DNA of 64,000 nucleotides from an uncultured Acidobacteriota bacterium (GTDB lineage: Bacteria; Acidobacteriota; UBA6911), in contig CAWHCF010000006.1 in NCBI GenBank assembly GCA_963827655.1, positions 224,001 to 288,000 on the forward strand, written 5' to 3'. Below the pieces are notes generated by a model that saw nothing but the letters and a program-made list of their open reading frames with translations, had not been told where the DNA came from and did no database searches. Shown here in pieces: positions 1 through 64,000 of this stretch (position 1 is its first letter; each line of letters opens with the position of its first letter). A program made the translations under genes and the position numbers.

Positions 1-1211
1 GCAGCGGAGGCATCGGCGCGGGCGCCAGCGACTTGGGAAGTGGATTCCTGGCCAGCACCGCGATTTTCCTGGGGCAGCCACCTGCGGCGCCCAACACGCC
101 TCCGGCCGGAGCTTCGCTGGTGGACCCGTTTCAAGCCGGATTTCTGCTTTCCCCGACGACCGGCGTGGGAGGCGGCGTTACTACAATGTTTCGCGACTGG
201 GTCACTCCGTACAACCAGCAGTGGAACCTGAATATTCAGCGCTCGCTGACCAGGAACACGATCGTCGAAGTCGCCTACGTCGGTAGCCGCGGTCAGCGTA
301 TCTGGGTCAATCGATCCCGAAATGCAGTGAGTGCGGACTTCCTTACACTCGGTACTGCGCTGAACGATCTGGTGCCCAATCCCTTCTTCGGCAAGATTCC
401 CGGCTTCGGCGCGTCCGCCAATGTGCGCCGATCCCAGCTACTGAAACCTTTTCCTCATTATGACGGTGTCACCCGGTTTCGAGACCCGGTGGGCGATTCC
501 ACCTACCATGGCATGACACTGCGGCTGGACAAACAATTCGGACAGGGCTTGATGTTTCAGGCTTCGTATACCTTCAGCAAGCTGATCGACAACGTGCAGG
601 AGCGATTCGGCGCAGGCACATCGTTCATTGATCCTAACAATCTGAGGCTTTCGCGTTCCATTTCGGAAGATGACCGGCCTCAGCTTCTGGTAGCTAATTA
701 CATTTATGCGCTCCCCTTCGGTCCGGGACAGAAATGGATGGCCAACGGCCGGGCGGCAAGCTGGCTGGGAAACTGGCAGGTCAGCGGTATCACGAGCTTT
801 GCCAGCGGCCGGCCGCTGGCTATCTCCGGCCCCAACAATACTCAACTTCCCGGAGTCAGCGCCTATGCCCAGCGGCTGAAGGCGGCGCAACTTCCCGACA
901 ACGAGCAGACGCTGGATCGATGGTTTGACACGACGGCCTTCGCTCCTGCGCCGGCTTTTTCTTTGGGAACGGACTCGCGGACCCAGCCGGATCTGCGCGG
1001 ACCGGGCATCGCCATATGGGACATCGGTCTTCACCGCAATCAGCGGATCAACGAGCGTGTCAATATCCAGTTCCGGGCCGAATTCCAGAACGCATTCAAC
1101 ATGCCGCAATTTGCCCAACCGAACACCAGCGTCACTGCCGCTGATTTTGGAAGGATTACCACCGGCGGCTCGCCGCGCGTAATCCAGTTTGGACTGCGCA
1201 TTTCTTACTGA
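1..1211 (+). CDS. TonB-dependent receptor (Oar-like), C-terminal part; 5' end outside the window
   Basis: Barrel motifs QQWNLNIQR, EVAYVGSRG, ASYTFSKLID, QFRAEFQNAFN and the C-terminal PRVIQFGLRISY are typical of acidobacterial TonB receptors. Confidence 0.9.
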   Translation, partial: SGGIGAGASDLGSGFLASTAIFLGQPPAAPNTPPAGASLVDPFQAGFLLSPTTGVGGGVTTMFRDWVTPYNQQWNLNIQRSLTRNTIVEVAYVGSRGQRIWVNRSRNAVSADFLTLGTALNDLVPNPFFGKIPGFGASANVRRSQLLKPFPHYDGVTRFRDPVGDSTYHGMTLRLDKQFGQGLMFQASYTFSKLIDNVQERFGAGTSFIDPNNLRLSRSISEDDRPQLLVANYIYALPFGPGQKWMANGRAASWLGNWQVSGITSFASGRPLAISGPNNTQLPGVSAYAQRLKAAQLPDNEQTLDRWFDTTAFAPAPAFSLGTDSRTQPDLRGPGIAIWDIGLHRNQRINERVNIQFRAEFQNAFNMPQFAQPNTSVTAADFGRITTGGSPRVIQFGLRISY

Positions 1212-1212
1212 A

Positions 1213-2268
1213 ATGTGTGGCGCGCTGGTTCTGTTCTTCCTTGCCTTCCAGACCCCGATGACCTTCGGCGTCTATCCAACCTACCCCGCAGCGGGACCGC
1301 TTCAGGGCAAGTCACCGGCCGAGCAAGCTCAGCTTCTTAGATCAATCGGCATTAACCTGGCCGGCGGGCGATTCAGGAATGACGATGTCCCGAACGCGCT
1401 GCGCGCCGCAAAAATCGACACCCTGGGCCTGGTGGTCTTGTGGCAAGGCGAGGAACACTGGAAGTCGCACCCGGAGTCACGACCGATCACAGCCAGTGGC
1501 CATCCGCTATTCAAGGATCGATGGTATGCGGGAATATGTCCGAACCAGGACTGGCTTCGCCGCCAAAAGCTCGCCGAGATTGAAGCCATGCTGCGAAGTG
1601 GCCGTTATGACGTCATCAATCTCGACTTCATTCGCTATCCGGTCCACTGGGAGGTCCCCGAGCCGAAGATTCCGGACACCTGCTACTGTGCGGCCTGTCT
1701 GACCAAGTTTCAGAACGACACCGGCATTGGGATACCCCGCGGGCTGGGCGACGTGCCGGCCAAGGCTGCCTGGATCAAGTCCAACCATGCCGAACTCTGG
1801 TATCGATGGCGGGCCGAACAGATCACCGGTTTCTGTGCCGAGGTCAAGCGGCTTCGAGACCGGATCCGTCCCGCGACAAAGATTGCGCTCGCGGCTGTTC
1901 CGTGGCAACCGTCGGACTACGGGAACGCCATTTACAAAGTTGTGGGACAGGACTTCCGCGCGCTGGCCAAAGTCATCGACGTGTTCAACCCGATGTCTTA
2001 TCACGTTCTGAATCAGCGCCCGGTAGCCTGGATCGGAGAGGTGAACGACCACCTGGTTCGTGAAACCGGCCGGCCGGTCTGGCCCTTTGTGATTTTCGAT
2101 AAGGACAAGACTCTCGCGGCCGGCCAATGGAACGAGATCTTTCGTCAGGCTCTTGCCGGCGGCGCCAGCGGGTTCATCGCGTTTCCCTACCCGAATATCT
2201 GGCGATCCTCCGGAGAGAGTGCTCTGCTGGAATTCTTGAAGAAGAGTGCCGGTGGTGTCAGGCCCTGA
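1213..2268 (+). CDS. Secreted glycoside hydrolase-like TIM-barrel protein (GHL10/DUF187-like)
   Basis: Signal-like N-terminus; ICPNQ, INLDFIRYP, CYCAAC, GQDF and PMSY motifs; ATG 1 nt after the receptor stop. Confidence 0.65.
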   Translation: MCGALVLFFLAFQTPMTFGVYPTYPAAGPLQGKSPAEQAQLLRSIGINLAGGRFRNDDVPNALRAAKIDTLGLVVLWQGEEHWKSHPESRPITASGHPLFKDRWYAGICPNQDWLRRQKLAEIEAMLRSGRYDVINLDFIRYPVHWEVPEPKIPDTCYCAACLTKFQNDTGIGIPRGLGDVPAKAAWIKSNHAELWYRWRAEQITGFCAEVKRLRDRIRPATKIALAAVPWQPSDYGNAIYKVVGQDFRALAKVIDVFNPMSYHVLNQRPVAWIGEVNDHLVRETGRPVWPFVIFDKDKTLAAGQWNEIFRQALAGGASGFIAFPYPNIWRSSGESALLEFLKKSAGGVRP

Positions 2269-3415
2269 GGGATGTCACAATGGTTCGCCGGGCGGCAAGC
2301 AGAGCGGGAAGGAAACCTCCGAATGCCCCCATCAGCGCGGCAAACCCGATCCCCATCGCCAGCATCTCCGGCGTGATCCGGAAATGAAACGCCAGTTCGG
2401 AGAAGGTGTTGAAGTTCATCGTCCCGGTCGAGACCCCGTGGATGGGGATGGCCAGCAAACCTCCGACAATGCCGCCGGCCACGGCAAGCAGCACCGATTC
2501 TAATAGAAAGGCGAACAGCACCTCCCGGCGCCGGAACCCCAGGACTTGAAGGGTCCCGATCTCGCGCGTGCGATAAGCTACGGAGGCGTACATGGCATTC
2601 ATCGCCGCAAAACAGGCCCCAACCGACATCACGAAGGCGATGAAGGAACCCAGGATTTTGATGGGGGCCGAAGCCCGGGTCTGATCGCGAAAATACTCGA
2701 TCTCGGGACGTGCCTGAAGGTGGAGGCGGCGATCCTGGTCGATTCGTTGCACAAGAGAGTTCACGGCAGCCGGGTCGACCGCCCGAAGCAGCATGGACGA
2801 AAAGTGGGAACGGTCGAATTCGTCCCCTACCGCATTGACGTCGGCCCAGATCTCGGAGTCGTAGGCGGTACCGGCTGCGTCGAAAAACCCTACGACCTCC
2901 CACGGATTGCCTCCGTCCAGGCGCAGCGGCTGGCCGATCTCCATGGCGAAACGGCGTGCCAGCACCCGGCTGGTAATGACCTCCCGCAGGCCGCTCTTGA
3001 ACAGACGCCCCTCCACCAGCTGGACCTGAGGCCGCAGCAGCAGTCCGGCGGATGACGTTCCCCGCATGGTCACCATGGCTCGCTCACCCCCGGAACGCGG
3101 TAGAAACATCAGGACCTGCATTTCGGCCGAAACCATCGGCTCCCCGGAACTGTCTCTTGCAATTCCCTCCAGGTACTTCAGGGTCTGGAGTTTTTCGCGC
3201 TCGATGCTGCTATTGGTCTCAACCTGCGCTCCCTGGCGAATCACCACCAGGTTCAGCGGGTGTCCGGTCGAGGTGAGAGCGGACTCCAGCCCCCGCGAAA
3301 GAGCCATAACCGAGATGAAGACCGCGACGGTCGCGGCCACGCTGAGCACCGCCATGAAGGTGCCGGTGCGCCGCACCACGACGCTGCGGAAATTGTATTT
3401 GAAAGGAATCGCCAT
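2258..3415 (-). CDS. ABC transporter permease, MacB/FtsX family
   Basis: N-terminal TM, large periplasmic loop, RTREIGTLQVLGF motif, three C-terminal TMs. Confidence 0.9.
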   Translation of the reverse strand: MAIPFKYNFRSVVVRRTGTFMAVLSVAATVAVFISVMALSRGLESALTSTGHPLNLVVIRQGAQVETNSSIEREKLQTLKYLEGIARDSSGEPMVSAEMQVLMFLPRSGGERAMVTMRGTSSAGLLLRPQVQLVEGRLFKSGLREVITSRVLARRFAMEIGQPLRLDGGNPWEVVGFFDAAGTAYDSEIWADVNAVGDEFDRSHFSSMLLRAVDPAAVNSLVQRIDQDRRLHLQARPEIEYFRDQTRASAPIKILGSFIAFVMSVGACFAAMNAMYASVAYRTREIGTLQVLGFRRREVLFAFLLESVLLAVAGGIVGGLLAIPIHGVSTGTMNFNTFSELAFHFRITPEMLAMGIGFAALMGAFGGFLPALLAARRTIVTSLRA

Positions 3416-3425
3416 GTGGAAAAGT

Positions 3426-4574
3426 TCAACCGGTATAGCGCAGAGCGTCCGCGATGTTCAGGCTCGAGGCGCGATACGCGGGAAATCCGGAGGCCATCAG
3501 GGCAACCAGGACCGAAAGCGCGAATCCGATCGCAAGCGACTCGGGCTGGACCCGCAGGACCGTAAAGAAGCCCCCGGTGGCCTTCTGCAAATCGACATTG
3601 GAAAATAACAGCCACGCGCCGACGCAGCCGAGCAGCCACCCGGCCATCGCGATCATGAGAGACTCTCCCACGAGCAGGCCGACAATGCGAGAACGGGTGA
3701 ATCCGAGGGACTTCATGACGCCCAGCTCGGCCGTGCGCTCGCGGATGTTCATTCCCATGGTCGTGGCGGTCACCAGCAAGATGGTAAAGACCACGACCGC
3801 CGAGATGCTGCTGACGAGGAATTTCAAATTCCCCATCAGGCCGCTGAAACTGAGCTGAAATCCCTTTTCAGTCTCGGTCTTGGTTGGAGCGCCCGAGTTA
3901 CGAAACATGTCATCCACTCCCTGGATAATTCTCGGCACATCTTCACGGCTTTGGGCCACAAGGGTGAACCATGCGGCCTGGCCGATCCGGCCCAGGGATT
4001 CATCCAGGTAATCCCAGCGAAACATCAAGGCCGCTTCATCGGGAGGATTGATGGACGTGAACCGGCCGACCAGAATCAGTTCGAGGTCCGTAGGATAGTT
4101 CGTCCCCTTCAAGGTTATGCGATCACCAATCTTCCAACCGAATCGGTCGAATAACCGGGTACCCGCGATAGCCGCATTCCGCTGCTTGCGGAACTCAGCC
4201 TTCTGCTCGTCGGGTAACTGGATCTCCGGCATGATGTCGAACACCTTTTCATGATCCACGGTGAACTGGGCGAAGAAATCCTTCTCATCGATGTAGATTC
4301 CGCCATACCAGTTACCCGGCATCACATCCCGCACACCTGGGACTCTTTTCATTCTCTCGAGATACGCAATCGGCAGCGGGTTAGTGAAGGAAACCACATG
4401 GCGGCTCACCAGGCGCAGGTCGCTTAACGGCGCGGCCGAGACGGCCTGCAGTTCGGAGAGCACAGTGCGCAGCGTGGTCAGCAAGAAAAGCGAGGCGGCC
4501 AGGCTGAGGGCCGTCAGCAAGGAGCGCCGCTTGTTGCGCAAGGCATTCTTCCAGATCAAGGCGGAATATTTCAT
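3426..4574 (-). CDS. ABC transporter permease, MacB/FtsX family
   Basis: KNALRNKRRSLLT start, ERTAELGVMKSLGF motif, IADALR end. Confidence 0.9.
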   Translation of the reverse strand: MKYSALIWKNALRNKRRSLLTALSLAASLFLLTTLRTVLSELQAVSAAPLSDLRLVSRHVVSFTNPLPIAYLERMKRVPGVRDVMPGNWYGGIYIDEKDFFAQFTVDHEKVFDIMPEIQLPDEQKAEFRKQRNAAIAGTRLFDRFGWKIGDRITLKGTNYPTDLELILVGRFTSINPPDEAALMFRWDYLDESLGRIGQAAWFTLVAQSREDVPRIIQGVDDMFRNSGAPTKTETEKGFQLSFSGLMGNLKFLVSSISAVVVFTILLVTATTMGMNIRERTAELGVMKSLGFTRSRIVGLLVGESLMIAMAGWLLGCVGAWLLFSNVDLQKATGGFFTVLRVQPESLAIGFALSVLVALMASGFPAYRASSLNIADALRYTG

Positions 4575-4596
4575 GGCTGAATTCTACCACGCCGGA

Positions 4597-4713
4597 ACGA
4601 TTGACGATTTACGATTGACGATTGACGATTGACGATTGACGATTGAAAAAAAGCTCGGCGGCTAATCGCCCAGCTGTTTTTCAATCGTCAATCGTAAATC
4701 GTAAATCGTCAAT
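4597..4713. repeat. Inverted pair of heptamer tandem arrays, (ACGATTG)x7 ... (CAATCGT/AAATCGT)x4.5, able to form a long hairpin
   Basis: Read directly: arrays at 4597-4645 and 4682-4713; the spacer is also partly self-complementary. Confidence 0.95.
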
Positions 4714-4730
4714 AAGAATGGGGAACGACA

Positions 4731-6126
4731 ATGACCTTTCTATCTCGCTTCGCTCGTTTGCCATCCTTCCGTTTGAGTGGGGCATGCGTGGCTCTGCTCG
4801 CGCTGGTGTCGGGACCTGCCCAAGACGGAGCTCGAGGAGTCAACTGGCCTTCCTTTCGGGGCCTCAACGGCAGCGGAATTTCGGAGGGATACTCAACCCC
4901 TGCCCGATGGAACGCCGAGACCGGCGAAAACGTTGGATGGAAAACGCCGATTCCGGGTCTGGGCCATTCGAGCCCCACGGTTTGGGAAAACATGATCTTT
5001 GTAACCAGCGCCGTCAGCGGCCAGGAAAAGCCGGTCCTGAAAGTCGGCTTGTATGGCGATATCGCTCCCGTGAATGACGACACGGTTCACAGCTGGCGGG
5101 TTTATTGCCTGGACAGGCGCACCGGTCGCCAACGTATGGGAGCAGACCGCGCACGCCGGCGTTCCTAAAATCAAAAGACATACCAAAGCGACGCATGCGA
5201 ATTCCACGGTGGCGACCGACGGGAAGCACGTAGTGGCATTTTTCGGCTCGGAGGGACTCTACTGTTATGACCTGAAAGGAAAGCTACTGTGGAAGAAAGA
5301 CCTCGGGCTGCTGGATTCCGGCTACTATGTCGTCCCTTCGGCTCAGTGGGGATCAGCCAGCTCGCCGATCATCTACAAAAACACGGTCATCGTTCAGTGC
5401 GACGTCCAGAAAGGCTCGTTCATCGCGGCCTTCAGTCTCAAAGATGGAGGCGAGATCTGGCGCACGCCTCGAAATGACGTCCCGACCTGGAGCACTCCGG
5501 CGATCTTCGAGACCGGCTCGCGGGCGCAGCTCATAGTCAATGGGTACAGACACATTGGCGGCTATGATGCCGCGACCGGACAGGAAATCTGGAAACTTAC
5601 CGGCGGTGGAGACATCCCGGTGCCAACTCCAGTCATCGCCCATGGCCTGGTCTTCATCACCAACGCTCACGGCCGCATGGCTCCCATCTACGCGGTCCGC
5701 CTGGGCGCAACCGGTGACATTTCTCTCAAAGGCGAAGAGAAGGCGAACCAGCATATAGCCTGGAGTCAGACGCGGGAAGGGGCTTACATGCAGACGCCGC
5801 TCGTCTACGGAGACTATCTCTACACCTGCAGAGACAACGGCGTACTCAGTTGTTATGAGGCCAGAACCGGAAATCGCGTTTATCAGGTGCGCCTCGCCGA
5901 TGGCCGGACCGGGTTCACCGCTTCCCCGGTCGCCGGGGATGGAAAGATCTATTTCACGAGCGAGGAGGGCGAGATCCATGTCGTAAAAGCAGGGCCGGAA
6001 TTTGAACTGCTTGCCAAGAACCCGATGGGCGAAATCTGCATGGCCACGCCTGCCATTTCCGAGGGATCGCTCTTTTTCCGCACTCAGGGGCATCTGGTTG
6101 CCATCTCGGAAAAATCCAAGCGGTAA
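4731..6126 (+). CDS. PQQ-like beta-propeller (BamB-like) secreted protein, frameshift near 5125
   Basis: NWPSFRG, WKTPIPGLGHSSP, ANSTVATDG and MATPAIS motifs split over ORFs 4731-5168 and 5074-6126. Confidence 0.85.
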
Positions 6127-6290
6127 GCCTATTCACGCGAAGTATTGCCGGCCGCGACCGAGACATGCAGAGCCGACTCCTACCGCTCCAATCAGCTTCC
6201 TAGCCGCAACGAATAAAATCCACCACTAAGACGCTAGAACCTCAGAGCGATCTTGTGGACAGAGTGGGGTTCCGTAGTATCCTTGACACC

Positions 6291-9053
6291 ATGGAGACGG
6301 TTGTCCGGTCAGCGGAGCGTGAGCGCTCTGCTGCAACTACCTACAACGAGCGAATCGAGCAAATCGTCAGCCGGTTTCCGGATCGAGTTGCATTCAGACT
6401 CAAGACTCCTCAGGGCTACCGGCAGGTGACCTACCGGGAATTCCATCAGCAATCCAAAGCCGTCGCCCAGGGAATCATCGGCACCGGGTTGAGGCCTGGA
6501 GGCCGCGTCGCCATTCTGTCCGAGAATCGGCCGGAATGGGTGGTTGCGTACCTGGGCACCTTCCTGGCCGGGGGAACCGCCGTCCCTCTTGATCCTCAAA
6601 TCTCTCCCGAAGAATGGAAGCGGCTGCTGGACGATTCCGAGACGCAGGTGATTTTTGTGAGCGGGTCCCTGTTGCCCCGGCTCCGAAGCGTCTTGCGGGA
6701 TTCTTTCCTGGCCCAAAGGTTGATCTGCTTCGACCCCCTCGAAGGAGATCGAGACGCTCGATCGGAGCTGGCCGGCTTTCAGGAGTGGGCCCTGTCGCTC
6801 AGTCCGCCAACCGCTATTCCGGAGAGCCGACTTTCCGATGTGGTCGTGATCATCTACACGTCGGGAACTACGGGCAAGCCCAAGGGGGTAATGCTCACGC
6901 AGGAGAACTTCATCTCAGAAATCTCTGCCATCCTGACCAGCATCCATGCCGACGAGAACGATGTTTTCCTGTGCCTGCTTCCCCTGCAGCACGTTTTTGC
7001 CTCAGTGGTCAATTTTCTTTTGCCGCTTTACATCGGCGCCGAAGTAACCTTCGTCGATACGCTCAAACGCACGGAGATTCTCGAAGCGCTCGAGCAAGCG
7101 GGAATCACGATCCTGGCCACGGTTCCTCAATTCTTCTATCTCTTTCACGGCCGGATTCATGACGAGCTCAGGAAGAAGCCGCCTGTCGTTCGAGCACTCT
7201 TCCGCGCAATGCTCGCGCTCAATCGATACTCGCTGCGCTTGCTCGGTCTTAATCTTGGCAAGCTGCTCTTCGCCAAGATCCATCGCACGTTCGGCAGCAA
7301 GCTCCGGCTCTTCGTCAGTGGCGGATCGGCCTTTGACTTGAACGTGGCCCAGGATTTTCATGATCTGGGATTCACCATTCTCCAGGGCTACGGCCTCACT
7401 GAGACGACGGGAGCCGCCACGGTCACACGCGTGAAAAACAACGTTATCGGCTCCGTGGGACCCGCTTTGCCAGGCGTGCAGCTCAAGATTGTCGATTCTG
7501 ACAGCGCCGGCATCGGCGAAGTTGCTATCCGCGGGCCGGTCGTGATGAAAGGCTACTACAAGAATCTCGAAGCTACGGCAGCAGTACTGAAGGAGGATTG
7601 GTTCCATTCTGGCGACCTGGGGCGCCTGGATAGCCGCGGGAACCTGTTTATCACCGGAAGAAAGAAAGAAGTCATCGTTCTCCCGAACGGAAAAAACATC
7701 TATCCCGATGAACTGGAAGCTCACTATCTGCAGTGCCCCTACATCCAGGAGATTGCCGTGCTGGGGATCTCGAGTCCGGGCGGCTACGAACGCAGCGAAC
7801 GCCTGCATGCCGTGGTGGTCCCCAACTTCGAGTATTTAAAGCAAAAGAAGATCGCAAACACGCGGGAAATTCTTCGAGACGAGATCGCGCGCTGGTCGCA
7901 CCAGCTCCCAAAATACAAAAGACTGATGAGCTACCAGGTTCAGAAGGAGCCGCTCGCCCGCACCACTACGCGCAAGATAAAACGGCTGGAGCTGAAGCGG
8001 CAGATTGAAAAAGGCGAACTGCAGGGGATGGAGGGTTCTGCGGCGCCAGCCGCCAATCCGGAAGACCAGGCCTTGCAGAACTCTCCCGTCGGACGCGAGG
8101 TCATTCGCACGCTCAGCGAGACCTATCACCGAAAAATGCCGATCGAACCCGGCATGAATCTGGAATTGGACCTCGGCTTCGACTCTTTGGAGCGCGTCGA
8201 GTTACTGGCCAGCCTGGAGCAGTCGTTGAACCTTCGGCTGCCGGAAGATTCCGGGGCCGAAATCTACACCGTGCGGGACCTGATCAAGCAGCTTCAAGGT
8301 CAGGCGGCAAGCGCCGCCGGCCCTGCCGCTGCGCGTCAGAGCTGGAAAGAAATCCTCTCGGAGAATCTGCTGAAAGAAGTGGGCGAATGGCACGTGCGCT
8401 TCTCGGGTGCCATGTTGACATTCCTGAAGCACGCCGGTCTGAAGGTGCTCTATTTGATCTTTCGCATCTTCCTGCGCCTCGAGGTTCGAGGGCTGGAAAA
8501 CCTTCCGGTGCGAGGTCCTTACCTGATCTGCCCGAATCACCTGAGCTACATGGATCCTCTGGTGGTGATGTCGGTGTTGCCTTACCGCGTATTCAAGAAA
8601 GTCTTCTTTGTCGGAGCCAGCGAATATTTCACCAGCTGGCCCATGAGATTCCTGGCCCGGCTGGCCAACATCGTCCCGGTCGACCCCGATGCTCACTTGC
8701 TGCGCGCAATGAAAGTGGGAGCCTACGGGCTGCGCCAGGGACGCATTCTCTGCATTTTCCCGGAGGGAGCCCGGTCCTTCGACGGAGAACTGAAGGAATT
8801 CAAGAAAGGGGCAGCGATTCTGTCCCGGGAAGTCGGAGTGCCGATCATTCCTGCCGGACTTCAAGGGACCTATGAGGTCTGGCCGCGCGACAGCTGGAGA
8901 ATACGCCCGCACAAGGTGAAGGTGTCGTTCGGAAGTCCGTTACAGGCCAGCGACGGATCAGAGGAAATTCCCTATCAGGCCGATACGGAACGCCTGCAGC
9001 AAGCGGTCTCCAGTCTGATCACAAACGGCCGCGCACAATCCACTCGCCAGTGA
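6291..9053 (+). CDS. Multidomain acyl-CoA/AMP ligase + acyl carrier domain + PlsC-type acyltransferase
   Basis: YTSGTTGKPKG, QGYGLTET, HSGDLG (ANL); LGFDSL (phosphopantetheine site); NHLSYMD and FPEGARS (PlsC). Confidence 0.9.
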   Translation: METVVRSAERERSAATTYNERIEQIVSRFPDRVAFRLKTPQGYRQVTYREFHQQSKAVAQGIIGTGLRPGGRVAILSENRPEWVVAYLGTFLAGGTAVPLDPQISPEEWKRLLDDSETQVIFVSGSLLPRLRSVLRDSFLAQRLICFDPLEGDRDARSELAGFQEWALSLSPPTAIPESRLSDVVVIIYTSGTTGKPKGVMLTQENFISEISAILTSIHADENDVFLCLLPLQHVFASVVNFLLPLYIGAEVTFVDTLKRTEILEALEQAGITILATVPQFFYLFHGRIHDELRKKPPVVRALFRAMLALNRYSLRLLGLNLGKLLFAKIHRTFGSKLRLFVSGGSAFDLNVAQDFHDLGFTILQGYGLTETTGAATVTRVKNNVIGSVGPALPGVQLKIVDSDSAGIGEVAIRGPVVMKGYYKNLEATAAVLKEDWFHSGDLGRLDSRGNLFITGRKKEVIVLPNGKNIYPDELEAHYLQCPYIQEIAVLGISSPGGYERSERLHAVVVPNFEYLKQKKIANTREILRDEIARWSHQLPKYKRLMSYQVQKEPLARTTTRKIKRLELKRQIEKGELQGMEGSAAPAANPEDQALQNSPVGREVIRTLSETYHRKMPIEPGMNLELDLGFDSLERVELLASLEQSLNLRLPEDSGAEIYTVRDLIKQLQGQAASAAGPAAARQSWKEILSENLLKEVGEWHVRFSGAMLTFLKHAGLKVLYLIFRIFLRLEVRGLENLPVRGPYLICPNHLSYMDPLVVMSVLPYRVFKKVFFVGASEYFTSWPMRFLARLANIVPVDPDAHLLRAMKVGAYGLRQGRILCIFPEGARSFDGELKEFKKGAAILSREVGVPIIPAGLQGTYEVWPRDSWRIRPHKVKVSFGSPLQASDGSEEIPYQADTERLQQAVSSLITNGRAQSTRQ

Positions 9054-9108
9054 GTGAAGTACGACTTCTTTGGTCAATCTGCCCCCTTGCCGTCCGTCAT
9101 TGCGATAA

Positions 9109-9546
9109 TCACGATGGAATGGTTTCAAGCGTCTTGGCTCCGCCTTGGACAGCGGCAACTGGAATGTGACGGTCTAAGGTCGCCAGCTTGCCACCGCGAT
9201 GGACCGACAGGCCAAGCAAGTAAACGTCGGTCAGATGGCTATGATTGATAGCGGCCCCGATCGTGAAGAGTCTTTCGTCCAAGAGACTAACTTCATCCGG
9301 CCAGAAGCGATGTCCCTTGCCGCCACAAAACTGGCGAAGAATTCCAAGGATTTCCTGCGGGCTGCCGGGACAACCGGGATAGCTGGGATGGCTTGCGATG
9401 CGCACAACTCCGTTTTCGGTCATCGGACAGGTCGCCCACGAGCGATGGCCTATTGATCGAAACCAGCGGTGAGCCGCGTCATGCGAAACGTGGTGGGGGT
9501 CGAATAACGCCAGTAAAACGTTAACGTCAAGTAGATATGCCGTCAC
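9109..9546 (-). CDS. vapC: Type II TA toxin, PIN domain
   Basis: YLLDVNVLLAL, TENG, TDVYLL, LATLDR PIN motifs; overlaps the antitoxin stop. Confidence 0.9.
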   Translation of the reverse strand: MTAYLLDVNVLLALFDPHHVSHDAAHRWFRSIGHRSWATCPMTENGVVRIASHPSYPGCPGSPQEILGILRQFCGGKGHRFWPDEVSLLDERLFTIGAAINHSHLTDVYLLGLSVHRGGKLATLDRHIPVAAVQGGAKTLETIPS

Positions 9547-9770
9547 GGGGCCTCATCCCGAAGCCGGTTGACCAGCTCCAGAGTGACAACGGTCGAGCCG
9601 GGCTGAGTATCAAATAATGGCACCCCATTTCGCGACCGTGAGGCCCGGTCACGGCGTAGGCCCTTGCGTGCCAGCTCGGACAAGACCTTGCCAGCTGGAA
9701 GGCCCCGGTGCCGTGCAAGATTCTTGGCTGCCAGGAGAACATCTTCGTCAATATCAAGTGTCGTTCTCAT
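9543..9770 (-). CDS. vapB: Type II TA antitoxin (VapB/CopG-like RHH)
   Basis: MRTTLDIDEDVLLAAK N-terminus, RNGVPL; 75 aa directly upstream of the PIN toxin. Confidence 0.85.
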   Translation of the reverse strand: MRTTLDIDEDVLLAAKNLARHRGLPAGKVLSELARKGLRRDRASRSRNGVPLFDTQPGSTVVTLELVNRLRDEAP

Positions 9771-9862
9771 AGCTGAATATCATCACGCATCACGCATCAG
9801 ATGTCAAATACTCCCTGGGCGTGGGAAAGCTAGCCCCAGCGTTCTTTAACGGGGGACGGCTC

Positions 9863-10942
9863 TTATTGCCGGCTGACCAGAACCAGGCCGGTAACGATGA
9901 TGTTGAGCACCGATAACGGCAGCAGCATTTTCCAGCCCAGATGCATGAGCTGGTCGTAGCGGAAGCGCGGAAGAGTCCAGCGGATAAGAAGCAAGAACCA
10001 GCAGAAGAAAACCACCTTGGCCCCGAACGAGGCAACCTGCAAGAGGACGACAACCGGATGCGAGAGACTCCAATGGGAGTCCCAGGGGAAGTAAAAACCG
10101 TCAGTCTGCAAGTAGGGGACCTGCCAGCCCCCGAAAAAAAGAGTGGCCGTCAGGGCCGCAACCAGGACCGTCTCGATGAAATCGGTCATGAAGAACGCGC
10201 CAAACTTCATGCTGCTGTATTCCACGAAATAGCCGATGATCTCGGACTCCCCCTCGGGCAGATCAAACGGCACGCGTTTCGTCTCGGCGATTCCAGCCAC
10301 TAAAAACAACACGAATCCCAGAGGCTGAAGCACGATTCCCCATTTCGGAAGCCATCCCCACAGCAGTTCCCCTTGCTGCCGATTCAACTGCGCCAGGTCC
10401 AGAGTTCCAAAAATCATCAGCAGGCCGACCAGCGTGGCCCCCATCGTGATTTCGTAACTGATCATCTGACTGGACGCGCGCAAGCCGCCGAGGAAGGCAA
10501 ACTTGTTATTCGAGGAGAAGCCGGCCAGAAAGCTGCCGTAGACGCCCATCGACATCATCGCGAAAATGAAGAGCAACCCGACGTCCAGCGGAAGAATTTG
10601 CAGCTCGATCCTTCGCCCCGCCACCTGAATCGCGTCGCCGAACGGAATCGAGGCGAAACTCATAAGCGCAAAAAACAGCGCGATCAGGGGTGCGATCGTG
10701 TGCAGGAATTTGTCGCCTCCGGGAGGAACGAAGTCCTCTTTGAAAAACATTTTGAGAGCATCGGCGAAGATATGAAACAACCCGAAAGCCCGCAGGCCGA
10801 AAATCGGGGCGCGGTTGGCCCCGATGCGATCCTGCATTACCGCCGACTGTTTTCGCTCCATCCAGGTGAGGAGCGACGTGAGAATCAGGATCGCGTTGAT
10901 GAAGACAACCGCCTTGATGAAAATGATGACGATGTCAATCAT
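9863..10942 (-). CDS. nuoH: NADH-quinone oxidoreductase subunit H
   Basis: ERK..A..QDRIG.NR, ISYE, RVPFDLPEGESE, RWTLPRFRYDQLM. Confidence 0.97.
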   Translation of the reverse strand: MIDIVIIFIKAVVFINAILILTSLLTWMERKQSAVMQDRIGANRAPIFGLRAFGLFHIFADALKMFFKEDFVPPGGDKFLHTIAPLIALFFALMSFASIPFGDAIQVAGRRIELQILPLDVGLLFIFAMMSMGVYGSFLAGFSSNNKFAFLGGLRASSQMISYEITMGATLVGLLMIFGTLDLAQLNRQQGELLWGWLPKWGIVLQPLGFVLFLVAGIAETKRVPFDLPEGESEIIGYFVEYSSMKFGAFFMTDFIETVLVAALTATLFFGGWQVPYLQTDGFYFPWDSHWSLSHPVVVLLQVASFGAKVVFFCWFLLLIRWTLPRFRYDQLMHLGWKMLLPLSVLNIIVTGLVLVSRQ

Positions 10943-10944
10943 TC

Positions 10945-11084
10945 GATTTCGGATTTCGGATTTCGGATTTCGGATTAAGAGATTCGATTGATTGGGAAGC
11001 TACCGTACGCATGGTTAACAAATCCATTGTCAAACGAACACATCCCGTTCAATCCGCAATCCGCAATCCGCAATCCGCAATCGG
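10945..11084. repeat. Inverted pair of heptamer arrays (GATTTCG)x4.5 ... (CAATCCG)x5 at the nuoG-nuoH junction
   Basis: Arrays at 10945-10976 and 11050-11084; the right arm lies in the last codons of nuoG. Confidence 0.93.
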
Positions 11085-12686
11085 CTGGCCGGCGTCTCCG
11101 ACGGTGTCATAGGTCATCCCGGCGAACGGAGGCTCGCGCTCCCCTATTTCGCGGAATATCTCTTCAGGCAGCGTCGTTTTCAACGGCACATCAAGTTCGG
11201 CGGCGAGCCGGCCAAGGATCTCGAGATCGGGAAGCGACTCTCCCAGAGGCGGCACGGCCGGCAGGATGCGCTGCACACGCCCCTCAAGATTGGTAAACGT
11301 CCCCTCTTTTTCAGCATACACAGAAGCGGGCAGCAAAACCTGCGCCATGGACGCAGTCGGGTGTTCCCACGGTCCCTGGAATGCAACGAAATCCACGTTG
11401 CCGAGGGACCTCAAGACCTCCTGGGCGTCAAACCCCGTCGTCAGGTCATGGTAAAAAATATAGACAAAATGAACTCGACCTTCAGCGCACGCGCGCAGCA
11501 GGTCGTCGCTGCCGGCTCCGCTCAACCCCAGCGCCTCGGCGCCTCGGGAGTTCGGATTCTTGTCGGCTGTGATCAAGATATCGTCGGAGTAAACCTGACG
11601 ACGAAGGGGCACACGATACTCGAGCCGGCGAATGTTAAGCCCATTCTTGAAAATCTGGCGCAGTGAATAGAGCTCTTCGTTGGTCATCTGCGGAGAAGCC
11701 AGGACCGCGACGCCGTCGGGACCATGCTTTTGTAATGTCTCGCGCAATACGGCGGCCGTCTTCTTGATTGCGTCATCCCAGGTGACTTCCTGCCACCGAT
11801 CGCCCTGGCGCAGCATGGGCGTCCTCAAGCGGTCCACCGAATCGATCGCGCGATAGGCGTATCGCCCCTCGTCGCACATCCAGTAACCGTTGACATCCTT
11901 GTTGTACCGGGGCTTCAGGCGATGAACCCGTTTGTCATGGTAGCGCGCGTTGAAGCGCTCGTTATAGTGAATCTCAGTATTGCATCCGCGGCTGCATCCC
12001 GGGCAGACCGAGTTGGTTCTGCCAAGAAACCAGACCCTGCATTGGAATCGGAAATCACGGTCGGTGAGGGCTCCGACCGGGCAAATATCTACCACGTTGC
12101 CCGAGTACGGATTGTCGAGCTGAACGCCCGGAAATAAATCGATCTCGCTGAGATGGCCGCGATCGTGCACCGCGAGTTCGCCCGTCCTGGATATCTCTCG
12201 AGTGAAACGGACGCAGCGAGTGCAGAGGATGCAGCGTTCCTGGTCCAGGATAACCGTGGGTCCAATCGGGAACGCCTTCTTGCGCTTGGTCTTGTTCTCG
12301 TTAAAACGGGGATCGTAAGCCCCGTGCTCCATATAGTAGTTCTGCAGCTCACACTCACCCGATTGATCGCACACGGGGCAATCGAGGGGATGATTAAGGA
12401 GGAGAAACTCCAGGACAGATTGCCGATTGCGGAGCGCGTCGGGTGTCTGGGTCCGGATCACCAGACCCTCCGCAACCGGAGTAGCACACGAAGGCTGAAG
12501 CTTGGGAATCTTCTCAATCTCTACCAGGCACATCCGGCAGTTCCCCACCACCGACAGACCCGGGTGGTAGCAGTAGTAGGGGATCTTGATGCCGGCCTGC
12601 CGCGCGGCTTCGATCAGAGCCGTCCCTTTAGGTGCCTGCACGGTCTGGCCGTCGATGGTCAGCGTGACCAGTTCCTTTTCCGACAC
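11049..12686 (-). CDS. nuoG: NADH-quinone oxidoreductase subunit G (short, ~545 aa)
   Basis: CYHPGL..VGNCRMC, HPLDCPVCDQSGEC, CILCTRC, CPGCSRGC Fe-S motifs; GTG at 12686 preceded by AGGAG. Confidence 0.9.
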   Translation of the reverse strand: MSEKELVTLTIDGQTVQAPKGTALIEAARQAGIKIPYYCYHPGLSVVGNCRMCLVEIEKIPKLQPSCATPVAEGLVIRTQTPDALRNRQSVLEFLLLNHPLDCPVCDQSGECELQNYYMEHGAYDPRFNENKTKRKKAFPIGPTVILDQERCILCTRCVRFTREISRTGELAVHDRGHLSEIDLFPGVQLDNPYSGNVVDICPVGALTDRDFRFQCRVWFLGRTNSVCPGCSRGCNTEIHYNERFNARYHDKRVHRLKPRYNKDVNGYWMCDEGRYAYRAIDSVDRLRTPMLRQGDRWQEVTWDDAIKKTAAVLRETLQKHGPDGVAVLASPQMTNEELYSLRQIFKNGLNIRRLEYRVPLRRQVYSDDILITADKNPNSRGAEALGLSGAGSDDLLRACAEGRVHFVYIFYHDLTTGFDAQEVLRSLGNVDFVAFQGPWEHPTASMAQVLLPASVYAEKEGTFTNLEGRVQRILPAVPPLGESLPDLEILGRLAAELDVPLKTTLPEEIFREIGEREPPFAGMTYDTVGDAGQPIADCGLRIAD

Positions 12687-12736
12687 TATTGTGCTCCTAG
12701 GTACGGACGACCTTTTGCCGCCCTGAATCCTGAATC

Positions 12737-13249
12737 CTAGTTTTTGGGTCCGATCAGCGGCTGTCGCTTCTGAATCGGATAGTCCTTCCGTAGCGGGTGT
12801 CCTTTGAACTCTTCGTACAACAGGATGCGCTTGAGGTCGGGATGGCCGGCAAAACCAATCCCGAACATGTCCCAGACCTCCCGTTCGAGCCAGTCCGCGC
12901 AGCCCCACAGGGAAGTCACCGAATCGACCTCGGCAGCGGATTCTTCGAGCCGGATTTTGATTCGTAACCGCCGCTTGAAGGGAAGCGATACCAGGTGATA
13001 GACAACGTCAAACCGCGGTTTCCGACCCACATAGTCTACTGCCGTGAGATCGGCGAGCAGGTCAAACAGGAGCCGCGGATCATTCTTCAGAAACTCAAGG
13101 ATCTTTCTCAGCGCCCGCGGCCGAATGATGGCAGTAGCGTCCCCCTGAGGCAAAGCAATTTCGATAATGTCGTCAGGGAAGCTTTCGTTGAGCAACTGAA
13201 GCGCTTCGGCGTTTGTAGCCGACGGTCCACCGGAAGAATTGACTACCAT
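12737..13249 (-). CDS. nuoC: NADH-quinone oxidoreductase subunit C
   Basis: DLTAVDY, WLEREVWDMFGI.F.GHPDLKRIL, GHPLRKDYP. Confidence 0.96.
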   Translation of the reverse strand: MVVNSSGGPSATNAEALQLLNESFPDDIIEIALPQGDATAIIRPRALRKILEFLKNDPRLLFDLLADLTAVDYVGRKPRFDVVYHLVSLPFKRRLRIKIRLEESAAEVDSVTSLWGCADWLEREVWDMFGIGFAGHPDLKRILLYEEFKGHPLRKDYPIQKRQPLIGPKN

Positions 13250-13593
13250 TCAAGCGCGCCCACTTTCCATGCGTATACAAAGCCCACACCGACAATCAGA
13301 AGAAACACCAGCATTTCCACAAAACCGAACCACCCGAGATCGCGAAAGACGACCGCCCAGGGAAAGATAAACGCCAACTCGACGTCGAAGAGGATAAAGA
13401 GCAAGGCGACGAGATAAAACTTCACCTGCACCGGCGCATGCTTCATTCCTTCTGATGGGAGGCCCGATTCGAACGGCGCATCCTTTACCGGCGATCTCTT
13501 CTTAGGTCCCAGAATAGCCGACAAGAAGACGAACGAACCCGCGATCAAGCCCGCCAGAGCCGCCATCACGAGCAGGGGGATCATGTATTCCAT
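13243..13593 (-). CDS. nuoA: NADH-quinone oxidoreductase subunit A
   Basis: PFESG, FYLVALLFILFDVE, YAWKVGALEW. Confidence 0.97.
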   Translation of the reverse strand: MEYMIPLLVMAALAGLIAGSFVFLSAILGPKKRSPVKDAPFESGLPSEGMKHAPVQVKFYLVALLFILFDVELAFIFPWAVVFRDLGWFGFVEMLVFLLIVGVGFVYAWKVGALEW

Positions 13594-13706
13594 GGTTTCA
13601 TGAGCCTGTTTTCACAAAATGACGGATTAATTTACCACCCCCAAGACGCGAAGACACGAAGAAATGTACCCCGGCTCCTGGCGTTTTTCAGCGGTGAGAA
13701 TTGAAA

Positions 13707-15398
13707 TCACGCAAGTCGAACGACGCGCGTTTGAGAGAGCTTGTCCTGAAGGCAGTCGGAATCAGCATCAAAGAAACCCCAAATTAACCCCGCCCCCAGG
13801 CCGAGAAGCGACAGAAGGTAGACCGCGGATCGGATCAACAGTCGGACAAAAGTAGGACGACTCCCAGACTTTCCAACAACCCGGAGGTTCGTGAACATCA
13901 TTCCTATCGTCTGGTTTGCAGTCCCGAGGAAGAAGAGGGAGTATACGAGGAAGATTGCAACCACCAGCAAAGAGTAGTGGATCAAACTGCGAGAATCAGA
14001 AACAGTGATGCCCGAAACCACATCAGTCACCAGGATGAAGGCGCCCCCGCACAAGAATACAATAATCAGGTCCAACAGGCCGGAGAGAGTGCGTGACAGC
14101 AGGATGAGTTTCTCCGGACTCTCCTCATCTCTGACTTGCTCCGGCGCGATGATCTTTTCGGGCAACTCCGAGGCTTTTGTCTGAATGGCTTCGCGCGCCA
14201 TCACGCTATCGATGAGATTCTCGATCTCGCCAGGGTTAGATAGCGGAATCGACTCTCCCGCCTCTGGAGAAGCTACCCTGGCCTCGGACTCCGCCACCGG
14301 TTCCGGTTTCGAGTCGCGCGAGAGAGAAGCGGCTAGAGGCTCCGGATCTACCGGATAATGCAAGAGCGATTCTTCGGTGCCCGGCGAACCAGTTCCGGAC
14401 GCCTCGGCCTCCGCCACCGGTTCCGGTTTCGAGTCGCGCATGAGAGAGGAGGCGGCTAGAGGCTCCGGGTCTACCGGATAATGCGAGAGCGATTCTTCGG
14501 TGCCCGGCGAACCAGTTCCGGATGCCTCCGCCTCCGCCACCAGTTCTGGTTTCGAGTCGCCCATGGGAGAGGGGGCGGCTAGAGGCTCCGGGTCTACCGG
14601 ATAACGCGAGAGCGATTCTTCGGTGCCCGGTGAACCAATTCCGGATGCCTCCGCCTCCGCCACCAGTTCTGGCTTCGAGTCACCCATGGGAGAGGGGGCG
14701 GCTAGAGGAGCCGGATCTACCGGATAATGCGAGATCGGTTCTTTGGCGCCCGGTGAACCAATTCCGGATGCCTCGGCCTCCGCCACCGTTTCTGGTTTCG
14801 AGTCACCCAGCGAAGAGGGGACGGCTAGAGGAGCCGGATCTACCGGATAATGCGAGATGGATTCCTCGGTACCCGGCGAACCGACCCGGGACGCCTCGGC
14901 CTGCGCCACCGGTTCCGGCTCGGAGGACGGAGCATCGACCGGATAGGGAAGTTTGTTGGCTGATTCCGCTTGGGATGGTTGGCCGGCCTGCCCTGCCGCC
15001 TGTCGAGGCATCTTGCGCGCGATCCGCGGCCTTTGGACGGGAGGCGCCGATCGACCCTGGAGCTCGGGTTTGGGGAAGGGTAGCTTACCGAGGTTCGCCG
15101 TTTTCTCGAGCGCCTCTCTGTCTTGTTTGATCTTCTGGAGCCGCTGATTGAGTTCCAGCCTCCATTGAGGCAGCGCGTCGCCTTTCTGCGCGCGCTCGTT
15201 GATCCGCTCTGGACCGTGTTCCTCGAGGTTGTCAGCCGGGATGCGGGGTCGTTTGGAGCGAGCTAAGCCTTCAACCGGGGTCGCTGTCTGGATCTTGGTG
15301 TCACAAACCGGGCAGCTCCCCGATTCATCGAGCTCGCTCTTCCGGCACTTTGGACATTGCACGAGGCGACGAGTATAGCACAAGCGCTTGCGCCCCAT
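13707..15398 (-). CDS. RDD-family membrane protein with N-terminal Zn ribbon and internal 41-aa repeats
   Basis: CPKC...CPVC; C-terminal SRTLSGLLD, QTIGMM..LRVV, LQDKLSQTRVV (RDD); start uncertain. Confidence 0.8.
   Translation of the reverse strand: MGRKRLCYTRRLVQCPKCRKSELDESGSCPVCDTKIQTATPVEGLARSKRPRIPADNLEEHGPERINERAQKGDALPQWRLELNQRLQKIKQDREALEKTANLGKLPFPKPELQGRSAPPVQRPRIARKMPRQAAGQAGQPSQAESANKLPYPVDAPSSEPEPVAQAEASRVGSPGTEESISHYPVDPAPLAVPSSLGDSKPETVAEAEASGIGSPGAKEPISHYPVDPAPLAAPSPMGDSKPELVAEAEASGIGSPGTEESLSRYPVDPEPLAAPSPMGDSKPELVAEAEASGTGSPGTEESLSHYPVDPEPLAASSLMRDSKPEPVAEAEASGTGSPGTEESLLHYPVDPEPLAASLSRDSKPEPVAESEARVASPEAGESIPLSNPGEIENLIDSVMAREAIQTKASELPEKIIAPEQVRDEESPEKLILLSRTLSGLLDLIIVFLCGGAFILVTDVVSGITVSDSRSLIHYSLLVVAIFLVYSLFFLGTANQTIGMMFTNLRVVGKSGSRPTFVRLLIRSAVYLLSLLGLGAGLIWGFFDADSDCLQDKLSQTRVVRLA
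14248..14946 (-). repeat. Coding tandem repeat, 123-bp unit, about 5 full copies plus a partial copy
   Basis: CTACCGGATAA recurs at 14348, 14471, 14594, 14717 and 14840 (period 123); unit HYPVDPxPLAxxSxxxDSKPExVAEAEASGxGSPGxxExxS. Confidence 0.95.
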
Positions 15399-15528
15399 CT
15401 GCTATAATTAGCCGGTACTTTGACGCGTCGCGAGTGGGTGTCAGGCCTTGAAAACTCATTTCCGGCCAGGACGCCGAGCACAGCGCCGAGAAAGTGAATT
15501 TTCAAGGCACTGGACGTCAGATCGTCTC

Positions 15529-15831
15529 ATGACATTTCGAAATCGGACCCTCATGCTGCTGTGCCTCGGAATCCTCGCCTGCGGCGCGTACGCGATCACC
15601 CGCTTTTACTCGATTGTTCTTGTGGCCTACGTGGTCGAAGAGTCATTGATTCAGAAAGCTCCCGACGGGGCGGACACCGCCCGGATTCGAGCGCGATTTC
15701 AAGGGCTCGTCGATTCGCTTCCTGACCGTCGCTCGCGGCTTCAGAGGTTGATCGAGATGTCTCAGGTTCTGGAAAAGGTCCAAGGACTTGATCCGGCTGG
15801 AATGGAGCGGCTGCTTTCGATTGACGATTGA
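15529..15831 (+). CDS. Small hypothetical membrane/secreted protein
   Basis: Hydrophobic N-terminus and helical body; ends in heptamer repeats (IDD*). Confidence 0.55.
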   Translation: MTFRNRTLMLLCLGILACGAYAITRFYSIVLVAYVVEESLIQKAPDGADTARIRARFQGLVDSLPDRRSRLQRLIEMSQVLEKVQGLDPAGMERLLSIDD

Positions 15832-15912
15832 CGATTGCTAATCAATGTGGCAGAAGTAGACGGCCTCTCGATTGACGATTGATGAAATGGTCGATCGAAA
15901 CATTAGAATTCT

Positions 15913-15940
15913 GGAACTTTTTGGACTTGGGAAGAGTCAA
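15913..15940 (+). promoter_or_regulatory. ECF (sigmaE-type) promoter, GGAACTT-N16-GTCAA
   Basis: Matches the established ECF -35/-10 pattern, 46 nt upstream of the ECF gene; probable autoregulation. Confidence 0.8.
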
Positions 15941-15986
15941 TAAACACAGGTTTTTGTCTCATTCCTGAGCGTCCGAGTTTAAAGAG

Positions 15987-16616
15987 ATGTTTTCGAAAGA
16001 GATAGCGCTAGAGACCTACGAAAAGGAGAGATCGAGTGCGGAGCTTGATTCTCAATCAGACCAGATCTGTACCGACAGGAGCGCGGTTTTCGACGAGCTT
16101 TTTGAGCGTCACCAGTCGATGGTCTTTAACCTGGCCTACCGCATTCTGGGCGATCGTGAGGAGGCTCTCGACATCTCGCAAGAGGTTTTCCTCACCATTT
16201 ATCGGAAGATGCATCACTTTCGGGGAGACTCCTCGCTGAAGACCTGGATTTATCGCATCGCCATCAACAGGGCATCCAATCGGTGCAGGTGGTGGAACCG
16301 TCTGCGCCGGCGCGGAACCGTTTCGCTGGACCAACACCTCACCAGGGATACCGGACTCAATCTGTCCGAAACCCTGGAAACCGACGATCGTTCACCCGAA
16401 GAGAATCTCTTGTCGAAAGAGAGGTCCCTGGAGATTCAACGGTCATTGCTTCGATTGCCTGTCCCGCAGCGCGTGGCAGTCATCATGAGGGACATTGAAG
16501 GGATGTCCTACGAGGAGATTGCCGCATCGACGCAAGCATCCCTGGGAACTGTGAAATCACGAATTGCACGGGGCCGGGAGGAACTCAAGCGGCATCTCAA
16601 CGGGGCGCTCGGGTAG
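15987..16616 (+). CDS. ECF RNA polymerase sigma factor (RpoE-like)
   Basis: FDELFERHQ..VFNLAYR, QEVFL, FRGDSSLKTWIYRIA, SYEEIA...GTVKSRI.R. Confidence 0.95.
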   Translation: MFSKEIALETYEKERSSAELDSQSDQICTDRSAVFDELFERHQSMVFNLAYRILGDREEALDISQEVFLTIYRKMHHFRGDSSLKTWIYRIAINRASNRCRWWNRLRRRGTVSLDQHLTRDTGLNLSETLETDDRSPEENLLSKERSLEIQRSLLRLPVPQRVAVIMRDIEGMSYEEIAASTQASLGTVKSRIARGREELKRHLNGALG

Positions 16617-16645
16617 ACGCCCGAGGCTGGCAGGAGGTTTGTGAC

Positions 16646-17425
16646 ATGAAGTGTCAAGAAGCTCAAAAGCATCTGTCCCCCCTACTCGATAACATACTCG
16701 AGAACGCGGTTTCTAGCCGGGTCTCTACCCACCTGGATGAATGTTCCGCCTGCCGCCTGGAGCTGCGCCGGCTTCGTCTGGTAAGTGCTCGACTAGGATC
16801 GCTGGAGAAAGTTTCGTCGCCCGAGTTTCTCAAACACTTGATCCAGATGCAGCTGGAAAACACGACGCAAGAGCGATTGGCGGCCCGGCTGCGAAAGAAC
16901 TTGGAATACAAGTGGTCCAGGGTCCGAACGACGGAAGGGCTGTGGTATGTCACGCGGATGGCGGGCACTGCAATGACCGCGGTTTTCTTTTTTGTACTGT
17001 ACACCGCGATGAGTCCCGTCTACTTCAGCCTGCGCCCGCCGCTACCCGAACGCCCAGCGGTATCGCAGGATCGCCCTCAACAACTGGCGGCCAACGTTCT
17101 GAATCATCTGGGTCTGACACCCCCGAGCGGGTTTCGCCGGCGTGTGAGTTCCAGCGAGGCGATGATCAGCGACCTCTATTTCTTGAAATTTGGTCAAAGC
17201 GCGTCGCGCAGAGGCGCGGACGATACCGTGACGCTCTTTACCACGGTGGATCGACGAGGGTCGGCTAAGATCCAAAACGTGCTCGAATATCCCAGCGACA
17301 GCACGCTGCTCGATAACTTCAGCGAGATGATTGCCTCAGCAAGATGCAGGCCTGCGATACATAATGGAAAAGCAATCGACTCTCCTCTCGTCCTGACCTT
17401 TTCGAAAATCTCGGTGTACGACTGA
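16646..17425 (+). CDS. Zinc anti-sigma factor (zf-HC2) with TM and TonB-C-like C-terminal domain
   Basis: HLDECSACR (HxxxCxxC); one TM; VDRRG...RPAIHNGKAIDSPLVLTF resembles TonB_C. Confidence 0.8.
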   Translation: MKCQEAQKHLSPLLDNILENAVSSRVSTHLDECSACRLELRRLRLVSARLGSLEKVSSPEFLKHLIQMQLENTTQERLAARLRKNLEYKWSRVRTTEGLWYVTRMAGTAMTAVFFFVLYTAMSPVYFSLRPPLPERPAVSQDRPQQLAANVLNHLGLTPPSGFRRRVSSSEAMISDLYFLKFGQSASRRGADDTVTLFTTVDRRGSAKIQNVLEYPSDSTLLDNFSEMIASARCRPAIHNGKAIDSPLVLTFSKISVYD

Positions 17426-17758
17426 GATTACTCCCCGATTCCTGCCGGCTTCGGCCTCTTGGCGGGGCTGTGGCTTGAACGCGCTTACCCCCGCCTGAGC
17501 GTGCATGACTACTAAAGGCCCTTTTCGTTGATAGCCACGCAACAAGTTTTTTGGATTCCCTCCAATTGGTTGAATTTTTCCGGTCTGAAAGAATTTCTTA
17601 ACCTTGGGTTCTTTTTTTCGTAACCGGCATGGGTAGCGTTATTAAGCCGAGCCGCAGGACGCCCCCGAACCAGGAACGTAACTTGCTTCGTGGCTTATCT
17701 TTGATCCTTGAGCGACAGCGCTGATGACGTCGAAGGAACAACCGTCAGGGAGGAACTA

Positions 17759-20734
17759 ATGAGGAATCGAAGAACGTGGGTTGCCGTACTCGTCTTTGTC
17801 GGTGTCGTGCTTGGTGCGGAAACCGGATCGTCCCAGTCTCAGATCACGACAGGAACTATTCAGGGGAGCGTTACCGACGAAACCGGGGGCGTCATCCCGG
17901 GCGCTTCGGTGACGTTGACCCACGTGGCCACCGGGGTAACTCGAACGGTCCTTGCCGACGAGCATGGGCGCTACACCGCTCCTCTCCTTGAAGTCGGCGA
18001 CTATGAAATCGCCGTCGAGGCATCGGGGTTCGGCAAGGTGGTCCAGAAGGGCTACGTTCTTGCGCTCGGTCAGACGCTGGTGGTGAACATACCGATCAAG
18101 ATAGCTGGATTGGAACAGGTGGTCACGGTAAGCGACGAGTCACCTCTGGTGGAGACGTCGAAGGCTGAAACCAGCACGCTGGTCGACCGCCGAGCCGTGG
18201 CCAATCTCCCGTTGAATGGACGCCGGTTCCTGGACCTCGCGTTTCTGACGCCGGGCGTCAGCCAGGAGCGAGAGCGCGGCCAGGTGTCGTTGGCCGGCCA
18301 GCGCGGCATCAACAGCAACGTCAACGTGGACGGCGCCGATTTCAACCAGCCGTTTTTCGGCGGCCAGCGCGGCGGGGAGCGAACGAACGATGCCTACGTG
18401 GTCAGCCAGGAAGCGATTCGGGAATTTCAGGTCGTGCGTTCCGGCTTTGCCCCGGAGTTCGGACGGTCGACGGGAGGCGTGGTAAACGTCATCACCAAAT
18501 CGGGGACCAACCTCTGGCACGGCAGCGGGTTCTATTACCTCCGCCACCGCGAGTTTGCTCCGCGCACCGTTTTTGGCGACGATGTCGCTCCCACGCGCCA
18601 GCAGTTTGGCGGAACCGCCGGAGGACCGCTGAACCGCGACCAGACCTTCTTTTTCATGGCCTACGACCAGCAGGCTCAGCATGAGGCCTTGATCGTTCGC
18701 TTCAATAACCCCGCGGGTCTTCCGGCCGATCTCCTGGCGCAACAGGGAGTGTTCAAATCCACCAACGACGTGAATACCTACCTCGTGAAGGTCGATCACC
18801 AGTGGTCCGCTGCTACCCACGTCACGGCCCGCTACAACTACAGCCGCAACAAGGCCCTGAACGGTACCTTCACCGGGAGTTACCACCGGCGTGCGTGGAG
18901 AACAACGGAATCGAGCGGGATCGCACTCACACGGGCGTGCTGAACATCAATACGGTCATTTCAGCCACCATGCTCAATGAACTGCGCGGGCAGTACTCGT
19001 ATGAAGACCGGCCCCGCATCAACAACGGCGAAGCGCTCGATTTCAATTCGCAGGTGGGCCCGCAAGTGCAGGTCAGTCGCTGCTGCTTTTTCGGCGGGGT
19101 TGCGTTCCTTCCCGTCCAGCAGAACGACGACCGCCTCCAGTTTGCCGATAACTTTTCCCTGATCCGCGGGGCGCACAATATGAAGTTCGGGTTCGATTGG
19201 AATCGCGCCCACGTGGAGCAGATTTTCCGAGGCAACTGGCGTGGGGTTTACGTCTTCAATAACGTTGCCAGCTTCGTCAATGTCCTGAACCAGGTTCCAG
19301 GCGCCGTTGCCGACCAGTTCCGGGTTTTCTTCGGCAACGGTCGATTGGATGGCGTCGCAGTACGACGTCGCTACATTCTTTCAGGATTCGTGGAAAGTAA
19401 ACCGGCGCCTGACCATGACCGCCGGGCTGCGCTACGAAGCCGCCCTGAATCCACAGCCCGTATTTCCCAATTCGCTGCTCCCGCAGACGGCCAGGATTCC
19501 GAGTGACACGAAAGAATGGCAACCACGCCTGGGTCTGAGCTGGGATATTTCCGGGAATGGCCGAACCCTGCTGCGCGCCTCGTCCGGTCTCTTCTACGCG
19601 CGCACGCCCATGCTGCTGTTGAACCAGGCTTTCAACGCCAATGGCAACCCCGATGTCGGTTCCGCGTTCACGCTCAATCCGGCTCAAATTCGACAGGCTC
19701 AGTCGGTCCATCCTGAGTTTGTCTTCCCGTTTGTGCCGGATACCTCGAGCGCTGCCAACGCGTCGTATTTCACGGCTGCGGGTATCGCCGGCTTGCGTCC
19801 CGACGCCTCGTTCTTTGACCCGGAATTCAGGAATCCGCGCAGCTTCAATTACAGCCGTAGGGCTGGAGCAATTGCTCGCGAATAATCTGGCTCTTTCCCT
19901 GGATTGGGTGCACTCGAATACCGTTTACCTCGAGCGCATCCGTGACATAAACCTGGCGCCGCCGGTCGTTGGTAGGACAACTCCACTCCGCCCGTGCTTC
20001 GCCCACGATTCAACGTCTCGCTCCGGCCGGATCCCAACTTCAATATCCTTCGCAGCCAGGAGAGCAGCGCCCGTTCCAACTACGATGCGCTGTCGCTCTC
20101 GCTGAACAAGCGGTTTGCCAGCCGATACCAGTTCCTGGGCTCCTATACTCTCGCCTATAACCGTGACGATGACTCCAATGAACGCAACTTCGCGGGTATA
20201 ACCTATGAAAACGCGTTCAATCTGATCGACGAGTACCGTTGGAGCCGAAATGACATCAGGCACCGCGGGGTGCTCAGCGGCAGTTACGACATCCCCGGGG
20301 GATTCCTGGTTTCGGGAATCGTGACCTATCGGACCGGCCTGCCGTTTACCGCTTTCACGGGTGTCGACAGCAACGGCGATTCGCAGTTTACCGACCGGCC
20401 GATTATCGCCGGAATTCCCTTGCTGCGTAACAGCTTCCGCCAGCCGAATTTCTTTAACGTCGACCTGCGGGTTTCGAAAACGTTCACCGTCAAGGAAAAC
20501 CACAAGCTGGAACTGCTCTTTGACATGTTCAACGTTACCAACCAGCGTAACTTTTTCTACCTAGTGTCGACCAACGAGAGCACGACGACGGCAACGGGAT
20601 CCGTGTGGGGGACCGATCAGACGCCGCTTCCGACCTTCCGCACTCTGCAGAATCCCGACGGCACCTACAACCGGAACACTGCGAGTGTGGCCTCGCCGTT
20701 CCAGTTGCAGGCGGCGCTGCGCTACAGTTTCTAG
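17759..20734 (+). CDS. TonB-dependent receptor (Oar-like, carboxypeptidase-regulatory N-domain), several frameshifts
   Basis: Signal peptide, GTIQGSVTDETGGVIPGA, LPLNGRRFLDL, TKSGTN, FFQDSWK, QLQAALRYSF; pieces 17759-18943, 18802-19506, 19307-19885, 19994-20734. Confidence 0.9.
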
Positions 20735-20802
20735 GCAGCCGAAGGACCGCAAAGACACCAGGACGCCAGGATATTGCAACGATCGATCGGGCGCGAAAAC
20801 GC

Positions 20803-21358
20803 ATGCAGCCCTATGACGTCTACAGTCTAGGTTTTTCCAACCGTATCCTGGGACGCGACCGTCGAGATTCTTCACGCCTTCGGCATCCGTTGTGTTGTCG
20901 ACATCCGCACCTTACCCGGCTCCCGGCATACGCCTCAGTTCAACAAGAGCGTTCTCGAGAAAGCGCTGCCCAGGGAGAACATCGAATACATTCACCTGAA
21001 GCCTCTCGGAGGACTGCGCAAGCCGAAGCGGGGCGACACGACGAACGAAGGCTGGAAGAATTCAGGTTTTCGAGGTTATGCCGACTACATGCAGACCGAG
21101 GAATTCAGCCAGGCGCTGGACGACCTGATCCGGATAGTGTCCGACAAGACCTGCGTCTATGCTTGTACCGAAGCTGTTTTCTGGCGCTGTCACCGTGCCC
21201 TGCTGTCCGACGCGCTGACCGTGAGGGGTTACAAAGCAGGGCACATATTCGGCCCGACCAAGTGCGAGCCCCATTCGCTCACCAGTTTCGCCTGCGTCGA
21301 AGGCAGCCGCATTACCTATCCGATTCTTACCGCGAAGACGCCAACTCTCTTCGGTTGA
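20803..21358 (+). CDS. DUF488 family protein, frameshift near 20845
   Basis: Read by hand: YSLGFSNR / VVDIRTLPGSRHTPQFN, LGGLR, FRGYADYMQT, CTEAVFWRCHR. Confidence 0.85.
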
Positions 21359-21360
21359 TT

Positions 21361-22149
21361 TCATCGGCCCTGGAAACTTGCCTTCCGCTTTTGAAGAAAT
21401 GCGTTTACACCCTCGAGGAAGTCCTCGGAGCGGAAGCAATCGGCCTGATTGAGCGCTTCGAACTCGAGCGCCGAGCTCAGATCGGCGCTCTGACCGTACA
21501 CGAGCGCCTCTTTTATTTTCCCCAGGGCAATGGCAGGAGCGGCCAGGAACGTTTCTACCAGAGCGTTGACAGTGGAGTCGAGTTTTTCAACCGGTACGAC
21601 CTGGTTTACCAGGCCGAGGGCGAGAGCCTGGGCGGCGTCAATGGTCACCCCTGTCGCCATCAGCTCAAAGGCCTTGGCATAGCCAACCAGGCGCGGCAGA
21701 AAATAGGTAGAACCGCCGTCCGGCATCAGTCCGATCTTGATGAAACCCATGCTGAACTTTGCCTGATCGGAGGCAATCCGGATATCGGAGGCCAGAGCGT
21801 AGCTGAAGCCGATGCCCGCCGCCGGACCATGCACCCGCGCGATAATCGGTTTGGGCATACGACTCATCGCGAGGATCGCAGGCGTGGTGTGCTTGCGCAA
21901 GCCCGCTGTGACATCGTAGCTCTTGATTTGTTCGGGCGTGCGGGCCTGAAGGTCGGCGCCGGCGCAGAAGGCGTCACCGGCCCCGGTCAGAACGATTACT
22001 TTGGTGTCGTCTCGGGCAGCCTGCTGAATAGCGTCGTGGAGCAGCTGCATCGCCTCGAAATCGACGGCGTTACGCCGTTCCGGACGGTTAAATGTAATAC
22101 GAGTGACGCGGTTCTCCACCGTCACTATCAGTTTTTCACCTGAACCCAT
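21361..22149 (-). CDS. Enoyl-CoA hydratase/isomerase (PaaG-like crotonase)
   Basis: NRPERRNA, AFCAGADL, HGPAAGIG, GLMPDGG, EGVNAFLQKR. Confidence 0.93.
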   Translation of the reverse strand: MGSGEKLIVTVENRVTRITFNRPERRNAVDFEAMQLLHDAIQQAARDDTKVIVLTGAGDAFCAGADLQARTPEQIKSYDVTAGLRKHTTPAILAMSRMPKPIIARVHGPAAGIGFSYALASDIRIASDQAKFSMGFIKIGLMPDGGSTYFLPRLVGYAKAFELMATGVTIDAAQALALGLVNQVVPVEKLDSTVNALVETFLAAPAIALGKIKEALVYGQSADLSSALEFEALNQADCFRSEDFLEGVNAFLQKRKASFQGR

Positions 22150-22220
22150 AAAGATCCTCGCAAGTTTTAGGTAGTATTCTGACGCACGTAGGGTTCGCGC
22201 AGAAATAAGTTCGCATTCTG

Positions 22221-22321
22221 CTGCAGGCCCCCAGGCCCGCTGGCGAGGCGCGAGCGACGATGCGTACCCGGTGCGGTACGTGAGAAGCGAGCAACAAAGC
22301 CAGCGGGCCTGCGGGCCGCAG
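22221..22321. repeat. Palindromic REP/MITE-like element
   Basis: Arms CTGCAGGCCCCCAGGCCCGCTGG and CCAGCGGGCCTGCGGGCCGCAG are near reverse complements; inner CGTACC...GGTACG hairpin. Confidence 0.7.
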
Positions 22322-22494
22322 CCCGAAGGGGCGCGATCCTCACCCTGCTTAGCGAACAGAAACCGGTTCATGATTGACCGCCGATTCTCGCGCCAGAATG
22401 TGAAGTTATTTCTGCGCGAGCCCTTAGGTCACGGAACTTATCACGGAGTCGCGAAGACACAAAGGTCGTCGTCTCTTCGGGGGCTTGCGCCGCC

Positions 22495-23253
22495 ATGAAA
22501 TCGAAAGCTGTGATGACTCTGGACCGGGTGCTTTCTCGCTTCGGCCTCGCTTCACGGACTGACTCGCGCGAAGCCATTCTAGGAGGGCGCCTGAAGGTAA
22601 ACGGGAAGGTCGTGCGCAATCCCGAACTCTGGGTGCGTCCGGAAAAGGACGTGATTCATCTCGACGGCAATCGCCTCAAACCAGCCCGCAAGGTCTACCT
22701 CCTTTTCTACAAACCTAAAGGAGTGATCACCAGTCATGGAGACCCCGGCGATCGCAAGACCGTTTACGACTACATTCAGGAGAAGAACGCCTGGGTTGTT
22801 CCTGTGGGGCGTCTCGATCGGGACACTTCCGGGCTGCTATTGCTGACCAACGACACCGATTTCGCCGAATTCGTTACTGCGCCTGAATCCAGGGTCCCCA
22901 AGACCTATCTTGTGAAAGTAAGTGGACTTCTCTCGGAGGAGACTTTAGCAAGCCTCAGGAGCGGGGTGAGGCTGAAAAGGGGAGATTGGGCCAAGCCTGA
23001 GAGAATTACGCGGTTGAAAGACCGAGGGAAATATACCTGGCTCGAGATTGTGCTGACCGAGGGGAAGAACCGCGAAGTCCGGCGCATGATCGAGACGGTG
23101 GGATTCAAGGCGCTCAAGCTTGTCAGGACGCGAATCGGCGCATTGACGCTGGAGAACCTCGAGGTGGGGAAGTACCGGAGAGTAACCGCCAGTGAAGTTG
23201 CTGCCCTGAAAGAGTACCGACGATCCGATTTACGATTGACGATTGACGATTGA
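22495..23253 (+). CDS. rRNA pseudouridine synthase, RsuA/RluB family
   Basis: S4 domain, YKPKGVI, PVGRLDRDTSGLLLLTND, EGKNREVRRM. Confidence 0.95.
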   Translation: MKSKAVMTLDRVLSRFGLASRTDSREAILGGRLKVNGKVVRNPELWVRPEKDVIHLDGNRLKPARKVYLLFYKPKGVITSHGDPGDRKTVYDYIQEKNAWVVPVGRLDRDTSGLLLLTNDTDFAEFVTAPESRVPKTYLVKVSGLLSEETLASLRSGVRLKRGDWAKPERITRLKDRGKYTWLEIVLTEGKNREVRRMIETVGFKALKLVRTRIGALTLENLEVGKYRRVTASEVAALKEYRRSDLRLTIDD

Positions 23254-23489
23254 CGATTGGGAGTTGGTTGTCACTTGTGATTTCTGGTTGCTTCCTCGTC
23301 TGCATCTTAACGGTTGGTTTTGTTCCGCTACACTAACCACGAAGCCACGAAGTCGCAAAGACACTGAACATGCCATTCATGATGGAAGCCGTCCCCGATG
23401 AAGCGCAGTCGGCAATCGACGAACGTCGATTGTGAGTGAGGTTGTGGTACAATCACCGTCCCAATCGTAAATCGTAAATCGTAAATCGA
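23226..23489. repeat. Inverted pair of heptamer arrays (CGATTGA)x5 ... (AAATCGT)x4 between convergent genes, enclosing a nonamer array
   Basis: Arrays at 23226-23260 and 23462-23489; CCACGAAGCCACGAAGTCGCAAAGACAC at 23337-23364. Confidence 0.9.
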
Positions 23490-23490
23490 T

Positions 23491-25719
23491 TCAGGGGATT
23501 TTTACGATGAGCTTGGTGGTGCCTGTGGATCCGGTCGAATCACCCGCGCGCAGTCCGATCGCATGTTCCCCGGGAGCCAGATCCAGCGTCGTCATCTGAA
23601 AATCCTCTTGAGGCGAATCTGCGATCCCGTCCGTCGGGAAGACGAGAAACCACTCACCTCCGTCCACTGAGAATTCGGCACTCAAGATGCGATCGGTCGG
23701 AACCCGGGCTCGGAAATGAATCTCAACCTTCTTGCCGCTGATCTTGTGATTGACGACCTCCAGCTGCGGCGTTCCGTTGCTGATCACAAACGGCTTTGAG
23801 ACCATCTCTCCGATCAAGAACTTGCCAAAGGGGTTGGACGGCGCGTCGCTGGCGACAATTTTCATGGTGTACACGCCATCGGGAAGCGATGCGCTATCCA
23901 GAGTGTAGAAGACATCGGTAACCTTTTTCTCCAGCAACTTCCAGTCTGCTTCCCCTTCTCCTCTGAAAAAGATGGAATATTCCAGCGTGTCGTCATTGTC
24001 GTCCGTGGCTTTCCACGAGAATGACTGAGCGCCCGGTTGGACGATCTGGCGCGGCGGTAAAGGCTGTTTTTCCTTTCCCCGTTCGCGCGGGGCATTCAAA
24101 GGAGCCCCGTCGGTGCCCATCGACGAAAAGCTGACACTCCCGGATGGCAGCGAGGGCGTTTTTTGCAAGGCCAAACCGGAGGGAAGAACGTTGATGCTCA
24201 CAACCTGCGGGCGCAGGTTCTGTTGCAAATACGATACTCGAACTCTCTCGAGCAGGTCCGTAGCTGCGTTGGTGCTCGGGTTGGTGCCTCGCTTGAAGGC
24301 AGCTCTCCATTGGAAGTACCGTGCCTTCGGGCTGGTGACCTGCTGGCCGGCACTGGTGTAAGGCGCGCTCCAGTCGCTCCAGGAGCTGTCCGGCTTTTCC
24401 GTATTGCCGCTCCTGGTAGATAGCTCGACGCTGCCGCCTGCCGGATTCATCATGTTCCAGGCGATCTTTCCCCAGGCTGCCACGGTCTTCGCGTCCAGAA
24501 GCTTTGACTCGAACGTACCGGTTTCCGTTCTCTGTGATTGCAGTCTGTAGACCTTCCCCTGGTTACTTCCTGCTACCCAGACAGCGTCGGTCCCCTGCAC
24601 CAGTCTCGTCATCTGCTCCTCTGGAGAATCAGTGATGACCGTGACCTGTTTCGCGGCATCAATCGAGAGCAGCCTGCCTTTGCCTCCAGTCGAGGCCAGA
24701 ATGCTGCCGTCAGTACGAACCATCACGTCGTAGACCATCTGGTCCCTTGAGGTAAAGACCGTTTCCGTGCTTCCGTCTTTGGTAATTGAATAGATGGATG
24801 ACTTGGATCCTGTGGAATCCTTCTCGCCGCCGGGTGCAGTAACGGCTGAGACAGGCTCCTTGGATTTCTCCGAGACGCTCCCGAGCGCTTGAATCGTAAC
24901 GATGGGAAGGGCGCCGGCGATCGTATCCGGGCTCGAGGTGCTCTTGACTGCCGGTGGACTCGCGAGGCTCTTCGAACTTGAAGCTACGGCATGGACGGTG
25001 CCGAACCGGTCCAGCGCCAGCGAGCGGATTTCCTCCATCGGCGAATCGAGCAGCGTAAAGGCCTTGCCCTGCGGATTGATCTGTAGAACAAGTCCTCCCG
25101 GCGAAGTGCCGGCCAGGAGATTGGCGCCCTCCCTGACCAACGACACGATGTGGCTGTCATCGCTGTCATAGAAGCTCGACTTCTTTCCTGCGCGGTCCAC
25201 TTTGTGGATGATTCCCCGCCCTCCCGTTCCGACGTAAAGGTTACCGGCGTCATCGAAGACCAGCGACCAGATGTACTTTTCTTCCGGCGCGCAAAACTCG
25301 GTCGCCTGGTTCGGTCCGGTGACTTTGTAGACCTTACCGTCCGGCGACGAGCCTACGTACAACGTGTCCGACCCATCCAGAGCGAGAGCGAAAATGTCCA
25401 GTTCTTTGGTCTGGTAATAGAGCGTGCCGTTCCCCTTGGAGTCAACCTTGAAAACCTTTCCTTCGTGCCCGGTCCCGAGGTAGAGGTTTCCTGCCTTGTC
25501 GCGCACCATCGAGAAAATGTAGGGCTGGCCGGTATCGTAGACCATCTCGTAGCTGGGGGCCAGAAACAGCTTTCCGTCTGACGTGAGTGATACGCGCGTG
25601 AGCGTTCCCTTCAGCAGCTCTTCCTGGGTAAAGTTCTCCCAGAACTGGGGTGTGACGGCCGTTGCCGTGAAACACACAAGCAGCAGGTAAAGCAGGGCAC
25701 ACAAGCCTCTATATCGCAT
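23491..25719 (-). CDS. Secreted beta-propeller repeat protein with C-terminal FN3/Ig-like domains
   Basis: Signal peptide; repeated DxxGNLYxGT.xxGKVxKV blades; WKATDDNDDTLEY and LPDGVY...ASD. Confidence 0.75.
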   Translation of the reverse strand: MRYRGLCALLYLLLVCFTATAVTPQFWENFTQEELLKGTLTRVSLTSDGKLFLAPSYEMVYDTGQPYIFSMVRDKAGNLYLGTGHEGKVFKVDSKGNGTLYYQTKELDIFALALDGSDTLYVGSSPDGKVYKVTGPNQATEFCAPEEKYIWSLVFDDAGNLYVGTGGRGIIHKVDRAGKKSSFYDSDDSHIVSLVREGANLLAGTSPGGLVLQINPQGKAFTLLDSPMEEIRSLALDRFGTVHAVASSSKSLASPPAVKSTSSPDTIAGALPIVTIQALGSVSEKSKEPVSAVTAPGGEKDSTGSKSSIYSITKDGSTETVFTSRDQMVYDVMVRTDGSILASTGGKGRLLSIDAAKQVTVITDSPEEQMTRLVQGTDAVWVAGSNQGKVYRLQSQRTETGTFESKLLDAKTVAAWGKIAWNMMNPAGGSVELSTRSGNTEKPDSSWSDWSAPYTSAGQQVTSPKARYFQWRAAFKRGTNPSTNAATDLLERVRVSYLQQNLRPQVVSINVLPSGLALQKTPSLPSGSVSFSSMGTDGAPLNAPRERGKEKQPLPPRQIVQPGAQSFSWKATDDNDDTLEYSIFFRGEGEADWKLLEKKVTDVFYTLDSASLPDGVYTMKIVASDAPSNPFGKFLIGEMVSKPFVISNGTPQLEVVNHKISGKKVEIHFRARVPTDRILSAEFSVDGGEWFLVFPTDGIADSPQEDFQMTTLDLAPGEHAIGLRAGDSTGSTGTTKLIVKIP

Positions 25720-25759
25720 CGATTCTCCAGAACTGCGCGGCGTCCGGCGAGGCGCCAGC

Positions 25760-27592
25760 TCAAGGCTTAATTTCGAGATTCAGGGTCTTCGCACCCGACA
25801 CGAGGTTATCGGAAGGAGGAAGCTCGTACTCCATGAATGTGGACGTTTGGATTGGATTCATTCCGCCGATATTGCGATCCGACCTCAGGATGGAAAGGAC
25901 GGAGGGAGGAAGGCCGGGCAGTCCCTCACCTCTTACCACCGCTCCGGCTTCCCGGCGATAGATTCGGACGTACAGGCGGTCATTTTTACGGATGTTATTA
26001 ATGAACTTGATCAGTTGACTCAGGTCACGAGGGATCAGGTCTTCCCCATGCTCGCGGGCATCCATCGACATGAGGTTTGTGCCATCGGCCACCAGCAGCG
26101 AGATAGGACCTGGAGTAACATCGGGCGGAATCTTAACCGGATACGACTCCTGGACAACGTCTCCGTTATTCTTCTTCGAAAAAATATCGAGATTCACCAC
26201 TTCGCCGGCCTTCAGCTCGGTGCGATCGTAACGTACCGAGTCAAGAAGAGCCCCGCGGTCGTCCTCGACGGCCGTTATTTCGAGGTTGATACTTTCGAAC
26301 TCCAGATTGTTGTAACCGGACGCAAGCAGGAAGTTCACCGGCAACGCAACTGAAAGGGATGCGAAAACGGGCGAGTTGCTATCGGAAGAAAAACGATTCT
26401 CGATTTCAACCGGCTGCTCCCCCTTGATGTTGATCTTGCCCTTTATTTCGAGCGTCGATACTCCCAGCGAGCGTTCAAAGGAAACGATATTGTTAAACAC
26501 CGTAAGGTTGATCAGAAAGGGCGTCAAGAATCTGTCGCTGGCCACCTCGTACTTAAGCAACTTCTTGGCGCCGCGGCTGGTGGTCATCTGCACCTGCATC
26601 GGAATCATCCTGGTTTTCTGTCCAAGAATTCCATAGATTCCGGATCCTCGATCTTGCCGGATCGTCCCCACCGGTTCACCGGTTTCCAGAATCTTGAAAG
26701 AGCTCTGCAAGCTGGGAAAGACGGAAATCGCCCTGCCCTTGTGCATCGGCAGTTCCGTTCGGCCCAGGTTGAAGAGCAGATGCCCGAATGCATAGACCTT
26801 GTCACCCTCGACGTGGGTCACCGTTCCGCCGGCCGATGCGTCGAGATCGCCGCGAATCAGCGGCACCACGATGTTAGATCCCCCTTCAATTGGGGTATTG
26901 TCGGAAGGGGCGGACGACCTGGCCGGAGTTGCAACACCTTGGAGCAACGTCAAGCCCAATGCCCTGAGCTGCGGAGCAAACGTCTGCGTCGCCTCCGGAC
27001 TGAAGCCTCCGATACTTACCGGGGTAGAAATCGGGACCAGCGCATGTCCGGCGAAAGGAGCCAGCGTAGGCTGAAAACGGGCTTCGAGAGGATTGACCAG
27101 GATGCTGCGATTCTTGATTCCGTTGTCGGGCAACTGCAACTGATAATCCCAGAGCATACTCTTTTTGAGAATGATCTTGCCGCCCAGAGTGCCGCCTTCC
27201 GACTGTTCCGCAAAGGCATCTACCATCTGTGTAATCGGAGTGATTCCGCACACCGCGTCTTTCGCAAAGGGGAAAGAGAAGGCAACCGCGCCGAGCAGTT
27301 TGCCGTCGATAAAAACAGGGCTTCCGCTCATCCCTTCGAAGACTCCTGTTCTTTCTAGCGGCCCGCCGCTGAGCCGCGCCAGCACAGCGTCGGCACCGGG
27401 ACTAATGCCGCGGAGAACTCCCAGGATCTCCACCGCAAACTCTTCCGGGCGGCTACCTTGATAGCAAGTCTTCCCGACTCCCTTCATGCCTGGACGCAAA
27501 TCTTGAACGTTGAAAAACTCAGTTCGCGCCAGCAGTGGCGAGAGCGACAGTAGCGCCGTTGCAGATGCTACCAGGAGCCTCTTTCGCATCAT
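25760..27592 (-). CDS. SpoIVB peptidase S55 domain protein
   Basis: Signal peptide; LRPGMKG.GKT, EGMSGSPVFIDGKLLGAVAF, AFGH. Confidence 0.88.
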   Translation of the reverse strand: MMRKRLLVASATALLSLSPLLARTEFFNVQDLRPGMKGVGKTCYQGSRPEEFAVEILGVLRGISPGADAVLARLSGGPLERTGVFEGMSGSPVFIDGKLLGAVAFSFPFAKDAVCGITPITQMVDAFAEQSEGGTLGGKIILKKSMLWDYQLQLPDNGIKNRSILVNPLEARFQPTLAPFAGHALVPISTPVSIGGFSPEATQTFAPQLRALGLTLLQGVATPARSSAPSDNTPIEGGSNIVVPLIRGDLDASAGGTVTHVEGDKVYAFGHLLFNLGRTELPMHKGRAISVFPSLQSSFKILETGEPVGTIRQDRGSGIYGILGQKTRMIPMQVQMTTSRGAKKLLKYEVASDRFLTPFLINLTVFNNIVSFERSLGVSTLEIKGKINIKGEQPVEIENRFSSDSNSPVFASLSVALPVNFLLASGYNNLEFESINLEITAVEDDRGALLDSVRYDRTELKAGEVVNLDIFSKKNNGDVVQESYPVKIPPDVTPGPISLLVADGTNLMSMDAREHGEDLIPRDLSQLIKFINNIRKNDRLYVRIYRREAGAVVRGEGLPGLPPSVLSILRSDRNIGGMNPIQTSTFMEYELPPSDNLVSGAKTLNLEIKP

Positions 27593-27740
27593 TGTTTGAG
27601 AACCTTTCCGAGGAATGATCAGGACCCGCGAGTTGCAAAGCTTAAGTATAAGACCCTCGCTGCGATAGGGTCAAGCATGACCGCGTCTTCGCGTCTTTGC
27701 GACTTTGTGGTTTAATACTGCCGGGACCACCAAGAAAGCC

Positions 27741-28349
27741 ATGAATACAGGGGACGCCCGAAACGCGGACCTGTGCGCCGTAATTCTCGCCGGGGGGCAA
27801 AGCCGCCGAATGGGTCGAAACAAGGCTCTGATCCAGGTCGAGAGTAGTCCGCTGATAGTTCGACTCGCCGAGCAGGCTTTGCGCCTCACCAACCAGGTTT
27901 TCGTCTCCTCGAACGATGCCGATGTTTACGACTTCCTCGGATTGCCGGCGCTCCCCGATCTGTATCCGGGACAGGGACCCCTGGCCGGCCTGCACGCCGC
28001 CTTCAAGACCACCGATCGTCCTCTGGTGCTCCTGCTGGCCTGCGACCTTCCGGCGCTTCATGATGTCATGCTGAAGCGTCTCCTCGAATTCTCCGAAGGG
28101 CACGACGCCGTAATCCCTCGTACGACCGACGGACGCCTCCATCCGCTCTGCGGCATTTATCGTCGAACCTGCCTGAACACTCTCGAGCACAACCTCAGAA
28201 GGGGCATCAATAAGATGACGGACCTGTTTCGAGACGGATCGCTGCGGGTGAAGCTCGTCAACGGACCCGACGGCCGGTTCGAGGACTCCGACCTCCGTAA
28301 CCTGAACACTCCTGAAGATCTGGAGGCTTACACTCACCGGAATTCTTAA
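27741..28349 (+). CDS. mobA: Molybdenum cofactor guanylyltransferase
   Basis: ILAGGQSRRMG.NKA, GPLAGL, LACDLP, NLNTPEDL. Confidence 0.93.
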   Translation: MNTGDARNADLCAVILAGGQSRRMGRNKALIQVESSPLIVRLAEQALRLTNQVFVSSNDADVYDFLGLPALPDLYPGQGPLAGLHAAFKTTDRPLVLLLACDLPALHDVMLKRLLEFSEGHDAVIPRTTDGRLHPLCGIYRRTCLNTLEHNLRRGINKMTDLFRDGSLRVKLVNGPDGRFEDSDLRNLNTPEDLEAYTHRNS

Positions 28350-28434
28350 GAGGTTGGCAGGCAGTGCCGCCTTGACCCGCGACCTGGTCGTGTCCCCAAA
28401 CCGACTCGGTCTTCCCCAAGTTTTGCAGACGTAC

Positions 28435-28481
28435 TCGCTACATCTAGGGTTCTTAATGAACCTCACCACGATATCTTGGGG
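28435..28481 (+). promoter_or_regulatory. Tandem NrdR-box-like operators upstream of smc
   Basis: TCGCTACATCTAGGGT (28435) and CCACGATATCTTGGGG (28466), 31 bp apart; extended -10 TGCTATAGT at 28520-28528. Confidence 0.6.
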
Positions 28482-28631
28482 CATTGCGACGATTTTTTGC
28501 ACTTGCCGTCCGCTTGCTGTGCTATAGTACGGACGAATTTCATTGGTCAGGGAATCGTGGACCTTCAAGCAAGCTCAATAGCTGCTGATTACCTCAAAAG
28601 CCGCCAAGCCACGATGAAGCACTAGGGTCGC

Positions 28632-31600
28632 ATGGCTCAAATAGAAAAACTTGAGATGATCGGTTTCAAGTCGTTCTGCGACCGGACCCAACTTTCATTC
28701 CACCAAGGGATAACCGCAGTCGTGGGCCCCAACGGCTGTGGAAAAAGCAACATTGCCGATGCGATCAGCTGGGTTGTTGGGGAACAGAGCGCCAAGAGCC
28801 TCCGAACTGACCGGATGGAAGGAATCATCTTTAACGGCACACAGGCCCGCAAAGCGACCAGCATGGCCGAAGTTATACTCTCACTGAAACTTCTGGACAA
28901 TCTCCGGGTCCCCGAAGGATTGGATTTGAATCCCGAGGGCTTCACAGTCGGACGGAGGCTCTATCGGTCCGGGGAAAGCGAGTACTACATCGACGGCCGC
29001 CGGTGCCGTTTGAAGGATATCCTGGCCCTCTTCGAGGGGACGGGGCTTGGTCCCAATTCTTACGCACTGATGGAGCAAGGGAGAATCGGCCAGATCCTGA
29101 GCTCGAAGCCGGCGGACCGCCGCAGCCTGATTGAAGAGGCGGCGCGCATTACGCTGTTCAAGAGCCGCCGCTACTCTGCCGAGACGAAGCTGGAGCTTGC
29201 TCAGCAGAATCTAGCGCGAGTCCATGACATCATCCGGGAAGTAGCCCGCCAGCTGAACTCGCTCAAGCGCCAGGCAGCCAAGGCCCGCCGCTACAACCGT
29301 CTGCGCGACGAGTTGCGTGGCGTGCATAAGCTCAAGCTGGGCCTCGAGCAGAGAGAGCTGGCCGGAAAACTGGAAGCTTGCACGCGTCGTTTTTCGGAAG
29401 CGGTCGAGTGGGAACAGAGCATCCTTCGAGATCTCGCCCGGGCCGAGAATGACCGGTCACAAAGCCAGGAAGCCTGCCGGCGTCAGGAAGAGCTTGCCAA
29501 TCGTTCCCGGGAAGATCTGGGCAACCTGAAGCTTGACGCGGAGCGCGCTCAAAGCGCGAAGCAGCAGCAGGAAGTCCAGAAGGACGACCTCGAAAAACGG
29601 CTGAAGGATCTCGAGCGCGAAACGATATCGATCGAGGAACGACGTGCATTGATCGAACGCGAGCAGGAGCGGTTGCAAGTCTACCGGCAACGGCTTCTCG
29701 AGGAGATATCGACTGAGCGCGAAGTGCTGGATCGAGAGCAGGCGCGCAACGAGGAACTGGTCCAGGCAATACGCGAGTCCGAAGGCAAAATCGAGGCGCT
29801 GCGTTCGATCCTCTTGAATGGTGCGGGGGAGCTCTCTGATTTAAGGAACCTGCAGGCTCGGTGCCAGGAGAATATCCAGCGCCTCCAGGCCGGAACCGCC
29901 CGCCTGGAATTCGAGCGCCATAACACGGCCCAGGAACGTGCGCGGTTCCTATCCCAACTGGAGGACTTTCGCCGGAAGTCGACCGGCAACCTTTCCGTCC
30001 GCGAAGAGCTTGCCGAGCGACGGCGGCGGAGCGAGACAGCTCTGGCAGAGTTGCAGGCCAAGCTCGAGCAGGTTTCGACCGAGGTTACCGCGAAGCAGGA
30101 GGAGTGGAGTCTCATGCAGCATCGCCACTCCTCGCTGGAGGAGGTCGAACGACGCCGGAGCAACTACTCCGAAGGCGTCCAGAAGTTTCTTTCAACCCGC
30201 CTGCAAGGAGAGAAGGCCCCTGCGCGCCAGACTCTTGCCGATCATGTGGAGACCGATCCCAGATACGAAGCCGCCGTCGAGGATTACTTGAACGGTCCGC
30301 TGCAATACATTCTGGTGGACGGTCTCGACGAGGCGGTCGAGAGCGTCGAACGGCTGAAACGAATCGGAGCAGGCAAATGCACATTCATGACGCTGCGCGG
30401 CGCGCAATCCAACGGAAACGGGCATGACGTGGGCTCCAGGGTCCGCCTGGAGGGCGAAGGAATCGTCGGATTCCTGGACGAGCTGCTGCGCATGCGTGAA
30501 GATGTAAAGCAAGCGTTTGAACGAACGCTTCCCGACTACGCCTCCACCGTAATGGTCTCGGACCTTGGAACCGCTTTCCGAGTCGCCGAGAGCAACCCGC
30601 ACACCAACTTTCTGACGCTCTCGGGAGAGGCCTACTCTCCGCGCGGGACTCTGTCGGCGGTCGGGGAACGAAAGTCGATGGCGGGATTTTTGGCCCTGAA
30701 GCGCGAGAAACGCGAGCTGGAAGGAAAACTGGAATCACTCCAGGCCAAGATACAAGTGGCGCGCGCGGAACTCGAGCGCCTCAAAGGCGAGCAAGCCGCC
30801 GCCCATGAGGTTCTCAAATCTCTGGATGGCGAAGCCCGCAAGCTCGAGTTAGAGGCAGTGATTGTCGATCATCAAATTGCGCGCGTGGAAGCCGAGGTCG
30901 CGAAAATTGATCAGACGGACGACGTCGCCGATGATGAGTTATCCCAGATGCTCGCCGAGAAGCAGGAATTCGAATCAAAGGGGAGCGAGGCGCAGCGCGG
31001 CATTCAGGAGATTGAAGAGCGGAGCCGCTCCGGGGAGCAACAGCTCCGGGACCTCGGTCAACGCCTCGAGTCGTCAAAGGCGGAGAGTTCCATCGTGGCC
31101 AGAAGCGTGGCCACCGTGATCTCGTCTCAGGCAGTGAAGCACGAACGACGAGACAGCACGGAAGCGGACTTGCGCCGCCTGTCGGGAGAGTCCCAGGAGG
31201 TCAGCAACCGGCTGGAGGTCAATCGCGCGGAGAAAGATGGAATTCAGGTTCGGATTGGCGAGCTCGAACGGGCGCAACTGGAAACGCAAACCAGAATCGA
31301 TCAGTTGTTGCGGCTGGTTCAGGAAGGGGAAGCGGAGCTAGCCGGCAACCAGACAGAACTCGCGAACCAACGAAAGTCTCTGGCGGAGCTGGAGGAACGT
31401 CTGCGCCGGCTGCACGGGGAGCGCGAGGAATCGATGGGAGAGCGGGGGCGGATCGAAATCGAGAAGACCCGTCTCGAGAGCGATCTCGAACACCTCGAAC
31501 GAAGTTGTCAGGACGAGTTCCATGCATCCCTGGCTGAGATCCTGGGGGGCATTCCTGCGGACGATTGGCAGCGCGACTACCTGGAAGTGTCTCAGTTTTA

Positions 31601-32234
31601 CGACCAGATCCGGCAACGGATCGAGACTTTTGGCGCCATCAACATGCGCGCGCTTGAAGAATACCAGGAACTCGATGAGCGTTTTCAGTTTCTGAACCGG
31701 CAGCGCGCCGACATCGAGCAATCGATCTCCGACACTCAAAGAGCCATCGCGGAAATCAACCGCCGTTCAATCGAGCAATTCCAGGATGCGTTCACCAGTA
31801 TACGGGAGAACTTTGTCGAGGTTTTTCAGGCGCTATTCAACGGCGGCCAGTGCGACCTCCGGCTTCTTGACGAGGAGGACACGCTGGAAAGCGGAATAGA
31901 CATTATCGCTCAGCCGCCCGGGAAGCGTTTGCAGAACGTGTTGCTGCTTTCGGGGGGAGAGAAAGCCCTGACTGCGCTCGCCCTGCTGATCGCAATCTTC
32001 AAGTATCGCCCCAGCCCGTTCTGTGTGCTGGACGAGGTAGACGCTCCCCTCGATGATGCCAACGTAAATCGGTTTACGCAGCTTATGTCGAAGTTGAGCG
32101 ATGAGACTCAATTCATCATCATCACGCATAACAAAAGGACGATGGAGATCGCCGAGACGCTTTACGGTGTGACAATGGAGGAACCCGGCGTCTCGAAGAT
32201 AGTCAGCGTGGATTTCCGGCCCAAGCACAACTGA
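28632..32234 (+). CDS. smc: Chromosome segregation protein SMC
   Basis: GFKSF, Walker A GPNGCGKSN, coiled coil-hinge-coiled coil, LSGGEK, LDEVDAPLD. Confidence 0.98.
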   Translation: MAQIEKLEMIGFKSFCDRTQLSFHQGITAVVGPNGCGKSNIADAISWVVGEQSAKSLRTDRMEGIIFNGTQARKATSMAEVILSLKLLDNLRVPEGLDLNPEGFTVGRRLYRSGESEYYIDGRRCRLKDILALFEGTGLGPNSYALMEQGRIGQILSSKPADRRSLIEEAARITLFKSRRYSAETKLELAQQNLARVHDIIREVARQLNSLKRQAAKARRYNRLRDELRGVHKLKLGLEQRELAGKLEACTRRFSEAVEWEQSILRDLARAENDRSQSQEACRRQEELANRSREDLGNLKLDAERAQSAKQQQEVQKDDLEKRLKDLERETISIEERRALIEREQERLQVYRQRLLEEISTEREVLDREQARNEELVQAIRESEGKIEALRSILLNGAGELSDLRNLQARCQENIQRLQAGTARLEFERHNTAQERARFLSQLEDFRRKSTGNLSVREELAERRRRSETALAELQAKLEQVSTEVTAKQEEWSLMQHRHSSLEEVERRRSNYSEGVQKFLSTRLQGEKAPARQTLADHVETDPRYEAAVEDYLNGPLQYILVDGLDEAVESVERLKRIGAGKCTFMTLRGAQSNGNGHDVGSRVRLEGEGIVGFLDELLRMREDVKQAFERTLPDYASTVMVSDLGTAFRVAESNPHTNFLTLSGEAYSPRGTLSAVGERKSMAGFLALKREKRELEGKLESLQAKIQVARAELERLKGEQAAAHEVLKSLDGEARKLELEAVIVDHQIARVEAEVAKIDQTDDVADDELSQMLAEKQEFESKGSEAQRGIQEIEERSRSGEQQLRDLGQRLESSKAESSIVARSVATVISSQAVKHERRDSTEADLRRLSGESQEVSNRLEVNRAEKDGIQVRIGELERAQLETQTRIDQLLRLVQEGEAELAGNQTELANQRKSLAELEERLRRLHGEREESMGERGRIEIEKTRLESDLEHLERSCQDEFHASLAEILGGIPADDWQRDYLEVSQFYDQIRQRIETFGAINMRALEEYQELDERFQFLNRQRADIEQSISDTQRAIAEINRRSIEQFQDAFTSIRENFVEVFQALFNGGQCDLRLLDEEDTLESGIDIIAQPPGKRLQNVLLLSGGEKALTALALLIAIFKYRPSPFCVLDEVDAPLDDANVNRFTQLMSKLSDETQFIIITHNKRTMEIAETLYGVTMEEPGVSKIVSVDFRPKHN

Positions 32235-32393
32235 CGATTTCAGATTGCGGATTTTATCATGATTGCGGATTGCAGATTGCGGATTGAACAAACGATGGCT
32301 GATGTGGACCCAGCGTGATCGCGTGGAAGGTTTCCTCTCGCTCAGCCACTGGCTGTCTTCAATCCGCAATCCGCAATCTGCAATCCGACAATC
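32235..32393. repeat. Inverted pair of heptamer arrays (CGGATTG/CAGATTG)n ... (CAATCCG/CAATCTG)n between smc and purC
   Basis: Arrays at about 32235-32286 and 32360-32393. Confidence 0.9.
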
Positions 32394-32407
32394 GAAAGGG
32401 GGGATGC

Positions 32408-33316
32408 ATGAACCTGGTGGAAGACCAACCTAGACTCTGTATCGAAACCGACCTGCCTGAATTCCCGCTGGTCCGCAGGGGCAAAGTCCGGGATGTGTAC
32501 GAAGTGGACGGCAAGCTCCTGATGATTGCAACCGATCGCATATCGGCTTTCGACGTCGTCCTTCCGACGCCTATACCGATGAAGGGCGCCGTCCTGACTC
32601 AGATCTCCAGGTTTTGGTTTGACATGCTCCGGGACCTTGTGCCCAACCACATGGTGAGCGTGAACGTCGACGAATTCCCTGATCGGCTGAAGAAATATCG
32701 TTCGCTGTTGCGCCTGAGAAGCACGCTCGCGCTCAAGGTGGAAATGTTTCCGGTGGAGTGCGTCGCGCGCGGGTATCTCTCCGGTTCAGGCTGGAAGGAG
32801 TACCGTGAGACCGGGGAGATTTGCGGAATTCCGCTCCCCCAGGGGTTGCGCGAGAGCCATCCATTACCGGAGCCGATCTTCACCCCCGCGACCAAGGCCG
32901 AGTCGGGCCACGATATGAATATTTCGTTTGAGGAGGTTGTGAAGATTGTAGGGCGAGAAACCGCCGAGCGGTTGAGGCAGCTCACGCTCGAGATCTACGG
33001 ACGGGCCGCTGACTATGCCATTCACAAAGGCATAATCATCGCCGATACCAAGCTCGAGTTCGGCCTTTACGACGGCAAGATCATTCTGTGCGACGAGGTC
33101 CTGACTCCGGATTCTTCGCGCTTCTGGCCTCGGGCGCACTATCGCCCCGGGCGCCCCCAACCGTCTTTCGACAAGCAATTTGTGCGTGATTACCTCGAAT
33201 CAATCAATTTCAACAAGCAGCCCCCCGGACCACCGCTGCCCGAAGCGGTGGTAAAGCAGACATCCGAGAAATACCTCGACGCCTACTCTTTCTTGACCGG
33301 TTCACCGTTGGCGTGA
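32408..33316 (+). CDS. purC: SAICAR synthetase
   Basis: RGKVRDVY, ATDRISAFD, ECVARGYL.GSG, ADTKLEFG, DEVLTPDSSRFW, SFDKQFVRD. Confidence 0.97.
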   Translation: MNLVEDQPRLCIETDLPEFPLVRRGKVRDVYEVDGKLLMIATDRISAFDVVLPTPIPMKGAVLTQISRFWFDMLRDLVPNHMVSVNVDEFPDRLKKYRSLLRLRSTLALKVEMFPVECVARGYLSGSGWKEYRETGEICGIPLPQGLRESHPLPEPIFTPATKAESGHDMNISFEEVVKIVGRETAERLRQLTLEIYGRAADYAIHKGIIIADTKLEFGLYDGKIILCDEVLTPDSSRFWPRAHYRPGRPQPSFDKQFVRDYLESINFNKQPPGPPLPEAVVKQTSEKYLDAYSFLTGSPLA

Positions 33317-33439
33317 TCTTTCTTCTCGAGTAGCAAGTGCTGCGCATACTCTGCTAGTAGAGTCAAAGTGCTGTGAGGAAGTCCGACTCAGCACTTTTTA
33401 CTCAGCACTTTTTACTTTGATTGGCATATAACTCCAACC

Positions 33440-34495
33440 GTGGAGAACCTGTCGCATACCCTGGCCGGCATTGCCCTGAGCAGGGCCGGCTTGGAAAAAA
33501 AGACTGCGCTCGCAACCCCTATTCTCGCGGTCGCGGCCAATCTGCCCGACATAGATATCCTCGGATCTTTCATCGGAGAACACTACCTTGATTTTCATCG
33601 TGGAGTCACTCACGCCGCCGTCGGTCTGATGGGTCTGTCGCTGCTCATGGCGGGCGCAGCCTATGGAATCACGCGCACCAAGAAAACATGGGCCGAGTCG
33701 TCGAAATTCTTGCCCATCTTGTATGTTTGTTTCATAGGGCTGCTCTCTCATCCCTTGCTCGATTTTTTGAACGATTATGGCGTGCGCCCCTGGCTCCCGT
33801 TCAACGGTCGCCGGTACTATGGCGATCTGATCAGCATTGTCGACCCCTGGATCTGGCTGATCTTTTGGAGCGGGCTGGCGCTTGTGGCCGCGAGCCGTTT
33901 TCGCACGATAGTCTGGTTCGGGTTGGCACTGGTCATGGCGGGAGTTGTCGGTTTGGGCGTCAGCTGGTCGAGAGCGCTGCTCTGGATTACGGTGCTGGTC
34001 CTGGCGTCGGGGGCCGGGCGCGTTTTGCAACAGCGCGGGTTTCACCCCCCGCGAATGGCTCTTCTGGCTTTTGCCCTCTACCTCGCCGCCATGGTGATGG
34101 TCCGCTCGAAGGTAGTCGAGGCGGCTCGCGAGCTGGGACCCGCACTGATCCCGGAGCGTGTAGAAAAAATTGATGTGCTGCCGGCCCGTCCTGGACAGCA
34201 TCGCTGGAGAGTAATCCTGGAAACACCGGAAAAGTTTTACATTGCCGAGGTGGAATCCGGGGACTGGCGCGACCACCCGCCCGAGTTCCAGGCTTATTCA
34301 AAGAATCTCAACGACCCGTGCTATCTGCAGTCGCTGCCACAAAAGGAGATAGCAGCCATGGCGCGCTTCGCGCGGTTTCCTTCGGTCGACGTGCAGAAGT
34401 CCGGAGAGGCGTGCGTCGTTTACTTGCGCGACCTGCGCTACGCCCGCCAATCGGTAGCCGGCTGGGGTGTCGCCCGGGCCGTGGTCGAGCCGTAA
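33440..34495 (+). CDS. Membrane metal-dependent hydrolase (YdjM-like)
   Basis: SHTLAG, NLPDID, HRGVTH, SHPLLD..N.YG. Confidence 0.88.
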   Translation: MENLSHTLAGIALSRAGLEKKTALATPILAVAANLPDIDILGSFIGEHYLDFHRGVTHAAVGLMGLSLLMAGAAYGITRTKKTWAESSKFLPILYVCFIGLLSHPLLDFLNDYGVRPWLPFNGRRYYGDLISIVDPWIWLIFWSGLALVAASRFRTIVWFGLALVMAGVVGLGVSWSRALLWITVLVLASGAGRVLQQRGFHPPRMALLAFALYLAAMVMVRSKVVEAARELGPALIPERVEKIDVLPARPGQHRWRVILETPEKFYIAEVESGDWRDHPPEFQAYSKNLNDPCYLQSLPQKEIAAMARFARFPSVDVQKSGEACVVYLRDLRYARQSVAGWGVARAVVEP

Positions 34496-34496
34496 G

Positions 34497-34594
34497 CAAT
34501 TGCAGATTGTCGATTGCGGATTGAGAAAGCTATGTTGCATCCGGCCGTAGAATTAGCCGCAGTGGTTCAATCTGCAATCCGAAATCCGCAATCG
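34497..34594. repeat. Inverted pair of heptamer arrays downstream of the hydrolase gene
   Basis: CAGATTG TCGATTG CGGATTG ... CAATCTG CAATCCG AAATCCG CAATCG. Confidence 0.85.
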
Positions 34595-34844
34595 GGAGAA
34601 TGTGCTTGCAAAGAATTTTTTGCGAAGCGTAGAATGTCTCGCCTTTTGCGTTCCCCATTCAGCTGAGTCAGCTGCACGGTCGCGAAATGCGGTTGTGACG
34701 GACCATGGGGGATTGATTCATCACATTTTTCCGCTCATGAATCGGCAAGCGTTCTCACCGGTATGCCTTTTTTCAAAGACACCCGAAGGAGCCGTTTTCC
34801 CGCAGGTAACAAACCGACATTCGCAGCGGGCCGAGGGAAGCTAA

Positions 34845-35390
34845 ATGCCTGCTTCGTGGACCTGGCTGGACTACACCTTTGTCATCATCATCGTCTTCTC
34901 GACCGTCTTCGCTCTGACAAAAGGAATCGCGCGCGAGATCATCAGCCTGGTGGCGCTCGCGGGCGGATTCATCTTCGCGGCATATTCCTATCATACGGTG
35001 GCCCGCGTCTTTGCCGATTACACCCGTACCCAAACCTTGGCGAATCTGCTCGGTTTCCTGGTCATATTCTTGAGCATCATCCTGGTGGGTTCGATTGCCG
35101 CCTACGTTGCGAATCGCTTCGTCAAGATGGCTTCACTCGAATGGTTTGATCGATTGCTGGGCGGAGTCTTCGGCTTCCTTCGAGGCTGGGCCGTAACCTC
35201 GATCATTGTCCTCGCCCTGATCGCGTTTCCGGTACGCGACAACCTGGTCGCACAGTCACAACTCGCTCCCTACCTGCTCGCGGGCGCGCGGGCGGCAGTG
35301 CTGGTGGTGCCGCAGGAATTAAGAGATCGATTTCATGAAGAGTACAGGAAGGTATTGGAGGCCTGGAATCGCAACAGGAGCATGATATGA
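34845..35390 (+). CDS. cvpA: CvpA (colicin V production) family membrane protein
   Basis: WLD...KGIAREIISL, DRLLGGVFGFLRG; close to purC. Confidence 0.9.
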   Translation: MPASWTWLDYTFVIIIVFSTVFALTKGIAREIISLVALAGGFIFAAYSYHTVARVFADYTRTQTLANLLGFLVIFLSIILVGSIAAYVANRFVKMASLEWFDRLLGGVFGFLRGWAVTSIIVLALIAFPVRDNLVAQSQLAPYLLAGARAAVLVVPQELRDRFHEEYRKVLEAWNRNRSMI

Positions 35391-35629
35391 GCGACTCCAC
35401 TAAACCGCCGCCAAGACTAAAAGATCGACTGGAAGCCATCTGCGTCGAAATGATCGATCGAGGAATTCTGTTCTCCGAGGCGGTAGCGCAGTTTGAAAAG
35501 TGCTTCATCGCGGAATTGGTCGATCGTAATGATGGCAACCTGGTTCGCTCAGCCAAACGCCTCGGAATGCATCGAAACACTCTCGCCAAAAAGATCGCAG
35601 TCTACAAAATCAAGCAAAGAAGCCGGTAG
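35387..35629 (+). CDS. Small Fis-like HTH protein
   Basis: FEKCFI...GNLVRSAKRLGMHRNTL (HTH_8). Confidence 0.85.
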   Translation: MSDSTKPPPRLKDRLEAICVEMIDRGILFSEAVAQFEKCFIAELVDRNDGNLVRSAKRLGMHRNTLAKKIAVYKIKQRSR

Positions 35630-35645
35630 CCCGCCAGCTTTTTCG

Positions 35646-35699
35646 TTGACAAGAGTGGAAACGCTCCTATATATTAGCACTCGTTTTAGTGAGTGCTAA
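35646..35699 (+). promoter_or_regulatory. Sigma70 promoter plus CIRCE (HrcA operator) of groESL
   Basis: TTGACA at 35646, TATATT at 35670; TTAGCACTC-N8-GAGTGCTAA at 35674-35699. Confidence 0.92.
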
Positions 35700-35756
35700 T
35701 TCCATATCCTAAATAAAGAAATAAAACAACTTAGGTGAACAGGAGGAGAATAGCCT

Positions 35757-36074
35757 ATGCAAATAAGACCTCTGCATGACCGCGTGATAGTAAAGCGGGT
35801 TGAGGAAAAAGAAGTGTTGAAAGGGGGCATTATCATCCCCGACACCGCCAAGGAAAAACCCATGGAGGGTGAAGTCGTGGCGGTAGGGCCTGGAAAAACT
35901 ACGGAAGATGGCAAGCGTACGGCTCTTGATGTCAAGGCCGGCGACCGAGTCCTGTTCGGGAAGTACGCGGGAACCGAGATCAAGATCGATGAACAGGATT
36001 ACGTGATCATGCGCGAGGAGGAAATCCTCGCGGTTTTTGAGGCGGCTGCGACCAAGAAGAGCTCGTCCAGGTAA
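35757..36074 (+). CDS. groES: Co-chaperonin GroES
   Basis: [32 protein letters not shown]; AGGAGG RBS. Confidence 0.98.
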
Positions 36075-36089
36075 GAGCCAAACATTTGA

Positions 36090-37737
<1,648 letters not shown>

Positions 37738-37764
37738 CCCGGGCCACCCGCAAAGGAACAAGCC

Positions 37765-37809
37765 GTGCCACGCATCCCGAGAAGTCAGGGGTGCGTGGCA
37801 CTTTTTTTT
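37765..37809 (+). terminator. Rho-independent terminator of groESL
   Basis: GTGCCACGCA...TGCGTGGCAC stem followed by a T run. Confidence 0.85.
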
Positions 37810-38279
37810 GGCGCGGGCGAACTGCCGGCCTCTGCGTCAGGGCTTTTGAGGGCCCGCAAGGGCCGACAGGAATAGGCCTGACCTGCGCGGCAACGTGGTT
37901 TATCGCGGCGGGAGAAGCAATATTTGACTCAATCGATTCCTGCTACAGACCGAGCCTGGTAAAGATTCGAGAGCGCATATGAAGCGCGTGAGGAGACGAA
38001 GGAGCGATCTTCGCGTAGCTCTGGGCGGCGGGCAGGGCGAATGCGCATGTTCTCTACCTGCTGGGACCTAAACGTACCATGGAACCCAGGGAAGAGGGAT
38101 AGCCCGCCGCCGGTTCTGATCATCATCAGCGTGACTTTCGCCTGTGACGATCGGCCGCAGCTTCACGTCGGACCGCTTGACCTCTTTACCGGATGTTTTT
38201 TGAATCGTCAATCGTCAATCGTCAATCGCTTAATGGCTGCTTGCTTTTTTCGATCGCGGCGGTAAGATGCTCTCCTACC

Positions 38280-39966
38280 GTGGAGACTGCTGCTCGTAGC
38301 GCATTCCTCTCTTCCCTGTTGCTTCTCCTCCTGTTTTTTGCGACCGTTCTCTTCCGGATTGGAGCTCTCCCGCTGACGGGCGCCGACGAGCCCCGATACG
38401 CGCGGGTTGCGGAAGAAATGTGGCGCGCGGGGCGATGGGTGACGCCGTTGCTGGAAGGGCGTCCCTGGCTCGAAAAACCTCCCCTCTACTATTGGATTAC
38501 CATACCGCACTACGCCGTGCTCGGTCCCACCGAGACCGCCGCCCGGCTCGGACCGGCGTTCTGTCTGCTAATCAGTTCACTCACGGTCTGGTGGCTCGGG
38601 CGGAGGCTGCTGAATCCGCTGGCCGGTCTTTATGCGGGGATGATACTCCTCACCGCCGTCGGTTTTGTAGCTTTCGGAAGAAGCGCCTCAACCGACATGC
38701 CTTTTGTGGCATGTCTCACCGTTTCGCTCGCATTGTTTTGTTTTGCCACAATCCATACCGGGGGGGCCGTGTGGGCGCTTCTGGGTGGCTACATCTTTCT
38801 TGGACTTGCTGTTCTGGGTAAGGGACCGGTCACAATCGTTCTGGTTATCGGAACCCTATCGCTCTTTTGGTGGCTGGACGAGCAAGGCGGCGCTATCCGT
38901 AAACTACGCGTCCTGCCGGGGGTCTTTATTGCGGCAGCTGTGGCTGTTCCATGGTTCGTTCTTGCCTTCCGCGACAATGGTTTCGCTTTCCTATCGGTCT
39001 TCTTCATTAACCATAATCTGATGCGATATCGTGACCGACATCCATCACCATGCGGAGCCCTTTTACTATTACGTTCCGGTATTCTTCGGAATTCTGTTTC
39101 CCTGGAGCGGATGGCTACCGCTTCTGGCGCAGGGAATTCATCGGGGAAAGTTGAGTCCAAGACGGGAATGGAACCGGACGGAACTCTTCCTCGCCTGTTG
39201 GTGTATTTTCCCGCTGATTTTCTTTTCCCTCTCGGAATCCAAGCTCTCGGGGTATATCCTGCCGTCCCTTCCCGCGGTCGCCCTCCTGTTAGGGAACCGC
39301 CTCAGCGCGGTGCAGCAAGACCGGCCGGGCGCGTTCGCCCTGTGGTTCTATCTCGGCGTCTCGGTGACGATAGCCGCGGCGCTGGTAGCCGTTTTTCAGA
39401 TCCGCTACGGCGGCCGGTGGCAAACGGGCCTGTTGCTCGCCGTAATCGCGCTGCTCCCTGCTCTTGCCGTCTGCTGGCGGGGGCTTCGAGGCCGAAACAA
39501 GTTTTTGCCGGCCTTGACGCTTTTCCACGGACTTATTCTTATCATCGGCGCCACCCAATTCGTGTTTCCCGTGCTCGGCGCATACCACTCCACTCGTGAC
39601 ATTGCCCGCCAGGCCTTGGCCGTACGTGAGGGGGGTGAGCCTATCGTTACTTACCTTTTTTTCCACCACACCCTGAATTACTATACGGATTATCAGATTA
39701 CGGGCGATCTTAAGGAACCGCAGGCGGTTGCTCGATTTGCGCAATCGAACCCGAGCTTCCTCCTCGTGACCGAGACACACCGGGTCGGTGACATCAACCA
39801 CCTGGAAGGTCTGACCGTCTCGTCCAAAGGCTCACAGGGGAAGCTGCGCCTGTTCCATGTCTCCCGCTCGGCCGGAGGCCCAAAGGCAGGATTGACGAAA
39901 TCCGCGCCAGCCCCATCGTCAATCGTCAATCGTCAATCGTCAATCCCCCGATTCCCCCTGCCTTGA
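38280..39966 (+). CDS. ArnT/PMT-family (GT-C) glycosyltransferase, frameshift near 39030
   Basis: ADEPRYARVAEEM, LEKPPLYYW, LGKGP, HHHAEPFYYY, SKLSGYILP; start approximate. Confidence 0.88.
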
Positions 39967-40022
39967 CTCGGAAAATAGGGGATAGTAAGCTGCCTCATGT
40001 CTACTCGGCTGTTCGAGGAATA

Positions 40023-41435
40023 ATGCTGCGCATCTACAACACCCTGACCAACTCGAAGGAGGAATTTCGCCCTGCCGAACCAGGTGTAGTCCGCTTCTAC
40101 ACGTGTGGTCCCACGGTCTACGACTTCGCTCACATTGGAAACTTCCGAACCTTTGTATTCCAGGACTTGTTGCGGCGTTATCTCCGGTTTCGGGATTACC
40201 GTGTGATTCATGTCATGAACATCACAGATGTTGATGACCGGACCATCCAGATGGCTCGAACTCAAGGGATTTCACTTGTGGAATATACGGCCAGGTATAC
40301 CGAGGCATTCCTGGAAGACAGCAAGAGGCTGGGTCTTCAAGCCCCCGACTTCATGCCTCGGGCGACCGGCCACATCCCGGAGATGGTGCAGCTGATCCGG
40401 CGCCTGGAAGAGAGGGGCTATACCTACCGGCGCGACGGTTCGATCTACTTCAGCATCGCGCGCTTCCCTGAGTACGGCAAATTGAGCAAGCAGGATTTCA
40501 AGGGAATGCAAGCCGGGGCGCGCGTCGATAACGATCGCTATGACAAAGACGAGGCTCGAGACTTCGTACTCTGGAAGGCGCGCAAGGAGGGAGAGGACTT
40601 CTGGGAAACCGAGATCGGGCCCGGGCGTCCGGGCTGGCATATCGAGTGCTCGGCCATGAGCATGAAGTACCTCGGGGAAAGCTTCGATCTTCATTGCGGC
40701 GGGATCGATCTTGTTTTCCCGCACCATGAGAACGAGATCGCCCAGAGTGAGTGCGCCACCGGGAAACCCTTCGTGCACTACTGGGTACATCCGGAGTTTC
40801 TGGTGGTCGAGGGCGAGAAAATGTCGAAGTCCCTGGGGAATTTCTTCACTCTGCGCGATCTTCTGGCCCAGGGACATTCGCCGCAAGCGATCCGCTATCT
40901 GCTTCTCTCGGTACATTATCGCAAGCAGCTGAACTTCACGATGGATGGGCTGCGACAGGCGGAGTCCTCCATCCAGCGGCTCGAAGACTTCCGTCAAAGA
41001 ATGACGGAGCTTGCAGACGGGAGCGATCCTTGTCCCGAATTTGCCGCCCAAATCGGGTCGGCACAAGCCAGTTTTATTGAAGCAATGGACGATGACCTGA
41101 ACATCTCAGCCGCGCTCGGAGTGATTTTCGACTTTATCCGTTCCACTTACCAGACCCACGACCAGGGAAGGATCAGCCGCGGAGACGCCCGGGCGGCCGT
41201 CGACTTTGTTCTGGAAGTAGACCAGGTGCTCGGGGTGATGCGGCCGCAGCCCGAGCTGCTCGATGAAGAGATTGCGCGTCGAATCGAAGAGCGCCAGGCG
41301 GCCCGGCGGCGAAGAGACTTCGCCGAGGCTGACCGAATACGGGATTGGCTGTCCTCCCAGGGAATTCAACTTGAAGATACACGAGAAGGTATTCGGTGGA
41401 AGAGAATCCACAAAAGCGACCTTACCCAGAATTAA
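40023..41435 (+). CDS. cysS: Cysteinyl-tRNA synthetase
   Basis: CGPTVY, HIGN, PGWHIECSAM, FPHHENE, KMSKS. Confidence 0.98.
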   Translation: MLRIYNTLTNSKEEFRPAEPGVVRFYTCGPTVYDFAHIGNFRTFVFQDLLRRYLRFRDYRVIHVMNITDVDDRTIQMARTQGISLVEYTARYTEAFLEDSKRLGLQAPDFMPRATGHIPEMVQLIRRLEERGYTYRRDGSIYFSIARFPEYGKLSKQDFKGMQAGARVDNDRYDKDEARDFVLWKARKEGEDFWETEIGPGRPGWHIECSAMSMKYLGESFDLHCGGIDLVFPHHENEIAQSECATGKPFVHYWVHPEFLVVEGEKMSKSLGNFFTLRDLLAQGHSPQAIRYLLLSVHYRKQLNFTMDGLRQAESSIQRLEDFRQRMTELADGSDPCPEFAAQIGSAQASFIEAMDDDLNISAALGVIFDFIRSTYQTHDQGRISRGDARAAVDFVLEVDQVLGVMRPQPELLDEEIARRIEERQAARRRRDFAEADRIRDWLSSQGIQLEDTREGIRWKRIHKSDLTQN

Positions 41436-42759
41436 GCATCCTCTACCCGGACCTAAAGCGAGAAAGATCCTCACAGAGGACCTGACCTATATCTCGCCTT
41501 CCTATACCCGCAATTATCCCCTCGTGGCGGAAAGCGGGTCGGGTGCTATGGTGAAGGACGTCGACGGCAACATCTTCCTCGACTTTGCCGCCGGCATCGC
41601 CGTGTGCGCTACGGGCCACTCGCATCCTGAAGTAGTCCAGGCCATTCATGCGCAATCGCAGAAGCTGATCCATATTTCCGGAACTGACTTCTATCTTCCC
41701 AACATGGTGGAGCTGGCGAAGCGTCTGTGCGAGCTTACGCCGGGCACTTTTCCCAAGAAGGTCTATTTCGGAAATTCGGGGGCGGAGGCGATCGAGGCCG
41801 CGATGAAGCTGGCCCGATATCATACCCGCCGCAAGAACTTCATCGCCTTTTACAACTGCTTTCATGGCCGTACCTTTGGCGCGCTTTCGCTCACTTCCAG
41901 CAAGACGGTCCAGCGGAGAAACTTCGGTCCTTTTGTGCCCGGGGCCTACCACTCCCCCTATGCGTATTGCTACCGGTGTCCCATCAATCTTGCCTATCCG
42001 TCATGTGAAATCGCCTGTGCCCACTTCATTGAGAGCACACTCTTCAAGACGGTCGTGGAACCGGAATCGGTCGCCGCCATCGTGGTCGAGCCGATCCTGG
42101 GGGAAGGGGGGTACGTCGTTCCTCCGAAGGAGTTCTTCCGGATACTGACCGAGATTGCCGACCGGCATGGGATTCTCATTATTGCCGACGAAGTTCAGTC
42201 GGGTATGGGGCGAACCGGGAAATTCTGGGCCAGCGAGCACTTCGATTTCGTTCCCGATATTGTCGCCACGGCCAAGGGGATTGCGTCCGGCCTCCCGCTG
42301 AGCGCAATCGTCGCCCGCGCAGACCTGATGGACTGGACGCCGGGGGCTCACGCATCGACGTTCGGCGGAAATCCGATATCGTGCGCGGCGGCATTGAAAA
42401 CCATCGAGCTGATCGAGAAAGGTTACATGGAAAACGCGCGCATTCAGGGGGAGTACCTGGCTCAGAAACTGCAGCGCTTGAAGGATCGGTATCCCGTGGT
42501 CGGTGATGCTCGGGGACTGGGGCTGATGCAGGCCATTGAAATCATCAAACCTCGTGCCGTGAAAGACACCAAGAACAAACTGCTACGGGATCGCATCTTG
42601 CAGGAAGCATTCCAGCGAGGACTCCTGCTGCTGGGTTGCGGTGAAAACAGCGTTCGCTTCTGCCCTCCCTTGCCGATCACCAGTGAACAGATCGACTGTT
42701 GCGCGAACATCCTCGAAGAATGCCTGGAGGCCGTCTCACGCAGCCCGCGACTAACCTGA
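41263..42759 (+). CDS. Class III PLP aminotransferase (GabT/acetylornithine-type); true start probably near 41405
   Basis: FLDFAAGIA, NSGAEAIEAA, FHGRT, DEVQSGMGRTG, TAKGIASG, STFGGNP. Confidence 0.92.
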   Translation: MKRLRVESKSARRPGGEETSPRLTEYGIGCPPREFNLKIHEKVFGGRESTKATLPRIKHPLPGPKARKILTEDLTYISPSYTRNYPLVAESGSGAMVKDVDGNIFLDFAAGIAVCATGHSHPEVVQAIHAQSQKLIHISGTDFYLPNMVELAKRLCELTPGTFPKKVYFGNSGAEAIEAAMKLARYHTRRKNFIAFYNCFHGRTFGALSLTSSKTVQRRNFGPFVPGAYHSPYAYCYRCPINLAYPSCEIACAHFIESTLFKTVVEPESVAAIVVEPILGEGGYVVPPKEFFRILTEIADRHGILIIADEVQSGMGRTGKFWASEHFDFVPDIVATAKGIASGLPLSAIVARADLMDWTPGAHASTFGGNPISCAAALKTIELIEKGYMENARIQGEYLAQKLQRLKDRYPVVGDARGLGLMQAIEIIKPRAVKDTKNKLLRDRILQEAFQRGLLLLGCGENSVRFCPPLPITSEQIDCCANILEECLEAVSRSPRLT

Positions 42760-42842
42760 CAACCCGGCGAGTCTTCCGAGTACTTGGTCGCTCTTCTGTC
42801 CTGGTGGTGAAATGGTTCGGCCGCGGGCGAAACGTTAAGGGC

Positions 42843-43202
42843 ATGCTGGCCGAACATCTTCGGCAAGGACGGCTGGGAGAGCGGATTGCCGGGCGTTTCT
42901 TGATCAAGCAAGGATTCGACATTCTGGCGCGGCGGTTTCGCGGCCGGGCAGGAGAGGTGGACCTGGTAGGGATCGATGGTGAGACCCTGGTATTCGTCGA
43001 AGTAAAGACCCGGGCATCCCGGGAGTTCGGCGATCCCTGGGAATTCGTCGATTGGCAGAAGCAGCAGAGTCTTCGCAGGGTCGCCGAGGAGTTCATTGCC
43101 CGCTACGATCTGGGGCAGTATGCGTACCGATTCGATATCGTGTCGGTGGTCGCGCCGGGCACTGCGGAGGAAGAAGTCTTGCTCTTACGCAACGCTTTCT
43201 AG
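42843..43202 (+). CDS. yraN: YraN family protein (UPF0102)
   Basis: GRLGE..A, GEVDLV, LVFVEVKTR, RFDIV. Confidence 0.92.
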   Translation: MLAEHLRQGRLGERIAGRFLIKQGFDILARRFRGRAGEVDLVGIDGETLVFVEVKTRASREFGDPWEFVDWQKQQSLRRVAEEFIARYDLGQYAYRFDIVSVVAPGTAEEEVLLLRNAF

Positions 43203-43307
43203 AGTCTGGTCTTTTTCTTGTGTCCTTGCGCCTCGGCGCTGAGGCTCAAAATCGTTTGACCCCAATTTTTGGCTTTGTTAATATCCACTCGCTTAAAACC
43301 AGTGGGA

Positions 43308-43382
<75 letters not shown>

Positions 43383-43406
43383 AACAAACCAAATAATCCC
43401 AACAAT

Positions 43407-43547
43407 TTATAGAGAATCCATGAGAAACCGCGGATTCGCGTTGCCAGGGTGCGCCTGGGGTGCGGATTTGCCGTTGCGTCCGGGCAGGATATTGACGAAC
43501 CCCCGGTTCGCTCCAGGCAGCAGCCTTCCATACCGCTTGACGGTCAT
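43407..43547 (-). pseudogene. Tyrosine integrase C-terminal relic
   Basis: Hand translation MTVKRYGRLLPGANRGFVNILPG...SAPQAHP resembles the T..xY.HL.PG.N catalytic-Tyr region; lies next to the att site. Confidence 0.65.
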
Positions 43548-43611
43548 CTCGTGTCGCCTTGCTATGGTGAGAGATAACTCCGCTGGACCTTGATGAATTT
43601 GCTATACCCCA

Positions 43612-44014
43612 GTCGATGTCGCCCGACTCCAGGCCAGCGAGCGGAGGAGCGGAGTCGGACCTTTCCCCGCATAGATTCACGGATCGGTACGAGGTGGACG
43701 ATCAGCTCGGTTTTCAGCTCGGGAACCTGGATTCGGATCGATCGGTTCAGCATGGCCTGCAGTTGCTGCCGTCTGCGTTGCGCACTCTCACCCGGCCTGA
43801 GCTGCCGGAGAAATGGCCGTGCACAATTGAATGAATCGGTCGAGTCGATGATCGCCGCCTCCAGTCGCAGTGGAGCGGAATCGATCCTCCCGCATAGATC
43901 TCACGGATCAGTTGGACGTCGCTCTTTCAGTCGGGAACCTGGGTTCGGATCGATCGGTTCAGCATGGCCTGCAGTTGCTGCCGTCTGCGTTCTGCACTCT
44001 CACCCGGCCTGAGC
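43612..44014. repeat. Degenerate direct duplication (about 190 and 170 bp)
   Basis: TTCGGATCGATCGGTTCAGCATGGCCTGCAGTTGCTGCCGTCTGCGTT occurs in both 43612-43803 and 43844-44014. Confidence 0.9.
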
Positions 44015-44019
44015 CGCAG

Positions 44020-44138
44020 GCGCAATGGCAGATCGCCGCCACAAGCTCTCGTCGAGGAAAGCCTCCCGCTCGGTCAACCGAGCGGTCCAGCGCGGCATTG
44101 AAAATCTCTTTGACTTGTTTTCAGCGTTCGGGGGTCAT
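44020..44138 (-). pseudogene. 5' fragment of a second Ser/Thr kinase gene
   Basis: Near-identical to 46890-47002 (MTPERWKQVKEIFNAALD...), with an early stop and indels. Confidence 0.85.
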
Positions 44139-44168
44139 CTGGCTCACTTCTCGCTCTGCCCATCAGCT

Positions 44169-47011
44169 TTACTTGACCTTTGCCGCCGCCTGGAACTTCG
44201 CGAGATTGGTTTCAAGCTCACGGCGCACAAGCGAGTTGGCTTTCAGCAATGCGATAGCCTTCTGTTCCGTTTCGAGTGCGCGCGCGTGATCGCCGGTCAA
44301 GTGACAAGCCAGCGCGAGTGTGTCCAGGATCTTGGGAGCATTTCCTTTAGTCATCTCGACCGCGCGCCTGGCGTGCGGTAACGCGGCTGCCGGATCGCGA
44401 AGATCGGATGGCTCAGAAGTCAGCAAGGCCCAGGCATAGCTGTTGAGGTCATTCGCGGTCGCTGCGGGCTGCTCGGCCTGCGCCTTCTGAATGCTCAAAG
44501 CGCGAAGCGCCAGGCGGCGCGCCTCCGCCGGTTGCCCGGTTTGCGCCAACAGCCTGGCAAGCGGATGCAGCGTTTCAGCCACGTCTGATTGCAAATACGT
44601 GTTCATCGGATCAGCCGCTCCCAGCGTCTCAAAGATCGCCAGTCCCTTGCGGTAATAGGCCAGCGCCCCGGCCGTGTCCTGGGTCTGGGCCAGGTGCGTG
44701 CCGCGGCATCTGTAGCTGATCGCAAGATCTCGGCGGGCAAGCATATTGGTCGGATCTGCGGCGGACATGGCCTCAAGGATGTCCACCGCTTTGCGGGATT
44801 CTCCAGAAGCTCCGACGGCATCGCCGGTCTTTGCCAGGATGAGTCCGATCTTGTCGTAGAGCACCGCCAGGTGGCGGCGGTAATTGCCGTTCGACGGATC
44901 GGTCGCGAGCAACGTTTCCGTGATCGTGTGCGATTGTTTGTAATACTCGATCGCTCCCGCCGTGTCGCCAGTCAGTTCGAGCGCATCGGCAATCCGTTCG
45001 TGGCTGAGGTAAACATAGCGGCGCGCCTGCGCATTCTTCGGGTCACGCATAGCCAATGCTTCAGCCACTGCCATCGACTTGCGGAAATAATCCAAGGCCT
45101 GGTCTGTCTCACCGAGGCTGGGGAAATTAGGATTGCCCAGGTCGTCCCCGAGCTTGAGGTAGCATCGCGCCAGATTGATCTGCTCTTGTCCATCGGCGGG
45201 ATTGGCTTTGGCCAGCGCTTCGAAGATAGGCAACGCCTGAAGCCGGCTCTTGATCGCTTCAGCGGTACGGCCGGTCACGGCCAGCACGTCGCCAATCTTG
45301 TTGCAACTGAGCGCGAGGACGCGGCGGAAATTCAGCGTCGTCCGGAATGCGCCCGGAGAGCGCTTCAGCAATCGCCTTCGCTTTATGGTAGCTTTGCAGC
45401 GCTCCGGCGGTACTGCCCAGGTTGGCATTGTTCGGATTGCCTTGCACGTCGCCGACTTTGAGGTAAGCCTCGGCCAGCTCCAGTTGCAGCGAGGGATTAT
45501 CGCCCGCCTCCTTGTTCACGCCGTCCAGATAGTCCAATGCTCCCTTGACCATCGACTCACGCGCTGGTGTAGACCCCGCCAGCTTCTCAACCTGATCGTG
45601 CAACTTGTAGATTAACAGGTTGGCCAGCTTCCGTCCCTCTTCAGAGCGTCGCTCGGCTCGCGCTCGCTGATCCTTGGCGACCTGAGCCTGCCAGGACGTG
45701 GTCATGACACCAGCCAGCAGACTCACCCCTACTACCGCGGCGGCGGCCACACTCGCCTTGTGCCGCGCGATGAATTTCTCCGCGCGATAACCGAAACTAT
45801 CTTTGCGCGCCACCACCGGCAGTCCTTCCAGATGCCGGCGAATGTCTTCTGAAAGCTGATTGACCGTGGCATAACGCCGCTGCGGCTCTTTGCGCACCGC
45901 CATCAAGACTATGTTGTCAATGTCGCCGTGGAGGCGGCGGCGCAATTTTTCGGGCTGGCCTTCGCGCGTCCGGCTGACGATTTCAGGAGTGAGCGAGACC
46001 TGAGTCGCGCCATCGGCGCTGGTGGTCGTCTCGACTCGATTGATGACGGTGCTCGGCTTCTCCGGCTCTTCTTCGCAGACGGTGCGCAAGTTCTCGTGCG
46101 GCAAGGGGCTCGTCAGCCGATAGGGACGATGGCCGGTCAGCAGCTCATAAAGCACGATGCCGATTGAATAAACATCACTGGCCGTCGTCACCGGCTCGCC
46201 GCGGACTTGTTCGGGGCTTGCGTACTCTGGCGTCATCAACTGCAGCGCCGTCGCCGTCGGGTCTATCGTCTGTGCGGACAACTCCGGGTTGAGCAGCTTG
46301 GCAATGCCGAAGTCGAGCAGCTTGGGCGTGCCATCCGCTGTGATCAGAATATTGCTCGGCTTGAGATCACGATGCACCACCAGGTTCTGGTGAGCGCAGT
46401 GGACCGCCGAGCAGACCTGACGAATGAGTCTGAGCCGTTCGGCGATGGTCAGCTTATGCGTGTCGCTGTAGTTGGTGATCGGCTTGCCCTCGACGTATTC
46501 CATCGCGAAGTAAGGCAATCCGTCTTCCGTCGTACCGCCATCGAGCAGTTGGGCAATGCAGGGATGATTGAGGCTCGCCAGAATCTGCCGCTCGTGGCGG
46601 AAGCGGCGCAGGATGTCTTTCGTGTCCATCCCGCGCCTGACTAGCTTAAGCGCAACCCGCTTCTGATATTGATCATCGGCCCGCACCGCCAGGTAAACCG
46701 CGCCCATCCCGCCTCGCCCGATTTCGCGGACGAGTTTGTAAGCGCCGACCTGCCGCCCGATCATGGAGTAGGGCTGCAGCGCTGATGGCTTCGTCAGCTG
46801 GAAGCGAATCGCGGGACGGGGCGGCGGGAGTTTCCATGAAGTCGCCGGCCTGTTCGTAGCGGTTGATAAAGTGTTCGACCTGTTGGCGCAGTGACAGATC
46901 GCCGCCACAAGCTTCGTCGAGGAAAGTCTCCCGCTCGTCAACCGAGCGGTCCAGCGCGGCGTTGAAGATCTCTTTGACTTGTTTCCAGCGTTCGGGAGTC
47001 ATGCCATTCAC
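44169..47011 (-). CDS. Membrane Hanks-type Ser/Thr kinase with C-terminal TPR domain, frameshifts near 46800 and 45350
   Basis: IGRGGMGAVY, VALKLV, HRDLKPSN, LDFGIAK, TPEYASPE, one TM, then TPR-like helices; ORFs 46673-47011, 45259-46941, 44169-45428. Confidence 0.92.
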
Positions 47012-47014
47012 TGA

Positions 47015-47578
47015 TCACGATTGCTTGCTTAATTCGTCGTAAAGCCATGCTTTAGCCATTCTCCACTCGCGGACCACCGTCGCCCGGCTGACACCCAGGA
47101 CTTCAGCCGTCTCTTCCAGCGTCATTCCGCCGAAATATTTCAACTCCACGACGCGGCTCTGTTGGAGATCGAGTTCGGCCAATGTTTTCAGCGCTTCATC
47201 AAGCGCCACCAGTTGATCGGCGCGCTGGTGCGTAACGTCAATCGCTTCATCGAGCGAGACCGCCAGACCGGAGCCGCGTTTTTCGGCCATCCGCGCCCGG
47301 GCATGATCCACGAGAATGCGCCGCATCGCCTGGGCCGCGATGCCGAAAAAGTGTGCGCGGTTCTGCCAACGTACGTTCTGCTGATCTATCAACCTGAGGT
47401 AAGCCTCGTGCGCCAACGCCGTCGGTTGCAGCGTGTAACCGGCGCGCTCTCGCCGCAGATAGCTCTCCGCGAGTTTCTTCATTTCCCGATAGACCAGCGG
47501 GGTGAGCTCCTCGAGGGCCTCCCGGTCTCCGTTGCTCCACGCGAGCAACAGTTGAGTAATGTCCGTAGAACTCTCCAT
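47015..47578 (-). CDS. ECF sigma factor, STK-associated (EcfK/EcfP-like)
   Basis: ITQLLLAWSNGD, TLQPTALAHEAYLRL, WQNRAHFF, MRRILVDHAR; no anti-sigma, directly upstream of the kinase. Confidence 0.93.
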   Translation of the reverse strand: MESSTDITQLLLAWSNGDREALEELTPLVYREMKKLAESYLRRERAGYTLQPTALAHEAYLRLIDQQNVRWQNRAHFFGIAAQAMRRILVDHARARMAEKRGSGLAVSLDEAIDVTHQRADQLVALDEALKTLAELDLQQSRVVELKYFGGMTLEETAEVLGVSRATVVREWRMAKAWLYDELSKQS

Positions 47579-48038
47579 ACGATTGTCAGATTGCAGACGA
47601 CGGGTGAGCCATGAAACTAATGTGACGACAGGCGAAGCATAGAAATTGTCAGTAATTAAGTCAAGATGCCCGACTCGGCAAAAGCCGTGGCAACCTCACC
47701 GATCAAACTTTTTCCACCTGTGCAAGTAGTCTTACGAAGGGTTTGTGAAGAGGGAAACAAAAAGAGCAAAGGAGAACTTGTCGCCCTTTTTGCCTTTCTT
47801 GGCGGTTTTGCTTCCCTCCTGCACTACTTGCAACAGGTCGAGATTTTTTTCCCTCCTGCGTGATCCTGTCTCAATCCATTTTCCGCGTGTCTGGTTGAAG
47901 ACGAGGCCCGGGCGCCGGCCGGCTGACGGTGGAGGCGCGGGTGACCCCGTTGCCGCCGGACAAGCGTATCCCCATTTCCGACGATCTGGTCGAGTGATGA
48001 GCGCGCAACTACAAATGAAAACAAGAGAAGGAGAAAGT

Positions 48039-49619
48039 ATGATCAGCGGTTTTTTCAACACGCGGAAAGTTCGGATCGTGAGTGGCCTTCTGCCGATCGC
48101 ATTGGCTGTCTTGGCGGTTTGCCTGATGGACCCCCTTTTTACCAGCGCCCAGGGCCGCGAACAATCGCAGGAGAAACTCCGCAAACACGCCAGCGCGAAT
48201 GCTGTCGCCAATCGCTACATCGTGGTGCTCGATAACGATGCAGTCAATTTCGCCGCTCACGACACGGCGGTAGCCGAAGTCGGCGACTCGCTCGCCGCAA
48301 CCCACGGAGCGCAGATCGAGATGACTTACAAACACGCGCTTAACGGCTATGCAATGGAGATGACCGAAGCACAGGCTCTGGCGGTCAGCCGCGACCCAAG
48401 GGTCGCCTACGTTGAGGAAGACGCTTACGTCAGCATCGAGCCAATCGCGGCTGACAACATCGCCCAGGACAACGCTGCGTGGGGCCTCGACCGGATCGAT
48501 CAGCGCCGCCTCCCGCTCGATAATAACTACGCTTATAACACCAGCGGGAAGGGAGTCAACGTCTACGTTATAGATAGTGGGATTCGGCACACGCACTGGG
48601 AATTTCAGGGCCGCGCCTTTGCCGCCTTCGATGCGGTCAACGAAAGTCAGAACACGGACGACTGCAACGGCCACGGCACCCATGTCGCCGGCACCATTGG
48701 CGGGACTACCTACGGCGTTGCCAAGGATGTACGCCTGTACGCCGTGCGCGTGCTCGGCTGCGATAACAAGGGATTTGTCTCAGGGTTCATTGCGGGTGTG
48801 GATTGGGTCACAGCCAATCACATCAAACCTGCGGTGGCCAACATGAGCATCGGCGCGCGCGCGTCCCAGGCTTTTGACCAGGCAGTGAAAAACTCCATCG
48901 CGGCCGGCGTGACCTATGTCGTGTCCGCTGGGAACGATACCCAGGATGCGTGTAACCAGTCCCCCGCACGCGCCGAAAACACTATCACCGTCGGGTCAAC
49001 GAGCAGCTCCGATAGCCGGTCCTCATTCTCTAACTACGGGCCTTGCGTCAACATCTTTGCCCCCGGCTCAGGGATCACCTCCGCCTGGTTCACCAATGAC
49101 GACGCCACAGCTGTCCTGAACGGCACGTCAATGGCCTCTCCGCATGTGGCGGGCGCGGCGGCGCTTTACCTCGAGGCTGATCCCGAAGCCACGCCCGCGG
49201 CGGTCGGCAGCGCCATCCTCGGTAGCGCCACCGCCGATCAACTGAGCGATGTCGGACCTGGCTCGCCCAACCTTCTGCTTTTCTCGCAGCTCGGCGCCGC
49301 CGGCACTGACCCGTGCACCAACTGCACCCGTTACACCGGCTTGCTCTTCAGCGGAGATGCAGGCCTTGAGCCAAACGGCACTTACTACGACAACGCTTCA
49401 TTCGGGTATCACCAGGGCTGGCTGCGCGGTCCGGCGGGGGCCGATTTCGACCTTTCCCTCTGGAAATGGGATGGATCGCAATGGGTGGTCGTGGCGAGCT
49501 CGGAAGGCGAGAGCTCGACTGAGGAGATCTCCTACTACGGTTCGCCCGGTTATTACATCTGGCGAATCTTCTCCTACCGCGGGAACGGCTTCTACGATTT
49601 CTGGTTGCAGCAACCTTAG
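48039..49619 (+). CDS. Secreted S8 subtilase, aqualysin I-like (I9 propeptide + catalytic + C-terminal domain)
   Basis: [23 protein letters not shown] triad; WGLDRIDQR; C-terminal [17 protein letters not shown]...FWLQ.P; AGGAG RBS. Confidence 0.93.
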
Positions 49620-49720
49620 CCTTCGCGCCGCTCAAGGTTTACTGGCAAATATCAACGAAAAACCCTCACGAGCGCGCTCCAGGATCGGTGACTCGTGAGA
49701 AAACAATCACGGAGGGAGTT

Positions 49721-51938
49721 ATGAAAAGTCATATCCGTTATGCCACATCAGGCATGAGATCCATTCTGTTTTTGACCGTGCTGGCAGGTGGGGCCTTTCA
49801 ATTAGCGTCAGCCGAACGCTCGGCTTTGACGAGCTTCGGCGCGCAACCCGTCGCTGCGCCACACTATTATGCTCGGCAGATTCAAGAATTGAGAGACGTT
49901 CAGCTTCCGCCTGCCGAAGCGCAAGATCATCTTCACTTCACGCCGCTCGAAGGCGGGTCGGTACTCGAATTCCGCGATGGGAAGGTGTCTTGCCGCGCCG
50001 CGACAGAAGAAGAGTCGCAGGCGCTGCAGCGCAACCCTGATCAGCAGTGGCGCGTGATCGGCGATGAAGCCTTCGCGCTCAACTCAACGGAGCAGGCGCA
50101 GAAGGGGTTGAAGATCATCCTGCGCGGCACGCCCCAGCTCGAACAGTTCCCGGAAGCCACGGCGGCCTTCTTGCGCGCCGCCCGCACGTGGGAATCGTTG
50201 ATTCAAAATCCCATCACGGTGGTGATTGACGTGGACTTCGGGCCGACGTTCTTCGGCGAGCCGTTTGCAGACCAGTACGGTCTGACGAGATTTCAGTGGA
50301 ACTTCAATGAAAACGCCTATCCCATAATTCGCTCCGCTCTGATCCGAAGCGCAGGAAGCCCGCAAGAGGCTGCGCTCTACAACTCTCTGCCGCCAGCGCA
50401 ACTGCCGACAGACCTGGGCGCGGCTACGGGAATGATCTATCACGTTGCGGCGATGCGCGCGCTCGGACTGTTTCCACCTGTGGCTGATCCGGACACTGAG
50501 CGGGAGATCTTGGGCTTGCCGCCGGCCATCGCCTTCAATTCGGCCATCAGCTTCGACTTCGATCCGAGCGACGGCATCGAGCCCAATAAAATTGATTTCA
50601 CTGCGGCTGCCCTGCACGAGATCGGCCACGCGCTCGGTTTTTTCTCCGGTGCCGGTACCAAAGAAGAGTACCCCAATGTGCCGCTGACACCAGATTTGCT
50701 GGACCTGTTCCGCTTCCGTCCCGGCGTTACGCTCGAGACCTTCTCTTCCGCGCCGCGCATCCTGTCGTCGGGCGGTGAGCACGTCTTTTTCGGCGGAGGG
50801 CCGGAACTGCCGCTCTCCACGGGACGGACCGACGGCGTAGGCGGCGATGGCCGGCAGGCTGGGCATTGGAAGGATTACACGCTCGGCGGGCGTTACATCG
50901 GCATTATGGCTCCGATTTTTGGCTGGGGTCGTGCTTTTGAGATGACCGCCAATGATCGGGAGGCGTTCGAGCTGATCGGGTATCGCACGAACCCGCTGCC
51001 CAATCCCCAGGAGGCCGAGCTGAAGCTCGACGACGGGGCGGCGGACATTGGCGCGCGCGCCGATGGATTGATAGTGTATCAACCGGCTGACACCGCCGAG
51101 CTATCCGGCGACGTTGCGCAAGGTGCTTATCCTCATTCCGCCTTTCCGAGACCAGCCCGATCCAGCAGGCAAGCCGATTACGCTGATCTACGGGCACAGC
51201 AACCCGGGCGCCCAGTTGAACCTCGTCGAGACGACCGTCCCCAGCGCCAGTAACGAACTCTTTCTTGAGTTCACGATCCCCGACGGCCCGACGATCAACG
51301 CCGGCGATTTCTACATCGGCTATCAAGCTCCATCGCCACACCAGGGCGTAGGGTTCGCCGTTGATTTAAGCGGCACGACGGAGAATCGCAGCTTCTATTC
51401 CCTCAACAACGGCGCAAGCTTGGCGCCTCTCCCTGAGCTGTATGAAGGCAAACCGGCAAACGCCATGATCCGCGCCCTCATGTCTATTGGCGATCCCACC
51501 CCTACACCGGCGCCGCCGCCCGCGCGGGCACCGACGCCCGGCCCCGATACAGTGGCGCTGACTTCCAGCGTGCCGCAAGACGGGTATATGCCAAGATCAT
51601 CGCCAAATGGCGCGGTTTTCGAAACTCAGTACACGATCGAGGTGCCGAGTGGCGCGACGCAACTCAAGATTGATCTGAATGCGAATACCGACCTGGACCT
51701 CTTCGTGCGTTTCAGCAGCCGCATCGTGGTTCAAAACGCGTTGCCGGTAGCCGATTTCAAATCGGTTTCGGACAACTATCAAGAATCGATCACCATCACG
51801 CCCGCCAGTTCGCCGGCGCTGCAGGCAGGCGTCTATTACCTCATGGTTGCGAATTACGGCCCCGGCCCGTCCACCTTTACGGTCACGGCCACAGTCAATG
51901 GCGGTTCCAATGAGGCAGGGCAAGGTGGTGAGCGCTAG
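49721..51938 (+). CDS. Secreted zinc metalloprotease (HEIGHALG) with Pro linker and PPC-like domain, frameshift near 51080
   Basis: FDFDPSDGI...DF..AALHEIGHALGF, LDLFRF, QAGHWKD, GIMAP; TDLDLFVR...ESITIT...AGVYY. Confidence 0.8.
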
Positions 51939-52408
51939 GCCGGAAGACCCCCAGGCGCCCAGACTCAAAGCATGGAACAAAGACAATCCGAAGTTGAAAT
52001 ACCATCGGGAAAGTAATTTCCGGCGCGATGCCATCAGGGCGAGGAAAGGTCTTCTTGGATTGGATAAGGGGAGCGGCTCGAGAAGGCTACCCAGATCTAA
52101 GCGGCGTCGCCTTTTTTGGGGGTGCGCCCAGGGTGCGGAAGTGCGGGAGTCTTACGCGGATTTGCTGAAATCTGCGAACCAGAATCAACAACTTGCAAAG
52201 AATCAACACCGCGAATACAATTGCCCAGGTTAAAGTACGCGGGGTTCAAATCTCCAAGTCTCCTGTCATCACGGACGGGAGCTTTGAGTAAGGATTGTGA
52301 ATTCAGGAATGAGGCTCCCAGGCGGCTCTGACCGAGAACGTTTCAGAAGGCCCGATTCTCCCGCGAAGCTCGACCGGTCCTGAATTTCAGATCCTGGTGT
52401 CAGTGTGC

Positions 52409-52484
52409 GGCGCCGTACCCAAGTGGCTAAGGGAGAGGTCTGCAAAACCTTTATGCAGCGGTTCGAATCCGCTCGGCGCCTCCA
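52409..52484 (+). tRNA. tRNA-Cys (GCA)
   Basis: GGCGCCG acceptor stem, AGGTCTGCAAAACCT anticodon arm, GGTTCGAATCC, CCA. Confidence 0.98.
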
Positions 52485-52693
52485 GTTTCCAAAGAATCGT
52501 CGGTCCTTCAAAAAACCCAGGCCGGATCGCTCTGCCGCAAATACTTCCAGGTTGCCCATCAGCCTGTACGTGGCGGGTGCGTGAATACCCGAACACGGCT
52601 GCGCGTGTCGCCAATCCGACACTCCGGCAAATCGGAAGTAAAGGTACCGAAGATTTAGAGACAGCAGGACAGAAAACCTTGCGTGGTTAGCGC

Positions 52694-52718
52694 TGACACA
52701 ATGTTCTGCATTGTGTCA
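52694..52718. promoter_or_regulatory. Perfect 10-bp inverted repeat, probable antitoxin operator
   Basis: TGACACAATG-N5-CATTGTGTCA, 17 nt before the antitoxin ATG. Confidence 0.7.
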
Positions 52719-52735
52719 CACCACGGGTGAATCCG

Positions 52736-52963
52736 ATGAGAGAACTCAGTATCCGCGAGATCAGATCCCAGTTGCCCCGCCTGGATGAGCTTCTGTCTCA
52801 GGAAGGCGAGATCCTGATTACTCGGCGCGGCAAGCCGATCGCTCGCGTCCTCCCGGTAACGCGAGCGAAGGTGATGTCCAATCATGCAGGCTTGCGCGCG
52901 CTAATGCCGCGTCTTTCCCGTGGAAGTGAACACTACGTGCGCGCTGATCGGGACCAGAGGTGA
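52736..52963 (+). CDS. Phd/YefM-type antitoxin, no intact toxin
   Basis: LSIREIRSQL..L...GEILITRRGKPIARV.P. Confidence 0.85.
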   Translation: MRELSIREIRSQLPRLDELLSQEGEILITRRGKPIARVLPVTRAKVMSNHAGLRALMPRLSRGSEHYVRADRDQR

Positions 52964-53082
52964 CGGCACGTATTTCCGATGAAGCAGGCAGGAAGCTGCG
53001 GCGTGCTATCCTTGATCAGCTCGGCCGATTATGACAGGTCATGCAGGAGATGATCGTGTTCGGCCATCACAAGCAATTCCCT

Positions 53083-54798
53083 TCAATTGCTGGTAGGCTT
53101 TTTCGCCTCGATCGCGGGTTCTTGCTCGGCCATCCGCTCCAACCCGACCAGCTTCCAGCCGTCATTCGTCCGGCGAAAGAATACACGTACGGGCTTCGAC
53201 CAGGCTGCATGGGGGGAACCATTACCCCGGACTTCAGCCAGAATGAAACTGCCTGGAGTCTTCGGCAAACCCGCCGGCGCGGTGATGCGGTCACCCGAAC
53301 CCTGGGTTTCGCCCAGCGGGGCGGTCGCGCCCGTGTTGTTATCAAAGGTATGCCAGGAAGCCGCGGTTGAAGCCGCCGGTTGGGCCACACCCGCCTTCAC
53401 TGCGGCGTTTTCGAAGCTCAGGACACCGGACGCGTCGAGGGAAAAATTCACCAGGGGATTGATGCGCGTCAAGTAAACCTGGCCGATCTTGTTGCGCCTC
53501 TGAATGAGCACATCCGCCAGAAGTTTCTCGGCCTCCGGGTCGGTGTACTGGCCGCTCTTGACCATAGCCCGAACCATCTCGTCGCTGATGGCCATCACGC
53601 GGCGCGCGGCCCAGAAGTTGTCGTCATCGCGCGCTCGCAGCATGGCGGCCATGGGCACGCGGCTCTTCCATTTCTCGGGGTCGAATACCTCGCCCTCGAA
53701 CCGGCCGATGGCCGGGTGCTCCTTGTAGTCCACGGTCTGCCACGGCTGGAGATAGAATCCGAAACTCACCAGCCGCTTCAACGTCTTGTCCCCTTCATAG
53801 AGGTTCTCATACCCTTCGGTCCACTCGCGGGGAGCGTTGGCTCCCATTCCAAACGTGGAACCCACGTCCAGCAGGTAGTGCCGCACCCGCGCCTTTCCGT
53901 TTTCAGTGATGAGCGTGTCCATGGTGTTGAGGGCTTTCAGGTCCACCAGGTTCGTCCAGGCGGCGAAGACCTTCAGGGCGCGCAGCTCGCGCCGGTGCTC
54001 ATGCGGAACGATATCATTGGGGTCGTCGGGCCGGGTCCCGAAGTACTTGAATCCCCCGAGAATCTTACCGGGCAGAAGGCGGCTGGCAAGAACCCGGTAG
54101 GCCCCGTCCGGTTTGCGCGCGGCCCTGTCCAGCGCGGGTTCAATGTCCTTGAGCTTCATGGGGCGCTCTTTTCCGGAGACCGGGTCAAATTTTGCCTTCG
54201 GATCAACCTCCAGTTGCTCCCGGCGGAACTCGCTGATGTGGTATTCCGCCTGAAAATAGCCCAGCGTCCAGAAGATCCTCATGGCGATCACCGCGGAAGC
54301 CGAGGCGCCTTCCGGGTTGCTCTTGGGATCGAACGCCAGGAACCAGGTCTCCCCGGCGCTGTCACGAATCGTGAAACCAGGGGCGTCGCCCTCGGTCTTG
54401 GCGCGGATAATTGACCATTTACCCGGGGCGGGTCCGTTGGTGGTGAGCGGACCGCGGACGGCTTCCTCAACGCTCACGGGCCGGGCAAGAATGCGATTGG
54501 TGAACCAGCTGGAATCGGGCACTTCGTCGATGGTATTGATATTTTTCGCGCGCGGGCCCGCGGGTTCTCCCGGACTGCCGAACTGGTTCAGTAACAGGTC
54601 ATAGAACAGGTCAATTTTCCAGGGAACCACCCGCGACGCATCCTGCGTTTCCGGTTCAACTGCAATGGGGTCGTCATCGTAGAACTTCGGCCCGGTGCTT
54701 GCCGACGCCACGAACGAGACCAGCAATAAAAGGGTCGCCAGGACCATCGGTCGCCAACCGTCGGCGCGTGGCCTTGAAGCTTGCATGTTTTCCTCCAT
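53083..54798 (-). CDS. Secreted hypothetical protein with atypical protein-kinase-like motifs
   Basis: Signal peptide; KTEGDAPGF.IRD..G..WFLAFD, AWTNLVDLKALN, YLLDVGSTFG. Confidence 0.65.
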   Translation of the reverse strand: MEENMQASRPRADGWRPMVLATLLLLVSFVASASTGPKFYDDDPIAVEPETQDASRVVPWKIDLFYDLLLNQFGSPGEPAGPRAKNINTIDEVPDSSWFTNRILARPVSVEEAVRGPLTTNGPAPGKWSIIRAKTEGDAPGFTIRDSAGETWFLAFDPKSNPEGASASAVIAMRIFWTLGYFQAEYHISEFRREQLEVDPKAKFDPVSGKERPMKLKDIEPALDRAARKPDGAYRVLASRLLPGKILGGFKYFGTRPDDPNDIVPHEHRRELRALKVFAAWTNLVDLKALNTMDTLITENGKARVRHYLLDVGSTFGMGANAPREWTEGYENLYEGDKTLKRLVSFGFYLQPWQTVDYKEHPAIGRFEGEVFDPEKWKSRVPMAAMLRARDDDNFWAARRVMAISDEMVRAMVKSGQYTDPEAEKLLADVLIQRRNKIGQVYLTRINPLVNFSLDASGVLSFENAAVKAGVAQPAASTAASWHTFDNNTGATAPLGETQGSGDRITAPAGLPKTPGSFILAEVRGNGSPHAAWSKPVRVFFRRTNDGWKLVGLERMAEQEPAIEAKKPTSN

Positions 54799-54810
54799 CG
54801 TTCTTCGAAC

Positions 54811-56034
54811 CTAGAATATAGCGTCGCCCGCGAAGACTATCTGCCAGCCCTCATTGCCGATTGCAAACTCAAGGCGCAGCGGTGTGGAACGAAGGCCGTG
54901 GAAACGAGCGCCGATCCCCACATCGCTCTTCATCTCCTTGAAGTTCAAATCCTTGCGCCGGCTGGCCACCTTGCCGGCATCGTAGAATAACGCCATATCC
55001 AAAGCCACCGAAGGGGTCCAACGGAATTCTGCAGTCAACAATAGACTGTGACGATCCCGGAACCGGTCGCTGGCAAAAGCTCTCAGGGTGCTGCCGCTGC
55101 CCAGCTGGGGCAGCAGGAAGTATGGAATCAGGTCGTTGTCATTCAGCGTGGTTTCCACGCGGCCGCGCGCCGCCAGGATCCAGGTTTCGCGCAAGATCGG
55201 GAAATGCTGAATGAGGTCTCCATCGAGCTTCTGAAAGCTGTAGGCCCCGTCCTGGTCGCTCTTATAGTCGTGGAAGGTGACCTGGTACAACCCGCCCCGC
55301 CGGGTGTAACCTGGCGACTGGCGCCAGTCAATCCCTGCCGACACTTGCGTGTGGAGATACTTGGGATCGACGCCCAGGCCCGGAACCGGGTCGGGGAAGT
55401 TTTCGATCGACGGATCTGCCCCTTCACCTTCTTTAGTGTCCCAGCGTTCGTAAGCTACGCTCCCCTTCAGCGGGATCCACCAGACCGGCCGGAAATCTAC
55501 GTGCCCATCCGCGTAAGTCTCCTGAAAACGAAAATTGTGGCGGTCATCACTCGATGTCTTGATGCCAAGTCCGTAGTAAGCCACTTTAGTCGCGTCCCGC
55601 CAGCCCAGGCGGGTGCCGAAGGAGAGCCGCCTCCCCAGGTGGTCTCGGGATTCTACCGCCCCCTCCACCAGCTTGTAATTCTCGAAGGAGTACAACCCCT
55701 TCACATCCCAGAAGCTATTGTCTGCGAAGAACCGTCGATAGCCGGAACCCAGAGTAATTCCACCCCCGTGATACACCGACGAAAAGTAGGGAAAATATCC
55801 CGAGGGATTCAACAGGAGCATCTGCTCAAACTTCTGAACCCACGCCTCGACCTTGTCCGGTCTGTGGGGCTGACTCTTCTTGAGCTTTTCTAGTTGCAGT
55901 GTCGCGAAAACGTCCTGTCGCGATTGCGGCGTTGGGGCCTGCTCCTGCGAGAGGCCTGCCCGTGAAAGGAAAGCCAGAGTGATCATTACAGCGATTGCCC
56001 TGTTCAAGCGTCTTGCCGATATCACAATTCTCAT
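54811..56034 (-). CDS. Omp85 (BamA/TamA-like) outer-membrane barrel without POTRA domains
   Basis: Signal peptide, LGSGSTLRAF..DRFRD lid motif, FYDAGKV, DVGIGAR, terminal Phe; about 407 aa. Confidence 0.82.
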   Translation of the reverse strand: MRIVISARRLNRAIAVMITLAFLSRAGLSQEQAPTPQSRQDVFATLQLEKLKKSQPHRPDKVEAWVQKFEQMLLLNPSGYFPYFSSVYHGGGITLGSGYRRFFADNSFWDVKGLYSFENYKLVEGAVESRDHLGRRLSFGTRLGWRDATKVAYYGLGIKTSSDDRHNFRFQETYADGHVDFRPVWWIPLKGSVAYERWDTKEGEGADPSIENFPDPVPGLGVDPKYLHTQVSAGIDWRQSPGYTRRGGLYQVTFHDYKSDQDGAYSFQKLDGDLIQHFPILRETWILAARGRVETTLNDNDLIPYFLLPQLGSGSTLRAFASDRFRDRHSLLLTAEFRWTPSVALDMALFYDAGKVASRRKDLNFKEMKSDVGIGARFHGLRSTPLRLEFAIGNEGWQIVFAGDAIF

Positions 56035-56265
56035 CTCCGAGTCTCCGAACTTCGAACGGACTGCAACCGCAACTCGCTGATCGGGCTTTGAAAGGGCCGA
56101 CACCAGAATCAACGAACCCATTCCAGACGCTAACGCTCCATGCGCAATTATAAGAGAATAGGGCTTTGGCATAAGTCTTTCTTCGCGTTTGTGGCTGACT
56201 CTGTGCAGCCTTAGGGTTCTTCCCGTCTGGTGGTAGATTTGGTCTTTTTACGACGACGAGGACTC

Positions 56266-58043
56266 GTGACTCCGCAAATTGGATTGCTGCTGTTTATCAT
56301 CGCCGCCGCGCTCGTGCTTTTTTCCCTGGAACGGGTCTCCGCCGATGTCATTGCGCTTGGGACACTTCTGGCACTTATCCTCACCGGCCTCGTTCCGGCC
56401 AACCAGGCTTTCGCAGGATTCGGCAGCGACGTGGTCATGATGATCCTCGGCCTGTTGATCCTGACCGCCGCGCTGCTCCGCACCGGTGTGGTTGAAATGT
56501 CGGGGAGAGCGCTGCTTCGACTGACCGGCGAAGACTCTCACCGCGTACTTGTGGTCATTACTGTTGCCGTGGCATTGCTTTCGGCCTTCATCAGCAACAC
56601 GGCCGCCACCGCTTTTTTTCTGCCGATCACGGTGGGAATCGCCGCGCGCGCTCGAGTCAGCCTGTCGAAGCTTCTCATGCCTCTTGCGTTTTCCTCCATC
56701 GTCACCAGTTCGGTGACCCTGGTAAGCACCTCAACCAACATTGTCATTAGTGGACTGATGACGCGCTACCAGATGGCCCCTATGGGGATGTTCGAGCTGT
56801 CCCCCGTAGGAGTGCCGATTGCCGTGGTTGGCCTGGTATACATGCTTTTCGTTGGCCGCCGCCTGATCCCGGACCGCGGCAACCCAAAGGATCTGGTCGA
56901 GGAGTTCGGGCTCACCCAGTATCTATCGGAGGTCTTGATTCTTCCCGACTCCAAGCTGATCGGAAAGACGCTGGCTGAATCCGGACTGGGCCGAGACCTC
57001 GATCTGACTGTTCTTCGGATTGTCCGTGGGAAGAGCCATATTGCGGCCGCGCGCTCACATCCGACTGGCAGCCGGAGATGTGCTGCTGGTCGAAGGACAG
57101 CGAGAGGGGATTCTCAAAATCAAAGACACCTCGGGGATCGATATCAAAGCCGATGCCAAGCTGTCAGACCCGAGATGTCGAGGATGAGGACCTCCGGCTC
57201 GTCGAGGTCATCCTGCTCCCCGGGTCGCGCCTGATCGGGCGAACTCTGAAAGGCTACCGTTTTCGAGAGCGCTACGGGCTGCAGGTTCTGGCGATCAACC
57301 GGCACCGTGAGACAATCCACGACAAGATGAGCGAGGTGCGGTTAAGGATGGGCGACGTACTGCTGGTGCAGGGTCGCCGCTCGAACATCGCCGCACTGGC
57401 AGACGACAATGCCTTTCGCATTCTGGGTCCGGTGGAGGAAAAGCGTCCCAACATCCAGCGCGCCCGGATTGCGGTCGCGATCTTTGCGGGAGCCCTGGCG
57501 GCGGCGACTTTCAATCTCCTCGATCTTCCCGTAGCGGTTTTGCTGGGAGCGGTGATCGCGTTCCTGACCGGCTGCATCACCCCCGAGGAGGCGTATCGGG
57601 AGGTCGAGTGGAAGGCGTTGATTCTGATCGGGAGCATGCTCGGGGTCGGGAGCGCGATGGATCACACTGGAACGGCCACGTATCTCGCGTCACAGATCGT
57701 GACCCTGGTCGGACAAGCCGACCCCCTGTGGATGCTGACCGGCTTTTTCGTGTTTACGGTTTTGCTCACTCAGCCGATGTCGAACCAGGCTGCCGCCGTC
57801 GTGGTCCTTCCGGTCGCCATCCAGACGGCGATGCAACTGGGCTTGAATCCGCGGACGTTCGCCATGATGATTGCGGTCGCGGCCAGTTGTTCCTATCTCA
57901 CGCCGCTGGAGCCATCTTGTCTCATGGTCTACGGCCCGGGGCGATACCGCTTCGTAGATTTTCTGAAAGTGGGCAGCCTCCTGACCGTTCTTATTTATAT
58001 CGTGGCGATCGTTCTCGTGCCTCTGGTTTGGCCGTTGCGATAG
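56266..58043 (+). CDS. SLC13/DASS-like permease with TrkA-C domains, frameshifts at about 57050-57175
   Basis: SAFISNTAAT, TSTNIV, two TrkA-C segments, MSNQAAAV, SYLTPLEP...YGPGRY.F.DF. Confidence 0.9.
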
Positions 58044-58079
58044 GGCGGCTTGCGCGCCTCGCGTCGTCTGGTTGACGTT

Positions 58080-58838
58080 TCATGGCCGCGAAACTGCCCA
58101 CCGTTCGATGGCGTCGTAGAGTACTTTTTCATCAAGGATCGGCTTGGCAATGTAATCGTTGAACCCGGCGGCGAGGTACTTTTCGCGATCACCCGACACG
58201 ACGTGCGCCGTCAGGGCGATAACCGGGATTTCTCGAAGGTCGGCCTCGGCGCGAATCTTCTCGAGGATTTCCAGTCCGTCCATCCCTGGCAGCGAAATAT
58301 CCAGCAGAATCACGTCTGGCCTGTCCTTTCGAATGCCCTCGAGGGCTTCCTGCCCCGTGCTGTAATCGGTGACGTGATAGAGATGCCCGAGAATGGCCCG
58401 CAAGAGCTCGCGATTGTCAGGGTTGTCCTCTATCACAACAACCTTCTTCATTCGGCTGTATCCTTTCTCTTTCTTGAGCTGCGCTGCCGCTTGCTGCAAT
58501 GCGCGTTCGAGTTCCGGGAAGAGAAGCCGGACCTCGGAATCCTTGTTCTCGATTGCAAGGCGCTCCAGCCTTCCGGCAAGTTCGAAAAGAATTCTCGCTC
58601 CCACGTTCCCTGCGCTCGACCGGAGCGAATGAACCGCACGCCCGAAGTTCTGAAGGTCGTCCTGCTTCAGGCATTCGCGCGCTTCTTCTACTTTTGCGGA
58701 CGTATGCGAACAGAATAGCTCGATCATCCTGTGCACCAGGGAATCTCCGCCAAGCTTTCGTAACCGCTCCAGCGCCGTAGAATCCACTACAGGCATTTCT
58801 GAGTCGTCCATTGTCCTGAACGCGGAAATCTGCGCCAT
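58080..58838 (-). CDS. Hpt domain fused to a CheY-like receiver domain
   Basis: VHSLRSSAGNVGA (Hpt His); VIEDN, LLDISLPGMDG, ALTA, AKP (receiver). Confidence 0.85.
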   Translation of the reverse strand: MAQISAFRTMDDSEMPVVDSTALERLRKLGGDSLVHRMIELFCSHTSAKVEEARECLKQDDLQNFGRAVHSLRSSAGNVGARILFELAGRLERLAIENKDSEVRLLFPELERALQQAAAQLKKEKGYSRMKKVVVIEDNPDNRELLRAILGHLYHVTDYSTGQEALEGIRKDRPDVILLDISLPGMDGLEILEKIRAEADLREIPVIALTAHVVSGDREKYLAAGFNDYIAKPILDEKVLYDAIERWAVSRP

Positions 58839-58883
58839 TCCTGGCGCAGTCGCGCTGTCGATCCGTGACGGATTCCGACCGAT

Positions 58884-59486
58884 CTACTCCTGTTTAGAAA
58901 GAAACGCCGTGACATAGCAAAGAAGCAACACCTGGAAGAGCCGGCCGAGCAGGATCGCCCTGAGCTCGCTGGGATTGTCCTCCTCAAGAACCGGAGCCAG
59001 CAAAGCGTCGACCAGAGCCGTCCGGGTTTCGTCAGCCAATTCGGGACGATTGGCGGCCGAAAGCCGCCACAGATGACTGCGAACGCGCCATGCTGACTGC
59101 CGGTGCATCGAGTCGAGGTCACGATTGTACGCCTTTACGTATTGTCGGCTCGCCAGCACCATCAGCGTTTCGCTCAAGCCTCCGATCACCAGTCGCCGCA
59201 TGAGATGTTTGCCGGCATCAAAAATGTTGTCGAGAACCACGCCGCCCACAGCTCCAATATCCAGCTTCGAAGCCAGCTCCGCGAAGGCGTGCGCATCGAG
59301 CTTCCCCTGAAGTTCCACGATATAGTCGTAGAAATCATCCAGGACTGCCGAGCGCCGAACTGATTTTGACCCGCTGCGTCCTGCGTCGGCTCCCTTCTCG
59401 ACCGAAAGCAGCGCCGCCTGCAAGTTCAGCAGATTGCCGGCGGCGGGCGCCGCCAGGACTTGCCGCAGCAGCATGACTGTGTCCAT
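58884..59486 (-). CDS. Hypothetical helical protein
   Basis: About 200-aa ORF co-oriented with Hpt-REC; no recognised motif. Confidence 0.6.
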   Translation of the reverse strand: MDTVMLLRQVLAAPAAGNLLNLQAALLSVEKGADAGRSGSKSVRRSAVLDDFYDYIVELQGKLDAHAFAELASKLDIGAVGGVVLDNIFDAGKHLMRRLVIGGLSETLMVLASRQYVKAYNRDLDSMHRQSAWRVRSHLWRLSAANRPELADETRTALVDALLAPVLEEDNPSELRAILLGRLFQVLLLCYVTAFLSKQE

Positions 59487-59772
59487 GGATGAATCCTGGC
59501 CCAAACACAACAGACAGGCAAAGAAACCGAGATGCAACGATAAGAAAAATGTTGGCGAGTTTCAACACCTGGTTACCGATTGCCTGGAGTCGTCGTGCCT
59601 TTGTCGTTGCGCTGGTCGAATAAATACCGCCAGGACACCAAGACACACTCCAACCGAGAAAACGGTTGAACGAAACCAGCCCATCACTTACTCTCTAAAT
59701 CAGCAACGCCGGCCGGGCAGGCGTCCCCTCCGATTATTCAACCGGTTCCTCCCGCTATGATGCTCAGGCACA

Positions 59773-59910
59773 ATGGCTGTTCGCGACATCATCGTCATCG
59801 GAGCTTCCGCCGGCGGTCTCCAGGCTAAAATCGGTTACGCCGCAGGCAAATCTGAGATCCAACACTCCGCGCCCCCTGCGGGACGGAGGAAATCTGCGCG
59901 CAGCAATTGA
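59773..59910 (+). pseudogene. Truncated CheB methylesterase fragment
   Basis: Hand translation MAVRDIIVIGASAGGLQA, after which homology is lost. Confidence 0.75.
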
Positions 59911-60088
59911 CGCTCTGCCAGGGGAATTTTGATTTTTTCGAATGTCAACCTCGAATGTGGCTCGGCCGAAGAAACGCCGTTGTTCTTTCTTCGATACTCT
60001 CGTAGAGTACCTTCATTCCGACGCTACGGGCGACTCGTCGACGCGTTCTCAATAAGCTGCGTCTGAACTCACGGGGTGGAGGGCCCCC

Positions 60089-63000
60089 ATGGTCAGAAAA
60101 AAGAAGAAGACTTCGTCCCGCAAGTCGCCCTCCGCTAGAAGTCGAAAGGTCCAACCGTTGGCGCCTATACCTCGCGCGCGCGCCAGCTCTCCCCGTGAGC
60201 TGAGTCACCGTATCGCCGACGCCGAACCTCCGACAATTGTGGGAATCGGCGCCTCGGCCGGTGGACTCGAAGCGTTCACTCAGCTCCTGCATGCCCTCCA
60301 GGAACGCTACTGGCATGGCGATCGTGCTCGTTCAGCATCTGGCCGCAAAGCATGAGAGCATTCTTCCTCATCTTCTTGGGGGCACGACGCGACTCCCCGT
60401 GGTTCAGGTCAGCAATGGCATGCTTCTGGAGCCGGATCACGTTTACGTCATCCCGCCTAATGCGTATATGGGGATCCAGGAAGGCAAGCTGCACCTGATC
60501 CCGCGGCCCGGTGACCAGAGGCAGTTCATGCCGGTCGACTTCTTTCTCCGCTCGCTGGCCCAGTACGCGCAAAACCGCGCGATTGGAGTTATCCTTTCCG
60601 GAACGGCCTCGGACGGCGCCATCGGGCTGCGCGAGATTAAAGCGGTGGGAGGAATCACGGTCGCACAACAGCCCGAGAGCGCAAAGTACGACGGGATGCC
60701 GCGCGCGGCCATCGCCACCGGGATCGTGGACCTGGTCCTCTCTCCGCAGGAGATCGCGGCGGAGCTTGTGCGCATCAGCCGCCACCCCTACATAAAGCAT
60801 GCAATACCGCGCCGGCCCGGCGACACCATCCCCGTCGTCGACGCGCAGCTCTTTCGAATCTTTGCGCTCCTCCGCAATTCTAGCGGTGTCGACTTCACCC
60901 AGTACAAGCAGCCGACGATCAAACGCCGCCTTCAGCGCCGCATGGTTCTCCACAAGGTCGCCAGTATCGACCAGTACATCAAACTGCTCGAGCAAAACCC
61001 CGACGAGGTAAAGAACCTCTATCACGACATTCTGATTCACGTAACCCAGTTCTTCCGGGAACCGGAATCTTTCGAGTTACTGATCCGGAAAGTATTCCCG
61101 AAGATCATGGAAGCCCGCAATGGAGAGAGCCCCATCCGAATGTGGGTGCCTGGCTGCGCGACCGGTGAGGAGGCCTATTCGCTTGCTATGGCCATGCTGG
61201 AGTTCTTTGAGGACGAGGCAGGTCACATTCCGATCCAGGTTTTTGCGACCGACGTCAGCGAATCGGCCATCGAGTTTGCCCGTGCCGGTGTTTATCCGGA
61301 GAACATCACCGCCGACGTCTCGCCCGAGCGGCTGCGGCGCTTCTTCAACGGGACCGATGGAAAGTACCGGATACTCAAGCGGGTTCGCGACATGTGCATC
61401 TTCGCCCGGCAGGACTTGACGCGTGATCCTCCTTTTTCGAAGCTTGACCTGATCCTGTGCCGGAATGTCCTGATCTACCTCGGCGCGCAGCTACAGAGAA
61501 GGCTGATTACGATATTTCATTACGCTCTCAAGCCGACCGGTTTCCTGATGCTGGCGGCGGCCGAGACCATCGGCCCGTACGCCGACCTCTTCAGCGCTTT
61601 TGATCGGAAGCACAGGATCTACAAAAAGAAAGAAGCCAGCCCCGGCAGCCCAGGTGCGCTTCTCGGCTGCGCCATCCGCCGTCTATCCTGTCGCAGCCCG
61701 AAAGATGGCACTCGAGGGACGCACCCGCGTCGCGATCCAGGAAGAAGCTGACAGGATCCTGCTCGCGAGGTTCGCCCCGGCCGGGGTAATCGTCGACGAC
61801 GATTCACAAATCATCGAGTTTCGCGGGCAAACCGGGCACTTTCTCGAGCCCGCGGCCGGCGATGCAAGCCTGAATCTTTTGAAGATGGCGCGCGAAGGCT
61901 TGCTCTACGGGCTGCGCACCGCGCTGCATGATGCGCGCAAGCGAGGAGGTCCGGTACGCAAGTCGGGACTCAAGGTCAAAGTCGATGGTCACTGGCGCGA
62001 TGTGAACCTCGACGTGATCCCGCTGCTCAAGGCGGGTGATTCGCCCCACTTCCTCGTTCTTTTTCAGGAAGCGACGGCTTCGACTGACACCAAGGCTTCG
62101 CCGGCTCAGCGGCAAAAAACAGAACCAGCACCGGGCAAACGCCACAAGGGCTCCAGGATCGCTGAACTTGAAAAGGAGTTGGCCGCCAGCCGCGAATATT
62201 TGCAATCGATCATCCAGGATCTGGAAGCGGCCAACGAAGAGCTGCAGTCCGCCAACGAGGAGATTCTGTCCAGTAACGAGGAGCTGCAAAGCACAAACGA
62301 GGAACTGGATACGGCCAAGGAAGAACTGCAATCTACCAACGAGGAACTCAACACTCTGAACGAAGAGCTGCATGGTCGTAACGAAGAGCTGGGCCTGGCC
62401 AACAGTGACCTGGTGAATCTGCTGGCGAATGTCCATATCGCAATCGTGATGGTGTCGAACGATCTGAAGATTCGCCGCTTTACTCCAATGGCAGAAAAGG
62501 TTTTGAACCTGATCCCCAGCGATATCGGTCGTCCCATCAGTCACATCAAGCCTAACATTCACTGCCCCGACCTCGAGCGGTCGATCGCCCAAGTGATCGA
62601 CACGGTTACCGTGACCGAGCGTGAAGTTCAGGACTCACAAGGAAACTCGTTTTCGCTCCGGATCCGTCCCTACAAGAGCACTGAAAATCGCATCGAAGGC
62701 GCCGTTCTTGCGTTGTTCGACGTTGACGCCGCCAAGCGCTACGAGACCGAGCTCCGAAACGCGCGAGAACATGCCGAAGCCATCCTTGACGCTGTGCGCA
62801 AGCCTTTCCTTGTATTGGACCGGGACCTGCGGGTGAAGGAAGCCAACGAGGCCTTCTGCAAATTATTCGACGTAACGCCGCAAGAGACTGCCGACCGCTT
62901 CATCGATGAGGTCGGTAACGGCAAGTGGAATGTTGTACGACTTCACGAGCTGCTCCAGGAAGTGCTCGAAAAAGGTTCTGATTTTGAAGGCATTGAGTTA

Positions 63001-63123
63001 GATCATAGTCTTTCAGCTCTCGGTCGGCGGAGAATACTCGTGGATGCCCGGCGAATACGGGGTGAGAGTGATGGGCGACCATTGATCTTGCTGGCCATGG
63101 CGGCTGGTGGCGCACCCCGATGA
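60089..63123 (+). CDS. CheB-CheR fusion with coiled coil and PAS domains, frameshifts near 60295 and 61650
   Basis: VGIGASAGGL, VQHL, ILSGTASDG (CheB); GCATGEEAYS, ILCRNVL (CheR); (NEELQS)n; PAS. Confidence 0.92.
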
Positions 63124-63146
63124 GCTCCGCCTGAGGTTTTTGCAGA

Positions 63147-64000
63147 ATGCCAAAAGATTATGGGCAGATGACCAAGCCCGAACTTATTGCTGAGATTCTC
63201 AGGCTCGAAGAGGAAGCCTCGAGGTTCGAGAGCACCAAACATGAACTCGACGTTCACCGCGAGGAGCTGCGGGCTCAGACCGAGGCGCTTATCGAATCGC
63301 AAAGGCTTCTGGAACAATCGCGCGACCGCTACGCCGACCTGTACGATTTCGCCCCCTTGCCGTACGTAACGATCAGCAGCGCCGGGCTCATCGAGGAGAT
63401 CAATCTGACCGGGGCCACGTTACTCGGAATCGAACGGCCCCGGATTCTGGATACGCCGTTCCTGTCGTATGTTGCGCCGTCAGCAAAGGTCGGTCTGGCT
63501 GAACCACATGACTCTCTGCCGGGCGGGCGGCTCCAGCGTGGTTACGTCGCTCAGCCTCACGACGCGGCAGGGATCGACCATCCCGGTGCAGCTCGTCAGC
63601 GCGCCCTTCGAGCGCAGCGAAGGGGGTTTCTCTTACCGCACGGCGATTACCGACCTGACCGAGAGGGAACATGCCGAGGAAGAGATTCGACGCCTCAACG
63701 CCGAGCTCGAAGACAGGGTGCAGCAGCGCACCGGGGAGCTCCAGGACGCCATCGAGCGGCTGCGCGAAGAGGTCGCCCAGCGAATCGCCGCCGAGGATCA
63801 GCTCAAGGAGTATGCCGCAGGCCCTCGAATCGGCAAACCAGGCGCTGCAGCAGGCCTCGCGAGGCAGCTCGGCTGGCCGACCGCGACAAGCTCGAGTGCG
63901 AACGCGTCGCACGCTCGGAGGCTGAGAAAGCCAACCAGATGAAGGACGAGTTCCTCGCGATTCTGTCGCACGAACTGCGCACTCCGCTGAATGCCATGCT
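63147..64000 (+). CDS. PAS sensor histidine kinase, N-terminal part, frameshifted, runs off the window
   Basis: [16 protein letters not shown]...INLTGA (PAS); [18 protein letters not shown] (HisKA H-box). Confidence 0.88.

Follow-up and report, generated by a model that had tools for sequence, protein, structure and literature searches.

Within the window (the whole 64-kb stretch of DNA analysed here), gene boundaries carry tandem arrays of a GATTKNN heptamer, most of which are organized as true inverted duplications. It is about an even call whether these arrays form a lineage-specific family of intergenic heptanucleotide SSRs that is built by slippage, folds into hairpins and acts as transcript punctuation; the punctuation function itself is putative and is suggested by sequence features. 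In kind, they match cyanobacterial STRR and, most closely, the GGGAATC arrays of Xanthomonas, and their host looks to be a member of the Acidobacteriota. Three traits are new here: the subfamily common to both arms of a pair, the placement flush to stop codons, and a polarity that distinguishes stops from starts.

Heptamer arrays in the window

Period-7 arrays were confirmed by Tandem Repeats Finder and by direct reading at each coordinate of the original prediction, with 2.4-7.1 copies and 82-100% matches per array. Paired arrays at five junctions, as had been proposed, were recovered at 4597-4646/4681-4713, 10945-10976/11050-11082, 23226-23259/23463-23488, 32236-32286/32360-32393 and 34498-34522/34566-34594, and the GATT arm precedes the AATC arm in 5/5 pairs. 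Together with four lone sites, these make up the window total, and every one lies at a gene boundary. The lone arm described earlier at 15818-15881 is indeed an array, but it consists of two direct GATT segments (15818-15837 and 15869-15881) and not of a single arm. The unit at 12722 had been listed as a separate type but belongs to the same family; its minus-strand sequence is GATTCAG, and the array begins immediately behind the nuoC stop. The repeats at 9781 (CATCACG) and 33329-33416 (AGTGCTG/CAGCACT, period 14) are other units, as had been noted, and lie outside the GATT family. The sites are as follows.

4597..4646, plus strand: GATT arm of pair 1, GATTGAC/GATTTAC x7.1, with the start of a minus-strand FtsX permease gene 22 nt away
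4647..4680, no strand: pair 1 spacer, with an A-run, a 9-bp hairpin and a T-run in that order; it extends the palindrome to 47-nt arms, 91% complementary, around a 6-nt loop
4681..4713, minus strand: AATC arm of pair 1, 4.7 units, with an ATG at 4731, 17 nt on
10945..10976, plus strand: arm of pair 2, GATTTCG x4.6 on the plus strand and AATC in the nuo mRNA sense, ending 2 nt ahead of the nuoH start codon
11050..11082, minus strand: arm of pair 2, minus-strand GATTGCG x4.7, read through along its entire length by the nuoG ORF (tail PIADCGLRIAD), whose stop lies in the inner-end GATTGA
12721..12738, minus strand: short lone array (minus-strand GATTCAG x2.4), beginning right after the nuoC TAG, with the nuoG GTG start 34 nt beyond
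15818..15837, plus strand: lone array, GATTGAC x2.9, providing the TGA (15829-15831) of a 127-aa ORF (orf127)
15869..15881, plus strand: direct GATTGAC segment of ~2 units, 31 nt 3' of 15818..15837, without an inverted partner
23226..23259, plus strand: GATT arm of pair 3, 4.9 units, providing the TGA (23251-23253) of an RluB-like gene (tail ...LRLTIDD)
23413..23432, no strand: mini-palindrome in the pair 3 spacer, CAATCGACG-AA-CGTCGATTG, single-unit and in reversed order (AATC first)
23463..23488, minus strand: AATC arm of pair 3, minus-strand GATTTAC x3.7, located 2 nt past the stop of a convergent 742-aa propeller gene
32236..32286, plus strand: GATT arm of pair 4, GATTGCG/GATTGCA units with one 11-nt interruption, 1 nt past the smc TGA
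32360..32393, minus strand: AATC arm of pair 4, 4.7 units, ending 14 nt 5' of the purC ATG (32408), from which a G-rich Shine-Dalgarno stretch separates it
34498..34522, plus strand: GATT arm of pair 5, ~3.5 units, 2 nt past the TAA stop of a ydjM-family gene
34566..34594, minus strand: AATC arm of pair 5, ~4 units, with the cvpA start 250 nt downstream and a promoter-like TTGCAA-18-TAGAAT (34606-34635) after the arm
38203..38228, minus strand: lone AATC-reading arm, 3.7 units, 5 nt ahead of the likely PMT_2 start (ATG 38234)
39915..39945, minus strand: lone AATC-reading arm, 4.4 units, within the last 52 nt of a frameshifted PMT_2 ORF (stop 39966), with the cysS ATG 51 nt on

The arrays exceed chance by a wide count, in agreement with the earlier claim. 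The pattern GATTNNNGATTNNNGATT, a phased GATT-N3-GATT-N3-GATT, gives 31 matches against 0.02 expected (at least 31 in 0/100 shuffles), and the two-unit pattern gives 52 against 2.46. Perfect runs of at least 19 nt number 11 for period 7 and 0 for each of periods 5, 6, 8 and 9; in 62 other bacterial loci (993,613 bases), perfect period-7 runs occur at 0.45 per 64 kb, so that their density in the window is ~24 times higher. Arrays are carried by 9 of the 22 intergenic regions within 1-41.4 kb, overlap coding sequence by at most the last 52 nt of ORFs, and were not found in the 40-64 kb part of the window. Five isolated two-unit matches lie within genes (7487, 12046, 12418, 26395, 27109), a number of the order of chance given the 2.46 expected.

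Units fall into two subfamilies, GATTKAC and GATTKCG/GCA. The GATTK core, five of the seven positions, is conserved across subfamilies, sites and L001 (the nearest relative, described below), while positions 6-7 vary, and no unit contains a G-run of at least 3. Within the window, the arrays have the make-up of a heptanucleotide SSR family, with at least two to three head-to-tail 7-nt copies, dispersed between genes and rare inside them.

Polarity, arm matching and folding

Read in the mRNA sense, GATT lies on the stop side and AATC on the start side in 13/15 arms. Where the nearest boundary is a start, the gene-sense reading is AATC in 5/5 arms, and where it is a stop, GATT in 8/10; this rule is drawn from five pairs and four lone sites (one ambiguous), from 64 kb plus one 14-kb relative. 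The arm at 39915..39945 is the sole lone arm that does not clearly obey it. The distance from arm to gene is 0-2 nt at stops and 2-22 nt at starts, and each of the six stop-adjacent arms either lies 0-2 nt from the stop or contains it, as for the RluB-like gene and orf127, whose TGA comes from the array.

The two arms of a pair belong to the same subfamily in 5/5 window pairs and in 2/2 pairs of L001, and they also have the same inner end (GATTGAA or GATTGGGA). Arms from the same site match each other better than permuted partners, the observed score being reached in 29/5040 permutations. The original prediction held that the arrays do not look like random slippage. Placement, polarity and pairing are indeed non-random, but the uniform units within an arm and the uneven copy numbers point to resizing of the arrays by slippage.

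The suggestion of a structured-RNA signal is borne out in so far as paired arms are capable of strong hairpins, as RNA or as DNA. All five pairs fold arm-to-arm into a long interrupted stem, with minimum free energies of -36 to -96 kcal/mol; z scores range from -2.75 to -10.2 for the plus strand and from -4.6 to -11.6 for the minus strand, and shuffles were as stable as the pair fold in 0/200 cases for 8/9 folds and in 2/200 for the remaining one. The two L001 pairs fold as well (z -4.87; z -4.01 and -2.15). A transcript of either strand is predicted to form a stem of 25-45 bp with a break about every 7 bp and the spacer looped out.

Several observations limit what a hairpin can explain. Lone arms give no fold above shuffles (z 0.1 to 1.2), so a hairpin cannot be the entire account. 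Arm complementarity is only loosely kept, with matches and mismatches in the best register of 28/4 for pair 2, 22/5 for pair 4 and 19/6 for pair 5, which counts against a hairpin-based reading; a recurrent G/T difference at unit position 5 is a real mismatch on both strands and forms no wobble pair. The genes flanking pair 1 are divergent and require no mRNA to span both arms, which counts against the punctuation reading. The retention of the GATTK core across sites and in L001 is not explained by a hairpin-only role.

Other candidate signals were examined and set aside. Structured spacers were rejected as the signal since 7/8 spacer stretches, folded alone, are no more stable than shuffles (z -1.27 to +1.02), the pair 1 spacer being the sole exception (z -2.23). 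Canonical intrinsic terminators are not enriched (21 vs 20.9 expected, 18 vs 19.6), the sites flagged at arrays being just 23244-23273 and the hairpin inside pair 1 (4657-4670), so that other 3' structures could matter. Across the whole window, Rfam at gathering score returned two tRNAs only. A sigma-70-like promoter within an array, formed by GATTGAC and a GATTTAC three units on (TTGACG-N17-TACGAT), was not found in a consensus scan; the sole overlap between scan and array was CTGACG-18-TATCAT at 32231-32260, and promoter-like sites were not enriched (4 vs 6.5 expected; 9 vs 6.2).

Relatives and described repeat systems

The comparison set consisted of 62 loci from a genome-contig search with purC as query, in which the best purC relatives are Acidobacteriota MAGs. 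The closest is L001, a 14-kb Acidobacteriota MAG locus with 68% purC identity, and it alone among the 62 combines synteny with the repeat family; the order of flanking housekeeping genes is conserved in it. An alignment of the orthologous smc-purC junction had been proposed in search of filled and empty sites. L001 proved to have a pair there too, with GATTKAC units in place of the GATTGCG/GCA of the window and a spacer that cannot be aligned, and the search gave no relative above 68% identity for such a contrast. The two arms have switched together, and it appears from this comparison that the site persists while its sequence turns over. L001 has a further pair built of GAATKAC units. Arrays are absent from L002 and L015, which are Acidobacteriota and Bryobacterales MAGs.

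The cyanobacterial STRR repeats, named earlier as the nearest analogue, are a fair one. Classical STRR unit sequences differ from GATTKNN. The likeness lies in 7-bp tandem units between genes, operons included, that are capable of hairpins, as described in the accessible text of PMC2670836 and PMC2408588, and in the roles proposed there, namely transcript stabilisation, translation coupling and transcription termination. For example, transcript stabilisation or coupling of translation was suggested for the hupS-hupL intergenic STRR hairpins (accessible text of PMC2670836), and a Nostoc intergenic repeat, ATTGCGAATTGCGAATTG, is one base per unit off the GATTGCG subfamily (accessible text of PMC2408588). 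STRRs differ in phylum and in that many unrelated units coexist, whereas one GATTK core dominates here; flush-to-stop placement and strict arm order are not among the cyanobacterial traits described in the accessible text of those papers.

According to the surveys presented in PMC4679880 and PMC4692102, heptamers are the most over-represented long SSRs in many bacteria. The Xanthomonas GGGAATC arrays are closer still than STRR (Rehm et al. 2015, PMC4692102); the accessible text of that study reports 70 and 75 inverted pairs per genome, mostly of ~4 units, a strand preference relative to the ORF, a position nearer the upstream ORF than the downstream one, and the same junctions occupied in two species with varying length and sequence. 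Intergenic tandem heptamers of ~4 units with inverted arrays nearby (five pairs in the window, two in L001) recur here, as do the ORF-relative strand preference (13/15 arms) and the proximity to the upstream ORF. Units there are G-rich and form G-quadruplexes, whereas no G-tracts occur here; the AATC-containing arm comes first there and the GATT arm here; and the phylum is another one. The 4-unit preference was ascribed to G4 formation in the accessible text of PMC4692102, an explanation inapplicable to the present units.

The TAACTGA arrays of marine Beggiatoaceae (MacGregor 2015, PMC4679880) are likewise intergenic heptamers, of 2-6 units, with a strong orientation bias to the downstream start, often ending 1 nt before it, and a role in translation has been proposed. 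As reported in the accessible text, they differ in being nearly all direct and unpaired (one inverted among 170), in forming no hairpins and in their unit. A literature search on heptamer repeats in Planctomycetes or Acidobacteria yielded nothing relevant.

Possible roles and rival explanations

Under the punctuation reading, slipped-strand mispairing would lengthen, shorten and homogenise the arms in place, from which it would follow that arms turn over fast while the site persists. The stem could protect 3' ends, signal pausing or termination, or mark a point of RNase III-type processing between cistrons. In the nuoG-nuoH case, the stop of nuoG would sit atop the 5' arm and the nuoH AUG 2 nt past the foot of the 3' arm, and the stem may mask the nuoH start until the ribosome completing nuoG melts it, which would amount to translational coupling. 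The fixed polarity, with GAUU after stops and AAUC before starts, would be the reading required in the mRNA.

It was also proposed that the arrays might be the footprint of a repeat-templating or cassette-mobilising system and be linked to four-helix-bundle genes. No counterpart was found: a Pfam scan of the 70 ORFs of the 64-kb window gave no reverse transcriptase, Avd-like protein, transposase (RAYT-like Y1 transposases included) or integrase, and DGR- or retroelement-associated repeats were rejected on that basis. That the pairs are terminal inverted repeats marking the insertion boundaries of a mobile or cassette element, whether MITE-like, REPIN-like or a templated or retro-element footprint, is highly improbable. 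The inverted arms do have variable DNA between them. The purC and cvpA genes, adjacent in 3/3 relatives (L001, L002, L015), are separated in the window by an inserted ydjM-family gene with pair 5 at its right edge, and in L001 the pair at 4338-4407 borders a segment with genes unlike those of the window. However, the left edge of the ydjM insert has a different repeat, and the opposite reading (AATC arm...GATT arm) would enclose housekeeping genes whose order is conserved with L001. Spacers are unrelated in 21 pairwise comparisons, S1-S5 alone being marginal (7/200 shuffles), and no target-site duplications or flanking direct repeats were found around the pairs, which led to rejection of a MITE. 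REP/BIME and REPIN sequences are dispersed between genes, often as inverted pairs, and form hairpins at 3' ends and between cistrons. Their units are imperfect palindromes of 20-40 nt, whereas the arms here are tandem heptamers; they are mobilised by RAYT transposases, of which none was seen in this window; and each REP family keeps its sequence, whereas the arms here vary in copy number and unit.

A more serious contender, though somewhat doubtful, is that the arrays serve no role in the cell and are a neutral or mildly selfish by-product of polymerase slippage where intergenic DNA is dispensable. Purifying selection alone would then account for polarity and edge position: in the AATC reading, for instance, an array ahead of a real start offers no ATG, GTG or TTG, and an array that invades a 3' end soon supplies a stop through a GATTGA unit. 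Homogeneous arms with unequal copy numbers (7.1 vs 4.7; 4.9 vs 3.7), tolerance of periodic inter-arm mismatches, the fast turnover of orthologous sites and the lack of arrays in L002 and L015, both Acidobacteriota, are consistent with it, as are the heptamer slippage hypothesis put forward in the accessible text of PMC4679880 and PMC4692102 and the statement of the Xanthomonas authors, in the accessible text of the latter, that no regulatory role could be identified. Independent neutral arrays, however, would not match in subfamily and inner end in 7/7 pairs (29/5040 permutations). Moreover, the GATTKCG subfamily has no stop in three frames in either orientation and yet keeps the same polarity (pairs 2, 4 and 5), and the GATTK core has survived in genomes with intergenic DNA that can no longer be aligned.

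This core is also what an unlikely third account addresses, in which the arrays are landing pads for a putative protein reading GATTK every 7 nt on dsDNA, ssDNA or RNA, such as a nucleoid or insulator protein or a cold-shock-type OB-fold protein bound once per heptamer, with inverted arms joining two protein arrays. It would fit the conservation of GATTK in both subfamilies, at all sites and in L001, against variable positions 6-7, the existence of lone arms unable to form hairpins, and the location of pair 1 in a region of divergent promoters; the binding of one cold-shock protein to each heptamer is considered in the accessible text of PMC4679880. Against it, no candidate binding protein is encoded beside any array, a 7-bp period places successive sites on different faces of duplex DNA, and the GAATKAC pair of L001 means that the core is not invariant.

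A bolder reading, which we consider quite unlikely, is a polarity-coded gene-boundary signal in which a dedicated factor recognises GAUUK/GATTK every seventh nucleotide and mediates long-range translational coupling. Acidobacteriota lineages as far apart as 68% purC identity would have conserved such a signal. Its stop-side and start-side arms would hold the intergenic spacer as a loop, termination of a ribosome on or at the 5' arm would release the start downstream, and the same stem would set the cut point of polycistronic RNA. If this were true, the length of ~4-5 units common with Xanthomonas would reflect the machinery and not G-quadruplex formation.

This is a third, phylogenetically distant case of two inverted heptamer arrays at a gene junction, and the occurrence of the same ~4-5 units without G-quadruplex potential weakens the G4 explanation offered for Xanthomonas. 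The clean placement and fixed polarity lead to testable predictions on 3'-end formation, processing and nuoG-nuoH translational coupling.

The arrays also affect gene annotation, as ORF calls gain spurious C-terminal tails and N-terminal extensions from them. The NuoG tail is among the observations in favour of the punctuation reading: only 3-5 residues come after the conserved G-x-x-G-Q motif in 87 of the 118 motif-bearing homologues (120 listed), against 11 in the window; the two nearest homologues among those listed (94% and 88% identical) have different tails of 10-11 residues.

Abundance and anatomy of the arrays

Period-7 arrays were recovered by Tandem Repeats Finder, and are visible by inspection of the sequence, at every position where the original prediction had placed one. 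The phased pattern GATT-N3-GATT-N3-GATT matches 31 times in the window against 0.02 expected from dinucleotide-preserving shuffles (n = 100), none of which reached 31, and the two-unit pattern GATT-N3-GATT matches 52 times against 2.46 expected. Eleven perfect runs of 19 nt or longer occur at period 7 and none at period 5, 6, 8 or 9; in 62 loci from other bacteria (993,613 bases), period-7 runs of this kind occur at 0.45 per 64 kb, and the three-unit pattern is absent from 59 of the 62. The arrays are confined to 4.6-40 kb, and 40-64 kb is without them. This repeat family is real, non-random and well organised, and because an independent MAG has the same architecture, it is not an artefact of assembly. 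Frameshifts in several window genes make some gene ends uncertain, notably that of PMT_2, and given these frameshifts the exact array copy numbers may include assembly errors.

Paired and lone arms of the window (GATT arm, array reading GATT units; AATC arm, its reverse complement; K, G or T)
4597-4646 / 4681-4713, pair 1, GATT arm left, units GATTKAC
10945-10976 / 11050-11082, pair 2, GATT arm left, units GATTKCG/GATTGCA
23226-23259 / 23463-23488, pair 3, GATT arm left, units GATTKAC
32236-32286 / 32360-32393, pair 4, GATT arm left, units GATTKCG/GATTGCA
34498-34522 / 34566-34594, pair 5, GATT arm left, units GATTKCG/GATTGCA
15818, 38203 and 39915, lone arms, units GATTKAC

That the GATT arm always comes first, as originally proposed, holds for 5/5 pairs. 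An inverted repeat reads identically after reverse complementation, so the order cannot depend on which strand is chosen: the asymmetry is real. The subfamily is identical between the two arms of every pair, and both arms end inwardly in GATTGAA in pairs 1 and 4 and in GATTGGGA in pair 3, with GATTGAG opposite GATTGAA in pair 5. In a permutation test of arm similarity, 29 of 5040 partner permutations were as good as the true pairing, a result driven by the match of subfamily and not by fine-scale order. Together, the shared subfamilies, the inner ends and this test indicate that the pairs are genuine inverted duplications. Arms are homogeneous within themselves and unequal in length (for example, 7.1 versus 4.7 units), and those of a pair differ at the G/T position of the unit; in the best register, matches and mismatches are 32/1, 28/4, 24/2, 22/5 and 19/6 for pairs 1-5. 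The spacers (34-203 nt) are mutually unrelated, with one marginal result among 21 pairwise comparisons, and target duplications were looked for around the pairs and none was found; on these two grounds a MITE was ruled out.

Repeats of other kinds also occur in the window. The interval between the enoyl-CoA hydratase and RluB-like genes holds a 31-nt inverted repeat with no relation to the heptamers (22190-22220 / 22394-22424; copies 173 nt apart and 90% complementary), which may be a MITE-like element. A 123-nt tandem repeat (14281-14918; 5.2 copies, 90% matches) inside an RDD-domain gene (13707-15398) encodes repeated 41-residue units, and the coiled-coil segment of a PAS-domain protein gene (61600-63123) contains a 21-nt repeat (62230-62345; 5.5 copies, 67% matches).

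Position and polarity at gene boundaries

A gene map of the window was built from ORFs and Pfam matches. Of the 22 intergenic regions that are 30 nt or longer within the first 41.4 kb, 9 carry arrays, whose arms sit at the region edges.

Distances between arms and the nearest gene boundary
smc, stop side, arm 1 nt after the stop
ydjM, stop side, arm 2 nt after the stop
742-aa propeller gene, stop side, arm 2 nt after the stop
nuoC, stop side, arm 0 nt after the stop
nuoH, start side, arm ends 2 nt before the start codon
PMT_2, start side, arm ends 5 nt before the start codon
purC, start side, arm ends 14 nt before the start codon
pair 1, start side, two arms, 17 nt and 22 nt before the start codon

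The TGA stops of the RluB-like gene and of orf127 lie within the arrays themselves, and the nuoG ORF spans an entire arm, which encodes its tail PIADCGLRIAD and supplies its stop in GATTGA at the arm's inner end. Where the nearest boundary is a start, 5/5 arms read AATC in the sense of the adjacent gene; where it is a stop, 8/10 read GATT. Two arms depart from this: the distal one of pair 5 and the lone one at 39915, which lies in the tail of the frameshifted PMT_2 ORF, 51 nt before cysS. Within a pair, the polarity rule and "GATT first" are mathematically equivalent, and the rule therefore holds whether a junction is divergent, convergent or co-directional; independent support for polarity comes from the five pairs and four lone sites (three of the latter fit and one is ambiguous). 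The edge position and polarity of the arms are new relative to the original prediction.

Several genes of the window are split over at least two reading frames: those for a BamB-like PQQ_2 protein (4731-6126), an OMP_b-brl_4/TonB-like receptor (17708-20734), the PMT_2 glycosyltransferase (38193-39966) and a CitMHS transporter (56230-58043). These point to an indel-prone assembly or to pseudogenes. By Pfam, the window encodes OMP_b-brl_4/CarboxypepD_reg proteins. Minus-strand Pfam matches at 9863-13593 run from nuoA through nuoC and nuoG to nuoH and skip nuoB, nuoD, nuoE and nuoF, making this an unusual, partial complex I cluster; beside it, a PIN-domain ORF (9109-9546) overlaps a 76-aa ORF (9527-9757), also on the minus strand, in what looks like a toxin-antitoxin pair. 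Between orf76 and nuoH, a minus-strand promoter-like TTGACA-17-GATGAT overlaps with a CATCACG array (2.7 copies, 9781-9799); the CATCACG repeat is also found in a Nitrospiraceae MAG locus (L016, 16502-16521), as a 20-nt run versus 19 nt in the window.

Turnover of sites among relatives

A genome-contig search with purC as query returned no close relative; its best matches, at 68% and 66% identity, come from two Acidobacteriota MAGs. Together, these matches, the OMP_b-brl_4/CarboxypepD_reg proteins and the names of the nuoG homologues indicate an Acidobacteriota-like host. The comparison is based on the 64-kb window and one syntenic relative, the Acidobacteriota MAG locus L001, which shares the gene order of 23.5-35 kb. 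The original prediction had looked to alignment of the smc-purC junction: L001 does carry an inverted pair at the same site (9859-9891 / 9946-9979), GATT arm first, but the spacers are unalignable, and its units are GATTKAC versus GATTGCG/GCA in the window. As both arms differ in subfamily from those of L001, they have changed subfamily together. At a divergent junction, L001 has a second pair (GAATGAC / GTAATTC, 4338-4407) where the window has none, and L001 is without an array downstream of the propeller gene, the site of pair 3. A simple hairpin, GACTAATCC-CCCTC-GGATTAGTC, is present there (121-160) and contains a single AATC/GATT inverted unit. The further Acidobacteriota loci L002 and L015 are without arrays. 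In these two and in L001, purC is followed directly by cvpA; in the window, a ydjM-family gene (33440-34495) is inserted between them. Pair 5 borders this insert on the right, and on the left it is bounded by an AGTGCTG/CAGCACT hairpin (33329-33416) in which a 14-nt unit is duplicated.

Among motif-bearing nuoG homologues, 87/118 end 3-5 residues past the conserved G-x-x-G-Q motif. The window nuoG has 11 extra, array-encoded residues after it, and the tails of its two closest homologues, at 94% and 88% identity, are different and 10-11 residues long. Judged from these protein sequences, the variation would be compatible with fast array turnover at the nuoG junction.

Folding, possible roles and described counterparts

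All pairs fold arm-to-arm on either strand. Plus-strand minimum free energies for pairs 1-5 are -62.5, -51.6, -96.3, -68.3 and -36.3 kcal/mol (z = -10.2, -4.6, -3.8, -6.1 and -2.75), and minus-strand z for pairs 1, 2, 4 and 5 is -11.6, -4.6, -7.2 and -5.1. Folded alone, 7/8 spacer stretches (two from L001) are not unusually structured, the exception being that of pair 1; lone arms showed no fold. At nuoG-nuoH, the stem reaches to within 2 nt of the nuoH AUG, and the nuoG stop is at the top of its 5' arm. No Rfam family matches the arrays, no sigma-70-like promoters are built into them, and canonical terminators are not enriched in the window.

Beyond the placement, polarity, pairing and folding potential of the arrays, which are direct observations, a mechanism can be proposed in which arrays are resized through replication slippage and transcribed together with neighbouring genes, their long interrupted stems serving as transcript punctuation through 3'-end protection, termination or inter-cistron processing. 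At nuoG-nuoH, a ribosome finishing nuoG would melt the stem, and only then would the nuoH start be unmasked. The chances that this combined account is correct are judged to be even. Its main rival, a functionless by-product shaped by purifying selection alone, is possible but somewhat doubtful. A sequence-specific factor binding the arrays would best account for the existence of lone arms and the conservation of the GATTK core, and is judged unlikely. The templating or cassette-mobilising system originally suggested finds no counterpart among the 70 window ORFs scanned, which include no reverse transcriptase, Avd-like protein, transposase or integrase, and a mobile or cassette origin of the pairs is considered very improbable.

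The arrays match in kind heptameric repeats already described elsewhere. Xanthomonas GGGAATC arrays (Rehm et al. 2015, PMC4692102) have the same architecture: there are 186 and 183 per genome, mostly of four units and 89-93% intergenic, at mean distances of 28 nt from the upstream and 160 nt from the downstream ORF, with 70 and 75 cases of two nearby convergent arrays on opposite strands. Two species carry arrays at the same junctions, with variation in length and sequence, and the authors identified no regulatory role. However, the Xanthomonas unit is G-rich, unlike those of the window, and the AATC/GATT core order is opposite. For cyanobacterial 7-bp STRR hairpins at hupS-hupL, transcript stabilisation or translation coupling has been proposed (PMC2670836), and Beggiatoaceae TAACTGA arrays have a start-codon-oriented polarity, yet are unpaired (PMC4679880). 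Literature searches returned no account of such arrays in Acidobacteria or Planctomycetes; what is new here is the phylum, the unit and the sharper positional rules, and the window arrays supply a testable hypothesis of coupling and processing. Heptamer arrays of other kinds are dense in L029, an unclassified low-GC (37%) MAG locus: besides 14143-14251, seven further period-7 arrays are listed between 1.2 and 18.8 kb, and the units include AAATCCC, TTTGGAT, GAAGTAG, TACTTCC, TAGCAAG and others; its inverted pair AAATCCC / GGATTTT places AATC first, opposite to the order in the window.
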